Below are positions 1 through 64,000 of a stretch of DNA of 64,000 bases, piece after piece. The notes under the pieces are model-generated. The model saw only the letters and a program-made list of their open reading frames with translations, was not told the origin of the DNA and ran no database searches. The stretch lies in assembly GCA_947447955.1 (NCBI GenBank), contig CANFLS010000012.1, positions 2,946 to 66,945 of the forward strand, given 5' to 3'. Source of the DNA: Flavobacteriales bacterium. Lineage in GTDB: Bacteria; Bacteroidota; Bacteroidia; NS11-12g; UBA955. Every line of letters starts with the position of its first letter. The stretch's first letter is position 1. The translations under genes were made by a program, and so were the position numbers.

Positions 1-517
1 TATCACCAAAATCCCATTTCACATTGCTATTCACAGATCCATAATAATGTGACGAATCTTTGAAAATAAATTCATTCCCTCTTAAACAATTGGTATATTG
101 ATTAATTGACAATTTTATTCCAAGGACTACAACAGTTTTGGTTATTGAATTTGTACATCCGTTATCATCGATAATTGCGAGGGTAATATTGTACTTTCCC
201 GGTTTACTGAAAGTGGTCTTTGTGTTTTTCTTAACTGAAGTTACAGAATTGTAGGACCATGAATGATAAATATCTCCACCAGCGAAACTCGTGTAACTTT
301 TATTCGTTAGAATAAAGTTATTTCCTCTCAAACATTGTGTATCAGAATTAATTGTAAAATTCGCAATTGTTGAATCACAAGATGAATAATTGGTGTTATT
401 TTTTTTAAAAATATGAGAGGAAAAAACAGGAGATAATGAGCATGTAAATACAAGTAAAAAAGCCAACAATTTGCAGACTTTTGAGAAGTTATTTTTTAAT
501 ACAAAAGTGATTTTCAT
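1..517 (-). CDS. PKD-domain protein, N-terminal part (gene continues beyond window start)
   Basis: Own translation of the minus strand from ATG (complement of 515-517). It starts MKITFVLKNNFSKVCKLLAFLLVFTCS (signal-like). It is followed by repeated PKD-like segments (FTINSDTQCLRGNNFILTNKS..., NCLRGNEFIFKDSS..., WDFGD). It is absent from the ORF track, presumably because it is truncated. Confidence 0.5.
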   Translation of the reverse strand, partial: MKITFVLKNNFSKVCKLLAFLLVFTCSLSPVFSSHIFKKNNTNYSSCDSTIANFTINSDTQCLRGNNFILTNKSYTSFAGGDIYHSWSYNSVTSVKKNTKTTFSKPGKYNITLAIIDDNGCTNSITKTVVVLGIKLSINQYTNCLRGNEFIFKDSSHYYGSVNSNVKWDFGD

Positions 518-602
518 TCCAATTTAGAAATTGAATGACAATTTTACAAAAAAAAACCGAATATATTCGAGTTTTAGGTCAATAACTTGTTAAAAAAATG
601 TA

Positions 603-1658
603 ATGATTTTTACTAAAGATATAATTATGTTTGTAAGCTGCTACTTTATGCGAACTAATAAAAAGAACATTTCAAATTTATTCATTGTCGTTGTTTCGAT
701 TTTATACCCTTCAATTTCCAAAGGTCAAAATCCAATTTTTCGCCAAATGTACACCCAACGGTATCTTACCAATCCTGCATTGGTAGGAAATGGATCTATT
801 GATGGTATTGGAATTGGAAGAATTTCATCAGGAATAAAAGCCCAATGGATGAGTTTGGAAAGCAGATTATACACACAGTCACTTTCATATGATGCCCCTA
901 TAAAGGGAAACAATTCTAGTTGGGGAATTGGCGCATTTATGACCGACTTAAACTCGGGTTCCGTTGAACAATCAAAGTACTCACATTTTTCGGGAACATT
1001 AACTTACGCCTACAATATCCCTCTAAAAAAATTAAATATTAAATTTGGACTTTCTGCTCAATTTTCTTCAATTACTTTCGGAAGGAATAATTTCATGTGG
1101 GAAGACCAAATTAACGAAAGCATGACAGGGTTTTTAAAGCCAACCCAAGAACCATTGAGTCAATTAACCAAAAATGTAGTTCATGCATCAGCTGGTGCTT
1201 TAATTTATGGTAAAAAAGGTTTTTTTGGGCTTGCTGTACACAACGTAAACGAACCTAATATTTCATTTTTCTCCAACCAAAATCAAACCATTGAAAGGAA
1301 ATTTTTAGTTCATGGGGGACTTGTGTTCGATAAAATATTCAATCACGCGGTTATAACTCCCAATTTTGCATATTCAAAGCAAGGAGATGTACAATCTGCA
1401 CTATTTTCTACCAATGTAAAGTTAGACAACTTACAACTGGGATTAGGAACTCAAAATGTGCGTGCTTTTGGCAATTCAGCATGGTCTGTAACAAACTATG
1501 TTGGTTATAGATACGACAAATATTTCATTGGATATAGCACCGATTGGAACCTAAGTTTTAACTTTGGTTCAATACCTGTAATTCACGAATTTTCAGTGCT
1601 TATTTTATTGAATAAAAAAGAAAAGAAAGCGATTCAAAATCCCTTTCCAGAAATGTAA
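603..1658 (+). CDS. T9SS membrane protein PorP/SprF family (probable true start ATG at 648, MRTNKK...)
   Basis: Signal peptide followed by QNPIFRQMYTQRYLTNPALVGN, which matches the PorP/SprF N-terminal signature (Q.P.FSQY...NPA.AG). Length about 335 aa. Confidence 0.7.
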   Translation: MIFTKDIIMFVSCYFMRTNKKNISNLFIVVVSILYPSISKGQNPIFRQMYTQRYLTNPALVGNGSIDGIGIGRISSGIKAQWMSLESRLYTQSLSYDAPIKGNNSSWGIGAFMTDLNSGSVEQSKYSHFSGTLTYAYNIPLKKLNIKFGLSAQFSSITFGRNNFMWEDQINESMTGFLKPTQEPLSQLTKNVVHASAGALIYGKKGFFGLAVHNVNEPNISFFSNQNQTIERKFLVHGGLVFDKIFNHAVITPNFAYSKQGDVQSALFSTNVKLDNLQLGLGTQNVRAFGNSAWSVTNYVGYRYDKYFIGYSTDWNLSFNFGSIPVIHEFSVLILLNKKEKKAIQNPFPEM

Positions 1659-1659
1659 T

Positions 1660-2760
1660 TTACATTTTTCCTAAATTAATCGATAATCCAACTCCCAAGA
1701 CTTCCATGAATTGAATTCTTGGACCTTTTCTACCGCTTCCGTCCTCAATAATGACATCATCGTCATACTTAACGTTAAGTGTAATTGTGGTTGAAATATA
1801 TTCATTCAATGTAAGTGTAATATCATTTTGAATATTTACATCTACTCGGGTTGGATTTCTAAGATAATTATTAAAAAATTCGAATGTTGATCGAATTGCC
1901 ACATTTTTTATCACCCTAGGTTCATTGAACTGAACTTTTACATATCCACCCATCTCCGACATTGTTTTGGCTGCGTCTTTAATTTCACCTGTTACAGGAT
2001 CGGTTTCCGCTGGAGGAATTCCCCCAACACCTAAATTGGCCAATTTTTGATCACGAACAAATATGTTTTTACTTGATAAAGGACCAATGAATGCACTTAA
2101 TTTTGGACTCGGATTAAAGTCAATTCCAATAGAAGAAATGAATGTAGCCGGAGCAAAGAAATTAGAAGCAGGTATGCCTAAAATTTGGTCATCAATTGAG
2201 TTATAACCGGCTTGAAATTGGGTTGAACAAGAGGTAATTATTGTATAAAACCAGCTTTTTCTGGCTTTCAATCCCAATTTGGTTGAAAACGATACCCTAT
2301 CGTCGTTTTTATACCAGTTTGTGGTATTTCCTTGCAATGACAAACCATAGTTCATGTCCAACACACTTTGCCAACTGATGGTTTGGTTTGTAAAACCTAA
2401 ATTCAAATTCAACCCGGTTGTTATTGAAATTGAATTAATACCTCCTTGCTGCCAATTTGAAAATTGACTTTGATTTGTAGCAATTGTAGAAGTACCAAAA
2501 AACGACCACAAACCAGTTGTGTCTCTGTTTCTCACTTTCTTTGGAGTAACCAGTGGTTCGATTATTGACTTACTATCTGCTTGAACAATAGTGCTATCCG
2601 CTTTAACAATAGTGCTATCGGCTTGAGCAATGGTACTATCGGTTTGAGCAATAGCTGACAGAGAAATCATCAATGTGAAACAAACAAGAATAAATTTGGG
2701 TAATTTTTTAAGAATCATAAATAATTGTACAACATTATTGCTAAAATTACACAAATACAA
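1660..2760 (-). CDS. Bacteroidetes outer-membrane protein, DUF3078-like (probable start at 2718, MILKKLPKF...)
   Basis: Signal peptide. An N-terminal (ADSTIVQ)x4 heptad repeat. The remainder is rich in W/G/N beta-barrel-like segments (SQFSNWQQGGINSISITTGLNLN). Confidence 0.4.
   Translation of the reverse strand: MYLCNFSNNVVQLFMILKKLPKFILVCFTLMISLSAIAQTDSTIAQADSTIVKADSTIVQADSKSIIEPLVTPKKVRNRDTTGLWSFFGTSTIATNQSQFSNWQQGGINSISITTGLNLNLGFTNQTISWQSVLDMNYGLSLQGNTTNWYKNDDRVSFSTKLGLKARKSWFYTIITSCSTQFQAGYNSIDDQILGIPASNFFAPATFISSIGIDFNPSPKLSAFIGPLSSKNIFVRDQKLANLGVGGIPPAETDPVTGEIKDAAKTMSEMGGYVKVQFNEPRVIKNVAIRSTFEFFNNYLRNPTRVDVNIQNDITLTLNEYISTTITLNVKYDDDVIIEDGSGRKGPRIQFMEVLGVGLSINLGKM
2578..2661 (-). repeat. 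In-frame 21-bp tandem repeat x4 inside the preceding CDS (encodes DSTIAQA/DSTIVKA/DSTIVQA heptads)
   Basis: ctatctgcttgaacaatagtg / ctatccgctttaacaatagtg / ctatcggcttgagcaatggta / ctatcggtttgagcaatagct seen directly on the plus strand. Confidence 0.8.
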
Positions 2761-2909
2761 ACATTTGTCGAAGCTTTTGAGATTAATTATTCATAACCCA
2801 AAACCAAAGAAATTTCAAACAGCCGCACATTTATGATCCCAAAACTAAAAAGATCAAGAAAATCAAGCGCATCGAAGAACGCGATCCAGTCGATTAATTA
2901 ACTACAAAG

Positions 2910-3254
2910 TTAAAAATTCAATTTCACCGTGTATTGCAAATGCATAATAAATGCAATTAAACTCAGCGATATATTGATGATTGCCAAAATGATATATACC
3001 CAATTGATATCACTTTTTAATGATTCTATACAAATTAAAATGAATCCAAAGAACAAGAACATCGATCCTGCATAAAAATCAAACCATAGGCCGTAAACTG
3101 CCAAAACCCATGTAATTACATAGATAATCCAAATTCTGCTAGATTTTATTTTTCTAAAATGCTCCTTTTTCCATTTTAACTGCTGCCCAATGACAATGAA
3201 TGCAATGGCAAACGACAACAATATCGAAAGGACTATAAACAACCCATAATGCAA
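2910..3254 (-). CDS. small hypothetical membrane protein (4 predicted TM helices)
   Basis: ORF of 114 aa with four long hydrophobic stretches. No recognisable motif. Confidence 0.4.
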   Translation of the reverse strand: MHYGLFIVLSILLSFAIAFIVIGQQLKWKKEHFRKIKSSRIWIIYVITWVLAVYGLWFDFYAGSMFLFFGFILICIESLKSDINWVYIILAIINISLSLIAFIMHLQYTVKLNF

Positions 3255-3445
3255 CAGTTCTTTTTTCTCCCAAATTGTTATTGTAATTGTAAAAAATACA
3301 GAAAGTTGAAAAAAATTAGGTTCGAAAAAAAATCCCTACACCCCTTCTGTTTAACATTTACACACAATTTATTCCATTCACTTAATTTTTTTTGGAAGTT
3401 TCATAACTTTACCTTATTGTTGAAATTACATAAACTTAATTTCAT

Positions 3446-6355
3446 ATGATTCAAACAAATACAAAGACATTTTACACTCTTTTGTTTATGGCTTCTTTGG
3501 TATTTGCTCCCGCCGCTGCTCAAGCACAGGTTGCCGATTCCGATTCAATTGATGCCATCGATGAAGTTGTTGTAGTCGGCTACGGTACACAAAAGAAAAG
3601 CAATGTTACCGGTGCCATTTCACAAGTGAAATCAAAAGATTTACAAGATCTACCCCTCACCCGTGTGGAACAAGCCCTGCAAGGTAGAACCTCCGGTGTG
3701 CAAATTTTGCAAAATTCAGGACAACCTGGATCCAGCTCAGTTGTTCGCATTAGAGGTACTGCCTCAATCAACGGCTCCAACCCACTCTATGTTGTAGATG
3801 GAGTTGTCATTACTGGAGGTATCGATTACCTGAATCCAAACGATATTGAAACCATTGAAGTGCTAAAAGATGCCGCTTCGGCCGCTATCTACGGAGCACG
3901 TGGTGCCAATGGTGTAATTATTGTAACCACCAAATCTGGTAAAAAAGGAGCAATGAAAGTGAATGTTTCTATGTATAGAGGTACTCAAAATCCTTGGAAA
4001 ACACTTCCCGTATTAAACGCTACCGAATACGCTACCTTGCAAAATGAAATGGCTGCCGCCGCTGGTCAAGCTCCCAAATTTGCAGATCCACGCTCTTTAG
4101 GACAAGGAACAGATTGGCAAAGCAAAGTGTTTAATCCAAGTGCGCCAATGAGCAATCTTGAGATCAACCTTTCTGGAAGTACCGACAAAATCCAATACTA
4201 TGCCTCTGTTTCTAAATACGACCAAGAAGGAATAGTTGCGGCTGGAAAATCGAACTATAACAGATTGACCGCACGTTTAAATACAACCATTCAAGCAACC
4301 AACAAACTAAAAATTGGATGGAATGCTGCCTACACAAATGTTCAAAGCATGAGTGTTGCTGAAAATACTGAGTTTGGATCTCCATTGGGACGTGCTCTCA
4401 ACATTGACCCTCTTACCCCACTTTATGAAACCAATCCATTGTTGCTTTCTCAAAACCCATATTCAATTGCAGGTGCGTTGAGGAAAAATTTGATGCGCGA
4501 TGCTGGCGGTATTTATGGAATTTCTTCTATTGTAACCTCTGAAATTGTGAATCCAGTTGCAGCGTTAATGACAGAAAATAACACCGGTTGGAGCGATAAG
4601 ATTGTGAACAATACCTATGCAGAATTCGAAATCTTAAAGGGTTTAAAATTCAAAAGCAGCATCGGTACTGATTTGGCATTTTATGGTGGTTACGGTTTCC
4701 GTCCCTCATATTACTTAAACGCCACAAATTTCTTGGATACGAATTTGGTTTATCAAAACTTTAATCGGGCGTTAACTTGGATTTGGGATAACTCGATCTC
4801 ATATTCTACCAAAATCAAAAAACACAACATCGATATTGTTGCAGGACATTCAGCACAAGAAACTACGGGTACATTTATTGGTGGATCAAAACGCGATGTA
4901 CCATCTCAAAATCCAGACGATGCAACCATCAACTATGCCCGAAATACAAACAGCAGGGATGTTTATGGAGGGAAATGGGAACGTTATGCCATTGAATCAT
5001 ACTTTTCAAGAGTCAATTACAACTTTAACGGCAAATATTTGCTTACCGCCATTTTAAGGGCTGATGCATCTTCGAGATTTGGTTCTAATTACCGTTGGGG
5101 TTATTTTCCTTCAATTTCTGGGGGATGGAATATGCATGAGGAATCTTTTTGGAAGTCAAACAAATACATTCAAACTTTGAAACTAAAAAGCGGTTGGGGA
5201 ATGAGTGGAAATGATGCCGCTGGTTCACTTGAATATGCTGCAACCATTTCTGGAGGAAGAAGTTACACGTTTGGCAGTGGCGAAACACTAACCAACGGAA
5301 CTTCTCCTACCCAAGTTGCCAACCCCGATTTGCATTGGGAAACGGTAACCCAATCGAATTTTGGTTTTGAAAGCCGCATTTTCAAAAATATCAATGTAGG
5401 AATCGATATTTACCAAAAGAACACCACAGGAATGATGAGCAGACCTGTTTTGCCTGATTACATTGGCAACGATGCCCCAACTTCAAATGTGGGCACAATG
5501 GTAAACAAAGGAGTTGATATTGAAGCCAACTACAGCAAAGTGCTTAAAAACGGACTTGCTATCAACGTGGGTGGCAATATTTCATTTGTAAACAATGAAG
5601 TAACTTTAATTGGTAACAAAACTGGATTTTTAAGCGGTGCCAAATGGGGTCCACAGAGTTTAGAAATTTCTAGAATTTCTGAAGGACAAGCAATTGGACA
5701 TTTCTACGGATATAAAACGGATGGAATTTTCCAAACTTTAGATGAAGTTAACAATTACAAAAGTGCCGATGGCAAAGTCATCCAAAAAGATGCGGTTGCC
5801 GGTGATTTGAAATTTGTAGATGTAAACAATGACGGTGTAATTGATGAAAAAGACAGAACTGTAATTGGAAATCCAACACCAAAGTTTGTTTATGGTGTAA
5901 ACATTTCTTTGAAATTCAAAGGTTTCGACTTGATGATTTTTGGTCAAGGCATGGAAGGAAATGACATTTACAATGCAACCAGAAGATATGATTTACCAAA
6001 TGCAAATATGAATGCCGCTGCCATCGACAGATGGACCGGTGCGGGTAGCACAAATCAATATCCAAGATTGACATTGCAAGACAACAACAATAACTTCGCC
6101 AGAAGTTCTGACTTCTACGTAGAAGATGGAAGCTTTTTTAGAATCAAAAATTTCCAAATTGGCTACAGAATTCCAGACAAAATATTAAAGAAACTGAATA
6201 TCGCTGGAATGCGTATCTACTATTCTGGTAGCAATTTATTGACCTTTACCAAATATTCTGGATTTGATCCAGAAATTGGAAATGGTTACGGTATAGACAG
6301 GGGTATTTATCCTCAAGCAAGAATGAATTCACTAGGTTTAAGTTTAAATTTTTAA
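3446..6355 (+). CDS. SusC/RagA-family TonB-dependent outer-membrane transporter
   Basis: Signal peptide, then the TonB-plug region EVVVVGYGTQKKSNVTGAISQV...RTSGVQI...RIRG...PLYVVDG..IETIEVLKDAASAAIYGARGANGVIIVTTK. A 969-aa barrel ending in F. Confidence 0.9.
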   Translation: MIQTNTKTFYTLLFMASLVFAPAAAQAQVADSDSIDAIDEVVVVGYGTQKKSNVTGAISQVKSKDLQDLPLTRVEQALQGRTSGVQILQNSGQPGSSSVVRIRGTASINGSNPLYVVDGVVITGGIDYLNPNDIETIEVLKDAASAAIYGARGANGVIIVTTKSGKKGAMKVNVSMYRGTQNPWKTLPVLNATEYATLQNEMAAAAGQAPKFADPRSLGQGTDWQSKVFNPSAPMSNLEINLSGSTDKIQYYASVSKYDQEGIVAAGKSNYNRLTARLNTTIQATNKLKIGWNAAYTNVQSMSVAENTEFGSPLGRALNIDPLTPLYETNPLLLSQNPYSIAGALRKNLMRDAGGIYGISSIVTSEIVNPVAALMTENNTGWSDKIVNNTYAEFEILKGLKFKSSIGTDLAFYGGYGFRPSYYLNATNFLDTNLVYQNFNRALTWIWDNSISYSTKIKKHNIDIVAGHSAQETTGTFIGGSKRDVPSQNPDDATINYARNTNSRDVYGGKWERYAIESYFSRVNYNFNGKYLLTAILRADASSRFGSNYRWGYFPSISGGWNMHEESFWKSNKYIQTLKLKSGWGMSGNDAAGSLEYAATISGGRSYTFGSGETLTNGTSPTQVANPDLHWETVTQSNFGFESRIFKNINVGIDIYQKNTTGMMSRPVLPDYIGNDAPTSNVGTMVNKGVDIEANYSKVLKNGLAINVGGNISFVNNEVTLIGNKTGFLSGAKWGPQSLEISRISEGQAIGHFYGYKTDGIFQTLDEVNNYKSADGKVIQKDAVAGDLKFVDVNNDGVIDEKDRTVIGNPTPKFVYGVNISLKFKGFDLMIFGQGMEGNDIYNATRRYDLPNANMNAAAIDRWTGAGSTNQYPRLTLQDNNNNFARSSDFYVEDGSFFRIKNFQIGYRIPDKILKKLNIAGMRIYYSGSNLLTFTKYSGFDPEIGNGYGIDRGIYPQARMNSLGLSLNF

Positions 6356-6359
6356 GGTT

Positions 6360-7874
6360 ATGAAAAGTGTTAAAAATATTTTCAAATTCACATTATTAAG
6401 CGTTGTTTTTTGCATTCCCTTTGGATGTAAAAAAGAATTTCTAGACGTTAAGCCAGTGGCTAGAGAACTAGAAATCAATTATTATAGAAATGAGGCTCAA
6501 GCTTTTGAGGCTTTGGTGAGCGTTTACGACGCACTTCAGTGGAACGACCAAGGTGGTTTCACCATGTTTAGATTGTTATTGAACGTTGCATCCGACGAAT
6601 GTTTGGCAGGTGGCAGCGATGCTTCTGACCAACCAAGTTGGGTTGCTTGGGATCAGTTCAAAACAAGTCCTAGCCTTGGCCCACAAGTTGGATTCTGGAG
6701 AAAGAATTACAAAGGCATATACAGAGCCAACTTATTCTTAGAGAAAATCAATCAAATTGCCGATGCTTCTCCTGAATTCAAAGCAAGAACAAGTGCCGAA
6801 GCAAAGTTTTTAAGGGCTAAATTCTATTTGGACTTGGTACAACTATTTGGACGTGTTCCTTTGATTACAAAGACCTTAAATCCCTCAGAATATTACACAA
6901 TCAAACAGGAAACACCAGAAGTAGTTTTCAATCAAATTGAAAAGGACTTATTGGAAGCAATTCCAGATTTGCCATTGGCAAATACGCTGCCTGCTCAAGA
7001 ATTGGGAAGGGTAACCAAAGGTGCTGCACAAGCATTGTTGGCAAGGGGTTATTTATATATGAATATGCAAGACAAAATGGATGATGTTGCTACTTTGTGT
7101 GAAGACATTATCAATTCTAATGCCTACGATTTAGAGAAAAACTATGGCGACATTTTTAAAACCTCAGGGGAGTTTGGAACTGAATCCGTGTTTGAAATTG
7201 CATATAGTGAAAATTCTAGATCTGATTGGGGTTCATTTGGATCTGGTTGGGGCGAAGGAAACGTTTCTGTACAGTTTGTAGGAATGCGCGATTTTAGCGG
7301 TGCTAAATTTGCACCAGGATGGGGTTTCTGCCCAGTAAGTAAAAGTTTGGCTGATGCGTTGCGCGGAGATCCAAGATTTGTTCATACCATTATTGAAGCC
7401 GATACGATGAAAGGGGCAACCTATTCTAAAGGGTATCAAAATACAGGTTTCTTTATTCGCAAATACGCTCCGTTAATTGAAAACAAATCGAAAGATGGTG
7501 AACCTGCTTTAAACTGGGGCAATAACATCCGCGAAATTCGTTTTGCAGATGTTTTGTTGATGGCTGCCGAAGGGTTGGCTAGAAGCAGCGGAAACATGAG
7601 CAATGCGCAAAGCTATGTAAACAGAGTAAGAGCGAGGGTTGGATTAGCTCCAATTAGCAGTTCTGGTAATCTTTTATTGTTGGATATTTACAAAGAAAGA
7701 CAATTGGAATTGGCTACTGAAGGACATAGATTTTTTGATTTGATCAGAACAGATCAGGCTTCAAGTGTGTTGGGCGCATTTGGTTTTATCAAAGGAACCC
7801 ATGAGTACCTTCCTATTCCACAAAATGAAATTGACGCAAGCCAAGGTGCACTAAAACAAAACAATGGTTATTAA
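6360..7874 (+). CDS. SusD/RagB-family nutrient-binding outer-membrane lipoprotein
   Basis: Lies 4 bp downstream of SusC. Lipoprotein signal (…FCIPFGCKK). About 500 aa with SusD-like TPR-rich composition. Confidence 0.85.
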   Translation: MKSVKNIFKFTLLSVVFCIPFGCKKEFLDVKPVARELEINYYRNEAQAFEALVSVYDALQWNDQGGFTMFRLLLNVASDECLAGGSDASDQPSWVAWDQFKTSPSLGPQVGFWRKNYKGIYRANLFLEKINQIADASPEFKARTSAEAKFLRAKFYLDLVQLFGRVPLITKTLNPSEYYTIKQETPEVVFNQIEKDLLEAIPDLPLANTLPAQELGRVTKGAAQALLARGYLYMNMQDKMDDVATLCEDIINSNAYDLEKNYGDIFKTSGEFGTESVFEIAYSENSRSDWGSFGSGWGEGNVSVQFVGMRDFSGAKFAPGWGFCPVSKSLADALRGDPRFVHTIIEADTMKGATYSKGYQNTGFFIRKYAPLIENKSKDGEPALNWGNNIREIRFADVLLMAAEGLARSSGNMSNAQSYVNRVRARVGLAPISSSGNLLLLDIYKERQLELATEGHRFFDLIRTDQASSVLGAFGFIKGTHEYLPIPQNEIDASQGALKQNNGY

Positions 7875-7892
7875 TAATTTAAAATAATTTTT

Positions 7893-8768
7893 ATGAAAAA
7901 TATACAAAAAATAACAATTGGGCTTTTCTGTACAATCATGATTATTTTTTCATGCAAAAACGACAGGCCTTCATTAAATAATTTGCCAAAGGCAGCATTT
8001 GATATTGAATTTATTGATTCAAACAATGTAAAGTTCATAAGTAAGTCAACTGAAAATCCATTTTTATTCAATTGGACCGTTGTGAATCTTGGTACATTTA
8101 AAGGGAATGGCGTAGTTGCCAATATTCCTAACAAAGGAAAATATCAAGTAATTCTTACTGTTTATTCTCAGGGGGGAAGTGATACCCTTTCGAAATTTTT
8201 CGAAATTACAAAAAATGAGAAACCCGCTTGTACCCCAGAAATGGAGTTTTTGACGGATTGCAGTTCAAGAACATGGACATTGGCTAAAAAGCCAGGTGCA
8301 TTGTGGGTTGGACCAGTAAACGCAAGTACAACTTGGTGGGCCATTGATGCTGCTGGCGTTACAACCAGATCATGTGCCTTTAACGATGAATGGACATTCA
8401 ACGCAGATGGTACAGTTGATTACGACTGCAAAGGAGATTTGTGGGGGGAAGCGGCAACAGGATTTAAACCCGACGGTTGTTATCCAGAATCGGACTTAAC
8501 TGCCGATACCAAATTTTGGGGAAGTGGTAAACACCAATTTATGTTAACTGGAGGTACCGGAACTGATCCTTTAATTTTAAAAATGATTGGAAAGGGTGCA
8601 TTCATTGGTTTACAAAAAGTAGCAAATGGAAAAGAAGTAAGCACTCCTCAAATGGGTGTTGATTACAAAGTACTCTCACAGACAAAAACTGCAACCGACC
8701 GTTTTACAGAGGTAGAAGTAAACTTTGGTGCCGGTATTTGGAGATTTACGCTAACTTCGCCTGAATGA
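7893..8768 (+). CDS. PKD-domain surface lipoprotein, putative laminarin/beta-glucan binding protein (SGBP-like)
   Basis: Lipobox (IIFSCKND). An N-terminal PKD-like segment (NWTVVNLGTFKGNGVVANIPNKGKYQVILTVYS). It sits between SusD and GH16, as in laminarin PULs. Confidence 0.55.
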   Translation: MKNIQKITIGLFCTIMIIFSCKNDRPSLNNLPKAAFDIEFIDSNNVKFISKSTENPFLFNWTVVNLGTFKGNGVVANIPNKGKYQVILTVYSQGGSDTLSKFFEITKNEKPACTPEMEFLTDCSSRTWTLAKKPGALWVGPVNASTTWWAIDAAGVTTRSCAFNDEWTFNADGTVDYDCKGDLWGEAATGFKPDGCYPESDLTADTKFWGSGKHQFMLTGGTGTDPLILKMIGKGAFIGLQKVANGKEVSTPQMGVDYKVLSQTKTATDRFTEVEVNFGAGIWRFTLTSPE

Positions 8769-9925
8769 TAAAATTCTTTTCAGGTATTTCGTTTCTATGC
8801 TGTTTTATCCTATTTTCTTGCAAGGACAATGTTGTTACGCCTAGTTTATTGGTGAGGGACATTACAGTTCAAGAAAACAACGATAGCCAAACAATAAACG
8901 TGGTGGTTTCATTGAGCGAAACTTGTGAGCGTGATGTGAAATTCCATTTTTCAACCATGGCCAACTCTGCCACCAAAGGAATAGACTTTCGTGACAAACA
9001 GGGAGATATTACCATTGCTGCGGGAAATAAAACGGCTTCGTTTTCTTTGCAAGTTTTGGGGGACACAATCGTAGAAACTGAGGAGTCATTTTGGATATCT
9101 TATAACCAACCCAATGGATTGAATATTCCAACACCTTATGCCACGGTTAAAATCACCAACGACGATGCCGATGCGATTTCGTTTGTCGATGGATACAATA
9201 CGCCAAAAGTAAGAAAAGGATATAGCCTTGTATGGGCCGATGAATTCGATGGCAATTCCTTAAATTTAAACAACTGGGGTTTCGATATTGGAAATTCGGG
9301 TTGGGGCAACAATGAGTTGGAATACTACCAAGATGGCAATAAAAACGTAACCGTTGCCAATGGAACGTTAACAATTACTGCGAAAAAAGAAAAAGTTCAA
9401 AGTGCCAATTACACTTCGGCAAGGATAAAAACCCAAGGTAAAAAATCTTTCACGTTTGGAAGGATTGATATCCGTGCCAAACTGATGACAGGTCAAGGAT
9501 ATTGGCCAGCACTTTGGATGTTAGGTGAAAGCATTTCATCAATTGGATGGCCCGCTTGCGGTGAAATCGACATTATGGAATTGGTAGGTAGCAAACCCAA
9601 CGTAGTGCTAGGAACAGCGCATTGGGGTTTACCAGGAAATGGGTCTACCTATATTACTCGAAACTATACATTGAATGGCACAGATTTCAGCAAAGAATAC
9701 CATGTGTTTTCAATTGTTTGGGTTAAAGATCAAATCCAATGGTATGTAGATGATCAATTATACCATACCATTACCAAAAACGATGTCAATGTAACCTATC
9801 CGTTCAACTCACCTCATTTCTTCATTTTCAATGTTGCAGTGGGTGGGAATTTGCCGGGTAATCCAGATGTAAATACTGTTTTCCCCAAATCGATGGTGGT
9901 TGATTACGTGAGGGTATTTCAATAA
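8765..9925 (+). CDS. GH16 endo-beta-1,3-glucanase (laminarinase) with N-terminal Calx-beta-like domain
   Basis: ATGA overlap with the upstream gene. Lipobox (LFSCKDN). Calx-beta-like ITNDD segment. GH16 catalytic motif E-I-D-I-M-E (WPACGEIDIMELVG) plus WGNNELEYY. Confidence 0.85.
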   Translation: MIKFFSGISFLCCFILFSCKDNVVTPSLLVRDITVQENNDSQTINVVVSLSETCERDVKFHFSTMANSATKGIDFRDKQGDITIAAGNKTASFSLQVLGDTIVETEESFWISYNQPNGLNIPTPYATVKITNDDADAISFVDGYNTPKVRKGYSLVWADEFDGNSLNLNNWGFDIGNSGWGNNELEYYQDGNKNVTVANGTLTITAKKEKVQSANYTSARIKTQGKKSFTFGRIDIRAKLMTGQGYWPALWMLGESISSIGWPACGEIDIMELVGSKPNVVLGTAHWGLPGNGSTYITRNYTLNGTDFSKEYHVFSIVWVKDQIQWYVDDQLYHTITKNDVNVTYPFNSPHFFIFNVAVGGNLPGNPDVNTVFPKSMVVDYVRVFQ

Positions 9926-9956
9926 TTAAATAAGTATTTAATAAGATCTTCTAAAA

Positions 9957-9978
9957 AGCAGCTGAACTATTCAGCTGC
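9957..9978 (+). terminator. Rho-independent terminator after GH16
   Basis: aaaaagcagctgaactattcagctgcttttttg: a 10-bp perfect stem (agcagctgaa / ttcagctgct) followed by a T-run. Confidence 0.65.
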
Positions 9979-9982
9979 TTTT

Positions 9983-12900
9983 TTGTTAATTCCAAAAACT
10001 TCCTTATTTTTACTTTTTCCTAATCATATGCGCAAAAACCCTACCCTAAGAACCATACAAAATTTAAAATCTTTGATTTTGATATTGTGTGTTTTTATGG
10101 GCAATTCAATAAAAGCGCAGTTAAACGGAAATTATACCATTGGAGGGGCATCGGGAGCCAACAACTATGCAACTTGGTCGGCATTTGCAACGGCTTATAA
10201 CACCAATGGGGTTTCAGGAAAAGTTACGGTTACTGTTTTATCAAACCAAAGAATAACATCGGCGGTTCAATTAACCCAACACGCCTCCTCACCCACCACG
10301 GCTACAAAACCCTTAATCATCAATGGCAACGGTTATAAAATAACAGGTAATTTTCTGTATGAAATGATCTATTTCAACGGCATTGATTATTGCACGTTAA
10401 AAAACCTTACCATTGTTGATTCATCAGCCAATAAGGCAATTGGAATAAGGCTTACAAATAATTCAAACGACAATTTAATAGACAGTTGCACCATCGTTTT
10501 TGCGGGATTGGCATCAACAGGCAGTGCCGATAATTGTGCCTATTTGGCACTTACAGCCTCAAACACCAATTTATCTTCGCTTGCAGCTCAAATAAACTGC
10601 AGCCGCTCAGTTTTTTCAAACAACATTTTCAAAACAAGCAATACCAATTCGCCAGGCCCAATGTTTGGAATATTAGAATTCCAAGCAGCAAGTTATACCA
10701 CTACTGCAATTAACAATAGCTATCAAAACAATGCAATTAGTAATTATTATTCAGTAGGTATTTCAATTAATTACACCAATGGTGTAATCATTCAAGGCAA
10801 CAAAATATCAAGAAATGATGCTACCTCTTTGTCGCCGATGGATACATTAACCAATGCCGCCATTAGGGTATCTCGAACGTATGAAAGTACTAGACTATCA
10901 TTTGTAAGTCAAAACATCATTGAGAATATCCCATTCAAAGGAGCCACTGGATCAAAACCCGGTAATTATTTGTTTAAATTTTTCGGCATCCAACTTAATT
11001 ATGTCAACAATGGATTTTTCAATTCCAAAAGATATAACCTAGAATGCCATGAAAATGTAATACAAAAAATAAATGCCAAAAATGTATTCAACGGTATTTA
11101 TCCCTCATTTTGTGTCAATTTAAAAATAAGGAAAAATATTATTCTGAATAATTACAGTTATCAAAACGCGAGTCCCATCTACTGTGCTTACAATTTAGGA
11201 CTTACCGAGGTAACCGAAAATCACGTAAAAACAAACAACTTTAATTCCCTCAATGGAAATACGGTATTTATTTGTTTCACTGCCAATAGCCAAACATTGA
11301 ATGACTCTTCCTTCGCCGCAAATAATCTGCTAGATTCCAATACAATTGGATCTGCTAGTTGTGGATTCTTATTGTCTAGTGAGAGATCTTCAATCTTACG
11401 TAATTCCATTTTAAACAATACCTTTCAAAATGGCACTAAAGATTACTATGGAATAAAATGCAGCAATTCTAGTATAAAAATCAATAGCAATTTGATTTTA
11501 AACAAAGGAGGATGTGGGAACTTTTATGCCATTCATCAAACCAACCCAAACAATAATTCCACCGAAATTACCCAAAACACCATTTATTTCAACGCAATTG
11601 ATACCACCAATTTTTGGGGGATTTATGTAACCAACGATGCCAATAAAATCCAAGGCAACATTATTCAAGCAAATGGCACAAACTCCGGTTATTTTATCAC
11701 GCTCATCAATCCTGCAAAAGCAACACCCGTAAACAACAACATGTATTTCGGGAAATTCACAAACTCCTATTGGCAGTTGTTTACCAATAAATACAATACG
11801 TTTAAACAATGGCAAAGCACAACGCTAGCTGGAAATAATGAACGCTTTGAAAATCCCAAATTCACCAATCCCAATTCCCTAAACTTCATACCCTTAAATA
11901 GCTATTGTCAAAATATTATGGCTCCCATTAAATATGCCACTTTCGATATTTACAACAATGCCAGAAATAAGAACTTAAGCGACATGGGTGCCATTGAATC
12001 AAGTATTGATTGCAAAGCAATTGGTTATAAATTTAACGTTCCTTCAAATGCTTGTGCAGGTACCCAATATGGACCTCTTACCATTTACGGAAAAAGCAAC
12101 TTCAATGATACAATTAACCAATTAAGCGTGGCTTTCAATGTGAACAACGCCAATGAAATTAATGAAATCATTACCCGTAAAATCAAACCCTACGATACCT
12201 TTTCATATACCTTCAACAACTACCCGAAGTTAATATCTACAGGCAAAAACACAATCAAAGTCTACATTCATCAAAATGACGACACATTATCAAACGACAC
12301 AGTTTCATTGAATGTGGTTACCATAAAATCTCCGGGTGGATCAACAGTTTCATTATTGGATAGCATAGTCAACAAAAACAAAACCATTTTAAAGAACAAT
12401 ACCATCATTACTTATAATGGATTAGAGACATTTTTCACCATTACCCCGCCGAGGAATTTGTCAAATTCAGATTATGGCATAAGCAACAAATGGTTTGCAA
12501 ATGCTGCGGTTTATTCAACATCAAACAAGATTATTTCGTCAACCGTTAATATTAATCCGCCAACCACTTCCAGTAACCTTATCATTGGTGTGAATGTAAA
12601 AGACTCTGCTTTTCAAGACAGCACAATATCCCTCAAAATCAAAATAGCAAATACAATTACAGGGTGCGATACCCTATATCAATTTCAACTAAAATTGCTA
12701 AAATTGCCAGATTTAAAAATCAACCACGGCAATAAAGTTTTCTGTTCTGGCGATACAATTTCATTTGACCATAACGGCATCAATTATCCAGAACAATTGA
12801 ATTATCACTGGAATTTTGGCACCAACAATAGTGCCGATACCTCTGCCGATTTATTTACAAAGTTTATCTATAAAAATGGTGGCGTATTTATTGTTTCGCT

Positions 12901-14497
12901 TACCGCGTATTTACCCAACATCCCATTCCAATTTTCAAGTTTCGACACCATCACTGTCAATACCAAACCTATTGTTAAATTCACTAAAGACAACGTTTGT
13001 CCCTCAGAACCATTGAAAATAAAAAACTTAACTGTGCCTTCCAATTCTAACATGTATTGGGACTTTAACGATGGTAAGGGATATATTCAAAAACAAGATT
13101 CCAGTTTTATGTTAACCATTAAAAATGCAGGCACTTACGTTTTTAGACTTAAAGCAAATAACAACGGTTGCATAGTTACGGCATCGCAAAATGTAAATAT
13201 TTTCGATGCGCCAACGGCTACTTTTTCGAAATTGTCTGGCAATTGCAACAATGAAAGTATCACCTATCAAAACAACTCTACAATTAAGAGCGGCAATCTA
13301 TATTTCAAATGGGAATTAGGAGAAAATAGCACCCTCAGTTTTGCCAAGAATCCGAGCATTAATTATTCATCGTCAGGGTATAAAAATGTAAAACTTACAG
13401 TGCGTTCTGATTTTGGTTGCGCTGATTCTTCTACCAAGTCAATTTACATAAAACCTGCACCTGTTGCGAACTTTACAAGTACCGATTTTTGTTTTATTCG
13501 ACCAACAGAATTTACAAATACAACTCCCAAAATACCTGGTAGTAAACCAACTTTTTTGTGGGATTTCGGAGGTGGCGACTTAAGTTACACCGAAAATGTT
13601 ACGCAAAGCTGGAATTCAGTGGGATTGAAAACTGTGACATTCAAAATCACCTTAGACAATGGCTGCTCCGACACCGTAAAACGTTATTTTTATGTACTCG
13701 AAGAAAGTACACCTAAATTTAACTTTACTTCTAAATGCTCAGGCGATACTACCCTTTTCAACAATAATTCTACCAATTCAAAAGGTACCCCCATGATTTA
13801 TAAATGGTACTTTGGCGATGGTGACTCATCTGAAAAAACAAACCCAATTCACATTTATAAAAATAGGTTTAACACTACCTATAATGTAAAATTAATCAGT
13901 CAAATAATTGATGGCTGCGCCACTTCGATAACAAAACCAGTCATAATAAATGGGCTTCCCAATACCTGCGGTTTTTTAGGTAATGCCGATTATGCCTTTG
14001 CCTTTTACGGAGTAAAATTAAATCCATTAGACGATAACGGTTTGGTTGGCGGAAGCAATGGCATTGATTATACTTGGACCGTCAATCAAAAAGACACCCA
14101 ATACAGCAAAGATGTAAACGCCATGGTAAACTATAATTTCAAAAAAGATACGTTTTATCTGGCATCAATGTTCGCAACCGACAGAAATACCGGTTGCAAA
14201 TGTACGAGAGAGAAACTGGTTATCATGAACAGGGCTACTGTTCAGAATTTGAACCAAGTTCAAATTTCAATTTCCCCAAATCCATCAACAGGTTTATTCA
14301 ATCTCAAATTGAATAAAAGCAATGCAAACTTGAAAGTTTACATCACCAATACAAATGGTCAGAAAATTCCAAGTCGTTTGATCCAAATAAATGATTCAAA
14401 TTACCAACTCGATTTGAAAGAAGAATCGAATGGGGTTTATTTTATGAAAATAACGGATACAAACTTTTCTAAGTTTGAAAAAATCACCAAGTATTAA
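9983..14497 (+). CDS. T9SS-secreted giant protein with right-handed beta-helix region, at least 5 PKD domains and a C-terminal T9SS sorting domain (likely start 10028, MRKNPTL...)
   Basis: Signal peptide. NxxI/GxxI parallel beta-helix repeats (NNAISNYYSVGISINYTNGVIIQGNKISRND). PKD repeats (HWNFGTNNSADTS..., YWDFNDGKGY..., KWELGENSTL..., LWDFGGGDLSY..., KWYFGDGDSSE...). C-terminal ...ISISPNPSTGLFNLKL...VYITNTNGQKI...GVYFMKI, the type-A CTD pattern. Confidence 0.8.
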   Translation: MLIPKTSLFLLFPNHMRKNPTLRTIQNLKSLILILCVFMGNSIKAQLNGNYTIGGASGANNYATWSAFATAYNTNGVSGKVTVTVLSNQRITSAVQLTQHASSPTTATKPLIINGNGYKITGNFLYEMIYFNGIDYCTLKNLTIVDSSANKAIGIRLTNNSNDNLIDSCTIVFAGLASTGSADNCAYLALTASNTNLSSLAAQINCSRSVFSNNIFKTSNTNSPGPMFGILEFQAASYTTTAINNSYQNNAISNYYSVGISINYTNGVIIQGNKISRNDATSLSPMDTLTNAAIRVSRTYESTRLSFVSQNIIENIPFKGATGSKPGNYLFKFFGIQLNYVNNGFFNSKRYNLECHENVIQKINAKNVFNGIYPSFCVNLKIRKNIILNNYSYQNASPIYCAYNLGLTEVTENHVKTNNFNSLNGNTVFICFTANSQTLNDSSFAANNLLDSNTIGSASCGFLLSSERSSILRNSILNNTFQNGTKDYYGIKCSNSSIKINSNLILNKGGCGNFYAIHQTNPNNNSTEITQNTIYFNAIDTTNFWGIYVTNDANKIQGNIIQANGTNSGYFITLINPAKATPVNNNMYFGKFTNSYWQLFTNKYNTFKQWQSTTLAGNNERFENPKFTNPNSLNFIPLNSYCQNIMAPIKYATFDIYNNARNKNLSDMGAIESSIDCKAIGYKFNVPSNACAGTQYGPLTIYGKSNFNDTINQLSVAFNVNNANEINEIITRKIKPYDTFSYTFNNYPKLISTGKNTIKVYIHQNDDTLSNDTVSLNVVTIKSPGGSTVSLLDSIVNKNKTILKNNTIITYNGLETFFTITPPRNLSNSDYGISNKWFANAAVYSTSNKIISSTVNINPPTTSSNLIIGVNVKDSAFQDSTISLKIKIANTITGCDTLYQFQLKLLKLPDLKINHGNKVFCSGDTISFDHNGINYPEQLNYHWNFGTNNSADTSADLFTKFIYKNGGVFIVSLTAYLPNIPFQFSSFDTITVNTKPIVKFTKDNVCPSEPLKIKNLTVPSNSNMYWDFNDGKGYIQKQDSSFMLTIKNAGTYVFRLKANNNGCIVTASQNVNIFDAPTATFSKLSGNCNNESITYQNNSTIKSGNLYFKWELGENSTLSFAKNPSINYSSSGYKNVKLTVRSDFGCADSSTKSIYIKPAPVANFTSTDFCFIRPTEFTNTTPKIPGSKPTFLWDFGGGDLSYTENVTQSWNSVGLKTVTFKITLDNGCSDTVKRYFYVLEESTPKFNFTSKCSGDTTLFNNNSTNSKGTPMIYKWYFGDGDSSEKTNPIHIYKNRFNTTYNVKLISQIIDGCATSITKPVIINGLPNTCGFLGNADYAFAFYGVKLNPLDDNGLVGGSNGIDYTWTVNQKDTQYSKDVNAMVNYNFKKDTFYLASMFATDRNTGCKCTREKLVIMNRATVQNLNQVQISISPNPSTGLFNLKLNKSNANLKVYITNTNGQKIPSRLIQINDSNYQLDLKEESNGVYFMKITDTNFSKFEKITKY

Positions 14498-14555
14498 CTT
14501 GCCATTTTAAATCATTTCTTTTTCTTTTGTGGAAGAAAATCTATAAAAAATATAA

Positions 14556-14592
14556 TTATTGTACTTTTTACAATAATTAATTTTTATATTTG
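14556..14592 (+). promoter_or_regulatory. Candidate Bacteroidetes sigma-A promoter for the 14.6-22.2 kb operon
   Basis: TTG at about 14559 and TATATTTG (the TAnnTTTG -7 motif) at 14585-14592, about 10 nt upstream of the ATG at 14603. Confidence 0.3.
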
Positions 14593-14602
14593 TTTTATCA
14601 CT

Positions 14603-16027
14603 ATGCCCAAAGCTAAGATTCATAAAGATTTTCTTCAAAATATAAAGGAGAAAACCATATCCCATAATCAATCAATTTTGTATTCAACTTTGTTGATTTT
14701 ATTTTCGTTTCTATCTATTTTTTCTCTCAACGCTCAGGCTATTAAAGTTGAAGTTGTAAAGACCGAAAATGGCTACCAATTTTTACGCGGTGGGCAACCT
14801 TATTACGTTATTGGCGCCGGTGGTGAAACCCACCTTGACGTGGTGAAAAAGATTGGTGGCAACTCTATCAGAACTTGGGGCGTTGATAATGCACAAGAAA
14901 TTTTAGACAATGCACAAAAAAACGGCCTTACCGTAATGCTAGGATTTTGGGTACAGCATGAACGCCACGGATTCGACTATAACAACGAAGAAAAAGTAAA
15001 AAAACAACTTGAACATTTCAAACGTGTCATTGACCAATTTAAAAACCATCCAGCTTTGCTTATGTGGGGAATTGGAAACGAAGTAGATTTGTTTTATAGC
15101 AATCCCAAAGTTTGGAATGCCATTCAAGATATTGCCAAATACGCCCATCAGGTAGACCCAAACCACCCTACTTCAACAGTTACCGCAGGTTTGGATTCTT
15201 TGGAAGTAGATCATATCAAACAAAGAGCTCCAGACATTGATGTTTACTGCGTAAACACCTATGGCGACATTGGAAACGTACCAAACAACATTTACAAATA
15301 CGGTTGGACCGGCCCTTACATGATTACAGAATGGGGACCAAATGGACATTGGGAATCACCTACAACCTCTTGGGGTGCGGCAATTGAACAAAGCAGTACT
15401 GAAAAGTCAGATGTTTATTTTACCCGTTACAAAAAATACATCGAAGCATATAAAAACAGATGTTTGGGATCTTATGTTTTTTTGTGGGGACAAAAACAAG
15501 AATACACCCTAACATGGTATGGTTTGTTTACGAAAGACCAAATGCAAACAGAAGCTATTGACGCACTTGAAATAGCATGGACAGGTAAAAATCCAACTTT
15601 TGCAACACCTACCATCACTTCATTCACCATTAACAACAAAAAGGCCATTGAAAGTCCAACGATGATGGCAAATACCACCAATTTTGCAACGGCAATTACC
15701 CCTTTAAACTGTTATCAGCTTACAAATTGCGATAGCAGTGACAAGCAAATTACTTACAAGATATTGCGCGAAAGTTCCGATAAAAAAGCAGGTGGTGATG
15801 TTGAAAACGAAGCGGAAGAAGTCCCTACAAAATTTAAGGTTTCAAAAAACGGAAAGGTTATTTTTGATGCACCCAATGAAACAGGGGCTTATAGATTGTT
15901 TGTAACCATAATATACAAAGAAAAAGTGGCATATGCAAATTGTCCGTTTACAGTAACACCAAATCCGAAAAGAGGAAATGGCAAAAAAGTATGGCTAAAG
16001 AAATGGGAAATGGGATCCTTTGAATAA
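14603..16027 (+). CDS. secreted glycoside hydrolase, clan GH-A TIM-barrel (GH5/GH30-like) with extra C-terminal domain
   Basis: Signal peptide. LMWGIGNEV (acid/base NE) and YMITEWGPNG (nucleophile E), about 120 aa apart as in clan GH-A. Family not resolved. Confidence 0.55.
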   Translation: MPKAKIHKDFLQNIKEKTISHNQSILYSTLLILFSFLSIFSLNAQAIKVEVVKTENGYQFLRGGQPYYVIGAGGETHLDVVKKIGGNSIRTWGVDNAQEILDNAQKNGLTVMLGFWVQHERHGFDYNNEEKVKKQLEHFKRVIDQFKNHPALLMWGIGNEVDLFYSNPKVWNAIQDIAKYAHQVDPNHPTSTVTAGLDSLEVDHIKQRAPDIDVYCVNTYGDIGNVPNNIYKYGWTGPYMITEWGPNGHWESPTTSWGAAIEQSSTEKSDVYFTRYKKYIEAYKNRCLGSYVFLWGQKQEYTLTWYGLFTKDQMQTEAIDALEIAWTGKNPTFATPTITSFTINNKKAIESPTMMANTTNFATAITPLNCYQLTNCDSSDKQITYKILRESSDKKAGGDVENEAEEVPTKFKVSKNGKVIFDAPNETGAYRLFVTIIYKEKVAYANCPFTVTPNPKRGNGKKVWLKKWEMGSFE

Positions 16028-17906
16028 CATGAAAATAAAATTACTCACTGGAATTGTACTTATCCCGAATTTGATTTTTGCTCAACTTGGAAGTTCTGCA
16101 AATACTGACAGCATCTACCCCGCTCATTTACAAAGAAGGGTAAATGTAACTGGGGTGTTTCCAAAAGAACCAATCAAAAAACTCGAAAACTTCAGTATTT
16201 CTGGATACTATCGATTTATTACCAACGTAAGAAAATTGGATGTGGCTTATGCCGAACAGGCCAAAACGCCAGTCAATATTTTTGTTGGTGACGATGGTCA
16301 AATTCCACAACTTTCGCTAAATATGGCGGGAAGCGTTTCAGCAACAACCCGTTTCTCAACAGATTTTTATTTGTGGACACCCATGATGGGTGGCGGAATG
16401 CCAGAAAACGTGAAAGGATTAAACTTAGGGGTTAGTTTGAATGGATCACATTCAACCAGCTATGGCAATTTCGAAATCCAATGTGGTGGTATCAATTGGT
16501 ACGCCCTCTCCCCTTTTACATTTCATACCAACCAAGGTTATAACCGATATAGTTTGTTTGAAAGAAATCCTTGGGATCCAAGAACAAAAAACATCGACGA
16601 CCGTTACAACAGCTTTTACACCCAAGGTGCATTAAACCAAGATTTGCGTTGGGGAAATCAAGCTTTCCAAGGTGTTATTTTTGAGGGAAATGATTTACCG
16701 AATGGATTTTCAACTTCAATCATGTTTGGTAAAACCCAGTTAAACGGAGGAATGATGGCTTTGCCAAATCAATCTTATGGTGGTAAATTGAAAAAGCTAA
16801 TTGGAACTGGTAACGTCACTTTCAATTCGTTTAACAACCAAAGTTACACAGACAGTTTGATACAACATGGAGTTGGTTTTAACATCCATACTCTGACGTT
16901 TGAGCAAACGTTCTTAGGATTGAAAATCTCAGGTGAAACAGGTGCTGGCAGATACTTTAGTCCCTCAACACAACGAGGATGGGGCGAAGCAATAAGTGTG
17001 AAATTAAATACCCCAGCCAAATACACGTTAATACCTTTACAGTTTCATTACTTTCAAATTAGTCCTAAAGTGTTAAACAACAGTTCTGTTTTTTGGAACT
17101 CTTCAATTAGGGAAGGAAACACAAGTTCTAACAATTCTAGCGATCAAATCGTATTGGCGCCGTTTGCGAGTGCATTGACTCAGGTTGGACAAGTTACCAA
17201 TAACAGAAAGGGATTTGAAATCAACAGTGAATTCGAAGTGAAGAAATTCAAATTCAATTTGGGATATTCTAACAGCCGTGAAATTGAAAATATTTCATCT
17301 CAGCTTACCTACGGACATCCAGTAAACGGATTGGCTTTGTCTAGATTTTGGCGTTGGGGATTTCCTGCAAATGTGGGTCCTTACGGAAACTTAACCAAGG
17401 TCTACCGCAGTGTATTTGAAACAGTGAATCTAACCGACGTAACACCCACCAAGCAACCATTAAATACGAAGTATTTCAATGTTTTGGAAGTGAATGCCAA
17501 ATACAGAACTAAAATCTTAAATAAAGATTTATATATAAACTACTTGGGAAGCTATTCTTCGGTACAGAATTTCTATTCAAACGTTACAGTATTTACCGAA
17601 AAAGCATATTTGAGGGCTTATTACCACCAATTAGAAGCTTATTTGAAATTAACAAAGCGCGTTGTTTGGACAAACTATGCCGGCTGGGAGCGCATCATTG
17701 CCAATTACGATACTGAAATCAATGCAGTTACAAGAAGGCCAAGAAACCAAACGGGTTATGGATTTGCAACCGGTTTAGATATTGAAATGAGCAAAGGTGC
17801 TGGATTATACCTCAGACAAAGATGGATGGATTATTACGACAGTAGTTTTCCGAATAACAAATATTCAGGTTGGGAATCAACCGTTGAAGTTAAAATTTTC
17901 TTTTAA
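16020..17906 (+). CDS. hypothetical outer-membrane beta-barrel protein (628 aa)
   Basis: Signal peptide (IFAQ). Alternating amphipathic beta-strand composition, aromatic/Gly rich. The C-terminal residue is F. Overlaps the upstream GH by 8 bp. Confidence 0.45.
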   Translation: MNNMKIKLLTGIVLIPNLIFAQLGSSANTDSIYPAHLQRRVNVTGVFPKEPIKKLENFSISGYYRFITNVRKLDVAYAEQAKTPVNIFVGDDGQIPQLSLNMAGSVSATTRFSTDFYLWTPMMGGGMPENVKGLNLGVSLNGSHSTSYGNFEIQCGGINWYALSPFTFHTNQGYNRYSLFERNPWDPRTKNIDDRYNSFYTQGALNQDLRWGNQAFQGVIFEGNDLPNGFSTSIMFGKTQLNGGMMALPNQSYGGKLKKLIGTGNVTFNSFNNQSYTDSLIQHGVGFNIHTLTFEQTFLGLKISGETGAGRYFSPSTQRGWGEAISVKLNTPAKYTLIPLQFHYFQISPKVLNNSSVFWNSSIREGNTSSNNSSDQIVLAPFASALTQVGQVTNNRKGFEINSEFEVKKFKFNLGYSNSREIENISSQLTYGHPVNGLALSRFWRWGFPANVGPYGNLTKVYRSVFETVNLTDVTPTKQPLNTKYFNVLEVNAKYRTKILNKDLYINYLGSYSSVQNFYSNVTVFTEKAYLRAYYHQLEAYLKLTKRVVWTNYAGWERIIANYDTEINAVTRRPRNQTGYGFATGLDIEMSKGAGLYLRQRWMDYYDSSFPNNKYSGWESTVEVKIFF

Positions 17907-17911
17907 AATAA

Positions 17912-19630
17912 ATGAACATGCTTAAAGCGAAACATATTATCATTTTATTTACTTCATGGGCATTTAATGGCAATGCACAAATTTCTCCAAAGGTGAAAAT
18001 TACCGGCGGCGCAAGAAGTATTATAAACAATCAAAATATTCAAGTGAATGATTCTATTCCCGATAAAACAACGCCAAAAGGCAATGCCGGAGGGTATGCG
18101 TTGATCGATTTGGGATTTAATATCTCTCCAAATAAAAATACCGAAATTTTGGGAATGATTCGTATCAAAAACCAATACGGTGGATTTTTTGGCGGTGGAG
18201 TATCTTTTGATGTACGTCAACTTTGGGTAAAAGGTATTATTGCCGATGCGGTTCGCTACCAACTTGGGGATATAAATTTGAAACAAACACCTTTCACCTT
18301 CTACAACAACAACGAAGATTTGCTAATCAATCAAAATCCTGTTACCAAAATGCAACAGGAAATTGTGAATTACGAAACGTTTTATAAAAACAATACTTGG
18401 CGCCAACAAGGTGCGTCTATTGATTTTGGTTTAAATTTCTCAAAATACCTTCAAGAAATCAATGTAAACGGTTATTTAACCCGTTTGAACATGACAAACT
18501 TTGGAAACGTTCCTGAGCGTTTGTTTGGTGGATCAACGGTTGATTTCATTGTAAACGATCATTTAAGTGCCCAATACAATTTGAGCAGTGTTTTTGATGT
18601 TACTGGAACTGGAACAGATTCTAATTCATTTAGAAACATTGTTCAAACTGGAGCTTTCAAATATGCCAATACGTTTAAAAACTACCCAATTGTGTTGAAA
18701 GGTGAATTTGGAAATTCTTCAATGTATTACACAGTAGATCCTAAGGCACCGAAATTGAACGACTTCTTTTTGAATCCTTCAGCGCAAATAAGCTTTCCTA
18801 AGTTGAATATCGATTTGGAATTGGGTTATTTGAACGTAGGGCCTGATTTCAGAAGTCCTGGAGCACAATCAAAGCGCATCAATTACAATTCAGCGTTAAC
18901 CAGTTTTGGTTTGTACAAACAAACACAAGCCGACCGTCCAGTGAGCCTCGGCGACATTATGGGCGACAACAAACTGTACAACAATGGCATTAGCAATAAA
19001 ATCATGGCCTACCATCCGTTAATCAACAATGTATTGCCTTATGGTTTGGCTACATTTAACAGAAATGGGGCTTATGGAATTGCAAAATGGTCAAACAAAG
19101 AAAAAGGTTTGTCAGCCGATTGGGCACATTACCAATTGAGTGAGATTCGTGGACAAGGAACAAAAAACTTAAAGAAATATACCATGAGCAACCTTCAGTT
19201 GGGTTGGAATCTTTCTAAAGTGTTAAAATTGAAAAAGTCCCTCAAAATATCTACTGCAGTTTCATACCAACAAACAAGCCGTACGGGTGAGTTTTCGTAT
19301 GAAAAAGTTGATTTACAATCTATTCAATCTGCATTTGGATTTGAGTGGGAATTTGCAAAGCAATTGGAATTGGTTGGTGGTTACACCGGATTGCAAGGTA
19401 AAGGGCACGATCAAATGTCGAGCAGAAATTTCTATACCGAAGTTACCGATTTCAAAGATTACAATGTAAATTTGAGTGAATCGATTACCGCAGTGGGTTT
19501 GAGATTCCGTTTTACAGAGAAAGCTTATTTTGGAATTATGTACCAAAGTTTTAATTACGATAACAAAGCCCAGGCTTTTGACAATTATAAAATCAATCAA
19601 ACTTTAATCATTTACAATTTATTATTCTAA
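17912..19630 (+). CDS. hypothetical outer-membrane beta-barrel protein (572 aa), possibly alginate-export/porin-like
   Basis: Signal peptide (NGNAQ). Beta-strand-rich with a C-terminal F. Lies 5 bp after the previous gene. Confidence 0.45.
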   Translation: MNMLKAKHIIILFTSWAFNGNAQISPKVKITGGARSIINNQNIQVNDSIPDKTTPKGNAGGYALIDLGFNISPNKNTEILGMIRIKNQYGGFFGGGVSFDVRQLWVKGIIADAVRYQLGDINLKQTPFTFYNNNEDLLINQNPVTKMQQEIVNYETFYKNNTWRQQGASIDFGLNFSKYLQEINVNGYLTRLNMTNFGNVPERLFGGSTVDFIVNDHLSAQYNLSSVFDVTGTGTDSNSFRNIVQTGAFKYANTFKNYPIVLKGEFGNSSMYYTVDPKAPKLNDFFLNPSAQISFPKLNIDLELGYLNVGPDFRSPGAQSKRINYNSALTSFGLYKQTQADRPVSLGDIMGDNKLYNNGISNKIMAYHPLINNVLPYGLATFNRNGAYGIAKWSNKEKGLSADWAHYQLSEIRGQGTKNLKKYTMSNLQLGWNLSKVLKLKKSLKISTAVSYQQTSRTGEFSYEKVDLQSIQSAFGFEWEFAKQLELVGGYTGLQGKGHDQMSSRNFYTEVTDFKDYNVNLSESITAVGLRFRFTEKAYFGIMYQSFNYDNKAQAFDNYKINQTLIIYNLLF

Positions 19631-19632
19631 CC

Positions 19633-20640
19633 ATGAAACGCCTTATATATATTGTTGTTGCAGTGTTAACTTTAAACAGTTGCAAACGTGAACAAATGCC
19701 TTACGAAGGTCCGAATTTGCAAGATTTAAATGGTACTTTCGGGTTTTTATCGGCTTTTAAGTCAGATAAAACCACTGTTGATTTTTCTAAAACAGAAGTT
19801 GTAAATTTCTCAGCGGAATTCACAAAAATCTGTGCATGGAAAATTGAAATCAAAGGCAAAACCAGTGGAGCTAAAAAAGTGTTAGAAGGAAAATCAAGAA
19901 ATCTTGAAGCACCTTTGTCAACTTGGAATGGAACTACTACATTTTTCCCCATGTTTAAAAATGAGAATTGTGTGGCTACCCTAAAAATTGAAGGTGTTAC
20001 AGATACATTTAATTTGAATATCAATGTTACAGGACTAAAAACACCGTCAGGATTTGTAGTTGCCAATTTCGAAACAGGCATCAGCACAAAATGGACAACG
20101 TTCATTCAAAGCGGTGCAAGTATGGATTTTAAAATCCACAATGACAAATACACCATTGAAGGTTCTAATTATTTGAATATGGGTGGAATTGTAAACTGGG
20201 ATTGGTTAATTGGTTTAATAGATTTTCCAGCTACCGCTTATGGAAATGGAACAGTTAAAACCTTCCCTGTTACCTCAATTGCCGATGATGTTTATTTCAA
20301 CTGCTTAATTTATGGAGTACCTAATTCAAACCCATCGCATGTTTTGTTTCAATTTAAAGAAGATGATAACGGCAACGGCACATTTGAATCGTCAGCAGAC
20401 GATGAATACGACAAAGAAATCATTGTAAATTGGGAAGGTTGGAAATTGGTTAGTTTCAAATACAACAGCATGGTCCGCTTGGTAAATGGAACCCCAGCGG
20501 TAAACAATGGAAACAGCAAATTCAATCCCAATTCAATCAATAAAATATCCATGCTTCATTTGGCAAATCCTGCAAACGGCGCCGGAAGTACAAAAATTGA
20601 TTGCATTATGTTCACTGAAAAAGGTCCTTTAGAATTATAA
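19633..20640 (+). CDS. hypothetical surface lipoprotein, putative glycan-binding
   Basis: Lipobox (LTLNSCKRE). Beta-rich with no catalytic motif. Lies 2 bp after the previous gene. Confidence 0.45.
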   Translation: MKRLIYIVVAVLTLNSCKREQMPYEGPNLQDLNGTFGFLSAFKSDKTTVDFSKTEVVNFSAEFTKICAWKIEIKGKTSGAKKVLEGKSRNLEAPLSTWNGTTTFFPMFKNENCVATLKIEGVTDTFNLNINVTGLKTPSGFVVANFETGISTKWTTFIQSGASMDFKIHNDKYTIEGSNYLNMGGIVNWDWLIGLIDFPATAYGNGTVKTFPVTSIADDVYFNCLIYGVPNSNPSHVLFQFKEDDNGNGTFESSADDEYDKEIIVNWEGWKLVSFKYNSMVRLVNGTPAVNNGNSKFNPNSINKISMLHLANPANGAGSTKIDCIMFTEKGPLEL

Positions 20641-21336
20641 ATGAAAACCATTCTTTCACTTTGTCTTTTTTTATTGAGTGGTTTTGTTTTTTCACAAAAC
20701 GATTCTGCCCAATTTCATAAAATGGATACCATTTCTTTGAATGGAAAACTGTTATCTTTCCAAAACAGAAGCTTGTACGATATTCAGGAAGAAGCAGACA
20801 AAGAGAACATCAATGGATTTTACGCTTTAGAAATTTTCAACGAAAACATAGACAAACAAGTTTGGGCATCCCCAGAAAAGAATTGCGTACAATTTTCACC
20901 TGAAAACACACTTGTTTTTGAGGGAAAAAATGCCTTGCATGTAAATTGGGATAAAATTTCAGGTGGCTGCATTTGGGCTGGAATGGGATTTGGTTGGGAC
21001 AATTGGAGACCCAAAGATATTTCTGCAATTATTGATACAGCAGGTATAGAAATTTATTTCTATTCTCCAGGCACAGACCTAAACAATTTGCCTTTGGCAT
21101 TTGCCATAGAAGATTATTCTGGATCACAAGCCTATGTTGGTTATGCTCCAAAATATCTAACATCCCCAAAAATCAAAGCCAATACTTGGAATAGCTTTAT
21201 TTTGCCGCTGAAGGATTTTCCTTTCACTGCCACCCAAACAGATCCTGGCAATACCAAACAATTCATCATTCAATTCGAAGCAGATGGAAATATCATCTTC
21301 GATAAGATTAAAATAGTATCCCTCAATAAAAAATAA
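20641..21336 (+). CDS. hypothetical secreted protein, CBM-like
   Basis: Signal peptide (VFSQ). Aromatic-rich beta composition (CIWAGMGFGWDNW). Abuts the previous gene. Confidence 0.4.
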   Translation: MKTILSLCLFLLSGFVFSQNDSAQFHKMDTISLNGKLLSFQNRSLYDIQEEADKENINGFYALEIFNENIDKQVWASPEKNCVQFSPENTLVFEGKNALHVNWDKISGGCIWAGMGFGWDNWRPKDISAIIDTAGIEIYFYSPGTDLNNLPLAFAIEDYSGSQAYVGYAPKYLTSPKIKANTWNSFILPLKDFPFTATQTDPGNTKQFIIQFEADGNIIFDKIKIVSLNKK

Positions 21337-21339
21337 AAC

Positions 21340-22179
21340 ATGTTTCGTAAACTCATACTTTTTTGTTCAATTTGTTATCTTTTTGCCAGTTGCGAGCAAT
21401 CTGACCCCAATTCTATTAAGAGAAATCATGTAATTAAAGATTCAGGTGATTTTGTTTTTTCCGGATATGGATGGAGAATCAAATCAAGCACCTTCCCTGT
21501 TGGTCCTGGTCCAAATATTTTTGCAAAAGACAAATCCAATGTATGGGTTGACAGCAACGGCTATTTGCATTTGAAAATCACCAACAACAATGGAAAATGG
21601 CAATCTAGTGAAATTATTTGTACCGAAAATACCGGTTTTGGAACCTATATTTTCACATTGGGCAATGACATCACCAAAATGAATGAAAATATTGTGTTGG
21701 GATTATTTACTTGGGATGACAATACGTTTTCATCTCAGGCAAACAGCGAAGTAGACATTGAATTTGCGCGTTGGTTTAAAGCAAATGATTCTTTGCTATT
21801 AACAACTTCGGTACAACCTGTTTCGTTTGATAATTCAGTGCCATTTGCGGAAAGAACGCATAAGCCAGCCATGATTGTGAGCAAAATGAAACAAGCCACA
21901 ACCCATGCGTTTAAATGGACAGATAAAGAAATTGTTTGGAACAGTTATGTAGGCAAATCATACCCAGGACTTGAACAAATTGCAAACTGGCGTTACGATT
22001 TAAGCAACCAACCTAGGGTAAAAACAGAAGGTGGACGTTCTTCAAATGCAATTGTAATACCCCAACCAGGAAATACAACCAATACAAGAATGAACTTATG
22101 GTTATTGAATGGCTTGGCACCTACAAACGGAAAAACGTTTGAGGTGATTATTGAAAAATACGACTTTATTCCGGCTTAA
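21340..22179 (+). CDS. GH16-like (concanavalin-like glucanase fold) lipoprotein
   Basis: Lipobox (LFASCEQ). SEVDIEFARW matches the GH16 E-x-D-x-E catalytic motif. An upstream WVDSNGYLHLKI...GKWQSSEI segment is typical of GH16. Confidence 0.5.
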   Translation: MFRKLILFCSICYLFASCEQSDPNSIKRNHVIKDSGDFVFSGYGWRIKSSTFPVGPGPNIFAKDKSNVWVDSNGYLHLKITNNNGKWQSSEIICTENTGFGTYIFTLGNDITKMNENIVLGLFTWDDNTFSSQANSEVDIEFARWFKANDSLLLTTSVQPVSFDNSVPFAERTHKPAMIVSKMKQATTHAFKWTDKEIVWNSYVGKSYPGLEQIANWRYDLSNQPRVKTEGGRSSNAIVIPQPGNTTNTRMNLWLLNGLAPTNGKTFEVIIEKYDFIPA

Positions 22180-22180
22180 G

Positions 22181-23038
22181 TTAAAATCTGTAAGTGAAAT
22201 AGATAACAGTTGCAGGAGTTAATTGCGTTGTTACCATAGTGGTCATTGGCTCAGTAGTTTCATTTTTACTTGCTTCAAAATATTTATTCATTCCCACATT
22301 GTATTCAACTTGACGGTCAATTCTGTTAACGGTTGTTTTCATTGAAGTAATTTGAATAGCCGATTCAACACCCGCATAAAACGATTTATATACTTTCAAT
22401 TGCGCGCCAATTCCCAAACCGAAGGAATTAATTTTGCTGCTTGAGGAATATTCATTCTTGTAAAAACTCAAGATGGTTCTTCCTTTGCCAGTTCCAAAAG
22501 TACTCGTGGCATTTGCACTTGATTGTATGTACCCACTTTGTCCGAAAGACAAATCGGCAAATGAATACATAGTTAGGCCTTTCTGATTTACAAAGCGAAA
22601 CTGAAATCCCAAAGATAAATTCACATTCGAACTTGAATATTTCAAAACGTTAAATTCATCGGGAATGGCAACAGCCAAATCACCATTGTTAAACGCATTT
22701 CTATTTTGGTCGTTAATAGTTCCATCTATTTTGGCACGAACTGCATATTTTCCAGACTTAAAATAACGGCGATACATTACAGAGTTACCTCCACCCCATG
22801 AATTTTGAAAAAACATTGGAAATAAATTCTGAATGCAAATTTCATTGCTCAAATTGGTTTGATCCCAAGGCAAAATATCAATTGTTTTTGTAACGGAATC
22901 ACTTTGGGCATGCAAAACAGACAAAACACCACACATTCCAATTAGGAACAAAGATTTCATTTTCATAGTTCTCATAAACTTTTGCAAGTTACAAAATATA
23001 AGGAACACAAAATATCCCTCAATATTTAAAAACTCCAA
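22181..23038 (-). CDS. outer-membrane beta-barrel protein, porin-like (probable start about 22966, MKMKSLF...)
   Basis: Signal peptide. C-terminal YFTYRF. Paralogous to the next gene (shared NAFNNGDLAV.IP.E.N, RTILSF, GIGAQ.K.YK.F). Confidence 0.5.
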   Translation of the reverse strand: MEFLNIEGYFVFLIFCNLQKFMRTMKMKSLFLIGMCGVLSVLHAQSDSVTKTIDILPWDQTNLSNEICIQNLFPMFFQNSWGGGNSVMYRRYFKSGKYAVRAKIDGTINDQNRNAFNNGDLAVAIPDEFNVLKYSSSNVNLSLGFQFRFVNQKGLTMYSFADLSFGQSGYIQSSANATSTFGTGKGRTILSFYKNEYSSSSKINSFGLGIGAQLKVYKSFYAGVESAIQITSMKTTVNRIDRQVEYNVGMNKYFEASKNETTEPMTTMVTTQLTPATVIYFTYRF

Positions 23039-23058
23039 CTAAATGACATCAACTCTGG

Positions 23059-23850
23059 TTAAAACTTGTAAGTAAAATAAATTGCCGACGAGGGAGTAAA
23101 ATACAAATTTGTTGCCGTTGTAGATGGATCGCTGGTTACATTTACGGAAGTAGGAAAATATGAATTTGAACTGATCGTGTATTCAATATTTTTAACCGTG
23201 GTTGCATTTGATGTTACTTTAGCTTGATTCACTTGTACAATGACTGATTCAAATGCAATAAAAAAGTTTTTATAACATTTCATTTGTGCACCAATACCGG
23301 TATTTAACATCATTGTTTGATTAGAACTATGAACATCTGTGAGGTTAAAGCTGAGTATGGTTCTTCCTTTACCCACTCCAGTGGAATTCTGAACCCACAT
23401 CGACGTAGAATTGTAATTCCCAAAACCCAAAGTAAAATCAGCCAAGGCATACATTTGAAAATCCCGTTGATAAACCAAAAAAAGATGCTGAAAGCCAAGT
23501 GTATAATTAAAATTGGAATTCCCGTTGTCAAACCGATTGTATTCTTCCGGTATTGGAACGGCCAAATCATTGTTATTAAATGCATTTCTTTTTTGTTCAG
23601 TGTAATTTCCCGATATTTTAAACCGAATTCCCGATTTCCCGCCATTAAAGTAACGTCGATAAATCAAGGCGTTGGTACCTCCGCCATTGGTAAAAAAAGA
23701 GGGAAAGAAATTCTGAACACACATCTCATTTTTCCAATATGTAACAAAACATCCCACACCATATATTTTATTCTTTATTGAGTCCTTTTGACCAAATAAC
23801 AACGAACTTGTGCATAACGCCACCGTAAAAATGAATACTTTGATTTTCAT
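23059..23850 (-). CDS. outer-membrane beta-barrel protein, tandem paralog of previous
   Basis: Signal peptide (LLFGQ). C-terminal YFTYKF. Motifs shared with 22181-23038. Confidence 0.5.
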   Translation of the reverse strand: MKIKVFIFTVALCTSSLLFGQKDSIKNKIYGVGCFVTYWKNEMCVQNFFPSFFTNGGGTNALIYRRYFNGGKSGIRFKISGNYTEQKRNAFNNNDLAVPIPEEYNRFDNGNSNFNYTLGFQHLFLVYQRDFQMYALADFTLGFGNYNSTSMWVQNSTGVGKGRTILSFNLTDVHSSNQTMMLNTGIGAQMKCYKNFFIAFESVIVQVNQAKVTSNATTVKNIEYTISSNSYFPTSVNVTSDPSTTATNLYFTPSSAIYFTYKF

Positions 23851-23959
23851 AAAGTTTATATAAACGCAATTTAACTAAAAATACAATACTTATCCCCAAA
23901 AATTTAACGTACCGTTAACTTTCAATTTGCTGTCTTAAATTTGAATTTTATAATTTACT

Positions 23960-25099
23960 GTGACCTTTCAAGATTTTATCAATAACCTCAGATTTGAACA
24001 AGTGGACATGATCCTCTGTGTTTTGGCAACTGTTTTATTTTCAGTGGGATGGTTTTACTTTTTCTATTACTTCAACCCCATCAAACTTACTCCAAGTGAA
24101 CCAATTACAGCATTCCCACCTGTGTCAATTATTATTTCTGCAAGAAATTCAGTACTAAAACTTGAAGACAATATCCAACACTGGCTAACACAAGATTATC
24201 CAAATTTTGAGGTTGTCATTATTGACGACCGCAGCAGCGATGAAACTGCTTATTTCCTAGTAAAAACTGCCGAAAAAGAACCCCTTTTAAAATATGTGCT
24301 CCTCGATCCAGATGTAATTAAAAATGGAAGCAAAAAACTTGCGCTTACTCTTGGTATCAAAAAAGCAAAAAACAATTACTTTCTACTCACCGATGCCGAC
24401 TGTATTCCAAGCTCCGACCAATGGTTAAAGCACATGGCAACTGGATTTACACACAAAAAAGACATCGTTTTGGGTGTTTCTCCAGTGAATACCAAAAAAT
24501 CATTTTTAGGCCGTTTAACCCAATATGAAAATCTTCTCACCGCCATGCAATATCTCGGAATGTCTATCAAGGGCAAAACTTATATGGGCGTTGGCCGAAA
24601 CTTGGCATATACCAGAGGTATTTACGACAGTGTAGGTGGATTTTCTAAACACCACCATTTGCCAGCCGGCGACGATGATTTGTTTGTACAAGAAGCATCA
24701 AATGCCAACAACACCATAGTTTGTATTCAACCTGAAAGCTATGTAAATACAGAAGGTCCTAAAAACTGGAAAGAATATTGGAAACAAAAAATGCGTCATT
24801 TGTGGATTGGCAAACAATACCGCAGCGACGTTAAAACCAGCCTCGCTTGGTTACCAATTTCTCAATTGCTGTTTTGGACAATCATCATTATTTGGTTTAT
24901 TACAGGAAGCAGTTGGTTGTGGCCAATCATTCCTATCATTGTGAAAATTGTTCCTGAATGGATCATTTTTGTTAAAAAAGGCAAATTGTTAAACATGCCT
25001 TTGGCTGGCCCTTATTACCTGTTCTATAATATTTTCTATAGCTTCTGGTACGTGGTTATTTCAATGAATGCATTCTTTAAACGCAAAATCGTATGGTAA
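23960..25099 (+). CDS. family-2 glycosyltransferase (membrane-anchored)
   Basis: VSIIISARN...FEVVIIDDRSSDET...LLTDADCIP (DxD) GT2-A fold motifs. C-terminal TM helices. Confidence 0.7.
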   Translation: MTFQDFINNLRFEQVDMILCVLATVLFSVGWFYFFYYFNPIKLTPSEPITAFPPVSIIISARNSVLKLEDNIQHWLTQDYPNFEVVIIDDRSSDETAYFLVKTAEKEPLLKYVLLDPDVIKNGSKKLALTLGIKKAKNNYFLLTDADCIPSSDQWLKHMATGFTHKKDIVLGVSPVNTKKSFLGRLTQYENLLTAMQYLGMSIKGKTYMGVGRNLAYTRGIYDSVGGFSKHHHLPAGDDDLFVQEASNANNTIVCIQPESYVNTEGPKNWKEYWKQKMRHLWIGKQYRSDVKTSLAWLPISQLLFWTIIIIWFITGSSWLWPIIPIIVKIVPEWIIFVKKGKLLNMPLAGPYYLFYNIFYSFWYVVISMNAFFKRKIVW

Positions 25100-25716
25100 C
25101 ATCAGCACTCATTGAACAGTATTTTCCGAACCTCACAGACCTGCAAAAAGAGCAGTTTGCTGCCCTTTACGACCTTTATACCTTCCATAACGAACGTGTA
25201 AATGTGATTTCACGCAAAGACATGGAGAACTTCTATATTCACCATGTGCTTCACTCTTTGGCGTTGGTTAAATTTTGTAATTTCGAGGGAATCAATACCG
25301 TGATCGATATTGGTACAGGTGGTGGATTTCCTGGAATTCCGCTAGGAATCATGTTCCCCGATATCAAATTTCACCTGGTAGATAGCATTGGTAAAAAAAT
25401 CAATGTGGTGAATGAAGTTGCCCAATCTATAGGATTGAAAAACGTATTGGGCGAACAATTGAGAACCGAACAATCCGAATATGCTTATGACTTGGCAGTT
25501 GCCCGAGCCGTAGCTCCTGCAGTTCAATTATTTGATTGGATGAAAGACAATTGGGAAGATAAACCCAAATTTTACCTACTCAAAGGCGGCGACTTAACTG
25601 AAGAACTCAACGAACTGTTGCAATTTTCTCCCCGTTTGAGAATCAAATCAAACAACATATCTAAAATATTTAAAGAAGATTTCTTCGAAACAAAAAAGGT
25701 GATTACCATAGAGTAA
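25093..25716 (+). CDS. rsmG: 16S rRNA (guanine527-N7)-methyltransferase RsmG
   Basis: VIDIGTGGGFPGIPLGI SAM motif. About 207 aa. Typical RsmG/GidB sequence. 7-bp overlap with the upstream GT2. Confidence 0.85.
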   Translation: MVTSALIEQYFPNLTDLQKEQFAALYDLYTFHNERVNVISRKDMENFYIHHVLHSLALVKFCNFEGINTVIDIGTGGGFPGIPLGIMFPDIKFHLVDSIGKKINVVNEVAQSIGLKNVLGEQLRTEQSEYAYDLAVARAVAPAVQLFDWMKDNWEDKPKFYLLKGGDLTEELNELLQFSPRLRIKSNNISKIFKEDFFETKKVITIE

Positions 25717-25745
25717 CCACCTTTTTTTTTATTTTGAGGGACAGT

Positions 25746-28373
25746 TTACAGTCCCAATATTTCTTTTGCTTTTGCAATGGCATTGTCTAAGCCCGCTGCA
25801 TCTTTACCTCCCGCTGTAGCGAAGAACTTTTGTCCTCCCCCTCCCCCTTGGATAAATTTACCGCATTCTCTAACCATAGCTGATGCGTCCCAACCTTTTT
25901 CAGCCACCAAATTCTCTTCAATGTAAATGGCCAAGCCCGGTTTTTCATCTGCGGTATATCCTAAAATACATACCAGGTTAGGCAACTCTTGTTTCAATTG
26001 AAAACAAAGCTGTTTTGCGGCTTCTGCCGAAGGCAATTGCAAATTTGCCTGCACTATATTCAAACCGTTGCTTTGTTGCACAGACGACATTAATTCAGCC
26101 TTAATTTGTGCTATTTGAATGTTTTCAAACGATTCAATTTTCTTACTCAACTGATTGTTATCGGCAAATAACTTTTGAATTGCTTGTAAAATATCTTTGG
26201 GATTATTTAAGCACTCAGAAATTTCAGTCAACAATTGCAATTTTTCAGCAATGTAATTCATCGCTTTTTCATTGGTAATGGCTTCAATTCTTCTAACCCC
26301 AGCGCTCACACTTCCCTCAGAAATAAGTTTAAAGAACCCAATTTGTGAAGTATTGGCAACATGTGTTCCACCACAAAGTTCCATTGAATAAGCCCTATCA
26401 AATTCTATTACCCTAACAAAATCACCATATTTTTCACCGAAAAGCGCAGTAGCGCCCATGTCAATGGCATTTTGAATTGGAATATTTCTGTGTTCTAACA
26501 ATGCAATGCCCTCTTGGATTTTGGCATTTACCATGGTTTCAACTTGGGTAATTTCCTCATCGGTCATTTTGCCAAAATGAGAAAAGTCAAAACGCAAACT
26601 TTCATCGTTCACTAAACTTCCCTTTTGTGCAACGTGTGTTCCCAAAACCCTTTGCAAAGCACTGTGCATCAAATGTGTGGCACTGTGATTGGCAGATATT
26701 TTCAATCGGCGGTGTTCGTTCACTTTTGCAGTAAATGATTGTGAAGGATTTTTAATTGCTTGATTTGAAATCAATATATGCAATTTGTTTTCCTTGGTTG
26801 TATCTACAATTTGAATGGTTTCGCCATCTTCGCCAACCAAAATACCTGTATCACCAACCTGTCCACCACTTTCTGCATAAAACGGACAAACATCCAACAC
26901 AATTTGGGTGATGTTCTTCCCTTTTACCGTAACTGATCTATGTCTAGAAATAAGTGTGTTGCACTCGGTTTTGTCGTATCCAACAAAACTCTCCTCCAAA
27001 GATTCATAAACCACTTGCCAGTCGCCAGTTTCTTTTTGTGCATCGGCTTTACTTCTTTGCTTTTGCTCGTTAAGCAATTTCTCAAAGCCTGCAATATCAA
27101 TATCAATTGACTTTTCACGGGCAATAACCTCGGTCAAATCAATTGGAAAACCATACGTATCATAAAGTTCAAATGCCATTTCACCAGAAATTCCTTTGTT
27201 CGGATTTTCATTAAAATAAGCGGTTAATTTACCCATACCCAAACTCAATGTTCTAAAGAAAGAAATTTCCTCTTCTTTAACAACACGTTGAATGAATGCC
27301 AATTGACTGTTTAATTCTGTAAACGAATTTGCAAAATAAGCTGCCAAATCTGCCAACAATTCATGCATGAACGGCTCATTGAAACCCAAATAGCTATACC
27401 CATAACGAACAGCCCTACGCAAAATTCTACGAACCACATAACCAGCTCCGTTGTTGGCTGGCAATTGTCCATCGGCAATACACATACTCACCGCACGGAT
27501 ATGGTCGGCAATTACCCTAAAGGCAATGTCTTGAGCTTCGTTATCGCCGTAATTTTTGCCACATAAACTGGCAGTTTTTTGAATGATAAATTGGAAAATA
27601 TCTGTATCGTAATTCGACGATTTACCTTGAATTACCCTAACCAAACGCTCAAATCCCATTCCGGTATCAACATGCTGAGCAGGAAGTTTTTCCAAAGAGC
27701 CGTCGGCCTTTCTGTTAAACTCCATGAACACGTTATTCCAAATTTCAATCACTTCAGGATTGTCTTTATTTACCAATGTGGCGCCATCCACTTTTGCGCG
27801 GTCTTCATCAGAACGCATATCAAAATGGATTTCGGTGCAGGGTCCACAAGGACCGGTATCGCCCATTTCCCAAAAATTGTCTTTTTTATTTCCGTTGATT
27901 ATTTTTGATTTATCAATGCGGGCAGCCCAAATATCGTAAGCTTCTTGATCGAAGTGGATATTAGCGGCTTCGTCTCCCTCAAAAACAGATACATACAAAC
28001 GGTCTTTGTCTAGTCCATACACTTCGGTGAGAAGTTCCCACGCCCAAGCAATGGCATCGGCTTTAAAATAATCGCCAAAGCTCCAGTTACCGAGCATTTC
28101 GAACATAGTATGGTGGTAATGGTCGTGCCCTACCTCATCCAAATCGTTATGTTTTCCGCTTACTCTCAAACATTTTTGGCTATTGGCAACACGTTTTTGC
28201 GTGGCCACGGCGTTTCCTAAGAAATAATCTTTAAATTGATTCATACCGGCGTTGGTAAACATCAACGTAGGATCTCCTTTCACCACAATGGGTGCAGAAG
28301 GAACAATGCGGTGATTTTTGCTTTCGAAAAACGCTAAAAACTTTGCCTTAATTTCTTGAGATGTAAGTGACAT
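25746..28373 (-). CDS. alaS: alanine--tRNA ligase
   Basis: 875 aa. N-terminal ...FTNAGMNQFKD class-II motif. HSATHLMH and C-terminal DHHA1-type GGGG region. Confidence 0.95.
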   Translation of the reverse strand: MSLTSQEIKAKFLAFFESKNHRIVPSAPIVVKGDPTLMFTNAGMNQFKDYFLGNAVATQKRVANSQKCLRVSGKHNDLDEVGHDHYHHTMFEMLGNWSFGDYFKADAIAWAWELLTEVYGLDKDRLYVSVFEGDEAANIHFDQEAYDIWAARIDKSKIINGNKKDNFWEMGDTGPCGPCTEIHFDMRSDEDRAKVDGATLVNKDNPEVIEIWNNVFMEFNRKADGSLEKLPAQHVDTGMGFERLVRVIQGKSSNYDTDIFQFIIQKTASLCGKNYGDNEAQDIAFRVIADHIRAVSMCIADGQLPANNGAGYVVRRILRRAVRYGYSYLGFNEPFMHELLADLAAYFANSFTELNSQLAFIQRVVKEEEISFFRTLSLGMGKLTAYFNENPNKGISGEMAFELYDTYGFPIDLTEVIAREKSIDIDIAGFEKLLNEQKQRSKADAQKETGDWQVVYESLEESFVGYDKTECNTLISRHRSVTVKGKNITQIVLDVCPFYAESGGQVGDTGILVGEDGETIQIVDTTKENKLHILISNQAIKNPSQSFTAKVNEHRRLKISANHSATHLMHSALQRVLGTHVAQKGSLVNDESLRFDFSHFGKMTDEEITQVETMVNAKIQEGIALLEHRNIPIQNAIDMGATALFGEKYGDFVRVIEFDRAYSMELCGGTHVANTSQIGFFKLISEGSVSAGVRRIEAITNEKAMNYIAEKLQLLTEISECLNNPKDILQAIQKLFADNNQLSKKIESFENIQIAQIKAELMSSVQQSNGLNIVQANLQLPSAEAAKQLCFQLKQELPNLVCILGYTADEKPGLAIYIEENLVAEKGWDASAMVRECGKFIQGGGGGQKFFATAGGKDAAGLDNAIAKAKEILGL

Positions 28374-28400
28374 AATTAGAGTGCAAAGATAAACAAAAAA

Positions 28401-28449
28401 GGTTAGACGGATTAGACAGATTAGACAGATTAGACGGATTAGACAGATT
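28401..28449 (+). repeat. GATTAGACR 9-bp tandem repeat x5
   Basis: ggttagacg gattagaca gattagaca gattagacg gattagaca seen directly. Confidence 0.9.
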
Positions 28450-28480
28450 TTTGGGTTTTTGAAAATTAAACAGGCGCAGC

Positions 28481-28578
28481 CGTAAACAGCGAAGCGTCAA
28501 CAGCATAGCGTAAACTACCGAAGGTGTAAACCGCGAAGCGTAAACTTGCGAAGCAATCTAAACGCACGAAGTGCCTCA
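28481..28578 (+). repeat. degenerate 14-16-bp GCGAAGCGTAAAC-type module run
   Basis: cgtaaacagcgaagcgtcaacagcatagcgtaaactaccgaaggtgtaaaccgcgaagcgtaaacttgcgaagcaatctaaacgcacgaagtgcctcat. Related modules recur at 31.2, 34.9, 36.2, 38.9, 39.7 and 56.5 kb. Confidence 0.8.
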
Positions 28579-28582
28579 TTAG

Positions 28583-28667
28583 TTTGTTTTTTTATCATTT
28601 TAAGAGTTTGATTGGTTTGTATTTTTATCATTTTAAATGTTTTATTGGTTTGTATTTTTATCATTTT
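28583..28667 (+). repeat. about 30-bp direct repeat x2.5 (ttGattggtttgtatttttatcatttt)
   Basis: Near-identical copies at 28607-28634 and 28641-28667, plus a partial copy at 28583-28601. A related segment occurs at 34943-34968. Confidence 0.75.
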
Positions 28668-28678
28668 CATTATATTTG
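28649..28678 (+). promoter_or_regulatory. Candidate promoter for the AAA ATPase gene (-33 TTTG / -7 TATATTTG)
   Basis: TTTG at 28649-28652. TATATTTG at 28671-28678 is a perfect TAnnTTTG, spaced 18 nt from the TTTG and 22 nt before the ATG at 28700. Confidence 0.4.
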
Positions 28679-28699
28679 TATCATAATTAAATACTTACA

Positions 28700-30040
28700 A
28701 TGTACATTCAAAGAACAATTGATACAGATCTTATACTTTGGAAAAATGCAGAACAGCGTAAACCTCTTTTAATTAGAGGAGCAAGACAAGTTGGCAAATC
28801 AACTGCTGTAAGAAATTTAGCAAAGGATTTTAAGTCCTTCATAGAAATCAATTTTGACGAAGAACCGCTTTTAAGAAACCTTTTTGAGAATATTAAATCG
28901 ATTGAAGAATTATTAGAACAACTCGCAATCATCTATCAAACTCCTATAATTGAGGGAGAAACACTAATTTTTCTTGATGAAATTCAAGCCTGCCTAACAG
29001 CAATTTCATTATTGAGATATTTTTATGAAAAAAAACCATATATCCATATCATTGCCGCTGGGTCACTTTTGGAATTTGCATTAACCGAATTGCCGTCTTT
29101 TGGCGTAGGTAGAATTCGATCTATCTTTATGTATCCATTGTCTTTCAATGAGTTTCTCATAGCAATGAACGAATCTCAATTGCTAAAATTATTAGAAAAA
29201 TCAGATAGCCAAAACCCCGTAAGTCCCATACTACATGAAAAATTGAAGCTCTATTTAAAGAAATTTTTTATTATTGGAGGGATGCCAGAAGCTGTGAACG
29301 CCTATGTGCAAAGGAAAGATTTAATTGAAGTTCAAAGAATTTTAGACGATTTAGTTATTTCAATTCAAGCAGACTTTAGTAAATACAATAAAAGAATCTC
29401 TGTTCATCGAATCCAATCAGTTTTTGAGAATCTGATTCAACAAGTTGGTTCCAAATTCAAATATTCAAGTCACTACAGCGAATTAAATGGAATACAAGTG
29501 AAACAGGTGGTTGATTTATTGGAATTGGCGGGATTGGTACATTCTGTTACTCACTCCTCTTGTAACGGAATTCCATTGGGTGCAGAATCAAATATGAAAA
29601 AACGCAAATTTCTCATTTTCGATACTGGAATTTTCCAAAGAATCTTAGGGTTAGATGTTTCATCTCTCCTATTAAATAATGAATACCAAGTTATTAATAA
29701 GGGAAACATTGCAGAGTTATTCATTGGGCTCGAATTAATAAAAACAAATTCGCCATATGAAAAATCGCCTTTATATTATTGGCATAGAGAGTCAAAAAGT
29801 AGTCAAGCTGAAGTTGATTATGTAATACAAAAGGGCGAACAAATCATTCCCATTGAAGTAAAGTCAGGAACAAAGGGAACAATGCAAAGTTTACATATTT
29901 TCATGGCAGAAAAATCTATAAATGTAGGTGTAAGATGTTCATTAGAGAATTTCGGCACAATTAACAATATAAAAATTCTGCCTTTGTATGCGATTAGTCA
30001 ATTAAGAATGGATTATCCCGAAAGCTTTCGGGAGGATTAG
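28700..30040 (+). CDS. AAA-family ATPase with DUF4143-type C-terminal domain (COG1373-like)
   Basis: Walker A LLIRGARQVGKST. Walker B LIFLDEIQ. About 440-aa architecture typical of this family. The last 10 codons (…MDYPESFRED*) are encoded by the palindromic repeat element. Confidence 0.7.
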   Translation: MYIQRTIDTDLILWKNAEQRKPLLIRGARQVGKSTAVRNLAKDFKSFIEINFDEEPLLRNLFENIKSIEELLEQLAIIYQTPIIEGETLIFLDEIQACLTAISLLRYFYEKKPYIHIIAAGSLLEFALTELPSFGVGRIRSIFMYPLSFNEFLIAMNESQLLKLLEKSDSQNPVSPILHEKLKLYLKKFFIIGGMPEAVNAYVQRKDLIEVQRILDDLVISIQADFSKYNKRISVHRIQSVFENLIQQVGSKFKYSSHYSELNGIQVKQVVDLLELAGLVHSVTHSSCNGIPLGAESNMKKRKFLIFDTGIFQRILGLDVSSLLLNNEYQVINKGNIAELFIGLELIKTNSPYEKSPLYYWHRESKSSQAEVDYVIQKGEQIIPIEVKSGTKGTMQSLHIFMAEKSINVGVRCSLENFGTINNIKILPLYAISQLRMDYPESFRED

Positions 30041-30043
30041 ACG
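30011..30043 (+). repeat. Palindromic dispersed element copy 1 (GGATTA-TCCCGAAAGCTTTCGGGA-GGATTAGAC) inside the ATPase 3' end
   Basis: 18-bp perfect palindrome at 30016-30033. Other copies are at 30146-30163, 38939-38956 and 40388-40405. Confidence 0.85.
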
Positions 30044-30181
30044 GATTAGACGGGTTAGACAGATTGGGTTTAGATGCGTAAACGCGTTTAGATGGCTTCG
30101 CCGTTTAGAAGACCTAAAGGTAGTTTAGACGGATTAGACGGATTATCCCGATAGCTATCGGGAGGGTTAGACAGATTGGGT
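30036..30181 (+). repeat. Mosaic repeat block (GATTAGACR units, tttagatgcgtaaacgcgtttagatgg, palindromic element copy 2 at 30141-30173)
   Basis: gattagacggattagacgggttagacagattgggtttagatgcgtaaacgcgtttagatgg...ggattagacggattatcccgatagctatcgggagggttagacagattgggtttag. Confidence 0.85.
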
Positions 30182-30700
30182 TTAGTTTTTGAAAAAATAC
30201 TCTTTTGTTTCCCAAAATTTGACAGTATTGTAATTCAGTTTGTGGCCCAATTTATTTTGATTGATTGGCTTACACTTTTTCAAAACAAATTTGAGACATT
30301 CATTTTCAAATTCTGAGTACATCCAACCGATTATTATCGTTTGTTTTTTTTTGTTATAATATCCCGTAGGAAGAATGAACGCAGAATCTAATTTACATTT
30401 TTTAGTAATCAACCCAATATCATAAATTGTATCGTTATCGGAATATCCTTTTATTATGGTTAAAACTAAACTATCTTTCTCAAGATAGCTTCCTGTTGAG
30501 CACAATGAACGAAAGTGAACGGATGACTTAATCACTTTTGAATCTATTATTTTGTTCACTATATCACCTTTTAAATCTTGGGGTTCCGATAATTTATCTT
30601 CCCAATTTTGAGCAAAAGAATTTACTGGGAAAAAAAGCACCAGGAAAATGATGGATATTAACTTTGACATAGTATTTAATTGGGGAACATTTTCTGTCAT
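30182..30700 (-). CDS. hypothetical secreted protein (probable start about 30670, MSKLISIIF...)
   Basis: Signal peptide ...FPVNSFAQ. AT-rich. No recognisable domain. Confidence 0.4.
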   Translation of the reverse strand: MTENVPQLNTMSKLISIIFLVLFFPVNSFAQNWEDKLSEPQDLKGDIVNKIIDSKVIKSSVHFRSLCSTGSYLEKDSLVLTIIKGYSDNDTIYDIGLITKKCKLDSAFILPTGYYNKKKQTIIIGWMYSEFENECLKFVLKKCKPINQNKLGHKLNYNTVKFWETKEYFFKN

Positions 30701-30783
30701 CGTTACAAATCTAATTCAACAATGCATTGTTAACGTTGACCCATTCTGCTAAAGCAGTTTACTAATTGTTTTTTCTCGCGGGG

Positions 30784-30978
30784 TTAAGACCCCATACCAT
30801 CTCTAAAAATGATTGCCAAACTACTAAAATAAAGCAATAGGGAAAGTAGAAATGCTAACACTAACCCTATTATTATTCTTTCGGCTTTCTTATAACTGCT
30901 ATACTTGAATACCAAAGGAACAATTAACAACGGTGTTGTGAACATCACGAACCATAATATTTGACCAAGTATATGCAT
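30784..30978 (-). CDS. small hypothetical 2-TM membrane protein (64 aa)
   Basis: Two hydrophobic helices. Clean start and stop. Low confidence that it is expressed. Confidence 0.3.
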   Translation of the reverse strand: MHILGQILWFVMFTTPLLIVPLVFKYSSYKKAERIIIGLVLAFLLSLLLYFSSLAIIFRDGMGS

Positions 30979-31084
30979 AATTTACCACCAATCACCATCT
31001 AAACTATTTCTATTCTTATTGTAGAATTGGAACCCTTTTTAAATTCACTCATAAACTATTAGATTATCACCATAAGGCGCCCCC

Positions 31085-31127
31085 ATTTCTTGATATGTAA
31101 GTGACATAATTAGAGTGTAAAGATAAA
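31085..31127 (+). other. About 43-bp duplicate of the alaS start codon, first 6-7 codons and -7 promoter region (direct repeat of 28351-28393)
   Basis: atttcttgaTatgtaagtgacataattagagtgTaaagataaa versus atttcttgaGatgtaagtgacataattagagtgCaaagataaa at the native alaS start. Confidence 0.85.
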
Positions 31128-31146
31128 TTAAAAGTTAATTAGAAAG

Positions 31147-31316
31147 TTTGTAAGAGTTTATAGAAGTTTATGAGCGTTTATAAAGGTTGGCTGGGCAAAA
31201 AAAATAAACAGCGAAGCGTCAACTACCGGAGGTGTAAACCGCCAAAGGCGTCAACGAGCGAAGCTCTTCTATACGCACGAAATGCCCAAAACCGGCGAAG
31301 CCCTAAACATTTGAAG
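31147..31316 (+). repeat. Composite repeat element: 4 x 10-bp GTTTATAARR-like units, GGCTGGG-A-run, then GCGAAGCGTCAAC-type modules
   Basis: An about 80-bp core (gtttataaaggttggctgggcaaaaaaaataaacagcgaagcgtcaactaccggaggtgtaaaccgccaaaggcgtcaac) is nearly identical to 36196-36280. Confidence 0.85.
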
Positions 31317-31381
31317 TTTATTTTATATAAATTAATTGGCTTGATTATCATAAATTCAGACATCTCTGTTTTTTAGCTTAG

Positions 31382-31915
31382 CTATTTTTGAGGGACAATA
31401 GACTGTTTTTTCTCATTTATAAAATTTACAAACTGATTAAATCTTTCATTATCTATATTAAATGCAAAAATTTGCAAGGAAATTAAAATTTTATTATAAT
31501 TTCCTACAGAATAAAAATCCAAACTGCCATTATAATTTAAATTTTCGAAATTTCCGGTTGAATTAACCATAATTAATTCAAATCCATCAAACTTCAATTT
31601 AACTTGTTCAACTCCAAAAACAACATATTTTTCATCAAAAAAATGACCTTTTTCTATTTGAATATCCTCCTTAAATTCTAATTTTAAGAGCTTACAAAAA
31701 CCTGTGTTTACATAATTTTTGTATGGAATTATCAATAATAGAAAACTAAAAATAGCCGAATTAATTATCGCAATTATTTTGAAAAAAATTGCCAAATCAA
31801 AAGGACTAGAAGAGTAAATTATAAATGATATTATTGTCAAAACTATCGAACATGGACAAATTATTAAAACAGCCCATAGACTAACCTGGATTTTATTAAT
31901 CTTAATAAATCGCAT
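31382..31915 (-). CDS. hypothetical membrane protein (3 N-terminal TM helices plus soluble C-terminal domain)
   Basis: 177-aa ORF. Very AT-rich. No recognisable motif. Confidence 0.35.
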   Translation of the reverse strand: MRFIKINKIQVSLWAVLIICPCSIVLTIISFIIYSSSPFDLAIFFKIIAIINSAIFSFLLLIIPYKNYVNTGFCKLLKLEFKEDIQIEKGHFFDEKYVVFGVEQVKLKFDGFELIMVNSTGNFENLNYNGSLDFYSVGNYNKILISLQIFAFNIDNERFNQFVNFINEKKQSIVPQK

Positions 31916-32027
31916 AATTTAAATTACAAACATTTCTCATACAGCCTTTCAAATGTTGAAAGTCTAATTTTTATGCATTTTATCATCACCGGAAATGAGA
32001 AATAATTGAACACGAAGCAAATACCCG

Positions 32028-32636
32028 TTAAAGACCTTCAGCGAAAATTTCTTGCTTTAACTGAAAACTGGAGCATTGACGAACTTGAGCATAATTTGAA
32101 TCGACAAATACAATATCTAAAAGAATATTATTGAGATAATATCTCTTCGCAGCAAATAACTCAATGTATTTTTTGAAATCCACGTTGAGTACGTTTAAGT
32201 GAGGTATATCTTCGAAAATTTTACTTTCAATCAAACCTTCATAAATCAACGAATCTTTGGTGTTAAGCTTATTTATGATTGATTCTTTAGTATTTTCCAT
32301 TATCGGACTTAATGTAAAACTCATTAGGATTTTCACTTTGGGTTGTGGCTTTTTGTATACCATTGTATCAAAAACCTTACCATACAAGCTTGAAAATCGC
32401 ACACTTAAATTGAACGATGTAGGTGAAATCAACTTATAGTGCCCTACCGTATTATCTTTAAAATTTAGAGTATCAAAATTACTGAACTTCATTAAAATTG
32501 AATCAATTTCAATAGGATAAGCAATAAATTTAGACACGGGAACTTGGGTTTTAGAAATTTGTGCCGTCGCAGTAAATGACAAAAGTCCAATCAATAAAGT
32601 TAAAACAATTATCTTTTTCATTTTTTTAATGTACAA
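32028..32636 (-). CDS. hypothetical secreted protein
   Basis: Signal peptide (LSFTATAQ). 202 aa. No recognisable motif. Confidence 0.4.
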   Translation of the reverse strand: MYIKKMKKIIVLTLLIGLLSFTATAQISKTQVPVSKFIAYPIEIDSILMKFSNFDTLNFKDNTVGHYKLISPTSFNLSVRFSSLYGKVFDTMVYKKPQPKVKILMSFTLSPIMENTKESIINKLNTKDSLIYEGLIESKIFEDIPHLNVLNVDFKKYIELFAAKRYYLNNILLDIVFVDSNYAQVRQCSSFQLKQEIFAEGL

Positions 32637-32738
32637 TGTTGTAAGTGGAAATAATCAGAATTATGTGACTCGACCCAAACAGAGGAGGTATTGATATTGT
32701 TATTATTGTTCATTTTCAAAAGTACAAATTCCGTCACT

Positions 32739-33347
32739 TTACTCAGGCAAATTCTTAATGGTTTCCTTTAACCCTTCGAAAAAATCAACATCAACGCCCT
32801 TCTTTTCCTGCAATAACTCGATTTCTTTTATGACTATTTCGACATTGATATACCTTGCTTTTGTAAAAAACAAATCGGCATTCGCTTCTTTATCAGAAGG
32901 ATGTTCTAAAATATAAGACTCTATTTCCGTCACAACTTCATTAAAACAACTATCCCTTCTATGCGTGTTACCTTCAACTTCAAAAGCCAGTGCTTTGAAA
33001 GTTTTTAAATACAAGTTCTTTTTATACGACTTAGAAAAGTCGTTGATGCTTAATAAATTAACCACCCCATATGCTTTTTTATAATCATGCAATAACATAA
33101 ATGCTGTTAATTTTAATTCGGTAAGTTTGATTTTATATTCTGAACAAATTGACGAATTTTCGTCAGTGAATTTTATTAACTGATTCAAACAACTATCATT
33201 TTTTGTTACATAATATTCATTTATTTTATTATTAGCCTGATTATAAAGAGTTTTACAATCATTGATACTAATCATTTTAGGCTGACCATTGCAAGTAAAA
33301 TTCAATAACACTAAAACGAAAAAACTTAATCTTTGTATAACTTTCAT
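32739..33347 (-). CDS. hypothetical secreted/lipoprotein, candidate polymorphic-toxin immunity protein
   Basis: Signal/lipobox-like N-terminus (VLVLLNFTCNGQ). Its start codon lies 8 bp after the stop of the RHS-core remnant. Confidence 0.35.
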   Translation of the reverse strand: MKVIQRLSFFVLVLLNFTCNGQPKMISINDCKTLYNQANNKINEYYVTKNDSCLNQLIKFTDENSSICSEYKIKLTELKLTAFMLLHDYKKAYGVVNLLSINDFSKSYKKNLYLKTFKALAFEVEGNTHRRDSCFNEVVTEIESYILEHPSDKEANADLFFTKARYINVEIVIKEIELLQEKKGVDVDFFEGLKETIKNLPE

Positions 33348-33355
33348 TGTTTCAC

Positions 33356-33580
33356 CTATTGTAAATGTCCAACTTTGTTTAAATATGGATTATTTCTCAC
33401 TGCATTGTATGGTGTTAAGCTCTTTCTTTCGTCTGTTTTCGGATCCACATTCCACCTTCTTCCTAATCTACCATCATACTCCCAAAATGTGGCGGTATAT
33501 GTTTCGTTGTTGTATACTTCTTTGTCTTTTTCTTGCGTGTTAAATCCAAACCTAAACCCGCTTCCAGCGCTGAAACTTCG
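33356..33580 (-). pseudogene. Remnant of an RHS/YD-repeat core C-terminus (no start codon, in-frame stop upstream)
   Basis: Own translation of the minus strand: SFSAGSGFRFGFNTQEKDKEVYNNETYTATFWEYDGRLGRRWNVDPKTDERKSLTPYNAVRNNPYLNKVGHLQ*. It matches the RHS core end motif (…YDxxxGRxxxxDP…PYxYxxNNP…) but stops before the usual DPxG cleavage site and toxin tip. Confidence 0.55.
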
Positions 33581-33672
33581 GTTTTTTATGAACTACCAAA
33601 AGTAGATGGGTTGTGGAGGTAGTTTAAGGGATAGTTGAACACGATTAGCGCTTTTTACTTTGTAATTTGAGA

Positions 33673-34374
33673 TCAATAAATTATATGCTTAAACTTGCCT
33701 TTGTATAACTCCAAGTATTTGGGCTTAAAACAATAGTGAACTTTACATTTATTCTTGCGCTTTTTATTTTTAAAGTATAATTCAAATTTATAAATGTAGG
33801 TGTAAATTTCATTAGTTTTCTTTGTGAAATTATTATATTGAGTACCGGATTCTTTGAAATTTAAATCACTTGCATCGCAAGGAAAGGTTTTAGAGTTGTA
33901 ATAATAACCAATTCGAATTGACATTGATTTAGAAGATAAGTATAAAGCTTTAGTTTTGAATAAAAAATAGTTTTTAATAAAATTAAAATCCCCAATTACT
34001 AAAGAATCAATATGATCCATCTTATTTGCATAATAAATTTTATCATATTCATTCTTATTCGCAGTTACTTCTTTGATTGTCAATGTATCCGTTTCGGGGC
34101 AGTATCTTACTTCAATTTTAGTTTGATTTTCGGCTGTTTCTAAAACAATTTTATCATTGTAATATTTAATAATATTTGAGTATTCTGCTGCACTTTGAAT
34201 GGATAACTTTTTCTTTTTTTCAGCCGGATCTTCATATCTAATGATTAAACAACTATCGGTTTTTTCCATAAACAAACGTTGAGGGGTCATAGTATCGTAG
34301 GGTTTTACAAAAACTTGACCTACAGATAAATTCAATTTGATGCTGAGAAATATGAATAATGTTATTTTTTTCAT
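33673..34374 (-). CDS. hypothetical secreted protein
   Basis: Signal peptide (…LSVGQ). 233 aa. Lys/Tyr/Asn-rich. No motif. Confidence 0.4.
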   Translation of the reverse strand: MKKITLFIFLSIKLNLSVGQVFVKPYDTMTPQRLFMEKTDSCLIIRYEDPAEKKKKLSIQSAAEYSNIIKYYNDKIVLETAENQTKIEVRYCPETDTLTIKEVTANKNEYDKIYYANKMDHIDSLVIGDFNFIKNYFLFKTKALYLSSKSMSIRIGYYYNSKTFPCDASDLNFKESGTQYNNFTKKTNEIYTYIYKFELYFKNKKRKNKCKVHYCFKPKYLELYKGKFKHIIY

Positions 34375-34580
34375 TATCTTTTTCTTGCAAATGCACGTAT
34401 TGATTGAGTTGTATATTCAATTGCTCTATAATTCAAACAACCACAGGTGCCTTGCTTCCAAAGCTTCGAAACCAATTGCATACTATCATCTTCGGCTTTG
34501 ATGTTCAATTTTGAATTACCGAAATATTCTATGTTATTAATCATTTTAATTACACTCAATGATTGTTTTGTATTTTTCAC
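34374..34580 (-). CDS. small hypothetical ORF (68 aa) overlapping the start of the previous gene, possibly a toxin-tip fragment
   Basis: ATGA stop/start overlap with 33673-34374. No motif. Confidence 0.2.
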   Translation of the reverse strand: MKNTKQSLSVIKMINNIEYFGNSKLNIKAEDDSMQLVSKLWKQGTCGCLNYRAIEYTTQSIRAFARKR

Positions 34581-34713
34581 TACTTACACAATCGTTATAC
34601 ACAGCTTCGCCACTTCAGTTACATTAAAAATATCGCTGATTCGGCGGTCGTAAATCAAAGTTATTATTTTATTTAGAATTCACAAACTAATTTTAATAGC
34701 CGTAAATATTTTG

Positions 34714-34968
34714 AGTTTAGATGCGTAAACACCTAAAGGTTGATTAGACAGATTAGACGGATTAGACGGATTAGACGGATTAGACGGATTAGACGGATTA
34801 GACGGATTAGACGGATTGGGTTTAGAGAAACTAAAGGTAGTTTAGATGTTGTTTTCTAATTCCAATAGAAAATCTAAACGCATGGCAATGCTTCTAAACC
34901 CTAAACGAGCGAAGCTCTTCTCAACGCACGAAGTGCCTCATCGATTTGTATTTTTATCATTTGATATC
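34714..34968 (+). repeat. Mosaic repeat block with a GATTAGACR x8 array (34742-34813)
   Basis: tttagatgcgtaaacacctaaaggtt-gattagaca-(gattagacg)x7-gattgggtttag...ctaaaggtagtttagatg...ctaaacgcatggcaatg...ctaaacgagcgaagctcttctcaacgcacgaagtgcctcat...ttgtatttttatcattt. Confidence 0.9.
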
Positions 34969-34983
34969 TTTTCTATAGGCAAT

Positions 34984-35054
34984 GAGCCGATTAAATTTAA
35001 AAATCGGCTCATTTTTTGCGTATATTTGAGCCGATTAAACCCACAAATCGGCTC
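34984..35054 (+). promoter_or_regulatory. Twin near-identical stem-loops/palindromes (GAGCCGATT-N9-AATCGGCTC) x2 immediately upstream of fic
   Basis: gagccgattaaatttaaaaatcggctc at 34984-35010 and gagccgattaaacccacaaatcggctc at 35028-35054. The second ends 1-2 nt before the fic ATG. Confidence 0.6.
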
Positions 35055-35055
35055 A

Positions 35056-36162
35056 ATGAAATACAATTGGCAACAAATTGACTGGCCCAACTTCAGCTTT
35101 AACACAGCGAAAATAGATCACTTATTACTTGATTTTATTCGCAATTCTGGCAAACTAGAGGGCGCTTTAGAAACACTAACTGAAAATAATCAATCAGAAA
35201 CTATCATTGAACTATTGGTAATTGAAGCAATTAAAACATCCGAAATTGAAGGTGAATATTTAAGTAGAAAAGATGTGGCTTCTTCCATCCGGAAAAATTT
35301 GGGCTTACTTAAAACCACTGAGAATATAAAAGATCAAAAAGCCCGAGGTATTGCTGAATTGTTGATAATGGTCCGGAATAGTTATTACAAACCATTGGCA
35401 AAAAAAGAATTACTCAATTGGCATAAATCGTTAATGAGTCATGACCCGACAATTCAGTCAGGTGAATGGCGCGAACATGAAGAACCGATGCAAATTATTT
35501 CAGGCGCATTAGGAAAAGAAAAAATTCATTTTGAAGCGCCACCGTCAAAAAATGTCCCTCAAGAAATGGAACAATTCTTTCAATGGTTTAATGGTACAGC
35601 GCCGAATCAACCCAATGAAATCATACATGCACCAATTCGGGCTGCAATTGCACATCTTTATTTTGAAAGTATTCATCCGTTTGAAGATGGAAATGGACGT
35701 ATTGGTAGAGCACTTGCAGAAAAAGCTTTGGCACAAACTTTAGGATATAATCCACTAATTAGTTTATCGTCAACAATAGAACTAAATAAAAAGGAATACT
35801 ATTATTATTTGGAAAGAGGTCAACGAAAAAACGAAATTACGGAATGGATAGAATATTTCGTAAACACAATATTGCATGCTCAAGAATTTACACAAAAACT
35901 CATTCATTTCACCATTCAAAAAACACAAATCTTCGATACTTTTTCAACACAACTCAACGAGGCGCAATTGAAGGTGGTAAAGCGTATTTTAGAGCAAGGT
36001 CATGAGGGATTTATTGGTGGTATGAATGCGGAAAAGTATATGCGCATATCAAAGGTTTCAAAAGCAACAGCTACCAGACATTTACACCAACTCGTTGAAA
36101 TTGGTATCTTTCAAATTGAAGGGAAAGGAAGAGCCACGAGGTATCGTATTAATGTTAATTAG
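35056..36162 (+). CDS. Fic/DOC-family protein (DUF4172 N-terminus, class II TxxxEG inhibitory motif, C-terminal wHTH)
   Basis: MKYNWQQIDWPNF start. TSEIEGE. Fic motif HPFEDGNGRIGR. C-terminal HTH (KATATRHLHQLVEIGIF). The ORF-track N-terminal extension back to 34846 is a translation of repeats and is rejected. Confidence 0.8.
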   Translation: MKYNWQQIDWPNFSFNTAKIDHLLLDFIRNSGKLEGALETLTENNQSETIIELLVIEAIKTSEIEGEYLSRKDVASSIRKNLGLLKTTENIKDQKARGIAELLIMVRNSYYKPLAKKELLNWHKSLMSHDPTIQSGEWREHEEPMQIISGALGKEKIHFEAPPSKNVPQEMEQFFQWFNGTAPNQPNEIIHAPIRAAIAHLYFESIHPFEDGNGRIGRALAEKALAQTLGYNPLISLSSTIELNKKEYYYYLERGQRKNEITEWIEYFVNTILHAQEFTQKLIHFTIQKTQIFDTFSTQLNEAQLKVVKRILEQGHEGFIGGMNAEKYMRISKVSKATATRHLHQLVEIGIFQIEGKGRATRYRINVN

Positions 36163-36164
36163 AA

Positions 36165-36322
36165 GGTTTATAAGCATTTATAAAAGTTTATGTGCGTTTA
36201 TAAAGTTTGGCTGGGTAAAAAAACAAACAGCGAAGCGTCAACTACCGGAGGTGTAAACCGCCAAAGGCGTCAACCGCCAAAGGCGTCAACTACCGCAGGT
36301 GTAAACCCACCGTAGGTGTAAA
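36165..36322 (+). repeat. Composite repeat element (4 x 10-bp GTTTATAARR units, GGCTGGG-A-run, 16-bp GYGTMAAC-N-CCRNAG units x about 6)
   Basis: ggtttataagcatttataaaagtttatgtgcgtttataaagtttggctgggtaaaaaaacaaacagcgaagcgtcaactaccggaggtgtaaaccgccaaaggcgtcaaccgccaaaggcgtcaactaccgcaggtgtaaacccaccgtaggtgtaaac. Confidence 0.85.
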
Positions 36323-36354
36323 CAAAAAGGACGCCCTAAAGCGTCCAATTTTGT
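36323..36354 (+). terminator. Hairpin terminator between the convergent fic and pckA genes
   Basis: aaaaaggacgccctaaagcgtccaattttgtt: stem GGACGC/GCGTCC, flanked by an A-run and a T-run. Could act bidirectionally. Confidence 0.5.
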
Positions 36355-36375
36355 TATTGTTGTTATTGTTGTTGT

Positions 36376-37965
36376 TTAAGCTGTAGCCATTCTTGGAGCA
36401 GCGGCCTTGATTTCGTCGCTAGATCCATCGGCAAATTTTTGGAAATTGTCGTTGAACAATTTAGCCAATTTCTGACACTGTGCGTCGTATTCAGCACCGT
36501 CAGCCCAAGTATTTCTTGGATGTAACAATTCTGAAGGAACGTTAGGACAAGCATCAGGCATTGCAAATCCGAACACAGGGTGATTGGTGAAAGAGCCATC
36601 CAATTGTCCCTCCAAAGCCGCAGTAATCATGGCACGTGTGTAAGACAATTTCATTCTGCTACCTACACCGTAAGCACCACCTGACCAACCAGTGTTGATC
36701 AACCAAACGTTGATATTTGGGTGTGCAGATAATTTCTCTCCCAACATTTCTGCATATTTCGCAGGATGCAATGGCAAGAAAACTTGTCCAAAGCAAGCAG
36801 AGAAAGTAGCTTGAGGTTCAGTAACTCCCGCTTCAGTACCCGCAACTTTCGCAGTGTAACCAGAAATAAATTGATACATTGCTTGGCCTGGAGTTAACTT
36901 AGAAATTGGAGGCAAAACACCAAAAGCATCTGCCGTTAAGAAGAAAATATTCTTAGGAGCATCGCCAATAGATGGTTCTGCAATATTGTCGATATAGTCA
37001 ATAGGATATGCAACACGGGTATTTTCGGTTACTGAAATATTGTCGTAATCAGGGGTATTTGTTCCCTCAAAGAAACGAACGTTTTCAACCAAAGCACCAG
37101 GCTTAATTGCATTCCAAATTTGAGGTTCTTTTTCTTCAGTTAAGTTTACGCATTTTGCGTAACAACCACCTTCAAAATTGAAAACAGTAGAATCAGACCA
37201 TCCGTGTTCATCGTCACCGATTAATTTACGGTTAGGATCTGCACTCAAAGTAGTTTTACCGGTACCGCTCAATCCGAAGAATACAGCAGTGTCGTTGTCC
37301 TTACCAATATTTGCTGAACAATGCATGCTCAATACACCTTTTTCTTGTGGAAGGATGTAATTCAACACACTAAAGATACCTTTCTTAATTTCACCAGTGT
37401 AACCACTACCACCAATTAAGATGATTTTCTTAGTTAAATCTACAATGGTAAAGTTATGTTGGCGCGTACCGTCAATTGCAGGATCAGCCATAAATGAAGG
37501 AGCCGCAATAATTACCCATTCAGAAGGTTGGGTAGCGATTTCAGTTGCTGTAGGACGTAAAAACAAGTTCTTAGCGAACAAATTTTGGTACGCACTTTCA
37601 GTAACTACTTGAATATTTAAACGATAAGCTGGATCAGCACAAGCATATGCATGACGAACAAAGATTTCTCTTCCTTCTAAATGCGCTACTACCCTGTTTA
37701 ACAACGCATCGAATTTTTCAGATTCAAAGGGCTGATTTACAGTACCCCACCATGCGGTGTCGGCTGTTTTTGCATCTTTTACCAAGAATTTGTCTTTAGG
37801 ACTTCTTCCAGTAAACTCACCCGTATCGGCAGCCAATGCGCCTTTATCTGTGATTTGACCTTCATTTCTCTCGAGAGCTTTCTCGATAAGCTCATCGGTG
37901 GTTAAGTTTTCAAAAACTTGCTTTGCATGCGATTTTATGTTCGCAATCAATGCCTCATTACTCAT
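36376..37965 (-). CDS. pckA: phosphoenolpyruvate carboxykinase (ATP)
   Basis: About 530 aa. GEFTGRSPKDKF near the N-terminus. The kinase P-loop GLSGTGKTTLS. Start taken at MSNEALIANI (37965) rather than the ORF-track extension to 38004. Confidence 0.95.
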   Translation of the reverse strand: MSNEALIANIKSHAKQVFENLTTDELIEKALERNEGQITDKGALAADTGEFTGRSPKDKFLVKDAKTADTAWWGTVNQPFESEKFDALLNRVVAHLEGREIFVRHAYACADPAYRLNIQVVTESAYQNLFAKNLFLRPTATEIATQPSEWVIIAAPSFMADPAIDGTRQHNFTIVDLTKKIILIGGSGYTGEIKKGIFSVLNYILPQEKGVLSMHCSANIGKDNDTAVFFGLSGTGKTTLSADPNRKLIGDDEHGWSDSTVFNFEGGCYAKCVNLTEEKEPQIWNAIKPGALVENVRFFEGTNTPDYDNISVTENTRVAYPIDYIDNIAEPSIGDAPKNIFFLTADAFGVLPPISKLTPGQAMYQFISGYTAKVAGTEAGVTEPQATFSACFGQVFLPLHPAKYAEMLGEKLSAHPNINVWLINTGWSGGAYGVGSRMKLSYTRAMITAALEGQLDGSFTNHPVFGFAMPDACPNVPSELLHPRNTWADGAEYDAQCQKLAKLFNDNFQKFADGSSDEIKAAAPRMATA

Positions 37966-38093
37966 ACAGTTTATTTTCGTAAATTTGTACTGCAAAGTTA
38001 CCAAAACGTTAATCGCATTGGTTAATTTTTATCTTTTTTTTAGTAAACGGATTTACGCACATTATATTTACACAATTTAATTACTATCGAGCA

Positions 38094-38846
38094 ATGACAA
38101 ACACAACTAAATATATTATAAGCAAACACTTAACCCAATTTCGCATTTGCGGAAGTGTAAAACTGACACTATTACTTTTGTGCATTATTTTTTTGGGGGA
38201 AAATAACCTTAAGTCCCAAAATTACGCTGTAAAACCCACTTACGACAAGATTTTGTATGGCAGTTTAATTACAATAAGTGCTACAGATTTATGGCTTACA
38301 AACAAGTTAAATGCCACACCCCATCATTGGACGGTAAACCCTTTTGACAAACTTGCAGTGAATCAATTGAACACGAATTTGGCACATACAGCAGATGCCA
38401 CTGCCGGAGCCACCATGTTACTCAGTTCTGCACTCACATTGGCTCTCCCTCAAAATGAACGCTGGGGGTATATCAATAACCTCGCTCAAAACATTTGGAT
38501 AACTGGAAACACAGTACAATTGGTAAAAATACTGGTACAAAGAAGCAGACCATACACCAATGCGACAGGATATCAATTTACCGGCAACAAAGACGACAAT
38601 TATTCATTTTTTAGCGGACATAGCGCCATTACCGCAGCAGCGGCAACCACAGCATTGATGTATGCTTTGAGAAACAACCAAACCAATACTGTAAAATATT
38701 TGGCCTATGGCGCCGGCGTTGCATCATTGGCAACCGCAACCTTACGCATATTGGCTGGAAAACATTATCCGTCAGACGTACTCACCGGGTTATTGATAGG
38801 AACTGGCATTTCAATTTTCAACACTCAATGGCACTCCGTGCGTTGA
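38094..38846 (+). CDS. PAP2-family phosphatase (membrane)
   Basis: PAP2 motifs KILVQRSRP, SFFSGHS, GKHYPSDVLTG. Confidence 0.6.
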   Translation: MTNTTKYIISKHLTQFRICGSVKLTLLLLCIIFLGENNLKSQNYAVKPTYDKILYGSLITISATDLWLTNKLNATPHHWTVNPFDKLAVNQLNTNLAHTADATAGATMLLSSALTLALPQNERWGYINNLAQNIWITGNTVQLVKILVQRSRPYTNATGYQFTGNKDDNYSFFSGHSAITAAAATTALMYALRNNQTNTVKYLAYGAGVASLATATLRILAGKHYPSDVLTGLLIGTGISIFNTQWHSVR

Positions 38847-38847
38847 C

Positions 38848-39058
38848 GGCTTCGCCTGTTGACACCTACGGTAGTTTACACCTTCGGTAGTTTAATTTAG
38901 GCACTCAACTCAGATATCTGTCTAATCCGTCTAACCCTCCCGATTGCTATCGGGATAACCTGTCTAATCCCGAAAAGTTTACGCTTCGCTGTTTAATTAA
39001 ACCTAAAATCTATCAACAAAAAATCTGTCTAATCTGTCTAACCCGTCTAATCTGTCTA
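38848..39058 (-). repeat. Mosaic repeat block in reverse orientation (GTCTAATC units, palindromic element copy 3 at 38928-38965)
   Basis: ...ggtagtttacaccttcggtagttt...atatctgtctaatccgtctaaccctcccgattgctatcgggataacctgtctaatccc...tctgtctaatctgtctaacccgtctaatctgtctaatccc. The last unit supplies the msrA stop codon. Confidence 0.85.
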
Positions 39059-39715
39059 ATCCCTTTTATACTTTTTCATATACTCCTCAAACTTCTTCAC
39101 CTTTTCCCCCACCACATAAATGCAGTACGGTTGCTCAGGATTGTTTTCAAAGTAGTTTTGGTGATAGTCTTCGGCGTCGGAATATTTTTCTACGGGTAGA
39201 ATTTCTGTTACAATTTTACCGTCCCACAGTTTGGCATCTTCTGCAGCTTTTAAGCTGTATAAAGCAAGTTCCTTTTGTTCGTTGTTGCGATAATAAATGC
39301 CACTTCGATATTGGGTTCCTTCGTCGTTGCCTTGTTTATTCAAAGTTGTAGGATTATGAATACGCCAGAAAACGGTTAGAATTTCTGCAAATGAGGTTTT
39401 GGTAGTATCGAACATGATTTTCACCACTTCCACACAACCTGTATAGCCTGAGCAGACTTCGCGGTAGGTAGGATTGGCAATTTTACCATTGCTGTATCCA
39501 CTCACCACATTCAATACTCCTGGCAAACGTCTGTAAACGGCATCTAGACACCAAAAGCAACCACCACCCAACACGCAAGTGTCAACTTTGGTTGGATCAA
39601 TTTCATTTGAATTTTCCATGTTTTTTTTGTTTGTGCTTTCTACCAAAGAGGAATTCTTACTCCCACAAGATAAAAAACCGATTGAAATGATAAATATAAA
39701 TATGTTTTTTAACAT
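39056..39715 (-). CDS. msrA: peptide-methionine (S)-S-oxide reductase MsrA (lipoprotein form)
   Basis: Lipobox (IGFLSCGSK). GGGCFWCLDAVY catalytic motif. Confidence 0.9.
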   Translation of the reverse strand: MLKNIFIFIISIGFLSCGSKNSSLVESTNKKNMENSNEIDPTKVDTCVLGGGCFWCLDAVYRRLPGVLNVVSGYSNGKIANPTYREVCSGYTGCVEVVKIMFDTTKTSFAEILTVFWRIHNPTTLNKQGNDEGTQYRSGIYYRNNEQKELALYSLKAAEDAKLWDGKIVTEILPVEKYSDAEDYHQNYFENNPEQPYCIYVVGEKVKKFEEYMKKYKRD

Positions 39716-39726
39716 CCTTTTGTTGG

Positions 39727-39876
39727 TTTAGAGGCACTTCGTGCGTTTAGGGGAGCTTCGCACGTTTAGGGTTTAGAGTGCCATCAATATTCAGAAGCAA
39801 TTGCTAAACGACCGGCAGGTCTTCTAAACGTCGGAGACATCTAAACGCGTTTACGCTACTAAACTCACTTTTCTGT
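39727..39876 (-). repeat. Mosaic repeat block (reverse-orientation copies of ctaaacgcacgaagtgcctc, cgtttagaagacc and gcgtaaacgcgtttagatg modules)
   Basis: gaggcacttcgtgcgtttagg...ggtcttctaaacg...catctaaacgcgtttacgc...ctgtctaaccc. Confidence 0.8.
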
Positions 39877-40203
39877 CTAACCCTTAGTCCGATACCCCTT
39901 AGCAGCCAAAAACGCTTTCACCTTATCCAACGTATCTCCTTGAATAATGATGTCGCCTTCTTTGCTGGTTCCGCCCACACCGCAATGGTTTTTGAGGCTT
40001 TTTTCTAACTGTTTTAAATCGTCAGATTTGCCAATAAATTCTTTAATCACAATACAAGGTTTGCCATTGCGAACTTCTCTTCTCACATATAATTTCTGTT
40101 GCGACGGCTCCAAAGTGTCTTGTTCCTCGCTCTCAGTGTCATACTGATAATCCGGATTTGTACTATAAACAATCCCCGATTTGTTTTTGTTTTTGTTGCT
40201 CAT
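39877..40203 (-). CDS. yciH: SUI1/YciH-family translation initiation factor-like protein
   Basis: 108 aa. An N-terminal Lys/Asn-rich tail, then a SUI1-like core (…YVRREVRNGKPCIVIKEF…GVGGTSKEGDIIIQGD). Confidence 0.55.
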   Translation of the reverse strand: MSNKNKNKSGIVYSTNPDYQYDTESEEQDTLEPSQQKLYVRREVRNGKPCIVIKEFIGKSDDLKQLEKSLKNHCGVGGTSKEGDIIIQGDTLDKVKAFLAAKGYRTKG

Positions 40204-40212
40204 ACTTTTTTT

Positions 40213-40333
40213 GGGTTAGAAGGGTTAGACCGATTAGACGGATTAGACAGATTGATTGTGATTAGACAGATAAATTTGAATAGGCAGATAAATATTTAAA
40301 AAATCTAAATCGATTTTAGATAAACGATAAACA
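40213..40333 (+). repeat. Mosaic repeat block (GGTTAGA/GATTAGACR units and others)
   Basis: gggttagaagggttagaccgattagacggattagacagattgattgtgattagacagataaatttgaataggcagataaat... Confidence 0.8.
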
Positions 40334-40375
40334 TATTTCATGAATTTTAACTTTTACTCTTGCAATTGAAAAAAA

Positions 40376-40432
40376 TCTGTCTAATCTTCCCGATAGCTAT
40401 CGGGATAACCCTTCTAATCTGTCTAATCTCTG
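40376..40432 (-). repeat. Palindromic dispersed element copy 4 flanked by GTCTAATC units; supplies the SDR stop codon
   Basis: atctgtctaatcttcccgatagctatcgggataacccttctaatctgtctaatc. Palindrome at 40388-40405. Confidence 0.85.
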
Positions 40433-41172
40433 TAAATCACTCCTGCCGCAGGTTGTGCCGTTGGCATAATTACTAAGTCGTTAATGTTTACGTGGGCTGG
40501 TCTTGAAACTGCGTAATAAACAGCATCGGCAATATCATCGGCAATGAGGTTTTCAAATCCCTCATAAACCTTTTTAGCCCTGTCTTTGTCGCCATCAAAT
40601 CGTACTTCGCTGAATTCGGTTTCAACAGCACCAGGATGAATCCCTGTTACCTTCACTTTGAACTCAGCCAATTCAATGCGCATGGCTCTGGTTAAAGCGT
40701 CAACGGCATGTTTGGTAGCACAATATACATTGCCATTCATATAAACATCTTTCCCTGCTATAGATCCAATATTCACAATATGACCACTTTTTTTATCCTT
40801 CATCCAATTGGCAACAACCTTTGAAACATAAAGTAATCCTTTGATATTGGTATCAATCATGGTATCCCAATGCGTTGTATTTCCATTGAAGAACTGTCCC
40901 AAGCCCCAAGCCAAACCGGCATTATTTACCAAAACATCAATATTTTTCCATTCTGCTGGCAATGAATTCAATGCGAGATTAACTTCTTCGTCACTTCGTA
41001 CGTCAAAACACAAGGTATACACTTTTTCAGAACCTATCTCTTCTTGAAACTTCAACAAACGCTCTGCCCTTCTTCCCGTTACGATTACTTTGTAATTGTT
41101 TTCCAATAACAACTTTGCAGTTGCCAATCCAATTCCACTGGTACCACCAGTTATTAATGCTATTTTACTCAT
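40423..41172 (-). CDS. SDR-family NAD(P)-dependent oxidoreductase
   Basis: MSKIALITGGTSGIGLA Rossmann motif. NNAG. Catalytic YCATKHAV (YxxxK). The ORF-track upstream extension to 41289 uses a non-ATG start and is rejected. Confidence 0.8.
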   Translation of the reverse strand: MSKIALITGGTSGIGLATAKLLLENNYKVIVTGRRAERLLKFQEEIGSEKVYTLCFDVRSDEEVNLALNSLPAEWKNIDVLVNNAGLAWGLGQFFNGNTTHWDTMIDTNIKGLLYVSKVVANWMKDKKSGHIVNIGSIAGKDVYMNGNVYCATKHAVDALTRAMRIELAEFKVKVTGIHPGAVETEFSEVRFDGDKDRAKKVYEGFENLIADDIADAVYYAVSRPAHVNINDLVIMPTAQPAAGVIYRD

Positions 41173-41177
41173 CACTC

Positions 41178-41918
41178 TTATTTTAAAGCATCTGCAACGA
41201 TGATCATGTTGGGTGTAAAAATCACATTTTGTGTACTTCTCCCCGTTGCAAATAATGTCATTTTTAATTTTTGTTTCAACCCGAACCAAATGAATTTACG
41301 AATCAATTCTTTCAGCGGATTTTGAATTTTCACACTACTTTCCACCACTTGAACTGCATTAAATCCACACGCCATGCAAACCTGCTGCGCCGACGATGCA
41401 TTCATATAGTTTTCGTGGGTAAAATCGCCATTGGCAAAAACAGTTGTCAAAGGAGCATCCAAATTCGGGGTTCTAAAAATCGCTTTCCCTCCAGGATTCA
41501 ATTTATTTTTTATGAGGGACAATAACTCCACCAATTCATTTTTTGTAAAATGCTCAATGATGTCCATTCCGAATATTAAATCGTATTTTTCATATGAATC
41601 TTTTAAATAGTTCAAAGCATCCTGCTCTTTCACACAATCTACACCCAATTGATGTGCCAATTTCACCTGTTCACCACTTAAATCCATTCCAAGCAAATTG
41701 GTAAATCCATTGTCCTTCAAAACCGACAAAAGACTGCCGCTGCCACAACCGAAATCATACACTTTCGATGTTTTCGGAAATGCGTTTACCAATGGCAATA
41801 TTTCAATTGAAAATCGCCATTTTTCGCGGTTAAACAAAGCGATGGCATCAACGCCGCTGGCTCTTCCACTTTGGGTGGTATGGTAATTTGAATATAAAAT
41901 TTCGCGGTATTTCATCAA
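41178..41918 (-). CDS. class I SAM-dependent methyltransferase
   Basis: VYDFGCGSGSLL motif I. Acidic motif II (LGMDLS). Confidence 0.6.
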   Translation of the reverse strand: MMKYREILYSNYHTTQSGRASGVDAIALFNREKWRFSIEILPLVNAFPKTSKVYDFGCGSGSLLSVLKDNGFTNLLGMDLSGEQVKLAHQLGVDCVKEQDALNYLKDSYEKYDLIFGMDIIEHFTKNELVELLSLIKNKLNPGGKAIFRTPNLDAPLTTVFANGDFTHENYMNASSAQQVCMACGFNAVQVVESSVKIQNPLKELIRKFIWFGLKQKLKMTLFATGRSTQNVIFTPNMIIVADALK

Positions 41919-42352
41919 TCAATTTTTACAATGGGAATATCAACAGCACACATAATTGAGCTACAAGTAGCAACCAATTTTCGTGAACCATCTTCAAAAA
42001 TGTCATATACTTCACCTTCGCAAAATACCAAAAAATTGCCCGATTTTTTAACTCTGCCCGTGGCTAAAATATTTTTGGCTGTTGAGGGATTGAGGTAACT
42101 CACTTTTAAATCGGCGGTTACCACATTTTTACCTTTTACCACGGTGGTATAAGCGCCAATTCCGGTAACAACATCTAGAATGGTAGCGGTAACTCCACCA
42201 TGCATAAATCCATTTTGTTGCAAATGGTGCTTTTTAATTTCTAACGTCATTTCGGCATACCCCACTTCAACATGTGTTAACTGAAGTCCAATGTGCTGGA
42301 TAAAATGATTTTCTTCTAATCTTTCGTCTAAATAAGCTTTTAAATCTTCCAT
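41915..42352 (-). CDS. hotdog-fold thioesterase (PaaI-like)
   Basis: 145 aa. NGFMHGGVTATILD hotdog motif. Confidence 0.5.
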   Translation of the reverse strand: MEDLKAYLDERLEENHFIQHIGLQLTHVEVGYAEMTLEIKKHHLQQNGFMHGGVTATILDVVTGIGAYTTVVKGKNVVTADLKVSYLNPSTAKNILATGRVKKSGNFLVFCEGEVYDIFEDGSRKLVATCSSIMCAVDIPIVKID

Positions 42353-43386
42353 TATTTTACTGGGTTATAACCAGACAATCTCAATATTTTTGATGCATCG
42401 TGTTCGTTAAACAATTGTTGGTACGAACAGTCTGTTGCTTTTCTATATGCTTCAACTATTTGAAGTCCCATAAAACTTCCAATCATTGGAGGACAATCGG
42501 CAGGAATTCCAGCCCCAAAAGTATGGGCTCCGTATACAAAATACCTTTTATAGGAGTTAAAATCTGAACTAAACAGCAACTTGTTTTCTAGGAAATGTCG
42601 CCACATTTGTCCTTGATCTAACTTCATTATTTTCCATTCATCTTTGGTGTATCCTAGCAAATCGTACACTTCAGATTTCGGAGAAACTTCCTGCAATAAC
42701 GACCAAATTTTTCCCTCAAAAACCGCTTGTTCTAGCATGGTTTTGATATTGTGTTCGGTTTCGAACTTACTCTTTATGTAATTCCAAATGAGCATGGTAG
42801 GAATTTGAGAAGGACTGTTGTATCTGTTAAAAAAATCAGGAACTTCAAGCATGGCATACACAGGAAAGGTGTCGTTCATGAACATTTCCTTGCTAAAGCC
42901 CAAAATCAATTGACCTTTGGTGGTATCAACGAAAGTATTGTAATTGCTAAATTGCGAAAAGTAGCCATACACAACTGGCGTTGGGGTATTTGGTATTGCT
43001 GTTTGCAAATTTTGCCAAGATTCATTCAAATCGTTTTTCCAATCGTTGTGAATGGCATAATGCGCGTTCATTGCCTTGTACATAGGCTTATTTTGTTGCA
43101 CAAAATAATTGAAATAGGTTGCCACCATACTGTCTGGGAAATTGGCATAGCGGTTATAGTCCATAATCTCTGAAAACCAGACGTTAAAAAAACGTCCGTA
43201 TTGTTTTTTGAGCATATAAATATCTTGCGGCAAAACTCTTTTACTTGATAGACTATCAAGCGTTTGAGTAAAGTCAACTATTTTGATATCTGGCTTTGTT
43301 GCTTTTTGTTTACAACTTATGGATAAACCTAACGCCAGCAAGAGGCTACATAGCACCAATTTGTTGAAAAAGTTGTTTTTTTGCAT
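42352..43386 (-). CDS. lipoprotein, possibly gliding-motility lipoprotein GldB-like
   Basis: Lipobox (LGLSISCKQK). About 340 aa. Sits divergent from a PorT-like OMP and nadE. The family assignment comes from recalled genome context, not from a motif. Confidence 0.3.
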   Translation of the reverse strand: MQKNNFFNKLVLCSLLLALGLSISCKQKATKPDIKIVDFTQTLDSLSSKRVLPQDIYMLKKQYGRFFNVWFSEIMDYNRYANFPDSMVATYFNYFVQQNKPMYKAMNAHYAIHNDWKNDLNESWQNLQTAIPNTPTPVVYGYFSQFSNYNTFVDTTKGQLILGFSKEMFMNDTFPVYAMLEVPDFFNRYNSPSQIPTMLIWNYIKSKFETEHNIKTMLEQAVFEGKIWSLLQEVSPKSEVYDLLGYTKDEWKIMKLDQGQMWRHFLENKLLFSSDFNSYKRYFVYGAHTFGAGIPADCPPMIGSFMGLQIVEAYRKATDCSYQQLFNEHDASKILRLSGYNPVK

Positions 43387-43409
43387 ATAATTAACAATAT
43401 AAGTATAAC

Positions 43410-44174
43410 ATGAAAAAAATCATTTTGTTGTTCACCGGTTTAATTTCTGCTGCGGCGTTTAACATAGCCTCTGCCCAGGAATCAAAAAGCTTTTCTTTCG
43501 GCTTCAAAGTTAGTCCTAATTTTGCATGGGTGAAAGTCCAAGAAGGACCAATGACAAATAATGGCCTTGGATTGGGATTTACATATGGCGTAACTGCTGA
43601 TTTTATGTTACTTAAGAACCAAAATTACTGGTTAAGCACAGAATTAAATGTGACTTCTTTACCAAGCAAAGTGCAACATACGGGTGATTTGAAGGGCTCG
43701 AGCGGTAACAACGCCACTTATAAAAATGTTCAGTTTAATTACAACAATCAATATTTACAAATTCCGGTAAGCATCAAATTCAAAACTGATGATTTGGGGG
43801 GAATGAAATATTACATGCAATTTGGTTTGGGAATGTCGTTTGCCATGCAGAAAAAAGTTGAAACCATTTCTGATCCGAGTATTTACGGCAATTCTGGTTT
43901 AACATCGCATGATCCCAACAACCCATCAAATGATATCTATGATTTTGCGGGAATAGACAATAACAAACCTGACCCGAGTCTAACTTTCAAAGACGACATC
44001 AATACATTTAGAGGCTCAATGATCATTGGTGCTGGTGTTGAATATCATTTATCAGGCAACATGAATTTGTTAGCAGGATTAAAATTCGACAATGGGTTTA
44101 CAGATATATTTGCCGATGCACGCGTGAATGCTAGAAATAATTTCCTTTCTTTGCAGGTAGGTTTAACATTCTAA
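43410..44174 (+). CDS. small outer-membrane beta-barrel protein (OMP_b-brl_2 / PorT-like)
   Basis: Signal peptide (NIASAQ). 254 aa. Alternating beta-strands. C-terminal LTF. Confidence 0.45.
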   Translation: MKKIILLFTGLISAAAFNIASAQESKSFSFGFKVSPNFAWVKVQEGPMTNNGLGLGFTYGVTADFMLLKNQNYWLSTELNVTSLPSKVQHTGDLKGSSGNNATYKNVQFNYNNQYLQIPVSIKFKTDDLGGMKYYMQFGLGMSFAMQKKVETISDPSIYGNSGLTSHDPNNPSNDIYDFAGIDNNKPDPSLTFKDDINTFRGSMIIGAGVEYHLSGNMNLLAGLKFDNGFTDIFADARVNARNNFLSLQVGLTF

Positions 44175-44181
44175 ACAATTC

Positions 44182-45822
44182 ATGTCGGCAATAAAAATAT
44201 GCCTTGCTCAGCTCAATTTTAAAATAGGAGATTTCGAAGGAAACACTGCCAAAATTGCGGATACTATTTTCACTGCCAAACAAAAAGGCGCTGATTTGGT
44301 TGTCTTTTCAGAAATGTCGGTTTGTGGCTACATGCCCGACGATTTACTCGATTACCCATGGTTTGTTGAAAAATGCGAACATAGTCTCGATGCGGTGGCT
44401 CAAAGTTGCCAAGGCATTGCTGCCATTGTTGGCGGTGTAATGCGCAATCCCCACAAAGGAAGAAACCTACAAAATGTTATGTGCTTCATGCAAAATGGCA
44501 GAATTCAAAAAACCATTGCAAAAACATTGTTACCCACTTATGATGTATTTTCCGAAGCGCGTTACTTTGAACCTGCCCAAGAAACAGATATAATTGAATT
44601 CAAAGGACATAAAATAGGCATTGCCATTTGTGAAGATATTTGGGATATCTATAATGATTTTGAATACAATGTTAGCCCTGGATCGATATTAAAGGAATTG
44701 GGTGCCGATATCATCATTAACCCTTCTGCTTCCCCATTTCACTTAGGAAAACAATCTTTGCGTAATCGGGTTTTTGGAGGACAAGCCAGCCGATTCGATC
44801 TTCCGGTAGTTTATGCCAACCAAGTGGGTATCCATACCGAACTGTTGTTTGACGGTGCCAGTCGTGCGGTAAATCGCAATGGCGAAGTGGCCATGCAGCT
44901 TCCAGACTTTGAAGAAGCTGTTGGTTATATTTCATTTGATGAAGGGTCAATATTTGCCAACGCTACCCTACCCATTGAATTGGATGAAATTGCAACCCTA
45001 CACCAAGCATTGATTTTTGGCATTAAAGATTATTTCAAGAAAATGGGCTTTAAAAAAGCTGTTCTTGGATCTTCAGGTGGTATTGACAGCGCTTTGGTTC
45101 AAGCATTGCTTTCTCAAGCATTAGGAAACGACAATGTGTTGGCTATTTTGATGCCAAGTCAGTTTAGCTCTGAAGGATCAATCAACGACGCCAAAAAGAT
45201 TTCAGAAAACTTAGGAAACGAATACCACATCCTTCCCATTGAAAATATTTTTGATCAATTCACCAATTCTTTGACTTCTGTTTTTGAGGGACGAGAATTC
45301 AATGTTGCAGAAGAAAATATCCAAGCGCGCTCAAGGGGCGTTTTATTGATGGCAATCAGCAATAAATTGGGCAATATTCTAATCAATACAAGTAACAAAA
45401 GCGAAATGGCCGTTGGATATTCAACGCTATACGGCGATATGTGTGGCAGTTTATCCATTTTAGGCGACGTATACAAAACCCAAGTATATGCGTTGGCCAA
45501 ATACATCAATAGAAACCACGAAATCATTCCAAACGAAATTATAGAGAAAGCACCAAGTGCTGAACTTAGACCCGGTCAGAAAGATTCCGACTCATTGCCA
45601 GATTATGATATGCTCGATGAAATTTTGAAACTATACATTGAAGGCAAAAAGAGCAAAGATGAAATAACTATGGAAGGTTACGACAGTTCTTTGGTTGAAC
45701 GTATTGTGAACATGGTAAATGCCAATGAATACAAACGTTATCAGGCACCTCCAATTATTCGTGTGAGTTCAAAAGCATTTGGGAAAGGCCGAATCATGCC
45801 TTTGGTTGCAAAATATCAGTAA
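44182..45822 (+). CDS. nadE: glutamine-dependent NAD+ synthetase
   Basis: N-terminal CN-hydrolase domain (…VVFSEMSVCGY…, catalytic C in AICEDIW) plus a C-terminal NAD synthetase domain with the SGGIDSALV PP-loop. Confidence 0.85.
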   Translation: MSAIKICLAQLNFKIGDFEGNTAKIADTIFTAKQKGADLVVFSEMSVCGYMPDDLLDYPWFVEKCEHSLDAVAQSCQGIAAIVGGVMRNPHKGRNLQNVMCFMQNGRIQKTIAKTLLPTYDVFSEARYFEPAQETDIIEFKGHKIGIAICEDIWDIYNDFEYNVSPGSILKELGADIIINPSASPFHLGKQSLRNRVFGGQASRFDLPVVYANQVGIHTELLFDGASRAVNRNGEVAMQLPDFEEAVGYISFDEGSIFANATLPIELDEIATLHQALIFGIKDYFKKMGFKKAVLGSSGGIDSALVQALLSQALGNDNVLAILMPSQFSSEGSINDAKKISENLGNEYHILPIENIFDQFTNSLTSVFEGREFNVAEENIQARSRGVLLMAISNKLGNILINTSNKSEMAVGYSTLYGDMCGSLSILGDVYKTQVYALAKYINRNHEIIPNEIIEKAPSAELRPGQKDSDSLPDYDMLDEILKLYIEGKKSKDEITMEGYDSSLVERIVNMVNANEYKRYQAPPIIRVSSKAFGKGRIMPLVAKYQ

Positions 45823-45824
45823 AA

Positions 45825-47026
45825 TGCACAGACGCTACCCAAAACATTTTTGGATAATGTGTTGTGGGGCACTTTTCTTCTTTTTATCGTTCAATATTGT
45901 TTTACCTGAATTATCCGATTTCCTTAAAAGATTAAATGGAAGTGAATATTTGGGATGGATTATTCCTGCGTTTTCAATAAGTGCACTGGTTGCAAGACCT
46001 TTAAGCGGATGGATCACAGATAATCTAGGCCGAAAATGGGCCATGATTGGTGGGTGCATATTTTGTATTGTTGCCGGATTTTTATATCCCTTCGTAGGAA
46101 CACTTTCTGCTTTTTTCTTGGTACGTATTATTCATGGATTTTCAACCGGATTCACCCCAACAGGGTTTACCGCTTACACCGCAGATACCGTATCGCATGA
46201 ATTTAGAGGAAGAGCCATGGGATGGCAAGGCACTTTCAATAACATTGGAACGAGCTTTGGTTATGCCCTTGGTGCCTTAATTGTAAACTACTTAGGGGTG
46301 AATCAACTTTTCATAGCCAGTTCTATTTTCGCAATTTTAGCCTTGGTCATGTTTTCAATGTTGCCAGAAACAAAACCCGCCGAAGCAAAACGAAAATTTG
46401 AATTCAATATTCAGAGTTTATTTTATATTCCAGCTTGGAAACCCGCTTTACTCATGTTTTTGGTTTGTATATCACTCGGTTCAATTTTAACCGTGATGCC
46501 AGACTATACCATAAGTTTGGGCTATGCAAACAAAGGACTTTATCTCACTATCTATATCACGTTTTCATTGATATTCAGATTGTTTAGTGGCAGAATTTCA
46601 GATACTTTGGGAAGACCCTGGTCAACTGCAATTGGAACCCTAGGTCAAATTATTTCTATGTTGTTGCTCATATTGAATCCTTTCAAATACGCCTTTTTTA
46701 TTAGCGCATTCTTTTATGGAATTGGACAGGGTTTTAATGCTCCGAGTTTATTTGCTTGGGCAGGAGATACCGCCGAAGCAAAAAACAGAGGAAAAGCACT
46801 CGCTTCACTCTTTATGATGCTAGAATTGGGGATTATTTTTGGAGGTATATTTTCAGGGAAAATATTTACCAATTGGAAACTTGGATACAATGCAGTGTTT
46901 GCAATGAATGCATTTTTCTTTTTGATAGCCTTTGTTATGAGCGTTGTGATTATTCTTCAAAATCGTCGAGCAGCCAAAACACATCGCGATACCACTGAGA
47001 ATAAGCATTATAAGACCCATGCATAA
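45825..47026 (+). CDS. MFS transporter
   Basis: 12 predicted TM segments. Loop 2-3 motif RPLSGWITDNLGRKW. Start chosen at MHRRYPKHFW to avoid overlap with nadE. Confidence 0.7.
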
Positions 47027-47528
47027 ATTTGATAATTTCTTTGTCAGAATGCGGTTTTCGTTGATATAATTTCACAAATTTCAACTCCGTATTTTCCATG
47101 TAGTATTTAAAATCAATAATGCAATCATACCAATTATCAAATACACAGTAACTACTATACCCTTTTCTTCTGGCGGTAGTTTCCCTTTGATTGGGATATC
47201 GCATTCCAACCAAATTGTTATATTTCAGGGCATAAACTGAATTTTGATTGTCATACCCACTCTCTTCAATTTTTAATACAATAAATAGTTTGGCCCATTT
47301 ATCGAGCGCCACTTTTGCAACTGTATGTAAATCTTTAATTTTGGGAATTGTACGCAACGGCAATTTTAAGCTATCACAATAAACTGTATCATTTTTAATG
47401 ACAATAAAACCCGTTCTTGGCTCGCAAAAAGGTTTGTTTTGAACTATTCCCGGAACACCAAAAAGCACCAAGTAAAATAAGCAACATACACCTATTAAAA
47501 ACGATACTTTACGGATTACATTTTTCAT
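46950..47528 (-). CDS. glucosaminidase-domain protein (GH73/FlgJ-like)
   Basis: IEESGYDNQNSVYALKYNNLVGMRY resembles the E-S-G…NNLFGIK glucosaminidase signature. N-terminal hydrophobic anchor. Confidence 0.45.
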   Translation of the reverse strand: MKNVIRKVSFLIGVCCLFYLVLFGVPGIVQNKPFCEPRTGFIVIKNDTVYCDSLKLPLRTIPKIKDLHTVAKVALDKWAKLFIVLKIEESGYDNQNSVYALKYNNLVGMRYPNQRETTARRKGYSSYCVFDNWYDCIIDFKYYMENTELKFVKLYQRKPHSDKEIIKFMHGSYNAYSQWYRDVFWLLDDFEE

Positions 47529-49444
47529 TAGAATCGAGATACTACATTGCCTAATTTATTGGCAATGTCAATTTTTACTGTATTTAAGAAATCTAAATAT
47601 TCTAAGATTTCATCATGCTGTTCTTCAGGCTGTTGTAATTTAAACTGTTCAGAAAGGATAATCTCTTCTATTTTAGTTCTGCGAATATTTAGAAAAATGG
47701 AAATCAGTTCATCTCGGTAATTGTCTTCTTCCGTTTTTACATAAATCATATTATCTAAAAAGGCAGGACTTAATTGATGATCGTTTGAAAACACGCCAGC
47801 CACAAATGAAGATATTTCTGTGTCTGTATGGTGAATAAAATATTCAACTCCAGGCCATTCAAACGTACCATCTGGCTTTATCAATTCATTCATGAACTTA
47901 CTTGCAAATGGATCTTTAAATTGAATACTCTCATCGGCCATATATTCTGTTAACGCAAAATCAAAAATCGTTTGATTTTCATCAAAGGACTTTGTTGCGT
48001 TCATGAGCAATGTACGAATCATGGCAATTTCTTGATGGACATCGCTCAGTGCTACAACAACCGGTTCATCAATAAATAAATTAACTACATTTTTAGTATC
48101 GGCAAATAATTGCTTTTTATCTTGAACAAGACTTATTCTCAATAACTTGCCAAGTTCCTGAGCCAAAACCTCTTCTTTTACATCGCAAATGCGCTCAAGT
48201 TCTTTAACAAGGGTTGTTCTTTTTAACGTATCCTTAATATAGGCAACAGATTGTAAAATATCTTTAATTGCCTCCGACTTTTGAATTGGGTCGTTTTGTG
48301 TTAATTGCAATAACAATTCAGCCTTGAAGAAAATAAAGTTCTTTTCAACCGATTGGATATAATCTTTGAATCCATCTGGACCCAATTTTTTACAATATGA
48401 ATCAGGATCTTCCCCTTCTGGCAGGGGCACAACACGCACGTTGATATCGTCGGCAAGCAACAAATCAATTCCCCTAAGCGACGCTTTAATACCAGCAGCA
48501 TCACCATCGTAAATTACGGTTACGTTGTTTGTAAATCGCTTGATAAGTTTAATTTGACCAGGAGTTAAAGCCGTTCCGCTACTTGCAACTGCATTTTCAA
48601 TTCCCGACTGATGCAATGTAATCACATCCGTATATCCCTCAGTCAATAAAACCTTATCAAGTTTCTTGATTGAATTTTTCGCTTGGTAAAGCGCAAATAG
48701 GAAGTCGCTTTTTTTGTATAATTCTGTTTCTGGGGAATTGACATACTTTGGTGCATTGTCTACCTTGCCCATAATACGACCCGCAAACCCTACTACTTTA
48801 CCACTAACCGCAATTAACGGAAAGATAACCCTGTTACGGAATAAATCGTAGGCAGAACCGTCAGAATCGCGCTGCTTAATCAATCCAGCCGATTTAAGCA
48901 TTTCATCCTTATAACCCGCTTTGATAGCTGCTTTGTAAAAGGCATCCCACGATTCAGGACTATACCCTAACTGCCATTTTTTAATTGTTTCTAAAGTAAA
49001 GCCGCGTTCTCGGTAATAAGGTAACGCAATATTCTTACCTTCTTCTTGGGTATGCAGTTGATCGGCAAAAAATTGAATGGCAAAATCATTGATAGATTGA
49101 ACCCCTTCTCTAAGCTTTTGACTTTCTTCGTATTCTTCTTTGTTGCCAACATTGGTTTCTACCAAATCAACGCTATAGCGTTTGGCAAGCATTCGGGCCG
49201 ATTCGGTAAAAGAAAGGTTTTCAATTTCCATCAAAAACTGAATTGAATTTCCACCTTTTTGGCAACCAAAACACTTATAAATGCCTAATGTTGGTGTTAC
49301 TGTAAAGCTTGGTGTTTTTTCATCATGAAAAGGACAATTCCCTTTAAATCTAGAACCAGATCGCTTTAAATTCACGTAATCACCTACTACATCTTCAATG
49401 ATGGCGGCGTTGAGCAATTGGTCTATGGAATTTGGACTTATCAT
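47528..49444 (-). CDS. dnaG: DNA primase
   Basis: Zinc ribbon CPFHDEKTPSFTV…CFGCQKGG. TOPRIM region (LTEGYTDV…DGDAAG). Confidence 0.9.
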   Translation of the reverse strand: MISPNSIDQLLNAAIIEDVVGDYVNLKRSGSRFKGNCPFHDEKTPSFTVTPTLGIYKCFGCQKGGNSIQFLMEIENLSFTESARMLAKRYSVDLVETNVGNKEEYEESQKLREGVQSINDFAIQFFADQLHTQEEGKNIALPYYRERGFTLETIKKWQLGYSPESWDAFYKAAIKAGYKDEMLKSAGLIKQRDSDGSAYDLFRNRVIFPLIAVSGKVVGFAGRIMGKVDNAPKYVNSPETELYKKSDFLFALYQAKNSIKKLDKVLLTEGYTDVITLHQSGIENAVASSGTALTPGQIKLIKRFTNNVTVIYDGDAAGIKASLRGIDLLLADDINVRVVPLPEGEDPDSYCKKLGPDGFKDYIQSVEKNFIFFKAELLLQLTQNDPIQKSEAIKDILQSVAYIKDTLKRTTLVKELERICDVKEEVLAQELGKLLRISLVQDKKQLFADTKNVVNLFIDEPVVVALSDVHQEIAMIRTLLMNATKSFDENQTIFDFALTEYMADESIQFKDPFASKFMNELIKPDGTFEWPGVEYFIHHTDTEISSFVAGVFSNDHQLSPAFLDNMIYVKTEEDNYRDELISIFLNIRRTKIEEIILSEQFKLQQPEEQHDEILEYLDFLNTVKIDIANKLGNVVSRF

Positions 49445-49533
49445 GAAAAGAATTTATTTTGTTTTTGTAGGAGATTGAACAAACAAAATTTAGATTTGCA
49501 ATTTACAATTGCCAATCAGTAAAAACAAAATTT

Positions 49534-50724
49534 ATGAGTTTAAAAGACAAGATACAGCAAAAAGCGAACGAAATTGCACCCGCACTCATTGAAATTAGAC
49601 ACCACATTCATGAAAATCCGGAATTGTCGTTTGAAGAATTTGAAACTCAAAAACTCATAGAAAGTTATTTGCAAAACAAACTTGGATTAACAACGCAACG
49701 CGTTGCAAATACTGGCGTTGTTGCGCTGATTGAAGGCAAAAACCCCTCAAAAAGAGTGGTTGCTTTAAGAGCCGACATGGACGCATTGCCAATTGTTGAA
49801 GTAAATGATGGACGTCCCTACCGCAGTAAAAAAGAAGGTGTTATGCATGCTTGTGGCCATGATGTACATACAACTTCACTGCTAGGTGCTGCTACCATTC
49901 TCAATGAATTAAAAAATGACTTTGAAGGAACCATTAAACTTGTATTTCAACCAGGAGAAGAAAAAATTCCCGGTGGAGCAAGTATGATGATTGCAGAAGG
50001 AGTTTTAAACAATCCAAAAGTAGATGTCATGATAGGCCAACATGTCATGCCATTTATTGAAACTGGCAAAACTGGATTTAGACCAGGCTTATATATGGCC
50101 AGTGCCGATGAGATTTATATTACTGTAAAAGGAAAAGGTGGACATGGTGCCATGCCTCATTTGTGCATTGATCCGGTGAGTATTGCTTCACAAATGATTG
50201 TAAGTTTGCAGCAGGTAGTTTCAAGAAGTGCAAATCCTATTATTCCTAGTGTATTGTCGTTTGGTAAGTTCATAGCAAACGGGGCAACCAATGTAATTCC
50301 AAGTGAAGTTTATATTGAGGGAACTTTCAGAACTTTGGATGAAAAATGGCGCGCTGAAGCCCACGAAAAGATGACAAAAATTGCCACGAGTATTGTTGAA
50401 GGATTTGGTGGGGAAGTGAATTTCGAAATCCGAAAGGGCTATCCTTTTTTGAAAAACAATGAAAGTTTAACAACGAATTGCCAGCATTTAGCCAAAGATT
50501 ATTTGGGTGAAGAAAATGTAATTGATTTGGATATTTGGATGGCTGCTGAAGATTTTTCTTATTACTCACAGCAAGTAGATAGTTGTTTCTATAGACTGGG
50601 AACAAGAAATAATACCAAAGGAACAACTTTTGGGGTTCATCATCCTTCGTTTGACATTGATGAGGATGCCATAGAGCACGGAGCTGGATTAATGGCTTAT
50701 TTGGCCATTAAAAACTTAGATTAA
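49534..50724 (+). CDS. M20-family amidohydrolase (N-acyl-amino-acid amidohydrolase-like)
   Basis: MHACGHDVHT metal-binding motif. About 396 aa. Confidence 0.75.
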   Translation: MSLKDKIQQKANEIAPALIEIRHHIHENPELSFEEFETQKLIESYLQNKLGLTTQRVANTGVVALIEGKNPSKRVVALRADMDALPIVEVNDGRPYRSKKEGVMHACGHDVHTTSLLGAATILNELKNDFEGTIKLVFQPGEEKIPGGASMMIAEGVLNNPKVDVMIGQHVMPFIETGKTGFRPGLYMASADEIYITVKGKGGHGAMPHLCIDPVSIASQMIVSLQQVVSRSANPIIPSVLSFGKFIANGATNVIPSEVYIEGTFRTLDEKWRAEAHEKMTKIATSIVEGFGGEVNFEIRKGYPFLKNNESLTTNCQHLAKDYLGEENVIDLDIWMAAEDFSYYSQQVDSCFYRLGTRNNTKGTTFGVHHPSFDIDEDAIEHGAGLMAYLAIKNLD

Positions 50725-51119
50725 GCGCCGATTATTCCGCAGAGGTTTTCTACAGCAACATCCCAAATGGATGCGGCCATTTCCGCTTCATCTTCGTTTA
50801 CGAATTCAGTAATGAGCAATTCAACATCGCCAGTTATGGCATCTTGTTCAATTCTAAATTCTAAAAATTCGCCTTCGGCAGAGCCTTCAATGGCAAATTT
50901 GATGTATTTATTGGGTACGTTTTTAATGATTTTCGCTTGATATTCTGTTCCGTCGTTCCAAGCGAAACGGTATCTCACACCGCCAAAAATATCAACATGG
51001 TCGGCAAACCAGCTTTGCAAGCCTGAAGGATTGGAAATATATTGGAATAAAATATGTGGAGAAGACCTCAATGAATATTCCAATTCAATTTTCGATCTTT
51101 TGATTCCTTCTGTGGCCAT
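50721..51119 (-). CDS. SRPBCC (START/Bet v1-like) domain protein
   Basis: 132 aa. Composition and length match the AHSA1/START-like family. No catalytic motif. Confidence 0.4.
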   Translation of the reverse strand: MATEGIKRSKIELEYSLRSSPHILFQYISNPSGLQSWFADHVDIFGGVRYRFAWNDGTEYQAKIIKNVPNKYIKFAIEGSAEGEFLEFRIEQDAITGDVELLITEFVNEDEAEMAASIWDVAVENLCGIIGA

Positions 51120-51228
51120 AATGTTTAATATTTTATTATAAAAAGTTTCAATTTAGTGTTTTTTATGTTGCAATGAAATAATTTCAGTTGATAATTCAAA
51201 ATTTTCGTTAAATAACTTGTAATTATAT

Positions 51229-51858
51229 TTGCACAACTTTATGAATTTCAAAAAATACGTTGTTATCAATTTGTGCATTGCTTTGGTCATTGGTATTTGC
51301 GCTGCGCTTATGGGTTTCAACAATTTTACACTTAAAATTCACAATTTTTATTCGTTACAACTCGACAGGTATATCAAAAACTATACCATTTGGGCAGAAT
51401 GGCCTGTAATTGTATTGGGAATTTTCTTAATGATACGAATTAATTGGCGAAAAGGCTTATGGTTCTCTCTCGTTTTCGGAATTGAAGCAATTATTGTCCA
51501 ATTATTTAAATTTCAATTAAATTTACCTAGACCTATTGAGAAATTTGGACCAGCAATTCGACAAATTGACGGTGAAGTTCTCAAACATTTTCAAGCTTTC
51601 CCTAGTGGACATACCTCAGCAGCGTTTTTTGCAACCGGAATGATTATCTTATCGTTACCCAAACATAAACTCCGAAACATAACCCTTTATATATCAATTT
51701 TTTCAGCTTTTCTTATCGGTTACAGTCGCATTTATTTGGGGCAACACAGCATTGAAGATACGATAGCTGGTTGTATAATTGCCAATATTTTCTTTTATCT
51801 TGCGGGAATTACCTATCCGCTAATAGAAGAGAGATTCAATTCTAAGAAACTTAATTAA
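51229..51858 (+). CDS. PAP2-family membrane phosphatase (LpxE/LpxF-like candidate)
   Basis: KFQLNLPRP, PSGHTS and SRIYLGQHSIEDTIAG PAP2 motifs. Multiple TM helices. Confidence 0.6.
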   Translation: MHNFMNFKKYVVINLCIALVIGICAALMGFNNFTLKIHNFYSLQLDRYIKNYTIWAEWPVIVLGIFLMIRINWRKGLWFSLVFGIEAIIVQLFKFQLNLPRPIEKFGPAIRQIDGEVLKHFQAFPSGHTSAAFFATGMIILSLPKHKLRNITLYISIFSAFLIGYSRIYLGQHSIEDTIAGCIIANIFFYLAGITYPLIEERFNSKKLN

Positions 51859-53543
51859 TGCAGAAAACACAAGTACATATCATATTTACCCTTATTTCAG
51901 CATTATTGTTGATGGCAGGATTAAATATGGTTCCATTATTTGATTGGGATGAATTGAATTTCGCAGAAAGTGCGAGAGAAATGGTGCTTACCAAAAACTA
52001 TTTGTATACGCAAGTAGGATTTGAGCCATTTTATGAAAAGCCACCCTTATTTATTTGGTTACAATCAATAGGAATTCATATTGGTGGAATACATGCTTGG
52101 GTTTTCAAATTGCCAAATGTTATTGCCGGAATTATTTCGGTAAACTTGGCATACCACATTGGTTCAAATGCAGGTAAAAAAATGTTAGGCGCATTTTGGG
52201 CAATGACAATCTTATTGTCTCTCGCTCCTTTCATCTACTGGAAATCAGGTATTATTGATCCAGTCTTTAATTTGTTTATCTTCTTGTCGATGTACAAATG
52301 GTATCAAATTTCACAAGCCGGAATTAACCAAGAAAGGGCACATATTTATTATTTAATGTCAGGCATTTTTTTAGGACTGGCAGTGCTCACCAAAGGACCT
52401 GTTGCCATTCTCATTTTGGCACTCGTGGTTTTAGCGACTACTGCATCTAGAAGTAAATGGCATGAAATATTTGACGGTAAGATTTTGCTATTTTTTACGG
52501 GATTTATTGCAGTTTTGGCTTGTTGGATTATTCCACTTATCCAATCAAACGGACAAGCATTTTTCTCTCATTTTATTGATTATCAAGTTATTTTATTTAA
52601 AGGACAGATTCCATATCACAACCAACCATGGTTCTACCATATTGTAGTACTCTTGGTATTGTGTTTTCCCTCCGCAATTTTGGCATTCCCCCATTTGGTA
52701 GGTAATGTTGTAATGGATAGAAACGTAGATATTTTGCATTTATTTATGCGTTCTTTATTCTGGATCGTGTTAATCATATTCAGTATTGCAACCACCAAAA
52801 TCATTCATTACAGCAGCCTTTGTTGGTGGCCACTCACCTATTTTGGTGCTTATCAGGTTTATTTGATTTATACCAACCGAGGCAAATTTCCTTATTGGTT
52901 AAATATTCCATTGTTCTTCGTTGGACTAGCATTAATACTTGGGTTATGGGGAATACCATTGGCGGCAACCATCAGGCCTGTTCCGACCATTTTATTGAAT
53001 AATTTAGACGCTTATTCACAGGATATTTTACTCAATATGCCTAAATGGAATTGGACAACGTTAATTCCTGCTTCATTGTTTACGTTTTGGTTCATTCCAT
53101 GGATTGTTCTTTCGTTTTTTGGAAAAAAACCAAATCCTATTTATTTGTATGTTTTATCAGGCGCAGTAGCAATCACCTCTTATTTCACCTTGCTTCCTGC
53201 CGTTGCAAATAGCAGCCAAGGACCGGTTACCAATGCAATTAAGGTATTTCGTAAAAAAGGAATATTTTTAGAAACTTGGGGCTATAAAACTTATGCGCTT
53301 TATTTTCACTCGAATTTAACGGCTAAAGATTTTGAGGGAATGATTACCGAAAACCCACTTCCCGAGAATGAAATTTATCCAAAACAAGAAAAAAGACGAC
53401 TACATGCCCACAACCCAAATAATCATCAAAAAATGTATGTTATCACAAAAAATACATTCCAACCTGATGAATCATTCAATCAAAAATTCCAAGCATATAA
53501 TCAATTAAAACTGGGTGGATATATTGTTTGGCAAAGAAAGTAA
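51858..53543 (+). CDS. GT39/GT83-family (ArnT/PMT-like) membrane glycosyltransferase
   Basis: N-terminal PLFDWDELNFAESAREM…YEKPPL, which resembles the ArnT/PMT DE-motif loop. About 12 TM helices. ATGA overlap with the upstream PAP2 gene. Confidence 0.6.
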   Translation: MQKTQVHIIFTLISALLLMAGLNMVPLFDWDELNFAESAREMVLTKNYLYTQVGFEPFYEKPPLFIWLQSIGIHIGGIHAWVFKLPNVIAGIISVNLAYHIGSNAGKKMLGAFWAMTILLSLAPFIYWKSGIIDPVFNLFIFLSMYKWYQISQAGINQERAHIYYLMSGIFLGLAVLTKGPVAILILALVVLATTASRSKWHEIFDGKILLFFTGFIAVLACWIIPLIQSNGQAFFSHFIDYQVILFKGQIPYHNQPWFYHIVVLLVLCFPSAILAFPHLVGNVVMDRNVDILHLFMRSLFWIVLIIFSIATTKIIHYSSLCWWPLTYFGAYQVYLIYTNRGKFPYWLNIPLFFVGLALILGLWGIPLAATIRPVPTILLNNLDAYSQDILLNMPKWNWTTLIPASLFTFWFIPWIVLSFFGKKPNPIYLYVLSGAVAITSYFTLLPAVANSSQGPVTNAIKVFRKKGIFLETWGYKTYALYFHSNLTAKDFEGMITENPLPENEIYPKQEKRRLHAHNPNNHQKMYVITKNTFQPDESFNQKFQAYNQLKLGGYIVWQRK

Positions 53544-53614
53544 TACACTTTACCAAACCAAAATAGGATTATTTGTACCAAATTATTATATTGCCTAATT
53601 AGTAAAACTCCGTA

Positions 53615-54559
53615 ATGAAAAACTCCAACAAGTGTATAATAGTATCTGAATGGGAATACGGAGCAGGAAAACCAGGAACATCAAAAGGACCTCAAACTCT
53701 TCTCGATGTTTGCACTAATTCCCCAAATCATATAATGAGCGAAACAAGTGTATTTTCTGTTCCACAAGAAATTGACGACAAAGAGAAAATACCCTTACCT
53801 GAATACTTAAAAAGGGCTCAACCTTTTATCAAACATCAAAAAGGCTATGCCCAGTTGGTAGAAAGTTGTTTGAATGCAAACAAATTGCCAATTATATTGA
53901 GTGGCGACCATAGCAATGCAATTGGAAGTTTGGCCGGATTTTGCCGACATTTTGGTTGCGAAAATACAGGTGTACTATGGATTGATGCCCATTTGGATTT
54001 GCACTCTCCCTATACCACTCCAAGTGGAAATATCCATGGAATGGCATTGAATGCAAGTTTGAATAACGACAATATCGAAAACCAATGTAATGAACTGGAT
54101 GCTGATACCATTTCTTTGTGGGACGAAATAAAATCCCTCAAAAACAACGAAAACACCCAGCAACTAAATCCTAAAAACATCGTTTTTATCGGAATCCGCA
54201 GTTACGAAAAACCTGAAATTGAACTTACCAAATCGCTTGGAATCAATATCATTTTTGCCGAAGATGTTAAGAAAAACGGCATGAAATGGGCAATTGAACA
54301 AGCTGAGGAAATGCTAAGAAACACGGAACAATTGTACGTGAGCTTTGATGTTGATAGCCTTGATCCAAGTATTTCTAAAGGAACTGGAACGCCAGTGAAA
54401 GGCGGGTTGAATATACAACAAGCCGATGAATTACTGAGCTATTTATACAATCAAGAAAAGGTGAAAGCTTTTGAAATTACTGAGATTAATCCATCATTAG
54501 AAGACAACAATCAAATGTCGTTTGCTGTTGCAGGTTTAATTGAACGTAATTTCGTTTAA
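53615..54559 (+). CDS. arginase/ureohydrolase-family protein (formimidoylglutamase/agmatinase-like)
   Basis: Metal-binding motifs LSGDHS, WIDAHLDLHSP and SFDVDSLDP. Confidence 0.6.
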   Translation: MKNSNKCIIVSEWEYGAGKPGTSKGPQTLLDVCTNSPNHIMSETSVFSVPQEIDDKEKIPLPEYLKRAQPFIKHQKGYAQLVESCLNANKLPIILSGDHSNAIGSLAGFCRHFGCENTGVLWIDAHLDLHSPYTTPSGNIHGMALNASLNNDNIENQCNELDADTISLWDEIKSLKNNENTQQLNPKNIVFIGIRSYEKPEIELTKSLGINIIFAEDVKKNGMKWAIEQAEEMLRNTEQLYVSFDVDSLDPSISKGTGTPVKGGLNIQQADELLSYLYNQEKVKAFEITEINPSLEDNNQMSFAVAGLIERNFV

Positions 54560-54561
54560 AA

Positions 54562-55575
54562 TTAAATTGATTCGATAGCCCACTGCATAGTGTCTACACC
54601 ATCTGCATAATCCCAAAGCGTTGGACATTGGGTTTGTCCCAAACGCAAATGGGTTATTTCGGTATTTTCACTTACAATACACTGAATATTTTCAGAAATT
54701 TCTGCAAAAACAGCTTTCAATTCGTTGATGTTTGAATAATATTCATAGTTAATCATTCCAACTGGAGAATACAATTCTTTTCTATCTTTCATTAATACAT
54801 ATCCAGCATCAATATGCGGATCTAGGTTCATCAATAACAATGCTTTGTGGTAATTGTAATTATTTACATATTTATTATGGAAAGCCACATCGGCATGTGA
54901 TTTTTCCCACACGTCAAAAAGCGTTTTGAACTCATAATTTTCTGGTAAATATACTTTGGTTACATTGCGGCAACCTAGCCCAAAAAAATCAAACACATCA
55001 TTCCCAAATGCAATTAATTGATCTTCTGTTTCATTACCAGTAATAACCGCAATGCTATTTCTATTTTTCCTTAGAATATGGGGGATATTTCTAAAATAGT
55101 ATTCAAAATACCGAGATGAATTATTGCTACCTGTTGCAATTGCAGCATCTACATTTTTAAATTGATCTGAAAATTCAATTTGAGTTCCCCAAATAGGATT
55201 AATTTTGGCTGCCTCTGAAGTCCAAAACTTAGGCAAAAACTCATCGTCTGATGAACATTTGGCAATCATTTTGTATCCTGCAAGAACACCAACAATGAGG
55301 TCATGCATTCCCACCAAAGGAATATTGCCAGCCATAATAACACCCATTCTTTTGTTATGAATCTCTAGAGGCAAGGAATATTTAGATAACCATTGATCTA
55401 TATTCTCATCTGACAATGCATCAATCCAACTCTGAATACTCTTTTCAGTTTGTTTTAATTCGAACCACTGATTGTTAATCTGTGCTGTATACAACATTGA
55501 CTGCCAACTTTCATCGGTTTTATAATTTACGATTGACTGTCGCAAAGCCAACAATGCTTCTTTTTGAAAACTCAT
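54562..55575 (-). CDS. LuxC-like acyl-CoA reductase-family protein
   Basis: 337 aa. Flavobacterial 'acyl-CoA reductase'-type sequence (…RMGVIMAGNIPLVG…). Family call is tentative. Confidence 0.35.
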   Translation of the reverse strand: MSFQKEALLALRQSIVNYKTDESWQSMLYTAQINNQWFELKQTEKSIQSWIDALSDENIDQWLSKYSLPLEIHNKRMGVIMAGNIPLVGMHDLIVGVLAGYKMIAKCSSDDEFLPKFWTSEAAKINPIWGTQIEFSDQFKNVDAAIATGSNNSSRYFEYYFRNIPHILRKNRNSIAVITGNETEDQLIAFGNDVFDFFGLGCRNVTKVYLPENYEFKTLFDVWEKSHADVAFHNKYVNNYNYHKALLLMNLDPHIDAGYVLMKDRKELYSPVGMINYEYYSNINELKAVFAEISENIQCIVSENTEITHLRLGQTQCPTLWDYADGVDTMQWAIESI

Positions 55576-55659
55576 TATGGTGCAAAAATACGGCTAAATT
55601 ATGATGCCATTTTTTTTGAATGTAACAAAATGTGCTATTTCGTCGTAATTTTGTATATA

Positions 55660-56379
55660 ATGCGAAACAAATTCATTCTTTTATTTGTAGCAAGTCTTTG
55701 CTTATTTTCAAATTCAAACGCTCAAAGTAAGTGGTATTTGGGATTGAGTGCTGCAACATGTGCTGCCAAAACTGCCACTGCCGATACCTTGGCCAATAAT
55801 TTCACTACCAGAAATCGTTGGGGTGCCGCTTTTAACCTTGGCGGATATTATGAAATGAACAGGGTTTCATCTATTCATTTTGGCGTTGGGATTATCAACA
55901 AAGGTTACAAAATCAATAACGACACTCTTTCACTAAACAACTACGTAAATAGCAGCATCACCGCTTTAAATGCAAATTTAGGCTTGTCTTTCAAGCAAAG
56001 ATTCGGTGGTTCTATGTACATCATGGAAAAAATTGGCGGAGTTATTAATTATAACCAAAGTCCATCGACTGTAAGAGATACCTTTTACAATGCAACTTCA
56101 AAGCCTACCTTTAGAATTATCCAAACTGAAACTAACAAATGGTATCCGATGATTTATTTGGGATTTGTTATGGGGGGAAGTAATGAGCGTGGCGATAGAT
56201 ACGAGTTTAACATTACCTACCAACAATCGTTGAGTACCTCACACGAGTTACAAGTTCAAACTGGTGAATTTTATAGCAAAGCCTTTCCTCTAAATTTTAG
56301 AGGGGGTAATCTTCAAATTGGTATTGCTTATTATTTCAATTTAGGGAATATTAAGAAGAATGAGGAGTATTATTATTAG
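55660..56379 (+). CDS. small outer-membrane beta-barrel protein (start at MRNKFILLF)
   Basis: Signal peptide (SNSNAQ). 240 aa. Beta-strand-rich. Confidence 0.45.
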   Translation: MRNKFILLFVASLCLFSNSNAQSKWYLGLSAATCAAKTATADTLANNFTTRNRWGAAFNLGGYYEMNRVSSIHFGVGIINKGYKINNDTLSLNNYVNSSITALNANLGLSFKQRFGGSMYIMEKIGGVINYNQSPSTVRDTFYNATSKPTFRIIQTETNKWYPMIYLGFVMGGSNERGDRYEFNITYQQSLSTSHELQVQTGEFYSKAFPLNFRGGNLQIGIAYYFNLGNIKKNEEYYY

Positions 56380-56390
56380 GGGAATTCTAA

Positions 56391-56503
56391 GGTTTATAAG
56401 GGTTTATGAAGGTTTATAAAAGTTTATAAGGGTTAAAACTAAACGCATGGCAATTCTATGGTTTATAAGTGTTTATGAAGGTTTATAAAAGTTTATAAGG
56501 GTT
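56391..56503 (+). repeat. 10-bp-phased GTTTATAARR blocks: a 44-bp unit (4 x 10 bp) present twice with a 69-bp period
   Basis: ggtttataagggtttatgaaggtttataaaagtttataagggtt at 56391-56434, and ggtttataagtgtttatgaaggtttataaaagtttataagggtt at 56460-56503. They are separated by aaaactaaacgcatggcaattctat. Confidence 0.9.
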
Positions 56504-56523
56504 AACAAAGTAAGTGAATAAAA

Positions 56524-56677
56524 TAAACAGCGAAGCGTAAACTACGAAGTGTAAACTACGAAGTGTAAACTACGAAGTATAAACTACGAAGTATAAACTA
56601 CGAAGTATAAACAGCGAAGCGTAAACAGCGAAGCGTAAACAACGAAGTGTCAACAACGAAGTGTAAACAGCGAAGCG
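56524..56677 (+). repeat. 14-bp tandem repeat x11 (TAAACWRCGAAGYR)
   Basis: taaacagcgaagcg, then taaactacgaagtg x2, taaactacgaagta x3, taaacagcgaagcg x2, taaacaacgaagtg, tcaacaacgaagtg, taaacagcgaagcg. Perfect 14-bp register. Confidence 0.95.
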
Positions 56678-56694
56678 TCAACAATAAAATAAAT

Positions 56695-57264
56695 ATGAAA
56701 TACATTTTAATCATTATTTCGATTTTAATAGGTGGTGGTAATTTATTTGGTCAAAAGATCAATGCCAAAAGAAAACAGCCAGTCGATCCAATGGTTCGTT
56801 ATTGTGAGGAAATTGACAATGTTTATAATCGAAATCCAACTAACGATTCTATAAAAAAGCTTTGCGCCTATGCACTGTATTCTCGAATTGACAAATTACC
56901 GAGCTTTGGTTTAGGCAACCTCATTAAATATACCGAAGCCATTGATTCAATAGACGTGATGCTGTTTGCAATGCGTTTGATGGAGAAAAAATACCCTCAG
57001 GTATTTCCTGAGTCATTCGATATGTTGCCAGCTATTCGCGTAGAAATGTATAAATACCCGAAGAAATTCTCAAAAGCCTTTCAAATTACAGAGTATAAAC
57101 TCACAAAAGCCTTTGATTTCTTTTATTTCAAATGGTATTGCTTCTTCCTATTCAAAGAAAAGGGTGAAAAAGCACTAGAAGAAGCCATATCGAAATATTT
57201 AGATAAAAATAATATTACTCCGGAAAACGCAGAATTTATTGTTTTCCATGTGGCAAATGAATAA
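56695..57264 (+). CDS. hypothetical secreted protein (start at MKYILIIIS; the ORF-track N-extension is repeat-derived)
   Basis: Signal peptide. 190 aa. No recognisable motif. Confidence 0.4.
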   Translation: MKYILIIISILIGGGNLFGQKINAKRKQPVDPMVRYCEEIDNVYNRNPTNDSIKKLCAYALYSRIDKLPSFGLGNLIKYTEAIDSIDVMLFAMRLMEKKYPQVFPESFDMLPAIRVEMYKYPKKFSKAFQITEYKLTKAFDFFYFKWYCFFLFKEKGEKALEEAISKYLDKNNITPENAEFIVFHVANE

Positions 57265-57268
57265 TTAT

Positions 57269-58096
57269 TTATCCAAGTCCTACATCCAACGCCATCATAA
57301 TAACAAAGCCGAACATGAGTCCTAACGTAGCTCTATCATTATGCCCATTGCTTTGAGATTCAGGAATAACCTCTTCAACCACAACATAAATCATTGCACC
57401 GGCAGCAAAAGCCAAGGCATAAGGCAAAATACTTTGAGCCAACATGACCAAGGCAACTCCGGCAACGGCCGCAATTGGTTCTACAATTCCGCTAAGTTGA
57501 CCCCATAAAAACGACTTGGTTCTAGACATTCCAAATCTTCTTAAAGGCAATGCAACCGCAAGTCCCTCCGGAAAATCTTGAATACCAATTCCAATGGTAA
57601 GCGCAATTGCACCCGCCAAATCAGCGCCAGGAATTCCTTCCGCAACAGCACCAAAGGCCACCCCAACTGCCAATCCCTCAGGAATATTGTGCAACGTAAT
57701 TGCCAAAACCAGCAAAACTGTTTTATTCCAATTGGTTTTAACACCTTCCGACTTTTCAATTGGCTCATTTAAATGTAAATGCGGCAACAATTGATCAAGC
57801 GAAAATAAAAATACAGCTCCACCCAAAAATCCTATAGCCACTGGTACCCACGCCCAATGATGACTCCATGTCAATTGGGCCATTTCAATTGCAGGATTTA
57901 ACAAACTCCAAAAACTTGCAGCCAGCATTACTCCTGCCGTGAACCCCAAAAGGGTATCCATAAATCCTTTGCGAACATCCTTAATGAAAAAAACCACGGC
58001 AGCCCCCAAAGCTGTTACCAACCACGTAAATGTAGATCCGGCAAGACCTTGCATTATGGGAGATAAACCACTAAAAAAAGCTATAATTTTATCCAT
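57269..58096 (-). CDS. ZIP-family metal (zinc/iron) permease
   Basis: 8 TM helices. HNIPEGLAVG and QDFPEGLAV ZIP signature motifs. Confidence 0.8.
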   Translation of the reverse strand: MDKIIAFFSGLSPIMQGLAGSTFTWLVTALGAAVVFFIKDVRKGFMDTLLGFTAGVMLAASFWSLLNPAIEMAQLTWSHHWAWVPVAIGFLGGAVFLFSLDQLLPHLHLNEPIEKSEGVKTNWNKTVLLVLAITLHNIPEGLAVGVAFGAVAEGIPGADLAGAIALTIGIGIQDFPEGLAVALPLRRFGMSRTKSFLWGQLSGIVEPIAAVAGVALVMLAQSILPYALAFAAGAMIYVVVEEVIPESQSNGHNDRATLGLMFGFVIMMALDVGLG

Positions 58097-58131
58097 AGTT
58101 CAAAGATAGTGAAAAATGATTAAGTTGATGA

Positions 58132-58740
58132 TTAATGTACCCTATCGCCGCGAAGTTCAAGATTTTGAAGGATTTCCGCTTCAATATCAAGCCATTCTTG
58201 CCAACGTTTTTTGACTAATTCCTCATCGTAATAGGTTTTAGCCAGATCAATAAACATTCTGTAATGACCGGCTTCTGATATCATAAACTCATGATAAAAC
58301 TTGCGCAATTCTAAATCGGAACAATACAAACTGAGCAATCGAAAGCGTTCGCAACTTCTTGCTTCAATTAATGCGGAAATTAAAAGTTGCTCAAGCATTT
58401 GCATGCCGGCAACACCTTTAATTTGACGGGATTGTAATTGAACAACGTATTGATCTTTGCGGTTTCTACCGAGTTTGAATCCTCTTTTATCAAGTTCCTT
58501 TAAAACCCTTCTAAAATGTCCCCATTCTTCAGCAACGAGTGGCGTAACCTCTTGAACCAATTTTTCTTGATCCGCATATCGCACGATAAGAGAAATACCA
58601 GTAGTGGCAGCTTTTTGCTCGCAAAAAGCATGATCAATTAATATTTCGTGAATAGATTTCTCGGCAATGTTTACCCACCGTGGATCAGTTGGCAACTTTA
58701 AACCAAGCATTTTCACGCTGCTTAGTTCTTCGTCTTCCAT
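58132..58740 (-). CDS. miaE: tRNA-(ms2io6A)-hydroxylase
   Basis: ILIDHAFCEQKAATTGISLIVRY and EEWGHFRRV diiron motifs typical of MiaE. 202 aa. Confidence 0.7.
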   Translation of the reverse strand: MEDEELSSVKMLGLKLPTDPRWVNIAEKSIHEILIDHAFCEQKAATTGISLIVRYADQEKLVQEVTPLVAEEWGHFRRVLKELDKRGFKLGRNRKDQYVVQLQSRQIKGVAGMQMLEQLLISALIEARSCERFRLLSLYCSDLELRKFYHEFMISEAGHYRMFIDLAKTYYDEELVKKRWQEWLDIEAEILQNLELRGDRVH

Positions 58741-58745
58741 CAGAA

Positions 58746-59186
58746 TTATTCTGCTTCTATTTTGTTGACACGGGTTTCGTGACGACCACCTTCGAAAGCG
58801 CTTTCCAAGTATGCATCAGCAATTTCGAATGCTGTTTCTTGAGAAATGAATCTAGCTGGTAAGCAAATCACATTTGCGTTGTTGTGTTGTCGTGCCAAAG
58901 AAGCCAATTCTGGAGCCCAAGCCAAAGCAGCCCTAACACCGTGGTGTTTGTTTGCCGTGATGCAAACACCATTTCCACTTCCGCAAATAAGAATTCCCAA
59001 TTGGGTAATTCCAGTTTCAACACTTGAAGCAACTTTATGTGCAAAATCAGGATAATCTACGCTGTCGGCCGAATTTGGACCTAAATCAACCATAGAATAC
59101 CCTTTGTTAGTTAAATAGTTACACATTTCTTGTTTCAATTCAAATCCAGCGTGATCTGAACCAATAGCTATAGTTACATTATTCAT
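58746..59186 (-). CDS. rpiB: ribose-5-phosphate isomerase B
   Basis: IAIGSDHAGFELK…GILICGSGNGVCITANK RpiB/LacAB signature. 146 aa. Confidence 0.85.
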   Translation of the reverse strand: MNNVTIAIGSDHAGFELKQEMCNYLTNKGYSMVDLGPNSADSVDYPDFAHKVASSVETGITQLGILICGSGNGVCITANKHHGVRAALAWAPELASLARQHNNANVICLPARFISQETAFEIADAYLESAFEGGRHETRVNKIEAE

Positions 59187-60027
59187 TTTCTTCTCTTAGT
59201 TTGCGTTTCTCAACACGTTTTGCAATATAAATACCTACCACATATAAAAACATCAACGGCATTCCAAGTAGCAATTGACTGAATATATCTGGTGAAGGAG
59301 TGGCAATACCTGCAATAATGAAAATAATTACCGCAGCATATCTCCAATATTTTCTTAAAAAAGCGGCATTCACCAAACCAATGGTTGCCAAAATATAAAT
59401 GAGTACAGGCAATTCAAATACCAAACCAGTAGCCAAACTCATAAAGGTTACAAATCCAGTTACACTTGATATGGTTATAATATTTTGGATACTATCATTC
59501 AATTTATATGATAATAAAAAATTCGTAGCTACGGGAACCAAAAAGAAATACGCAAACAAAACACCAGTGAAAAATAAGAATGAAACCACAAATAAGCTTC
59601 TTCTGGTTCTTTTGATTTCTTTTTGACTTAACGCTGGTCTAATAAAAGACCAAAGTTGATAGATGATATAAGGAAAAGCGATAATTACGCCCACTACCAA
59701 TGCAATTTTAAAGGCACTAACAAACTGTCCTTGAATTTGTTGACTTTGCATAGAAAGTGCTGGTGGTTGCCAACACAAACTGTTATTTCCCAATACAAAG
59801 TGACCCGCTTTACAAAAGAATTTATATCCCCAAAAATCTGGTTTAAAAGGACCTAAAATAACCATGTCGAATATTTTTTCTACCCAATAAAAAGTTACGC
59901 AGGTAGAAATTAAAACAGCATAAGCAATTCGTACTAAATGTTTTCTTAATTCATCGATGTGATCGAAGAAACCCATGTTTTTTTCATCAGGGAATACTTC
60001 ATCTACATCTACTTGGTCTAATGCCAT
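59179..60027 (-). CDS. tatC: twin-arginine translocase subunit TatC
   Basis: FDHIDELRKHLVR start. 6 TM helices. Typical TatC length. 8-bp overlap with rpiB. Confidence 0.85.
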   Translation of the reverse strand: MALDQVDVDEVFPDEKNMGFFDHIDELRKHLVRIAYAVLISTCVTFYWVEKIFDMVILGPFKPDFWGYKFFCKAGHFVLGNNSLCWQPPALSMQSQQIQGQFVSAFKIALVVGVIIAFPYIIYQLWSFIRPALSQKEIKRTRRSLFVVSFLFFTGVLFAYFFLVPVATNFLLSYKLNDSIQNIITISSVTGFVTFMSLATGLVFELPVLIYILATIGLVNAAFLRKYWRYAAVIIFIIAGIATPSPDIFSQLLLGMPLMFLYVVGIYIAKRVEKRKLREENE

Positions 60028-60076
60028 GCTTCAAAGTTAGTTTAGAAAAATCAGATATTCGTTGAACCCGATTAAA

Positions 60077-60820
60077 TTACATCAACATTCCGCCACAAAC
60101 AGAAAGAGTTTGTCCGGTAATGTAAGTACTTAAATCAGATGCTAGGAACATACAAAGATTTGCAACATCTTCTGGACTACCGCCGCGTTTCAATGGAATG
60201 GTTTCCATCCACCCTTTTTTCACGTTTTCGTCAAGACCATGTGTCATTTCTGTTTCAATAAATCCAGGAGCAACAGCGTTACAACGGATATTTCTAGATC
60301 CCAATTCTTTGGCAATACTTTTTGTAAAACCAATCAAACCGGCTTTAGATGCCGCATAATTTGCTTGACCTCCATTTCCAGTAACCCCAACTACACTCGT
60401 CATATTGATAATAGAACCTGCCCTATTTCCTAAGAAATGCTTTAAAAATGCTTTTGTTAAATTAAATGCACTTTTCAAGTTGGTATCCATTACTTCATCC
60501 CATTGCTCTTCAGTCATCCTTAGCATTAATGTATCTCTGGTGATACCTGCATTGTTGATTAAAATATCAATTTTGCCAAAATCTGCCAAAACATCAGTTG
60601 CAAGGGTTTCGCTTTGTTTGAAATCAGCGGCATTGCTCTGATATCCTTTCACTTTTACTCCGTATTGAGCGGCCAATTCCGTTTCAAAAGCACGGGCTTT
60701 TTCAATAGAAGAAGCAAAGGTAAAGGCGATGTTGCAGCCATTTTTTGCAAAAACTTCAGCGATGCCTTTCCCGATTCCTCGAGAAGCACCAGTAATCAAT
60801 GCGGTTTTTCCTGAAAGCAT
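60077..60820 (-). CDS. fabG: 3-oxoacyl-[ACP] reductase
   Basis: TALITGASRGIGKGIA, NNAG, YAASKAG. 247 aa. Classical FabG. Confidence 0.85.
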   Translation of the reverse strand: MLSGKTALITGASRGIGKGIAEVFAKNGCNIAFTFASSIEKARAFETELAAQYGVKVKGYQSNAADFKQSETLATDVLADFGKIDILINNAGITRDTLMLRMTEEQWDEVMDTNLKSAFNLTKAFLKHFLGNRAGSIINMTSVVGVTGNGGQANYAASKAGLIGFTKSIAKELGSRNIRCNAVAPGFIETEMTHGLDENVKKGWMETIPLKRGGSPEDVANLCMFLASDLSTYITGQTLSVCGGMLM

Positions 60821-60858
60821 GAGGCAAAATTAACCCCAAGTGTGCTAGAATTCAAATT

Positions 60859-60866
60859 TATTTTTG
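60859..60866 (+). promoter_or_regulatory. Candidate -7 promoter element (TATTTTTG) for recG
   Basis: Perfect TAnnTTTG, 82 nt upstream of the recG ATG. Confidence 0.35.
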
Positions 60867-60947
60867 AGGGACAATTATTTCTTCTATGGATTTCATGACA
60901 TTTTGTACCCCTATATTTTCATGTTATCTTCGTAAACTATTCTTCCC

Positions 60948-63050
60948 ATGTCGCAGTTGTTAGATACCAAAATAGAATTCCTAAAAGGTGTAGGTCCACT
61001 CAAAGCAGAGGCCCTCAAATCTGAATTGGGAATTTTTACCGTTGGTGATTTAATAAGCCACTACCCTTTTCGACATGAAGATAGATCTAAAATTTATACG
61101 GTTTCTGAAATTCAAGGGCAAGAAGACATCTATGTTCAATTGAGAGGAAAGATATTCCCTCAAGGAATTTTGGGTATAGGGCCTGCCAGAAGATTTACCG
61201 CAACTTTTAGAGACCATAGCGGAGAAATTGAATTGGTTTGGTTTAAATCCATCAGTTACATTGAAAAATATCTCACCCCGGGTAGCTTCTTTCTAATTCA
61301 TGGAAAAATAACCAATTATAAGGGGAAAGTAAACATGGCTCACCCAGAGCTAGAAGTACTAACCGACGATTTTAATCCCTCAAGTCTTGGATTAACACCA
61401 GTTTATCCTTTAACCGAAGGATTAAAACGAAAAAAGATTGAAAATAAGTTGCTCACACAACTGACCAAACAAATAGTTACCCTTCCTCAATTTCAAGTTC
61501 CAGAATGTTTGCCCGTGAGCATCATTCAAAAATTTAAATTCGTTTCTAGAACGCAAGCACTGACCGATTTGCATTTCCCTCCCAATTTAACCCGCTTGGA
61601 AGATGCAAAACGCAGATTGAAGTTCGACGAATTATTTTATTTACAACTTAGACATTTGCAATTAAAAGGCAATAGAAACAGGGTTATTCGGGGATTGGTT
61701 TTTGAACAGGTTGGAGAACACTTTAATGATTTTTACAACAATTATCTGCCATTTTCACTTACAAATGCCCAGAAAAGAGTGTTAAAAGAAATTCGTTCAG
61801 ATGTAAAAACCGGAAGGCAAATGAATCGTTTGCTACAAGGCGATGTGGGTAGTGGCAAAACCATGGTTGCAATGTTGGCAATGCTTTTAAGTTTAGACAA
61901 TGGCTACCAAGCTTGTTTAATGGCACCTACTGAGATTTTAGCCATTCAACATTCCATTTCCATTGGAGAATGGATGGAACACATGAATGTGAAGGTTGCA
62001 TTATTAACAGGTTCAACCACGAAGAAAAACAGACGCGAAATTCTTGAAAAACTGACCAATGGCGAAATCGATATCCTCATAGGAACCCATGCCCTTTTAG
62101 AGGAAGATGTGGCATTTCAAAAATTGGGATTCGTTGTAATTGATGAACAACACCGCTTTGGGGTTGCCCAAAGGGCCCGTTTATGGAAAAAAGGACAAGT
62201 TGCGCCGCATATCTTGGTTATGACGGCTACCCCAATTCCAAGAACCTTGGCAATGACCGTTTATGGAGATTTAGATGTCAGCGTTATTGACGAAATGCCA
62301 GCCGGCAGAAAACCCATTGTAACGGTACAACGTCATGAAAGTACAAGACCGCTTTTTATGGATTTTTTGAGGGACGAAGTTGCAAAAGGCCGACAAGTAT
62401 ATTATGTATTTCCTTTGATTGAAGACTCAGAGAAATTGGCATTGAAAAGCTTAATGTCAGGATATGATATGGTTGCCGATTACCTCCCTACTCCCAAATT
62501 CAAGTATAGCTTTTTACATGGCAAAATGAAGCCAGCCGACAAAGAATCGGAAATGAAAAAGTTCAAACTCGGCCAAACCGATATTATGGTGGCAACAACC
62601 GTAATCGAAGTGGGTGTAAATGTTCCGAATGCATCGGTTATGGTAATTGAAAATGCCGAACGTTTTGGACTTGCTCAATTGCACCAATTAAGAGGACGTG
62701 TTGGTAGGGGTGCTGAACAAAGTTTCTGCATTTTGGTAACAGGAGATAAACTCTCCGAATCTGGAAGAAAACGCATCAAAACCATGGTGAGAACCAACGA
62801 TGGATTTGAAATTGCAAAAGTAGATTTGGAATTAAGGGGTCCGGGTGAATTGGATGGCACAAAGCAAAGCGGAGTGCTTGATTTGAAGCTTGCTGACATC
62901 AGATTTGACGAAAGTATACTCATAGCAGCAAGAAATGAGGCCGTTTTATGGTTGGAAAAAGATGAACTCTTAATGCAAGAAGAAAGTGCACCAATACGTT
63001 ATGAACTAGGCAAAACACCAAATCGTACAATTTGGAGTAAAATAAGTTAA
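60948..63050 (+). CDS. recG: ATP-dependent DNA helicase RecG
   Basis: 700 aa. An N-terminal wedge domain, then helicase motifs GDVGSGKT (I), VIDEQHRFG (II) and QLRGRVGRG (VI). Confidence 0.9.
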   Translation: MSQLLDTKIEFLKGVGPLKAEALKSELGIFTVGDLISHYPFRHEDRSKIYTVSEIQGQEDIYVQLRGKIFPQGILGIGPARRFTATFRDHSGEIELVWFKSISYIEKYLTPGSFFLIHGKITNYKGKVNMAHPELEVLTDDFNPSSLGLTPVYPLTEGLKRKKIENKLLTQLTKQIVTLPQFQVPECLPVSIIQKFKFVSRTQALTDLHFPPNLTRLEDAKRRLKFDELFYLQLRHLQLKGNRNRVIRGLVFEQVGEHFNDFYNNYLPFSLTNAQKRVLKEIRSDVKTGRQMNRLLQGDVGSGKTMVAMLAMLLSLDNGYQACLMAPTEILAIQHSISIGEWMEHMNVKVALLTGSTTKKNRREILEKLTNGEIDILIGTHALLEEDVAFQKLGFVVIDEQHRFGVAQRARLWKKGQVAPHILVMTATPIPRTLAMTVYGDLDVSVIDEMPAGRKPIVTVQRHESTRPLFMDFLRDEVAKGRQVYYVFPLIEDSEKLALKSLMSGYDMVADYLPTPKFKYSFLHGKMKPADKESEMKKFKLGQTDIMVATTVIEVGVNVPNASVMVIENAERFGLAQLHQLRGRVGRGAEQSFCILVTGDKLSESGRKRIKTMVRTNDGFEIAKVDLELRGPGELDGTKQSGVLDLKLADIRFDESILIAARNEAVLWLEKDELLMQEESAPIRYELGKTPNRTIWSKIS

Positions 63051-63097
63051 TCTTAATACGTAAAGCCATTTTTTTCATTTAATTTTACAGCATAAAA

Positions 63098-63862
63098 ATG
63101 AATTTAATATCTGAAATTGGTCGATTTGTCATATTCATGAAGTTTGTACTTCATAGACCCGAAAAAGCAAGAGTATTTTGGAAAATTACATTTCGTGAGA
63201 TGTACCTCATTGGTATTGACTCCTTGTTAATTGTTATTTTAATTGCAACATTTACGGGAGCGGTAACAACTATTCAAACTGCAAATCAATTATTGTCACC
63301 AAGCGACCTCTATCCTACTCAGTTAATGCCAAAATTTGTAATTGGTGCAGTTGTAGGAACCAGTTCTCTTTTAGAATTGGCTCCCACGGTAACATGTTTG
63401 GTATTGGCCGGGAAAATTGGCGCCAACATTGCATCAGAAATTGGAAACATGAAGGTTTCAGAACAAATTGATGCGTATGAAGTTATGGGCATTAACTCTG
63501 CTAGTTTTGTAGCCTTACCTAAAATTGTTGCTGGTTTAATCATGATTCCTTGCTTGATTATCATTGCAAACTTCTTGTTATTATACGGTGGAGTTTTGGC
63601 TTGCTCAGCAACCACATCACTCACTGCCGATAATTTAATTGAAGGTGCAAGGCTGGTTTTTAAACCATTGTACTTAAAAGTAATGCTTACCAAATCATTC
63701 ATTTTTGCATTCCTAATTACCAGTTTGAGTGCTTTTCAAGGGTATTACACCACCGGTGGAGCCTTGGAAGTTGGTATTGCAGGTACCAAAGCCGTAACGA
63801 AAATTTGTATTTTCATTCTGTTTTTTGATTTGATCATCGCCCAATTGTTTTTGAAATCATGA
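63098..63862 (+). CDS. mlaE: MlaE-family ABC transporter permease
   Basis: 254 aa. 5 TM helices. The conserved MlaE/Ttg2B region (…REMYLIGIDSL…EIGNMKVSEQIDA…). Confidence 0.75.
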   Translation: MNLISEIGRFVIFMKFVLHRPEKARVFWKITFREMYLIGIDSLLIVILIATFTGAVTTIQTANQLLSPSDLYPTQLMPKFVIGAVVGTSSLLELAPTVTCLVLAGKIGANIASEIGNMKVSEQIDAYEVMGINSASFVALPKIVAGLIMIPCLIIIANFLLLYGGVLACSATTSLTADNLIEGARLVFKPLYLKVMLTKSFIFAFLITSLSAFQGYYTTGGALEVGIAGTKAVTKICIFILFFDLIIAQLFLKS

Positions 63863-64000
63863 TAAAAATTGAACATCTTGATAAATGGTTTGACGACCGT
63901 CAAATTTTGTTCGATATCAATACTGAATTTAAACCAGGAGTTGCTAACCTTGTTATTGGAGCTAGCGGCAGTGGCAAAAGTGTATTAATCAAATGCATGG
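63859..64000 (+). CDS. mlaF: ABC transporter ATP-binding protein (MlaF-like), 5' part only
   Basis: Own translation MIKIEHLDKWFDDRQILFDINTEFKPGVANLVIGASGSGKSVLIKCM. Walker A GASGSGKS. Overlaps the mlaE stop. Truncated at the window end. Confidence 0.7.
   Translation, partial: MIKIEHLDKWFDDRQILFDINTEFKPGVANLVIGASGSGKSVLIKCM

What the first reader, a model, noticed from the sequence alone, without database searches (positions are those of the whole stretch)
14603..22179. Six-gene secreted glycan-handling operon built around two large outer-membrane beta-barrels, with no SusC or SusD
Six plus-strand genes are packed with overlaps or gaps of 8 bp or less, which makes a single operon likely. A TAnnTTTG -7 element sits just upstream. 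All six products carry signal peptides or lipoboxes. The genes are a clan GH-A hydrolase (NE acid/base and TEWG nucleophile), two different beta-barrel OMPs of 628 and 572 aa (C-terminal Phe), a surface lipoprotein, a CBM-like secreted protein and a GH16-like lipoprotein (EVDIE). The locus lies directly downstream of a canonical SusC/SusD laminarin PUL but has no SusC or SusD of its own. This suggests an alternative glycan capture or import route that uses the two barrels. It could instead be a synthase-independent export/trimming module of the AlgE/PslG type, although no glycosyltransferase is present. I cannot place the two barrels in a known family by eye.
Basis: partly seen in the sequence, partly recalled or inferred. 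Interest (0 to 1): 0.7.

Follow-up and report, generated by a model that had tools for sequence, protein, structure and literature searches.

The report
SusCD-free two-barrel beta-glucan uptake locus
This six-gene operon is a beta-1,3-glucan (laminarin-type) feeding locus built on the same two-barrel outer-membrane module that Cytophaga hutchinsonii needs to eat cellulose, and related loci show that the module is widespread in Bacteroidota and paired with enzymes for several different polysaccharides, in place of the usual SusC/SusD transporter.

Summary
Six tightly packed + strand genes at 14603-22179 all encode exported proteins. They are a GH158 beta-1,3-glucanase, two plug-less beta-barrels of roughly 22-25 predicted strands (strand count read from the DSSP string), a lipoprotein, a CBM30/SGBP-B-like protein and a GH16-like lipoprotein.

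The barrels can be placed. g2, g3, g4 and g5 are homologs of Cytophaga hutchinsonii CHU_1276, CHU_1277, CHU_1278 and the N-domain of CHU_1279. These form the "atypical PUL" chu_1276-1280, which genetics show is needed for cellulose use.

The barrel1-barrel2-lipoprotein order holds wherever the contig extends: 74/74 and 67/67 genome loci, 71/72 and 61/62 metagenome loci. SusC/SusD hits occur in only 2 of 160 loci. The core sits next to different enzyme sets:
- GH158/GH3/GH16 (beta-1,3-glucan)
- GH18 with NagB (chitin)
- GH9 (cellulose)
- GH5 with PMI (mannan)
- a pectate lyase

Most likely mechanism (inferred): capture at the surface by CBM proteins, TonB-independent passage through the barrels, then periplasmic GH158 and GH3 digestion.

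This is a new substrate variant of a little-known kind. The phylum-wide, multi-substrate spread was not found in the literature I could search.

The parts
14585..14592 (+). TATATTTG, a possible Bacteroidota -7 promoter element 11 bp before the g1 ATG. A second copy, TAAGTTTG, is at 14470-14477.
   Evidence: Present. The motif is not enriched in the window (88 found, 98.9 expected), so this is only a candidate.
14603..16027 (+). g1: GH158 beta-1,3-glucanase of 474 aa with an SPI-type signal peptide, probably periplasmic. It belongs to the GH158(Pro)-like (processive, laminaribiose-releasing) cluster.
   Evidence: phmmer against PDB gives 9oro E 1e-92 and 6pal E 2e-66. E160, E243, W250 and E300 align with Glu143, Glu229, W236 and Glu285 of GH158(Pro) (PMC13195107). 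Most orthologs have SPI-type rather than lipoprotein signals.
16029..17906 (+). g2: barrel 1, 625 aa, a homolog of C. hutchinsonii CHU_1276. It is a large plug-less outer-membrane beta-barrel of about 24 strands (25 DSSP strand elements, one irregular).
17918..19630 (+). g3: barrel 2, 570 aa, a homolog of CHU_1277. It is a plug-less beta-barrel of about 22 strands (23 DSSP strand elements) that starts about 5 residues after the signal peptide.
19633..20640 (+). g4: lipoprotein of 335 aa (Cys17), a homolog of CHU_1278, with a weakly CBM11-like C-terminal half.
   Evidence: blastp against CHU_1278 gives E 2e-21 and the A4 profile gives E 3e-35. 12 of 24 family members match Pfam CBM_11, best E 1e-4. 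Cys17 is invariant.
20641..21336 (+). g5: CBM30/SGBP-B-like beta-sandwich protein of 231 aa, homologous to the N-terminal CBM-like domain of CHU_1279. It has an SPI signal here and is a lipoprotein in many orthologs.
   Evidence: 23 of 25 family members match CBM30 (best 2.8e-8) and 18 of 25 match SGBP_B_XBD. hhalign of the CHU_1279 family against the g5 family gives probability 94%, E 1e-7. g5 is fused in frame to GH3 in L029.
21340..22179 (+). g6: GH16-like (clan GH-B type) lipoprotein of 279 aa, a candidate endo-beta-glucanase.
   Evidence: Cys18, E137, D139 and E141 are invariant in 27 orthologs. The profile hits the GH16 lichenases 1mac and 1byh at E 2.6e-4, with EVDIEF aligned to EIDIEF. 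There is no Pfam GH16 hit. In marine variants a canonical GH16 gene lies just past g5, usually on the opposite strand, where freshwater loci have GH3 and g6.
3446..14497 (+). Adjacent canonical laminarin-type PUL, which is not part of the conserved module. It comprises SusC 3446-6355, SusD 6360-7874, a hypothetical gene 7893-8768, a Calx-beta+GH16 gene 8765-9925, and a 1504-aa PKD protein with a T9SS tail at 9983-14497.
   Evidence: Pfam. It is found next to the block only in the 97%-identical relative L017, and not in the 93% relative L007 or in 77 other species.

Best explanation
The block is a beta-1,3-glucan (laminarin or chrysolaminarin-type) utilisation operon of the CHU_1276-1279 type. 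This is a SusC/SusD-independent outer-membrane glycan-uptake module.

Shown here:
- g1 is a GH158 with its catalytic residues intact.
- g2, g3, g4 and g5 are homologs of CHU_1276, CHU_1277, CHU_1278 and the N-domain of CHU_1279.
- Both barrels are about as large as TonB-dependent transporter barrels but have no plug domain.
- The gene order is conserved across hundreds of Bacteroidota species and across loci that carry different enzyme sets.

Inferred mechanism:
1. The g4 and g5 CBM-type proteins, and in most relatives a T9SS-secreted CBM-like protein, hold beta-glucan at the cell surface.
2. The g6 GH16-like lipoprotein may nick the glucan.
3. Oligosaccharides cross the outer membrane through one or both barrels without TonB energy.
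4. In the periplasm the SPI-exported GH158 cuts the chains to laminaribiose. This assumes it is processive like its closest characterised relative.
5. A GH3 beta-glucosidase makes glucose. GH3 is encoded inside the block in most relatives but is absent from this window.
6. An inner-membrane MFS transporter takes up the glucose.
For: **GH158 identity and residues.**, with PMC13195107.

**Barrel folds without a plug.**. Pfam finds no Plug domain. The barrels begin at residue 26 (g3) and residue 53 (g2).

**Homology to the C. hutchinsonii cluster.**
- L172 carries genes of 743, 606, 380 and 375 aa followed by a GH9.
- The 375-aa protein has W89, F92, F180, Y253, F256 and F343, exactly the residues mutated in CHU_1279 (PMC12016534).
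- blastp E-values are 1e-56, 5e-81 and 2e-21. hhalign gives 94% probability for g5.

**Genetics in C. hutchinsonii.** CHU_1276, CHU_1277, CHU_1279 and CHU_1280 are each needed for cellulose use. chu_1276 and chu_1279 mutants grow poorly on low glucose. CHU_1277 takes part in cellooligosaccharide assimilation.

**Conservation.** Barrel 1 is followed by barrel 2 in 74/74 and 71/72 loci. Barrel 2 is followed by g4 in 67/67 and 61/62 loci.

**Catabolic neighbours.**
- GH3 in 47 loci
- an NrtR/AraR regulator in 31 loci
- an MFS transporter in 17 loci
- a T9SS CBM-like protein in 52 loci

**The same core with other enzymes.**
- GH18 with NagB, GH9 with GH3, an SSF symporter and HTCS regulators
- GH5 with PMI and ROK
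- a pectate lyase

**Domain fusions.** CBM4_9 is fused to barrel 1 in distant relatives. g5 is fused to GH3.
Against: - No transport assay exists for any member. In C. hutchinsonii the mutants also lose cell-associated beta-glucosidase activity, which a scaffold role would explain equally well.
- An open barrel of about 22 or more strands would be leaky. What closes it is unknown, and I could not inspect the model coordinates.
- Localisation of GH158, g5 and g6 is inferred only from signal-peptide type.
- g6 activity is unproven, and it does not reach the Pfam GH16 threshold.
- This genome has a SusCD laminarin PUL next door, so here the two systems may share work.
- Substrate is inferred from enzyme families only.
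Confidence: 0.72

Rival explanations
1. The barrels are scaffolds or anchors, not channels. They would assemble or present the CBM proteins and glycosidases at the cell surface in a utilisome-like platform. Sugars would enter through general porins, or here through the neighbouring SusCD.
For: - chu_1276 and chu_1277 mutants lose cell-associated beta-glucosidase activity.
[quoted passage not shown] The authors propose that it stabilises a complex.
- g5 has no lipid anchor in this window yet belongs to a family described as outer-membrane SGBP-like.
Against: - Two barrels of about 22 or more strands are far larger than an anchor needs.
- Low-glucose growth defects of chu_1276 and chu_1279 mutants point to uptake.
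- Most loci have no SusCD nearby that could do the import.
- The SPI-type signal on GH158 implies that substrate reaches the periplasm as oligomers.
Confidence: 0.17
2. The block is only an accessory extension of the upstream SusC/SusD laminarin PUL. It would supply extra enzymes and binding proteins, with import through SusCD.
For: - It lies directly downstream of the SusC, SusD, GH16 and PKD genes on the same strand, with the same predicted substrate.
- The same arrangement occurs in L017.
Against: - The block stands without any SusC/SusD hit in 78 of 80 species-level genome loci and in all 80 metagenome loci. These include the 93%-identical relative L007.
- Many loci carry their own regulator and inner-membrane transporter.
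Confidence: 0.08
3. The block is an exopolysaccharide export and trimming module of the AlgE, PgaA, BcsC or PslG type. The barrels would secrete a glucan and the hydrolases would trim it.
For: - A GT2 gene lies 1.8 kb downstream in this window.
Against: - The GT2 is kept only in close relatives, where it sits beside gidB and alaS.
- No synthase, TPR or periplasmic scaffold genes recur.
- The recurrent partners are catabolic: GH3, NagB, PMI, PFK, sugar transporters and HTCS or NrtR regulators.
- The C. hutchinsonii homologs are needed for growth on cellulose.
Confidence: 0.03

Closest known systems
Cytophaga hutchinsonii chu_1276-chu_1280 'atypical PUL' for cellulose (PMC12016534 and the work cited there)
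   Same: - The four core genes are homologous and in the same order: barrel CHU_1276, barrel CHU_1277, lipoprotein CHU_1278 and SGBP-B-like CHU_1279.
- They are co-oriented with a glycoside hydrolase.
- There is no SusC/SusD in the cluster.
- An ECF sigma factor sits next to the block in some relatives (L001), as in the CHU_3097 control of chu_1276.
   Different: - The enzymes are GH158 plus a GH16-like protein (and GH3 in relatives) instead of GH9, so the substrate is soluble beta-1,3-glucan rather than crystalline cellulose.
- g5 is a single domain matching only the N-terminal domain of CHU_1279. It lacks the cellulose-binding C-terminal domain.
- Barrel 1 lacks the roughly 100-aa N-terminal extension of CHU_1276.
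- The host is an uncultured freshwater Flavobacteriales MAG, not a soil Cytophagales.
- The published distribution covered three cellulolytic species. Here the module is seen in 337 species-level genomes for this subfamily alone.
Canonical SusC/SusD polysaccharide utilisation loci, such as the Bacteroides beta(1,3)-glucan PUL with BuGH158 (PMC7157763)
   Same: - The logic is the same: an operon combining outer-membrane barrel(s), surface glycan-binding lipoproteins, an endo-glucanase, a periplasmic exo-enzyme, a dedicated regulator and an inner-membrane transporter.
- The GH158, GH16 and GH3 enzyme set is the same.
- HTCS regulators accompany some relatives.
   Different: - There is no SusD.
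- The barrels have no Plug domain or TonB box and share no detectable sequence similarity with SusC.
- There are two different barrels instead of one.
- SusCD-based PUL predictors would not detect these loci.
Sugar-specific porins of Proteobacteria (LamB, ScrY, ChiP, OprB, CymA)
   Same: They are plug-less outer-membrane barrels encoded beside the catabolic genes for one glycan. Uptake of oligosaccharides is presumed to be TonB-independent.
   Different: - Those porins have 14-18 strands and about 300-450 residues.
- These barrels are 570 and 625 aa, with roughly 22-25 predicted strands.
- These barrels always come as a pair together with CBM-type partner proteins.
Plug-and-barrel lipoprotein complexes (LptD-LptE, MtrB-MtrA) and lidded transporters (SusC-SusD, BtuB-BtuG)
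   Same: A very large barrel is strictly co-encoded with a lipoprotein or soluble partner that could close or cap it. This is a lead, not a test.

Membership tests
CHU_1276-1280-type atypical PUL | A CHU_1276-family outer-membrane barrel | tested here: met
   g2 against CHU_1276 (L172:10001-12232) by blastp gives 26% identity over 635 aa, E 1e-56. The A1 profile gives E 2.4e-80.
CHU_1276-1280-type atypical PUL | A CHU_1277-family barrel encoded immediately downstream | tested here: met
   g3 against CHU_1277 gives 32% identity over 544 aa, E 5e-81. The adjacency holds in 74/74 and 71/72 loci.
CHU_1276-1280-type atypical PUL | A CHU_1278-like lipoprotein as the third gene | tested here: met
   g4 against CHU_1278 gives E 2e-21, and the A4 profile gives E 3e-35.
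CHU_1276-1280-type atypical PUL | A bimodular SGBP-B-like CHU_1279 with a glycan-binding C-terminal domain | tested here: inconclusive
   The g5 family matches the N-terminal domain of the CHU_1279 family (hhalign probability 94%, E 1e-7). g5 here has a single domain and lacks the C-terminal CBM11-like domain. Marine orthologs of about 415 aa are longer.
CHU_1276-1280-type atypical PUL | A co-oriented glycoside hydrolase and no SusC/SusD in the cluster | tested here: met
   GH158 is upstream and the GH16-like gene is downstream on the same strand. No Plug or SusD hits occur in g1-g6.
CHU_1276-1280-type atypical PUL | Induced by the substrate and required for growth on it | not testable with these tools
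   This needs culture, transcriptomics or genetics. All carriers of the GH158-type block found here are uncultured MAGs.
Canonical SusC/SusD PUL | A SusC-like TonB-dependent transporter (Plug plus a 22-strand barrel) paired with SusD | tested here: not met
   No Plug, TonB_dep_Rec or SusD Pfam or NCBIfam hits occur in g1-g6. The barrels start at residues 26 and 53. The SusC/SusD pair at 3446-7874 is a separate upstream unit.
GH158 | Sequence membership, with the acid/base and nucleophile glutamates | tested here: met
   9oro gives E 1e-92 and 6pal gives E 2e-66. E160 and E243 align with Glu143 and Glu229 after the +8 numbering offset.
GH158, processive GH158(Pro)-like cluster | Residues implicated in translocation and tunnel formation (W236, Glu285, salt bridge) | tested here: inconclusive
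   W250 and E300 align with W236 and Glu285. The salt-bridge residues were not identified, and activity is untested.
GH16 (for g6) | A match to the family model and the E-x-D-x(x)-E catalytic motif on a beta-jelly roll | tested here: inconclusive
   There is no Pfam GH16 hit at E<=1. The ortholog profile hits the lichenases 1mac and 1byh at E 2.6e-4 with EVDIEF aligned to EIDIEF. E137, D139 and E141 are invariant.
Synthase-dependent exopolysaccharide export (AlgE, PgaA, BcsC) | A conserved partner synthase or glycosyltransferase and a specific barrel fold match | tested here: not met
Sugar-specific porins (LamB, ScrY, ChiP) | A 16-18-strand barrel with sequence or fold similarity specific to the family | tested here: not met

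The most novel reading that the evidence does not exclude
The CHU_1276/CHU_1277 two-barrel module may be a second, phylum-wide, substrate-swappable glycan import machine of Bacteroidota. It would run in parallel to SusCD and work without TonB.

In this reading the large plug-less barrels are gated by the co-encoded CBM-type proteins. The gating would act in trans through g4/CHU_1278 and g5/CHU_1279. It would act in cis in the relatives whose barrel 1 carries an N-terminal CBM4_9 domain, at the position where TonB-dependent transporters carry their plug.

The multi-substrate spread is already shown by gene context. The gating and energy-independence are not shown.
Probability: 0.3. Interest if true: 0.85.

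Novelty: new variant of a known kind. Interest (0 to 1): 0.66.

Why it matters
PULs are found and counted by their SusC/SusD pairs, so loci of this type are invisible to standard PUL prediction. The module is nevertheless present in 337 species-level genomes for this subfamily alone. Most of the 80 loci fetched come from uncultured lake, reservoir and river Bacteroidota, and the metagenome scan added marine (TARA) contigs. It is attached to enzymes for laminarin-type glucan, chitin, cellulose, mannan and pectin.

If the barrels are the import route, three things follow:
- Estimates of which bacterioplankton consume laminarin and chitin would need revising. So would the use of SusC/D expression as a proxy for glycan use.
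- The long-unexplained cellulose uptake of C. hutchinsonii would become one instance of a general mechanism.
- That mechanism could be studied with soluble substrates.

Tried and rejected
**Direct family assignment of the barrels.**
- Pfam and NCBIfam scans of the barrels found nothing.
- Sequence-profile searches of both barrels against the PDB found nothing.

**Are the two barrels paralogs?** Not demonstrable. blastp gave E 0.019 and hhalign gave probability 7.6%.

**Accessory proteins.**
- A single CHU_1279 sequence against the g5 profile was not significant. Only family-versus-family profiles linked them.
- The g4 profile against the PDB gave no hits. The g5 profile against the PDB gave only a weak CBM30 hit, E 0.26.

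- The Foldseek afdb50 library was unavailable.
- The first broad alignment, A6, was too divergent for the metagenome scan.

**Literature.**
- Searches for SusCD-independent or porin-based glycan uptake in Bacteroidota found nothing beyond the C. hutchinsonii papers.
- The three primary C. hutchinsonii papers (PMC4784033, PMC4148786, PMC6384103) are not held. Their content is cited only through PMC12016534 and PMC5553014.

**Readings rejected.**
- Export module.
- TonB-dependent transporter.
- Classical sugar porin.
- The TAnnTTTG motif as evidence of a promoter.

**GH3 in this window.** None was found in the ORFs scanned: the ten largest of the 29 ORFs of 200 aa or more beyond 28 kb, plus the ORFs up to 30 kb. 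No other ORF in the window is long enough for a typical GH3 of about 750 aa.

Full report
**1. What is in the window**

Six + strand ORFs fill 14603-22179. Proteins in the public collection that are 100% identical to g2 and g3 are 625 and 570 aa long (P0001; P0121). The likely starts are therefore 16029 and 17918, and the gaps between genes are 1, 11, 2, 0 and 3 bp.

Upstream lie the following genes:
- SusC (3446-6355)
- SusD (6360-7874)
- a hypothetical gene (7893-8768)
- a Calx-beta+GH16 gene (8765-9925)
- a 1504-aa PKD protein with a T9SS sorting domain (9983-14497)

Downstream lie two unannotated - strand genes, then a GT2, gidB and alaS.

The TAnnTTTG element at 14585-14592 exists. The motif is not enriched in the window, with 88 copies against 98.9 expected, so it is not evidence of a promoter.

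**2. The enzymes**

g1 is a GH158.
- phmmer against PDB sequences gives 9oro, "GH158(Pro)", at E 1e-92. It gives 6pal, the only GH158 structure solved before 9oro (its depositors call it an uncharacterized protein; identification with BuGH158 is from my own knowledge), at E 2e-66.
- W250 and E300 align with W236 and Glu285, which the authors link to substrate translocation.
- GH158(Pro) is an endo-processive beta(1,3)-glucanase that releases almost only disaccharide, and it represents the largest sequence cluster of the family.

g6 has no Pfam or PDB hit as a single sequence.
- An alignment of 27 orthologs has invariant Cys18 (lipobox) and invariant E137, D139 and E141 in the motif NSE-V/I-D-I/V-EF.
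- Its profile finds the GH16 lichenases 1mac and 1byh at E 2.6e-4, with the catalytic motifs aligned.
- I call it GH16-like. Membership is not proven.

**3. The barrels**

Neither g2 nor g3 matches any Pfam or NCBIfam model or any PDB sequence, even as a profile.

- AlphaFold2 with 68-sequence alignments gives barrels with mean pLDDT 76.9 (g2) and 88.6 (g3).
- The DSSP strings list 25 strand elements for g2 and 23 for g3. I read these as about 24 and 22 barrel strands.
- The strands begin at residue 53 (g2) and residue 26 (g3), so there is no room for an N-terminal plug.
- The longest alignments, 330-375 residues, are to the 22-strand TonB-dependent barrels and to the usher pores, which fits the strand count.
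- The two barrels are not demonstrably related to each other.

**4. The accessory proteins**

- g4 is a lipoprotein with Cys17 invariant. Half of its family reaches a weak CBM_11 match, best E 1e-4.
- In the g5 family, 23 of 25 members match CBM30 (best 2.8e-8) and 18 of 25 match the SGBP-B xyloglucan-binding domain.
- g5 has an SPI-type signal here and in some clades, and a lipobox in others.
- GH158 orthologs mostly have SPI-type signals. g4 and g6 are lipoproteins throughout (read by eye plus a simple pattern, not with a predictor).

**5. Conservation**

Each barrel has more than 500 homolog clusters at 90% identity, all unnamed.

A scan of one genome per GTDB species found 337 species that encode a close relative of barrel 1. 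The 80 best loci are all Bacteroidota MAGs. Most come from lakes, reservoirs and rivers, including Erken, Loclat, Baikal, Mendota, Zurich and Rimov. The window itself is 97% identical to a Lake Zurich Flavobacteriales MAG (L017).

In those loci the order GH158, barrel 1, barrel 2, g4, g5, (GH3), g6 is invariant wherever the contig extends:
- Barrel 2 follows barrel 1 in 74 of 74 loci.
- g4 follows barrel 2 in 67 of 67 loci.
- GH158 lies just upstream in 69 of 71 loci.

A GH3 gene sits between g5 and g6 in 43 loci, and just past the block in 4 more. The window and its nearest relatives lack it.

SusC/SusD hits within the fetched flanks occur only in L017 and, on the opposite strand, in L079.

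Recurrent neighbours are:
- a T9SS-secreted protein of about 470 aa with a Por_Secre_tail (52 loci)
- an NrtR/AraR-type Nudix regulator (31 loci)
- an MFS transporter (17 loci)

**6. The wider family**

An exhaustive HMM search with the barrel 1 profile found 317 representatives at 50% clustering.

- Distant members at 24-32% identity keep the same order of barrel 1, barrel 2 and g4. In the metagenome loci this holds in 71/72 and 61/62 cases.
- Three distant members carry an N-terminal CBM_4_9 domain fused to the barrel.
- In L029 g5 is fused in frame to GH3. L031 carries a similarly long g5-matching ORF that I did not translate.

Only the enzymes around the core change:
- GH18 immediately upstream in 14 loci, with glucosamine-6-phosphate isomerase/deaminase immediately downstream, and PFK and GAPDH nearby. 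This suggests chitin.
- GH9 with CelD_N, GH3, an SSF symporter and hybrid two-component regulators. This suggests beta-1,4-glucan.
- A GH5 mannosidase with phosphomannose isomerase and a ROK kinase, in L088.
- A T9SS pectate lyase, in L089.
- Marine (TARA) versions of the GH158 type, which carry a canonical GH16 gene just past g5, usually on the opposite strand.

**7. Link to known biology**

A homolog search from a GH9-type locus returned a protein named from C. hutchinsonii ATCC 33406 (P0439). Its contig (L172) carries genes of 743, 606, 380 and 375 aa, followed by a 589-aa GH9.

The 375-aa product has W89, F92, F180, Y253, F256 and F343. These are exactly the residues mutated in CHU_1279 in PMC12016534. 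This fixes the identities as CHU_1276 to CHU_1280.

| Window protein | C. hutchinsonii protein | Result (unless stated) |
|---|---|---|
| g2 | CHU_1276 | 26% identity over 635 aa, E 1e-56 |
| g3 | CHU_1277 | 32% identity over 544 aa, E 5e-81 |
| g4 | CHU_1278 | 27% identity over 381 aa, E 2e-21 |
| g5 family profile | N-terminal domain of the CHU_1279 family | hhalign probability 94%, E 1e-7 |

According to PMC12016534 and PMC5553014:
- The cluster is co-induced by cellulose.
- CHU_1276, CHU_1277, CHU_1279 and CHU_1280 are each needed for cellulose use.
- chu_1276 and chu_1279 mutants grow poorly on low glucose.
- CHU_1277 takes part in cellooligosaccharide assimilation.
- The canonical SusC/SusD homologs of that organism are dispensable for cellulose use.
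- The authors call the cluster an atypical PUL and report it in only two further cellulolytic Cytophagales.

I found no paper that describes the module outside that group or with other substrates. The library does not hold most subscription papers, so this absence is not proof.

**8. Mechanism**

Shown:
- the gene content
- the homologies
- the plug-less large barrels
- the strict co-occurrence of the four core genes
- the catabolic partners
- the independence from SusCD

Inferred:
1. CBM-type proteins hold beta-1,3-glucan at the surface.
2. g6 may nick it.
3. Oligosaccharides pass through one or both barrels without TonB.
4. The periplasmic GH158 makes laminaribiose.
5. GH3 makes glucose. This genome must encode GH3 elsewhere, because none was found in the window ORFs scanned.
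6. An MFS carrier imports the glucose.

The SPI-type signal on GH158 argues that oligomers, not only glucose, reach the periplasm. From my own recollection, which I could not verify here, the CHU_1280 GH9 is periplasmic, which would be a parallel.

What closes barrels of this size is the main open question. The CBM4_9-barrel fusions and the obligatory CBM-type partners suggest gating by these proteins, but I could not test this.

Rivals:
- A scaffold or anchor role for the barrels. This is supported by the loss of cell-associated beta-glucosidase in the C. hutchinsonii mutants.
- A mere accessory role to the adjacent SusCD PUL. The stand-alone loci contradict this.
- Exopolysaccharide export. 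No conserved synthase accompanies the block, and the partners are catabolic.

**9. Verdict**

The barrels belong to the CHU_1276 and CHU_1277 families.

The locus is a new substrate variant (beta-1,3-glucan, GH158/GH16-like) of a known but poorly understood kind. The added value is evidence that this kind is a widespread, modular alternative to SusCD in environmental Bacteroidota.

Noticed in passing
P0276, P0291, P0292 (loci L087:2543-4921, L088:10001-12382): Distant relatives of barrel 1 carry an N-terminal CBM_4_9 domain (residues about 24-150) directly before the barrel. This is the position where TonB-dependent transporters have their plug.
   Followed up: partly
L029:8926-11916 (a similarly long ORF at L031:7978-10893 was not translated): In L029 g5 (CBM30-like) is fused in frame to a full GH3 beta-glucosidase behind one SPI signal peptide. 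This implies that g5 and GH3 act in the same compartment in that lineage.
   Followed up: partly
window 21336-21340, compared with L001:15247-17499: This window and its closest relatives (L007-L010) lack the GH3 gene that sits between g5 and g6 in 43 related loci. No GH3 was found among the window ORFs scanned.
   Followed up: partly
L160:3-4085 and L160:9905-14384: One metagenome contig carries two copies of the module about 6 kb apart. One is of the GH158 type and the other is a divergent barrel 1, barrel 2, g4 set.
   Followed up: no
L017:9992-12071: In the 97%-identical Lake Zurich MAG the barrel 1 gene is split into two overlapping ORFs (9992-11275 and 11199-12071). This is either a frameshift or an assembly error.
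   Followed up: no
window 22181-23038 (-) and 23059-23850 (-): Two small exported proteins have no Pfam match. The first ends in ...FTYRF, like a small outer-membrane barrel. They are conserved next to the block only in close relatives (L005-L010, L017).
   Followed up: no
window 23960-25099 (+): A GT2 glycosyltransferase overlaps the start of gidB by 7 bp. It is kept only in close relatives and is not linked to the module.
   Followed up: partly
window 9983-14497 (+): A 1504-aa PKD-repeat protein with a T9SS sorting domain sits between the SusCD PUL and the block. GC skew is strongly negative (-0.17) across it, unlike its neighbours.
   Followed up: no
window 30000-34000: This is a low-GC stretch (0.30-0.31 against about 0.36-0.39). 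It is flanked by an AAA_14/DUF4143 ATPase gene (28700-30040) and a Fic/DUF4172 gene (34846-36162). It may be a mobile or defence-related island.
   Followed up: no
L001:7764-8507; L027:1518-2246; L095:2-2722: The module is paired with three different regulator types in different lineages. These are an ECF sigma factor, an NrtR/AraR-type Nudix regulator (31 loci) and hybrid two-component systems (6 loci of the divergent group).
   Followed up: partly
window 603-1658 (+) and 1660-2760 (-): A PorP/SprF-family T9SS membrane protein and a DUF3078 protein lie just upstream of the SusCD PUL.
   Followed up: no

Follow-up and report, generated by a model that had tools for sequence, protein, structure and literature searches.

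The short tandem-repeat blocks between 28.4 and 40.4 kb of this 64,000-nucleotide stretch of a freshwater Flavobacteriales genome (the window) are best explained as a lineage-specific family of mosaic intergenic repeats resembling REP/BIME, which have no enzyme of their own and evolve by slippage and recombination. We give this reading a probability of roughly 0.55. On this reading, the fast-changing arrays would be a Bacteroidota counterpart of the E. coli REP/BIME; the gaps that hold them are sites of accessory-gene turnover.

The family is built from four types of unit: a 9-nt unit GRTTAGACR, a 10-nt unit GTTTATAARR, mini-hairpins of 12–17 nt with covarying stems, GNA loops and spacers GTMAAC or TCTAAAC, and the 18-nt palindrome TCCCGAWAGCTWTCGGGA (perfect at 30016, 30146 and 40388, with one mismatch at 38938). 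The 9- and 10-nt units form no hairpin, and the arrays have no coding capacity. When compared with dinucleotide shuffles of the window, GRTTAGAC has 32 matches against 1.76 expected (shuffle maximum 6), all 32 lying within 28401–40428; GNAGNNGTMAAC has 12 (0.51 expected) and GTTTATRARR has 11 (2.89 expected), nine of each being in the gaps. An earlier reading of this DNA from its letters alone (the sequence-only reading) had listed the modules, and all were found where it placed them, at counts far above those of shuffles. They are confined, as it had proposed, to this zone and 56.4–56.7 kb, and are reused in both orientations, palindromic and linker units alike combining into non-coding mosaics. 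Its description of nine consecutive filled gaps needs correction: modules occur in eight of the 12 gaps within 28.4–40.4 kb, plus 56.4–56.7 kb, and the gaps at 31916–32027, 32637–32738, 33348–33672 and 38005–38093 lie between and carry none, so the filled gaps are not consecutive.

The arrays always converge: G/T-rich units ('>') occupy the left side and the complementary units ('<') the right. A '>' array of GGTTAGACG and then four GATTAGACR units (28396–28449, + strand) is located 28 nt from the start codon of alaS, whose −7 box TATCTTTG is at 28384–28391 (− strand). The '<' array at 28467–28580 (+) has about seven mini-hairpin units (GCGAAGC, GCATAGC, ACCGAAGGT, TTGCGAAGCAA and GCACGAAGTGC), with GTMAAC or TCTAAAC spacers. 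The 33-nt repeat at 28578–28692 (+, 2.7 copies) contains TTTGTATTTTTATCATTT, and is of a different class from the other modules. The sequence-only reading had counted TTTGTATTTTTATCATTT within the family, but it belongs to the Bacteroidetes-type promoters of two accessory genes, where it forms the −33/spacer part and the −7 boxes TATATTTG lie at 28671 and 35021; the last copy of the 33-nt repeat, TTTG-N18-TATATTTG, is a promoter-like site of the AAA-ATPase gene. An all-'>' composite follows at 30010–30185 (+), consisting of a palindrome (30016–30033), 9-mers, three GTTTAGA-spaced hairpins (30066–30128), 9-mers, a second palindrome (30146–30163), a 9-mer and GGGTTTAG. Its first palindrome encodes the C-terminal residues ..DYPESFRED* of the AAA-ATPase, the only protein in the window altered by a palindrome, and the stop codon TAG lies within the 9-mers that come after it.

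The '> <' composite at 31134–31310 (+) is made of a GTTTRTAARR 10-mer array, the linker GGCTGGGCAAAAAAAATAAAC and hairpin-GTMAAC units. At 34711–34846 (+) there is a '>' half composed of GTTTAGA hairpin units, with 8.4 tandem copies of GATTAGACG (34742–34817, Tandem Repeats Finder), GGGTTTAGA and CTAAAGGTAGTTTAGA; the centre and '<' half (34847–34943, +), with TCTAAAC-spaced hairpins GCATGGCAATGC, GAGCGAAGCTC and GCACGAAGTGC, lie upstream of the Fic promoter. The '> <' composite at 36151–36325 (+) opens with a 10-mer array whose start falls in the stop codon of Fic (TTAATTAG); a linker leads to six hairpin-GTMAAC units and then to the pckA terminator. The GTTKAC-spaced '>' hairpin array at 38831–38893 (+) takes in the end of the PAP2 gene: its first unit supplies the final residues, and the PAP2 stop TGA lies within GTTGAC. 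The '<' half at 38894–39062 (−) contains linkers, GRTTAGAC units on the − strand, the mismatched palindrome (38938–38955), one hairpin unit and, in its last 9-mer, the PMSR stop TAG. Element G (39716–39882, −) has four GTTTAG-spaced hairpins, a 26-nt centre and three TCTAAAC-spaced hairpins; its GGTTAGAC contains the SUI1 stop TAG. The gap at 40204–40440 holds convergent 9-mer arrays (40214–40267, +; 40374–40440, −), a 110-nt centre and a palindrome (40388–40405), and the SDR stop TAG is in its last 9-mer. Finally, two blocks of four GTTTATRARR 10-mers with one TCTAAAC-type hairpin unit between them (56380–56511, +) are followed at 56512–56690 (+) by a linker ending in AATAAAC and 11.5 hairpin units (ACGAAGT or GCGAAGC with GTAAAC, ATAAAC or GTCAAC; 11.5 copies of a 14-mer at 56524–56684 in Tandem Repeats Finder), ending 5 nt before the next start codon. 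The modules extend into gene ends and provide stop codons, four of which fall in the first 9-mer. The sequence-only reading overlooked these stop codons in 9-mers, together with the mini-hairpin nature of the 14–17-mers, the array polarity and a copy of the alaS start at 31085–31133.

The mini-hairpins have about 14 different stems, in which complementarity is kept. Among distinct 3-bp hairpin units, 18 of 36 are perfect, compared to 4.0 expected with shuffled partners (maximum 11 in 1000 shuffles), and 21 of 29 loops are GNA. Only GNA loops, together with the GNNA class, form the extraordinarily stable DNA mini-hairpin (PMC13037366). As a single strand, element G is predicted to form a long hairpin (z = −3.4), as is the entire 9-mer/9-mer gap at 40204–40440 (z = −5.9). 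The global fold of the 9-mer/hairpin composites is not significant, though nearest-neighbour energies may miss the stability of GNA loops. Composites can iterate in tandem without intervening genes (seven copies in L026), as REPIN clusters also do (PMC3116915).

Comparison of sister strains for copy-number polymorphism, proposed by the sequence-only reading, revealed strong variation in unit number and gap content. The SDR-SUI1 gap ranges from 114 to 219 nt and the SUI1-PMSR gap from 161 to 318 nt, with different module types, between genes that are 94–100% identical. Entire gap contents are exchanged between close strains with 94–98% gene identity, with breakpoints inside units, including the 9-mers. 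In other MAGs the family flanks housekeeping genes (pheT, rpoN, rplI) at unrelated loci, and the units keep their sequences in at least three species-level MAGs. The suggestion of a REP/BIME or MITE type is therefore retained for REP/BIME, as a resemblance: the repeats are non-coding mosaics in both orientations, vary between strains, and occur at many loci in several species-level MAGs. The MITE type is not supported: element length is not fixed, terminal inverted repeats with target-site duplications do not recur consistently, and none of the array-bearing gaps was seen in an empty state.

An accessory insert of about 7.9 kb (28374–36162) lies between alaS and pckA, with repeated composites at its bounds, and encodes a DUF4143 AAA-ATPase, five ORFan genes and Fic/DUF4172. 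Its GC content is 28–31% at 31–35 kb. Two relatives (L030 and L035) have an empty site, where alaS adjoins pckA via a single composite. Gene cassettes are inserted, or duplicated in tandem, between directly repeated composites: direct repeats at 31131–31255 and 36151–36274 flank cassettes here (the composite starting at 31134 is an 88–89% direct repeat of 36151–36274), Fic is duplicated in tandem in L042, and composites separate toxin-antitoxin cassettes in L017. The segment at 31085–31133 is a 92% copy of 28351–28399, which spans the start codon of alaS with 23 nt of its coding sequence and the −7 box upstream; together with the empty-site allele of L035, this copy shows where the alaS junction ancestrally lay. 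The array gaps are thus places where accessory genes come, go and are duplicated. The hypervariable zone that had been suggested is half borne out by the insert at 28.4–36.2 kb, absent from two relatives, but the family is not specific to it, since it flanks housekeeping genes in other MAGs and the palindrome is widespread.

These features can be accommodated by a mechanism of slippage and recombination, inferred from end states. Hairpin units would fold in single-stranded DNA at replication forks, and could promote polymerase slippage and template switching, adding or removing units. Homologous recombination or gene conversion between near-identical arrays at different gaps would homogenise the family and reshuffle the gaps, and the recombining arrays would turn the gaps into joints for accessory-gene gain and loss. 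Any transcriptional effects, such as 3′-end protection or insulation, would be secondary.

Neutral processes alone do not easily account for some observations, namely the absolute polarity rule, the conservation of units across the species-level MAGs, and that of the palindrome across contigs of 30–48% GC. All 42 mixed clusters start with '>' and end with '<', irrespective of gene orientation; the 42 include alleles of the same gaps, and are therefore not independent. Such strict polarity speaks for selected cis-acting elements needed by the flanking genes, as bidirectional insulators, terminators or protectors of mRNA ends, or as phased binding arrays for nucleoid or regulatory proteins, an explanation that we consider possible but considerably less probable. 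A read-through transcript from either side would meet purine-rich units and then C-rich, G-poor units, the 9- and 10-nt periods are near the DNA helical repeat, long hairpins are predicted, and REPs have established roles in mRNA stabilisation and transcription termination (PMC3733652). Every sister strain, like the approximately 95% identical ZE-13may13-36 MAG, bears arrays in these same gaps, and no empty allele was seen among the sister strains, so the arrays could be needed there. On the other hand, 9-mer, 10-mer and hairpin types substitute for one another at the same gap, and with contents interchangeable between strains a sequence-specific role is unlikely. Some arrays lie between divergent promoters, where they are untranscribed, and others in probable intercistronic positions, which argues against one single RNA-level role. 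Most other gaps in the window do without arrays, the hairpins have no T-run 3′ of them, pckA retains its own canonical terminator beside the array, no Rfam family matches the arrays, and the palindrome occurs inside ORFs and RNA genes, where a cis role makes no sense.

The wider distribution of the palindrome is relevant to a further explanation, in which these are truly mobile miniature elements: a trans-acting enzyme encoded elsewhere would recognise single-stranded hairpins and copy the palindrome, the composites or both to new sites. Candidates for such an enzyme are an HUH/RAYT-like tyrosine transposase and some other nuclease or recombinase. The palindrome is present in more than 120 Bacteroidota-like metagenome contigs from many environments, in multiple copies per contig, and in 46 viral contig stretches, with up to five copies in one 23-kb contig. 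It lies in-frame within many housekeeping ORFs, where its 16–18 nt add a short peptide (PDSYRD, PESFRD or IPIAIG), and forms an extra hairpin within an RNase P RNA gene (L107). Some copies lie inside another copy of the palindrome or inside a terminator stem, and in other lineages different tandem units flank it. Element G likewise occurs in three non-homologous gap contexts in sister strains, and the GNA hairpins suggest a single-stranded DNA form, on which IS200/IS605-type enzymes act (see also PMC3116915). GlyRS orthologues that are 95–97% identical differ by a filled MAEGPDSYRDKIYL or an empty MAED----SDKIYL (GCTGAGGGTCCCGATAGCTATCGGGATAAAATT compared to GCTGAAGATTCAGATAAAATT in nucleotides), suggesting gain or loss within a conserved gene; however, the event adds 12 nt net, not one intact 18-nt copy, and nucleotide identity between the two genes is just 88%. 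There are no fixed ends or target duplications, and no GTAG or CGTC head. TTA beside the palindrome is lacking in 20 of 132 contexts, and only a minority of sites show insertion at a hairpin apex. The enzyme search covered the 64-kb window and fragments: none of the window's proteins is a transposase or integrase, a crude motif screen of 1913 open frames found no HUH-like ORF, and no gene family recurs among 150 palindrome-proximal ORFs. We judge mobility of this kind about as probable as the cis-acting explanation.

An integron-like system, in which composites are attC-like sites where a site-specific recombinase inserts cassettes, is already disfavoured and very improbable. The structured repeats do separate accessory cassettes (AAA-ATPase, Fic, toxin-antitoxin pairs). 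The integron core is GTTRRRY and the inverse core RYYYAAC; GTTAGAC and GTCTAAC fit these in a post-hoc match, but their order here (GTTAGAC...GTCTAAC) is the reverse of that in attC (RYYYAAC...GTTRRRY). Cassettes occur either way round, the repeats flank housekeeping genes as well, no integrase was found in the window, and the insert boundaries are long direct repeats, as expected from homologous recombination. Low-complexity sequence arisen by chance, or an artefact of assembly or sequencing, can practically be dismissed: many short-read contigs do break within arrays, so that array lengths in any single assembly are uncertain, but counts are 4- to 24-fold over shuffled sequence, identical arrays occur in independent assemblies (NCBI, ENA, JGI, Logan), and proteins from independent sources retain the palindrome in-frame.

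We found no publication matching the repeat family. The closest likeness is to E. coli BIMEs and Pseudomonas REPINs, which are also non-coding extragenic mosaics of short palindromic units and linkers, with opposed unit orientation, tandem iterated clusters, strain-to-strain variation and predicted hairpins in single-stranded DNA or mRNA (PMC2817692, PMC3116915). They differ in having REPs of 20–40 nt (stems are 2–5 bp here), strict alternation rather than convergent blocks, and hosts in the Proteobacteria rather than the Bacteroidota; nothing in BIMEs corresponds to the extended runs of non-palindromic 9- and 10-nt units, a RAYT was not found in the window, and the GTAG/CGTC head is absent, so that the repeats are not formally REPs. 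The hairpin units resemble the stable mini-hairpins d(GCGNAGC) and d(GCGNNAGC), with a C-G closing pair and GAA, GCA, GTA, GGA and some GNNA loops, although in nature these are known from single sites at the replication origins of phages or plasmids, and genomic tandem arrays of 6–17 mini-hairpins at 6-nt spacing are not described in a review (PMC13037366). As in Rickettsia RPEs, a palindromic repeat occurs in-frame in housekeeping protein genes and in RNA genes, adding a short peptide; RPEs are 100–150 bp with CGTC tags, whereas the palindrome is 16–18 nt and untagged. REPs also occur inside genes (PMC3733652). Integron attC sites and CALINs share structured imperfect inverted repeats between cassettes, including toxin-antitoxin pairs, but here the core-like motif order is reversed, cassette orientations are mixed, no integrase was found, and junctions resemble products of homologous recombination. 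Cyanobacterial STRR heptamer arrays and Nostoc small dispersed repeats (SDR) are likewise short tandem units in intergenic gaps. Vioque is said to have described in 1997 STRR arrays within the RNase P RNA gene in heterocyst-forming cyanobacteria, comparable to the palindrome in the RNase P RNA gene of L107, and Nostoc SDRs, reportedly 21–27-nt elements (Elhai, in 2008), are said to be nested in each other, as some palindrome copies are. They belong to a different phylum, STRR units are 7 nt rather than 9, 10 or 14–17 nt, and GNA mini-hairpin arrays and the polarity rule are unreported there. The dRS3/CGTC-1 mosaics of Neisseria are also large intergenic mosaics from several repeat families (PMC3733652). 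Their unit sequences and sizes differ, and Neisseria is naturally transformable with repeats linked to phage integrase targets, to which nothing comparable is shown here. In the 'minimal mobile elements' of Neisseria, different cassettes lie between the same conserved flanking genes, strain by strain, and the alaS-pckA site similarly holds strain-specific cassettes.

The short repeats between the genes of the window are of four true types: a 9-mer (RGRTTAGAC), a 10-mer (GTTTATAARR), mini-hairpins of 12-17 nt with stems of 2-5 bp and the spacers GTMAAC or TCTAAAC, and an 18-nt palindrome, TCCCGAWAGCTWTCGGGA. The modules listed in the sequence-only reading were all found at the positions claimed, but one of them, TTTGTATTTTTATCATTT, does not belong to the family: it is part of a Bacteroidetes-type -33/-7 promoter, TTTG-N18-TATATTTG. 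One such promoter-like site precedes the AAA-ATPase gene and a second precedes Fic. The same reading placed the modules in nine consecutive gaps. They do occupy 8 of the 12 gaps at 28.4-40.4 kb as well as the gap at 56.38-56.69 kb, but these are not consecutive, and there are no modules in the gaps at 31916-32027, 32637-32738, 33348-33672 and 38005-38093.

Compared with dinucleotide shuffles of the window, GRTTAGAC is strongly enriched (32 matches, 1.76 expected, largest shuffle 6), and all 32 matches lie within seven gaps between 28401 and 40428, with none in the rest of the 64 kb. GNAGNNGTMAAC has 12 matches against 0.51 expected, and GTTTATRARR 11 against 2.89. By Tandem Repeats Finder, GATTAGACG is repeated 8.4 times at 34742-34817 and a 14-mer 11.5 times at 56524-56684. 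The hairpin units and the palindrome are limited to gaps in the window, and enter open reading frames solely at gene ends. The window has a low GC content (31-42%) and encodes GldB, PorP/SprF, SusC/SusD and T9SS-tailed proteins, and it therefore comes from a genome of the Flavobacteriales type. At 3446-17906 it carries a polysaccharide-utilisation-type cluster (TonB-dependent receptor, SusD, GH16 with a Calx-beta domain, a 1504-aa PKD protein with a T9SS sorting tail, and a GH2-like protein), whose gaps are free of repeat modules. A 21-nt tandem repeat (2573-2654; 3.9 copies, 85% matches) lies inside a DUF3078 gene on the minus strand.

The stems of the mini-hairpins change in sequence from unit to unit while complementarity is kept: GC/GC, AC/GT, ACC/GGT, GGC/GCC, GCC/GGC, GTC/GAC, GACC/GGTC, GCAC/GTGC, CGCC/GGCG, GAGC/GCTC, GCAT/ATGC and TTGC/GCAA were all seen. 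Among distinct units of 3-bp geometry, 18 of 36 are perfectly complementary, against a mean of 4.0 and a maximum of 11 when the partners were shuffled 1000 times. The loop is GNA (GAA, GCA, GTA or GGA) in 21 of the 29 distinct perfect units, and AAA or ATA in the remainder; in the 4-bp class, GGCA, GGTA and GTTA loops occur. GNA is the sole class of trinucleotide loop that gives an extraordinarily stable DNA mini-hairpin, d(GCGNAGC) (2026 review, PMC13037366), a hairpin formerly known from phage and plasmid replication origins. By their sequence the units are predicted GNA-loop DNA mini-hairpins: a C-G pair closes a loop of the GNA or GNNA kind on a short stem rich in G+C. Mismatches of the G·T and A·C kinds, which bear on selection at the RNA or the DNA level, number seven in total, too few to discriminate. 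The centre of the palindrome also varies in a compensatory fashion, being AAAGCTTT or ATAGCTAT. In the lineage of the window it is always flanked by RGRTTA on one side and RGRTTAGAC on the other. AAC and GTMAAC are the flanks of the hairpin units.

The units are arranged with a strict polarity. We designated GRTTAGAC, GTTTAGA, GTTKAC-hairpin and GTTTATRA units as forward, and their reverse complements as backward. The window and related loci contain 57 distinct clusters, 42 of which combine the two orientations and have symmetric ends. In all 42 the forward units come first and the backward units last, and the reverse order never occurs (nominal p 4.5e-13, which overstates independence because the clusters include alleles of the same gaps and are phylogenetically non-independent). 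The rule is true for convergent, divergent and tandem gene pairs alike, and without exception the GNA-loop strand is the 3' half on either strand. In the related locus L026 there are seven composites of the same polarity, head to tail, with no genes between them, and therefore the unit is the convergent composite and not a gene block. A telomere-like arrangement, in which gene blocks would be capped by outward G-rich repeats, was rejected on this ground. A reading of the C-rich half as a Rho-utilisation site was also rejected, as the hairpin arrays are not C-rich. Predicted folding is limited to composites with like units on both sides, which give long hairpins (z = -5.9 for the SDR-SUI1 gap and -3.4 for the SUI1-PMSR gap); for composites of the 9-mer/hairpin or 10-mer/hairpin kind, global folding showed no gain over shuffled sequences (z = +1.9, -0.1 and 0.0).

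Sister strains were compared using metagenome contigs that encode an identical SUI1 protein. Their genes are 94-100% identical to the window at the nucleotide level, and yet the contents of the gaps are wholly different. Unit number, module type and gap length are all polymorphic, and no array-bearing gap had an empty allele. The lineage has populations at Jiricka/Rimov and in Lake Zurich; two assemblies, GCA_947371205.1 and GCA_947449975.1, match the window exactly over the stretches that they share with it. The SDR-SUI1 gap is 219 nt in the window, with 9-mers and the palindrome, and 114 and 157 nt in the sister contigs L007 and L001, with convergent GTTTATAA arrays. In the window the SUI1-PMSR gap has a length of 161 nt; in other strains, which have additional hairpin units, it reaches 207 or 294 nt. 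Another allele has 309 nt of 9-mers, palindromes and hairpin arrays, and yet another has 318 nt of 10-mers and 17 hairpin units. Breakpoints between alleles fall within 9-mers. The hairpin composite found at 39716-39882, element G, is 123-220 nt long and occurs with differing flanks and no duplication in the SUI1-PMSR gap, in the Fic-pckA gap and, in four related contigs (L002, L003, L032, L033), in the PMSR-PAP2 gap, where the window has other modules and not an empty site. At 36322-36376 a canonical pckA terminator, a hairpin and T-run (GGACGCCCTAAAGCGTCC), and a TTGTTATTG repeat directly after the stop codon are identical across all sister contigs; the neighbouring array is variable.

Larger rearrangements are also seen at the arrays. 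Contig L035 and the Lake Zurich MAG ZE-13may13-36 (L030), whose genes share 92-98% identity with those of the window, have alaS and pckA joined by one composite. The window has 7.9 kb extra between these genes, containing a DUF4143 AAA-ATPase, five ORFan genes and a DUF4172-Fic gene. The five genes (30182-34374, minus strand, between the AAA-ATPase and Fic) have 172-233 codons and no Pfam match, and lie in DNA with a GC content of 28-31%. The joints of the insert are repeats. At a joint between two of its parts, 31085-31133 is a 49-nt, 92% identical copy of 28351-28399, 2.7 kb away, and holds the alaS start codon, the first 23 coding bases and the upstream -7 box; it resembles a scar left when recombination assembled the insert. 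A 10-mer/hairpin composite is present as direct repeats, 88-89% identical, at 31131-31255 and 36151-36274. In the related contig L042 (346-2971) the Fic gene is present twice in tandem with a 10-mer/hairpin composite after each copy, which would be the product expected from unequal crossing-over between composites. Elsewhere, in MAG Jr-16oct17-283, convergent 9-mer composites separate a nucleotidyltransferase, an Xre-RES toxin-antitoxin pair and another AAA_14 ATPase. The family also adjoins the housekeeping genes pheT, rpoN and rplI at other loci.

We consider that the arrays are a REP/BIME-like repeat family without an enzyme of its own, with a probability of roughly 0.55. The sequence comparisons show variation in unit number, swaps of gap content with breakpoints inside units, movement of one composite to several gaps, and cassettes inserted and duplicated between direct composite repeats, the mechanism being deduced from these comparative end states. 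Slippage would be promoted by GNA hairpins that form in single-stranded DNA, and arrays of nearly the same sequence would recombine or convert one another, so that the gaps would become joints of a flexible region.

It is also possible that the arrays are cis-elements under selection, such as insulators, terminators or binding arrays, although we regard this as rather unlikely. The absolute polarity rule and the constant positions of the arrays are in its favour. It is opposed by the finding that unrelated types of unit replace one another freely in the same gap, and by the arrays that lie between divergent promoters.

Several genes end within the units. The TAG of the first GRTTAGAC unit is the stop codon of the AAA-ATPase, PMSR, SDR and SUI1 genes, and the palindrome encodes the C-terminal residues DYPESFRED of the AAA-ATPase. 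PAP2 takes its final residues from a hairpin unit and its stop TGA lies within GTTGAC, while the Fic stop codon is inside TTAATTAG, at the start of a 10-mer block. Perfect -7 boxes are present outside the arrays at alaS (28384, minus strand), the AAA-ATPase (28671) and Fic (35021), and the arrays here are located between divergent promoters. The gaps that precede SUI1, PMSR and the open reading frame at 56695 have no -7 box, and therefore the arrays there are probably intercistronic RNA. The Fic -7 box is bracketed at 34983-35055 by two near-identical hairpins, the first TGAGCCGATTAAATTTAAAAATCGGCTCA followed by T6, the second GAGCCGATTAAACCCACAAATCGGCTCA, ending at the Fic start codon; this pair may serve Fic as an operator or attenuator.

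The distribution of the 9-mer arrays is narrow. Among 185,579 species genomes there are only 21 stretches with three tandem 9-mers. True members of the family are freshwater Flavobacteriales or Bacteroidetes MAGs in which the other modules are also present, namely Jr-16oct17-283 (6 contigs), ZE-13may13-36 (3 contigs) and Jr-16oct17-287, these counts coming from fragmented assemblies that break at arrays. The other matches are coding or unrelated. Viral sequences with three tandem 9-mers have coding G-L-D repeats and do not belong to the family. GATTAGACG repeats are likewise coding, G-L-D or collagen-like, in a Crocinitomicaceae MAG (L021) and two viral contigs (L044, L045), and therefore a census of 9-mers by pattern only yields false positives.

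The palindrome is much more widespread. Among the matches listed, TTATCCCGAWAGCTWTCGGGA is present in more than 120 metagenome contigs, which is a lower bound, with a GC content of 30-48% and names from many different projects including TARA, and it is frequently multi-copy on one contig. The taxonomy of these contigs is mostly by composition only, the GlyRS case below being the one named Bacteroidota by its sources. In viruses, TCCCGATAGCTATCGGGA occurs at 53 sites in 46 contig stretches, with up to five copies in one 23-kb contig, against a chance expectation of about 1 (a rough figure that assumes a size for the collection). The short tandem units on its flanks are different in other lineages, but once more convergent, among them GGTTGATTGG, GGTTAATTGG, GTTAATTAG, CACATCATCA and ATTGGAGTA; a Flavobacterium context is '...AATCTTTTATCCCGATAGCTATCGGGAGTGGCAAAA'. 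Five viral contigs (L177, L199, L202, L203, L208) have the palindrome nested in a second copy of itself, for example CATCCCGATAG-TCCCGATAGCTATCGGGA-TCGGGAC, and also beside AATTGATAATTGATA-type tandem units. In L191, L198 and L216 it is in the loop of terminator-like stems. In the viral L175 (4826-4905) and L195 it directly adjoins a 3' fragment resembling tRNA-Met (anticodon arm, T arm, acceptor strand) that gave no ARAGORN call and may be the remnant of a phage attachment site.

The palindrome is also found inside genes. One RNase P RNA gene has it as an additional hairpin of 17 nt when compared with the Rfam consensus. It is in-frame in HtpG, GlyRS, GlpD, PrmC, a GH88 protein and others, where it encodes PDSYRD(K), PESFRD or IPIAIG. 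GlyRS orthologues that are 95-97% identical have either MAEGPDSYRDKIYL or MAED----SDKIYL (GCTGAGGGTCCCGATAGCTATCGGGATAAAATT and GCTGAAGATTCAGATAAAATT at the nucleotide level), which by this alignment is a gain or loss between close relatives. At a second site, close orthologues have two other in-frame inserts, LPAAPRLERQAG and SPLTPE, which may represent other families of palindromic insert in genes of Bacteroidota.

Such intragenic gain or loss, the insert in RNase P RNA, and the viral and nested copies favour the reading that a dedicated enzyme acting in trans moves the palindrome or the composites. We regard this too as rather unlikely, given that no candidate gene was found, and fixed ends and a head motif are missing. 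There is no transposase, integrase or Y1/HUH (RAYT) protein among the proteins of the window, and a crude motif screen of 1913 open frames from related loci gave no HUH/RAYT-like sequence. Pfam assigns 150 open reading frames next to palindromes to 156 families, no family having more than three members, and RAYT is not among the 25 commonest. Several insertion rules were tried and rejected: TTA as a target (TTA/TAA is absent from 20 of 132 palindrome contexts), hairpin apices as a general site (a minority of sites fit), and insertion in a tRNA variable arm or D-loop (L093, L104, L175; no tRNA there by ARAGORN or Rfam). Stems of 5 bp or more flank the palindrome at 9/49 viral sites against 1/49 controls, and at 4/132 metagenome sites against 2 controls.

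The repeat-family, enzyme and cis-element readings are compatible with one another. Integron-like and artefactual origins are both disfavoured. A wider conjecture, to which we give little credence, is that Bacteroidota, across the phylum, and their phages have an active mini-insertion element in the palindrome CCCGATAGCTATCGGG (16-18 nt), which would be put into genes, structural RNA genes and gaps by a mechanism that targets single-stranded DNA. In gaps it would seed polar tandem arrays from its own flanks, and convergent arrays would be integrase-free recombination joints that organise accessory-gene cassettes.

The units of the family are now concrete and searchable. Many metagenome contigs end inside the arrays, and the arrays account for the fragmentation of this freshwater lineage's MAGs at these points. 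They offer hypervariable markers with which strains can be followed through lake time series, and mark entry points of accessory cassettes (Fic, AAA-ATPase, toxin-antitoxin pairs) into the chromosome. Genomic GNA mini-hairpin arrays add to the examples from replication origins, and the 18-nt palindrome is common to soil, lake, sea and viral contigs. If an enzyme drives the spread, miniature mobile DNA of a new class would be at work.

The arrays were compared with several known systems. The suggestion that they are MITEs is not supported: their lengths and contents vary continuously, with no fixed length, terminal inverted repeats or target-site duplication. Cyanobacterial STRRs are tandem heptamers (CCCCAAT and others) of heterocystous cyanobacteria, whereas the periods here are 9, 10 and 14-17 nt and the host is one of the Flavobacteriales. 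In integron attC sites the order is RYYYAAC ... GTTRRRY, with cassettes in one orientation and IntI nearby; here, unlike attC or CALIN arrays, the order is GTTAGAC...GTCTAAC, genes are in both orientations and the window has no integrase. CRISPR arrays have 23-50-nt repeats with unique spacers of like length, while these units are head to tail without unique spacers. DUS/USS are short motifs over-represented genome-wide, coding DNA included, whereas GRTTAGAC is confined to seven gaps. Rickettsia palindromic elements, 100-150 bp long, share in-frame insertion in genes with the palindrome, which is only 16-18 nt. Rfam gave no match at gathering score in the window and nothing relevant at E<=5 in 28.3-40.5 kb; in 16 palindrome loci RNase P and tRNA were the only matches.

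The closest comparison is with REP, BIME and REPIN sequences. The REP/BIME assignment stands as regards short repeated palindromic units outside genes in opposed orientation, but not as regards the GTAG/CGTC head: no conserved unpaired GTAG or CGTC is present beside the palindrome, whose flanks vary among other lineages. Clusters of opposed units are shared, but the opposition here is block-wise while BIMEs alternate unit by unit. REP-type repeats are well studied in Proteobacteria, and the literature we found for Bacteroidota is almost nil; a full-text search gave no publication matching the module sequences, the palindrome or the peptide PDSYRD. CGTC-tagged REPs occur in a few Bacteroidetes, REPs within genes and mosaic intergenic regions in Neisseria have been described (PMC3733652), and REP doublets and tandem REPIN clusters are on record (PMC3116915). 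Mosaic palindromic intergenic repeats are thus known as a kind. What is new here is the tandem arrays of GNA mini-hairpins, the non-palindromic 9- and 10-nt arrays, the strictly convergent polarity, and a tiny palindrome common to Bacteroidota-like contigs and their viruses, open reading frames and RNase P RNA included.

Follow-up and report, generated by a model that had tools for sequence, protein, structure and literature searches.

What are seven consecutive small ORFs, none with a recognisable domain, doing on one strand between alaS and pckA? The ORFs occupy positions 30182-34580 of a 64-kb stretch of DNA (the window) from an uncultured freshwater Bacteroidota, and an earlier note on the sequence had likened them to a degenerate toxin/immunity array downstream of RHS-type toxins. 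That reading was supported here: the region is most probably what decay has left of an array of RHS orphan toxin/immunity modules in a variable pckA-alaS hotspot, as argued by the linkage of the ORF5 and ORF4 families to toxins, by toxin 3' relics that accompany a disrupted leader, and by synteny with an array in a sister genome (locus L018).

Composition and setting of the array

Seven ORFs of 64-233 aa were confirmed, all on the minus strand, and no significant family match was obtained for any of them in Pfam, NCBIfam, PADLOC or PHROGs. All were intact. The array and its neighbours were laid out as follows:

28700..30040, plus strand: flanking AAA_14/DUF4143 ATPase (Pfam; PADLOC PDC-S01, a phage-defence candidate, E 9e-139)
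30182..30700, minus strand: ORF1, 172 aa, possible immunity gene (weak match to a protein of locus L020)
30784..30978, minus strand: ORF2, 64 aa, two TM-like segments (gene call on only 2 contigs)
31085..31290, minus strand: fossil copy of the alaS upstream region and of the first ~8 alaS codons (MSLTYQE...), the upstream region having 83% identity to its genuine counterpart in L018
31382..31915, minus strand: ORF3, 177 aa, N-terminus with two TM-like segments, orphan placed like an immunity gene
32028..32621, minus strand: ORF4, 197 aa, signal peptide, putative orphan immunity gene (homologues follow a second RHS-CT toxin family)
32622..32692, minus strand: relic, 3' end of the cognate toxin of ORF4 (DNA homology with L100 and L101)
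32739..33347, minus strand: ORF5, 202 aa lipoprotein, putative orphan immunity gene (family linkage to an RHS-CT toxin)
33348..33386, minus strand: relic, last ~9-13 codons of the cognate toxin of ORF5 (matches toxin C-terminal ends)
33387..33645, minus strand: pseudogenised leader of an RHS orphan module, i.e. the end of an RHS core (TIGR03696, RHS-end loci, identity to L018 and L100)
33673..34374, minus strand: ORF6, 233 aa, N-terminus resembling a signal peptide, orphan placed like an immunity gene
34374..34580, minus strand: ORF7, 68 aa from a GTG (56 aa in the gene callers), no hydrophobic segment
34846..36162, plus strand: flanking Fic/DUF4172 protein (Pfam; PADLOC SoFic, E 1e-47)

The earlier note had attributed signal peptides, lipoboxes or TM helices to nearly all of the ORFs. 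Hydrophobic N-termini were found in six of the seven: signal-peptide-like in ORF1, ORF4 and ORF6, lipoprotein-type in ORF5, and with two TM-like segments each in ORF2 and ORF3 (ORF7 was the exception). ORF1 probably starts at M11, followed by its signal peptide. The true start of ORF4 is probably the ATG at 32621, as in the gene callers; from a TTG, the ORF would be 202 aa long (32028-32636). The AT-richness of the region was borne out: array GC was 29.55% versus 36.3% for the whole window, the lowest value among 4.4-kb stretches sampled every 50 nt, and the minimum within the array was reached in ORF3 (23.6%). Repeat modules, said to separate the genes, were located at both array ends (30001-30177 and 34708-34962) and in one internal gap (31085-31290), and the other gaps contained none. 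The same modules were also found between housekeeping genes.

In the 64-kb window, RHS/YD sequence was restricted to a remnant in the ORF6-ORF5 gap and no cognate toxin of ORF5 or ORF4 was present, in keeping with the claim that the window holds no full toxin gene. Adjoining the array, no full RHS gene and no PAAR/VgrG, T6SS or T9SS genes were seen: the position upstream of ORF7, where a full-length rhs gene would head an array, was taken by the SoFic-like gene and pckA. The Fic/DUF4172 gene was variable between strains (absent in L004, where pckA abuts ORF7), and the ATPase matched PDC-S01 along its full length, as one protein. With the SoFic-like gene and the PDC-S01 ATPase as flanks, alaS-pckA appears to be a variable defence hotspot. 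As a separate observation, an ORF5 homologue and a Fic gene were linked at L013 in another context, beside rpmE and a PBP.

Leader and toxin relics in the gaps

The start-less remnant of an RHS core C-terminus reported for one gap was recovered between ORF6 and ORF5, as a 78-codon stop-to-stop frame (33359-33592) with no usable start, matched by TIGR03696 at E 6e-4 (20.2 bits, under the cut-off of 32.5). The RHS core ends of 71 genome loci, nearly all from Bacteroidota, were 35-77% identical to this remnant. In the array, one leader homologous to the RHS core end (TIGR03696-type ...YDxxxGRxxxxDP motif) was found and none survived for the other ORFs. This leader is a pseudogene: it reads ...FGSS*KT/RSFSAGSGFRFGFNTQEKDKEVYNNETYTATFWEYDGRLGRRWNVDP...RNNP, has no start codon and contains one in-frame TAA and a 1-nt deletion, both lesions being seen by alignment against L018. 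Its identity to the L018 leaders was 77-90% (88-89% at the nucleotide level to the intact leaders of four modules there), and it shared 85% nucleotide identity with L100. The variable toxin domains that would follow such leaders were deleted, and two 3' ends remained.

The first of these 3' ends, directly before ORF5, reads IFKQSWTFTIGET and matches the toxin ends TFKHSWTFPTR*, TFKQKWTFPNR* and TFKHNWKFTTP*, at the same distance to the ATG. The ORF5 family comprised only 13 members (51-100% identity), in which the lipobox Cys19 was invariant. The cognate toxin of the family is a ~220-aa RHS-CT domain ('DDWVxNxxTGEYxWMDNV...GGWWVxNSAG'), and the ORF5 homologue started 4 nt after this toxin in L011, L012, L091/L092 and L093, counted as four distinct contexts on five contigs. 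At L089/L090, only the last third of the toxin was left before the ORF5 homologue, and at L013-L017 the homologues stood without a toxin, which was lost by different deletions in the window and in L013-L017. The losses in the window, in L013-L017 and in L089/L090 therefore represent three independent events in which an ORF5-type immunity ORF stayed intact. ORF5 is under purifying selection (dN/dS range 0.24-0.29; 0.24 versus the toxin-less L013 copy, 0.25 between toxin-linked copies), although these ratios do not prove selection at the present day, as the branch also spans a period that preceded the loss of the toxin. The AlphaFold2 (AF2) model of ORF5 was all-alpha and TPR-like (pLDDT 87), a generic solenoid that did not specifically match any known immunity protein. 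On these comparisons, the assignment of ORF5 as an orphan immunity gene for this RHS-CT toxin family is well supported.

The assignment of ORF4 to a second RHS-CT toxin family is likewise well supported by gene linkage. Only three hits were obtained (phmmer, whole library). A 64%-identical homologue was located 3 nt after an RHS-CT module (L100/L101) whose leader is near-identical to the RHS remnant of the window, and a 28%-identical homologue, P0017 (E 1e-6 in the library, 6e-15 pairwise), was located 9 nt after a YD-repeat toxin of at least 691 aa (L094). The toxins preceding these two homologues belonged to the same CT family, with the motif 'DKTDKFYY...GYGHWA...GHxNHxHLQ', and were 53% identical to each other. 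The second relic, directly before ORF4, reads ...NTSSVWVESHNSDYFHLQHCTLK (~13-22 codons, toxin stop codon mutated). The DNA of the window and L100/L101 was 76% identical over 312 nt, and this homology begins 41 nt upstream of the ATG of the ORF4 homologue, within the toxin end ...PGHANHLHLQKCTL*. [quoted passage not shown]

ORF7 is probably not a gene of its own but what is left of the 3' end of a toxin gene, as judged from its junctions: the stop of ORF7 and the start of ORF6 overlap in the sequence TAATG, an arrangement also present in the toxin/immunity pairs mod1/imm1 of L018 and 147aa/111aa of L012, and the GTG of ORF7 is preceded, two codons upstream, by a stop in the same frame. ORF6 was 100% conserved on 10 metagenome/MAG contigs and had only itself as a match among 5.8 billion protein clusters; its AF2 single-sequence model (pLDDT 33) was unusable. 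No relatives were found for ORF7 or ORF2, nor for ORF3 in viral, metagenome or plasmid scans. For ORF2, ORF3, ORF6 and ORF7, the assignment was consequently made by position, strand, size, export signals and composition, and ORF1, ORF3 and ORF6 are putative immunity genes.

The same remains could be pure genomic debris, i.e. a dying RHS locus whose immunity ORFs have so far been spared by chance, are unexpressed and protect from nothing. The pseudogenised leader, the missing toxins, the very low GC (down to 23.6% in ORF3), the lack of relatives of ORF6 and ORF3 and the lack of adjoining RHS or secretion genes are all compatible with this. We nevertheless consider it improbable: the toxins were deleted almost to the base and every downstream ORF was spared, toxin loss with an intact ORF5 homologue arose three times independently, the dN/dS of ORF5 was 0.24, and the array ORFs were identical on contigs from several metagenomes and MAGs.

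The sister array and the inserted segment

L018 was 93% identical to the window at the nucleotide level over alaS and its upstream region (alaS: dS 0.089, dN 0). The earlier note had named syntenic homologues with unrelated functions as the finding that would tell against its reading; what was found was the opposite, since the same site upstream of alaS was occupied in L018 by RHS-CT/immunity modules that share this leader and form a live array. This array consisted of an RHS ORF (open to the contig edge), then four more leader-bearing modules, the fourth disrupted, then alaS directly. It contained four immunity-position genes, whose proteins also had signal, lipoprotein or TM N-termini, and it was AT-rich too (31% versus 42% GC).

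This synteny bears on whether the array was imported as an immunity-only defence island of the AID/rAID type and not formed in place. Such an origin would account for the immunity-only content, the AT-richness, the repeat modules as bounds, the strain-variable SoFic and PDC-S01 cassettes as neighbours and the L013 linkage of an ORF5 homologue to Fic in another genomic context (rpmE, PBP). It is very improbable, because the array found in the sister genome at the same chromosomal site is a live RHS array that shares the leader, the toxin-tail relics imply that toxins were once present at the window locus, the repeat modules are not confined to the array, and no recombinase or integrase adjoined it (the neighbours being alaS, the AAA_14/DUF4143 ATPase, the Fic/DUF4172 gene and pckA).

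On the alaS side, a 2.7-kb segment with ORF2, ORF1 and the PDC-S01 ATPase was missing from the sister genome. It is bracketed by a 49-nt direct repeat (28351-28399 versus 31085-31133, 92% identity). The ancestral array ended with ORF3, and the fossil block from upstream of alaS comes next. This fossil marks the former array/alaS junction; the 2.7-kb segment was probably inserted later between array and alaS. ORF1 matched, weakly and collinearly, a 171-aa protein located 8 nt after a 914-aa RHS toxin in L020 (phmmer E 8e-5 against 6351 ORFs; 26% identity over 98 aa), and it is possibly an immunity gene, a weakly supported assignment. The coding status of ORF2 is uncertain.

Not all of the ORFs need be immunity genes: ORF1 and ORF2 in particular, as neighbours of the PDC-S01 ATPase, and less clearly ORF3 and ORF6, might instead be anti-phage accessory parts or lineage-specific envelope proteins that collected at a defence hotspot. 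We hold this to be doubtful, though a reasonable possibility: the array has a SoFic-like and a PDC-S01 gene as its flanks, a single insertion bracketed by the alaS repeat carries ORF1, ORF2 and the ATPase, and ORF2, ORF3 and ORF6 are without homology evidence. Against it, PADLOC and PHROGs matched none of the seven ORFs, PDC-S01 was matched by the ATPase as a complete single protein, the L020 relative of ORF1 is in an immunity position after an RHS toxin, and ORF3 and ORF6 are inside the block bounded by proven relics.

The broader proposal that pckA-alaS is an undescribed hotspot, in which anti-phage (SoFic, PDC-S01) and immunity cassettes are swapped at mosaic repeat modules without an integrase, and that the partners of ORF5 and ORF4 define two RHS toxin/immunity families without Pfam or PDB relatives, is put forward as rather unlikely. 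The 2.7-kb insertion, carrying its own copy of the alaS 5' end, would be a candidate example of such an exchange.

Known arrays and the proposed history of the locus

Arrays of orphan rhs-CT/rhsI and cdiA-CT/cdiI modules have been described downstream of full-length rhs and cdiA genes (Poole et al. 2011, PMC3150448; Koskiniemi et al. 2014, PMC3967940). Each module in such arrays opens with a leader that repeats the conserved end of the delivery protein but has no translation start, and continues with a variable toxin CT and then a small immunity gene; closely related strains differ in their arrays. L018 agrees with this description in full and the window resembles it, with the differences that the orphan modules described keep their toxin CTs, deleted in the window, that the window has a single, pseudogenised leader and no full-length rhs at its head, and that the host is an uncultured freshwater Bacteroidota and not an enterobacterium.

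In Vibrio cholerae, T6SS clusters accumulate arrays of orphan immunity genes by effector displacement (Kirchberger et al. 2017, PMC5361080). [quoted passage not shown] Those arrays follow a live effector at the 3' end of T6SS clusters, whereas the window has no live toxin and no nearby secretion genes; its toxins were lost by internal deletion that left toxin-tail relics, and replacement by an incoming module was not seen. The AID and orphan immunity clusters of gut Bacteroidales (PMC12247911, PMC10470768) are likewise immunity-only clusters of Bacteroidota against toxins that the bearer does not make. They are on mobile elements or recombinase-associated and target T6SS effectors; the array described here is chromosomal, syntenic with the RHS array of a relative and decayed in place, with no adjacent tyrosine recombinase or mobile-element context, at a site common to the sister genome.

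Under the preferred reading of a decayed RHS array, each ancestral module would have consisted of a conserved leader copying the RHS core end (...GFRFGFNTQEKDKE...WEYDGRLGRRWNVDP...), followed by a variable toxin domain at the C-terminus and by a small immunity gene beginning within a few bases of the toxin stop, as in the close relative today. In the window lineage, the full-length RHS gene would have gone from the array head and the toxin-coding parts would have been removed by non-homologous deletions, leaving one disrupted leader, toxin tails before ORF5 and ORF4 (and probably a third, ORF7, before ORF6) and the intact immunity ORFs. The retained proteins are predicted to be exported, ORF5 as a lipoprotein, ORF4, ORF6 and ORF1 by signal peptides and ORF3 as a membrane-anchored protein. 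If expressed, they may bind and neutralise matching toxins delivered into the cell envelope by neighbouring toxin-making relatives, a protective role that would place toxin action in the periplasm.

Orphan immunity genes can remain expressed and protective (PMC3150448). The orphan immunity array is an already known kind of locus, encountered here in an uncultured freshwater Bacteroidota, and the array genes would in such a case be orphan immunity genes, giving their bearer protection without offence.

The locus between alaS and pckA

The seven minus-strand ORFs (ORF1-ORF7, numbered from low to high coordinate) lie in a locus that spans alaS to pckA.

Features of the alaS-pckA locus, in order along the minus strand
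36376-38004, minus strand, pckA
34846-36162, plus strand, Fic/DUF4172 gene (PADLOC SoFic match, E 1e-47)
34374-34580, minus strand, ORF7
33673-34374, minus strand, ORF6
ORF6-ORF5 gap, 325 nt
32739-33347, minus strand, ORF5
32028-32621/32636, minus strand, ORF4
31382-31915, minus strand, ORF3
ORF3-ORF2 gap, 403 nt
30784-30978, minus strand, ORF2
30182-30700, minus strand, ORF1
28700-30040, plus strand, AAA_14/DUF4143 ATPase (full-length PADLOC PDC-S01 match, E 9e-139)
25746-28373, minus strand, alaS

The source is an uncultured member of the Bacteroidota and the GC content of the window is about 36%. The array interval was described as markedly AT-rich in the earlier note and, at 29.55% GC, it is the lowest among the 4.4-kb stretches of the window. 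None of the seven ORFs had a match in Pfam, NCBIfam, PADLOC or PHROGs, in line with the reported lack of recognisable domains. The statement that nearly all of them carry a signal peptide, lipobox or transmembrane (TM) helix holds for six of the seven, which have hydrophobic N-termini (signal-peptide, lipobox or two-TM type), and fails for ORF7, which is without an export signal. TAnnTTTG motifs, which are only suggestive, were found upstream of ORF7, ORF4 and ORF1; a sigma-70 promoter scan was also run on the array, and is uninformative for Bacteroidota. The array region is shared with contig CANHIT010000017 (MAG GCA_947460465.1; 99.6% identity over 8.3 kb) and is present in several metagenomes.

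Toxin linkage and toxin relics

Only 13 relatives of ORF5 were found among 5.8 billion protein clusters (51-100% identity); all family members are about 200 aa long, with an invariant lipobox cysteine. Gene neighbourhoods were examined for seven relatives. At four of the related loci compared with the window (L011, L012, L091/L092 and L093), the ORF5 homologue begins 4 nt past the stop of a protein ending in the same ~220-aa domain (DDWVxNxxTGEYxWMDNV...GGWWVxNSAGxxTPVVYHPLTPxPQTFK; L011 500-1579, L012 4330-5067, L091 3-758, L093 1-684). This variable C-terminal toxin domain (RHS-CT), joined to an RHS core end or present as an orphan fragment of one, is always paired with an ORF5-type lipoprotein at these loci; Pfam and PDB profile searches found no relative of it. 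L012 is itself an array of such toxin/immunity modules (the leader of a module is a copy of the RHS core end, preceding the RHS-CT).

At L089/L090, only the last third of an ORF5-type toxin is kept, without a start, and at L013-L017 (ORF5 homologue 75% identical) the leader fragment ...SFGSDFRF is fused straight to the ATG. In the window, the 39 nt preceding the ORF5 ATG read IFKQSWTFTIGET and match, at the equal position, the toxin ends TFKHSWTFPTR, TFKQKWTFPNR and TFKHNWKFTTP, each directly followed by the stop, so that one window module has undergone an internal deletion. The deletion extends from just past the ...RNNP of the leader to some 10 codons short of the toxin stop, and leaves the immunity gene untouched. 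The deletions at L089/L090, at L013-L017 and in the window are different and so amount to three independent toxin losses, with the ORF5-type gene intact each time. The dN/dS was 0.24 for two toxin-less copies of the family versus 0.25 for two toxin-linked copies. ORF5 is thus a predicted orphan immunity gene. Its AlphaFold2 (AF2) model (13-sequence alignment, pLDDT 87) is a predicted all-alpha, TPR-like solenoid, for which Foldseek returned only generic TPR proteins from the PDB (E >= 0.009, TM < 0.5).

For ORF4, an exhaustive phmmer search of 1.84 billion representatives returned, besides ORF4 itself, two proteins: a fragment with 64% identity, and P0017 (E 1e-6, with 28% identity across 166 aa; E 6e-15 in the pairwise comparison). 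A viral-contig scan with ORF4 returned nothing. P0017 begins 9 nt past a YD-repeat protein (at least 691 aa) whose C-terminal part is a toxin domain; another RHS fragment comes after P0017. The 64% homologue begins 3 nt past an RHS-CT module, the leader of which (RSFSAGSGLRFGFNTQEKDKEVYNNNETYTATFWEYDGRLGRRWNVDP) is nearly the same as that of the start-less RHS core-end pseudogene in the ORF6-ORF5 gap (the window remnant). The two ORF4-linked toxins share 53% identity across 293 aa, and their RHS-CT domain (~230 aa; L100 14-928 and L094 3-2078) is paired in each case with an ORF4-type protein. Pfam and PDB profile searches found no relative of these toxins. The conserved motifs GYGHWA, YGHxxGxNxD and GHxNHxHLQ, with their His and Asp residues, hint at a metal-dependent hydrolase, without profile support. 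A LAS-type zinc peptidase (HxxGxNxD and HxH motifs) was considered and is not claimed, no profile supporting it.

DNA homology between the window and L100 starts 41 nt before the ATG of ORF4, where the relic frame reads ...NTSSVWVESHNSDYFHLQHCTLK, compared with ...PGHANHLHLQKCTL before the toxin stop; this stretch is, from its sequence, a second toxin-tail relic. Since the listed TTG start of ORF4 reads through the relic, the true start is probably the ATG at 32621. ORF4, like ORF5, is a predicted orphan immunity gene.

The stop of ORF7 overlaps the start of ORF6 as TAATG, a junction also seen in toxin/immunity pairs of L012 and of L018, the sister genome locus. The two proven relics, before ORF5 and ORF4, offer a parallel from which we infer that ORF7 is probably the 3' relic of the toxin of ORF6. 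ORF6 had no relatives among 5.8 billion protein clusters or by plasmid tblastn, and its single-sequence AF2 model was unusable (pLDDT 33). ORF1 has a weak collinear match in L020 (phmmer E 8e-5 among 6351 ORFs; 26% identity across 98 aa), to a 171-aa protein encoded 8 nt past an RHS toxin of 914 aa; a viral-contig scan with ORF1 and a metagenome scan with the ORF1 and L020 alignment were both empty. No relatives were found for ORF3 in viral-contig and metagenome scans or by plasmid tblastn, or for ORF2 in limited searches.

The RHS remnant, the sister locus and the array borders

The start-less RHS core C-terminus that had been noticed in one intergenic gap was recovered as a 78-codon open frame without a start in the ORF6-ORF5 gap, reading FIKNRSFSAGSGFRFGFNTQEKDKEVYNNETYTATFWEYDGRLGRRWNVDPKTDERKSLTPYNAVRNNPYLNKVGHLQ up to its stop. 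It matches TIGR03696 (RHS repeat-associated core; E 6e-4, below the curated cut-off) and resembles RHS core ends at 71 loci of species-representative genomes (35-77% identity), nearly all in Bacteroidota. Compared with the leaders of four L018 modules (88-89% DNA identity), the remnant is without the ATG region, and the loss of 1 nt has introduced a TAA and shifted the frame. The window contains no further RHS/YD sequence and, as had been stated, no full toxin gene. A search of 29900-35000 for further toxin or leader relics, with the 6351 related-locus ORFs as queries, gave only noise besides ORF5, the leader and known matches. Derivation of the remnant from a toxin of the L018 module-3 type was dropped, because the tail upstream of ORF5 matches the cognate toxin of ORF5 itself.

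L018 (MAG 'Bacteroidetes bacterium Jr-16oct17-287') is 93% identical to the window in nucleotide sequence over alaS and its upstream region (alaS dS 0.089, dN 0). Directly upstream of alaS it carries an RHS ORF (...YELSNHLGNV...DYYPFGSS...), open to the contig edge, and then four more leader-bearing modules, the fourth disrupted. Its four immunity-position genes have signal, lipoprotein or TM N-termini, and the GC content is 31% for the array versus 42% for alaS. With leaders, toxins and immunity-position genes upstream of alaS, L018 represents, at this same site, the locus in its armed form. L018 and the window have the leader in common and share no toxin or immunity gene. In the fourth module (L018 4674-5530), the leader ORF (92 aa) is out of frame with the toxin ORF (233 aa, starting at GTG), and the module looks disrupted.

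Mosaic intergenic repeat modules
28385-28670, 30001-30177, 31131-31290, 34708-34962, 36151-36364
38907-39076, 39731-39883, 40189-40440, 56377-56718

These dispersed modules were said to separate the genes of the array; they bound both of its ends and fill the ORF3-ORF2 gap, and are absent from every other gap. They occur in both orientations, at the borders of variable cassettes and also between housekeeping genes (38.9-40.4 kb and 56.4-56.7 kb), and are built from 9-nt GATTAGACG tandems, a TCCCGAWAGCWWTCGGGA hairpin unit, TTTATAAAC-type units, GCGTCAACTACCGGAGGTGTAAACC units and a 14-nt GTAAACTACGAAGT tandem.

Between ORF3 and ORF2, 31085-31290 duplicates, over ~200 nt, the alaS upstream region together with the first 8 alaS codons, and is closer to the real alaS upstream region of L018 than the window's own is. 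The alaS promoter-proximal region and first 8 codons are covered by a direct repeat of 49 nt (28351-28399 and 31085-31133, 92% identical), which is part of wider blocks at 28351-28580 and 31085-31290. The repeat brackets a 2.7-kb segment (ORF2, ORF1 and the PDC-S01-like ATPase) that L018 lacks. This segment has the look of an insertion into the 5' end of alaS in which the gene start was rebuilt; no integrase is present. We infer that the old array would have ended at ORF3, beside alaS, and that the segment arrived later.

The Fic cassette is present or absent among strains of one population, and L004 joins pckA straight to ORF7 (junction 36319|34936). Together with the PDC-S01 and SoFic matches, this variability marks the alaS-pckA interval as a variable defence hotspot. 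A Fic orthologue (82% nucleotide identity) lies convergent to the ORF5 homologue at L013, in another chromosomal context adjoining rpmE and a PBP gene.

Probable orphan immunity in freshwater Bacteroidota

The array described in the earlier note is confirmed. The toxin linkage of ORF5 and ORF4, the toxin-tail relics and the L018 array at the same site support the earlier reading of a degenerate toxin/immunity array, composed of putative orphan immunity genes remaining after toxin loss, with a putative protective role. The export signals of the array proteins suggest that the cognate toxins would act in the envelope. Orphan modules are located after rhs or cdiA genes, and orphan toxins mostly have no start of their own. 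It is possible for orphan immunity genes to be expressed and to confer protection; they are retained after effector loss, plausibly against kin that still carry the effector (PMC3150448, PMC3967940, PMC5361080). The window fits this polymorphic-toxin picture, but differs from known orphan modules in that its toxin parts have been physically removed and the array lacks a full rhs gene at its head.

The locus is of an already known type and reveals no new mechanism. It is a clear natural case in which the toxin is gone and immunity is retained, with three different toxin deletions beside one immunity family across related lineages and an armed counterpart still present at the same site in a near-identical sister genome. 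Two unannotated RHS toxin domains are pointed out, and at least two families of hypothetical proteins gain testable functions. Uncultured freshwater Bacteroidota thereby join enterobacteria, vibrios and gut Bacteroidales among the groups to which the orphan-immunity picture extends.
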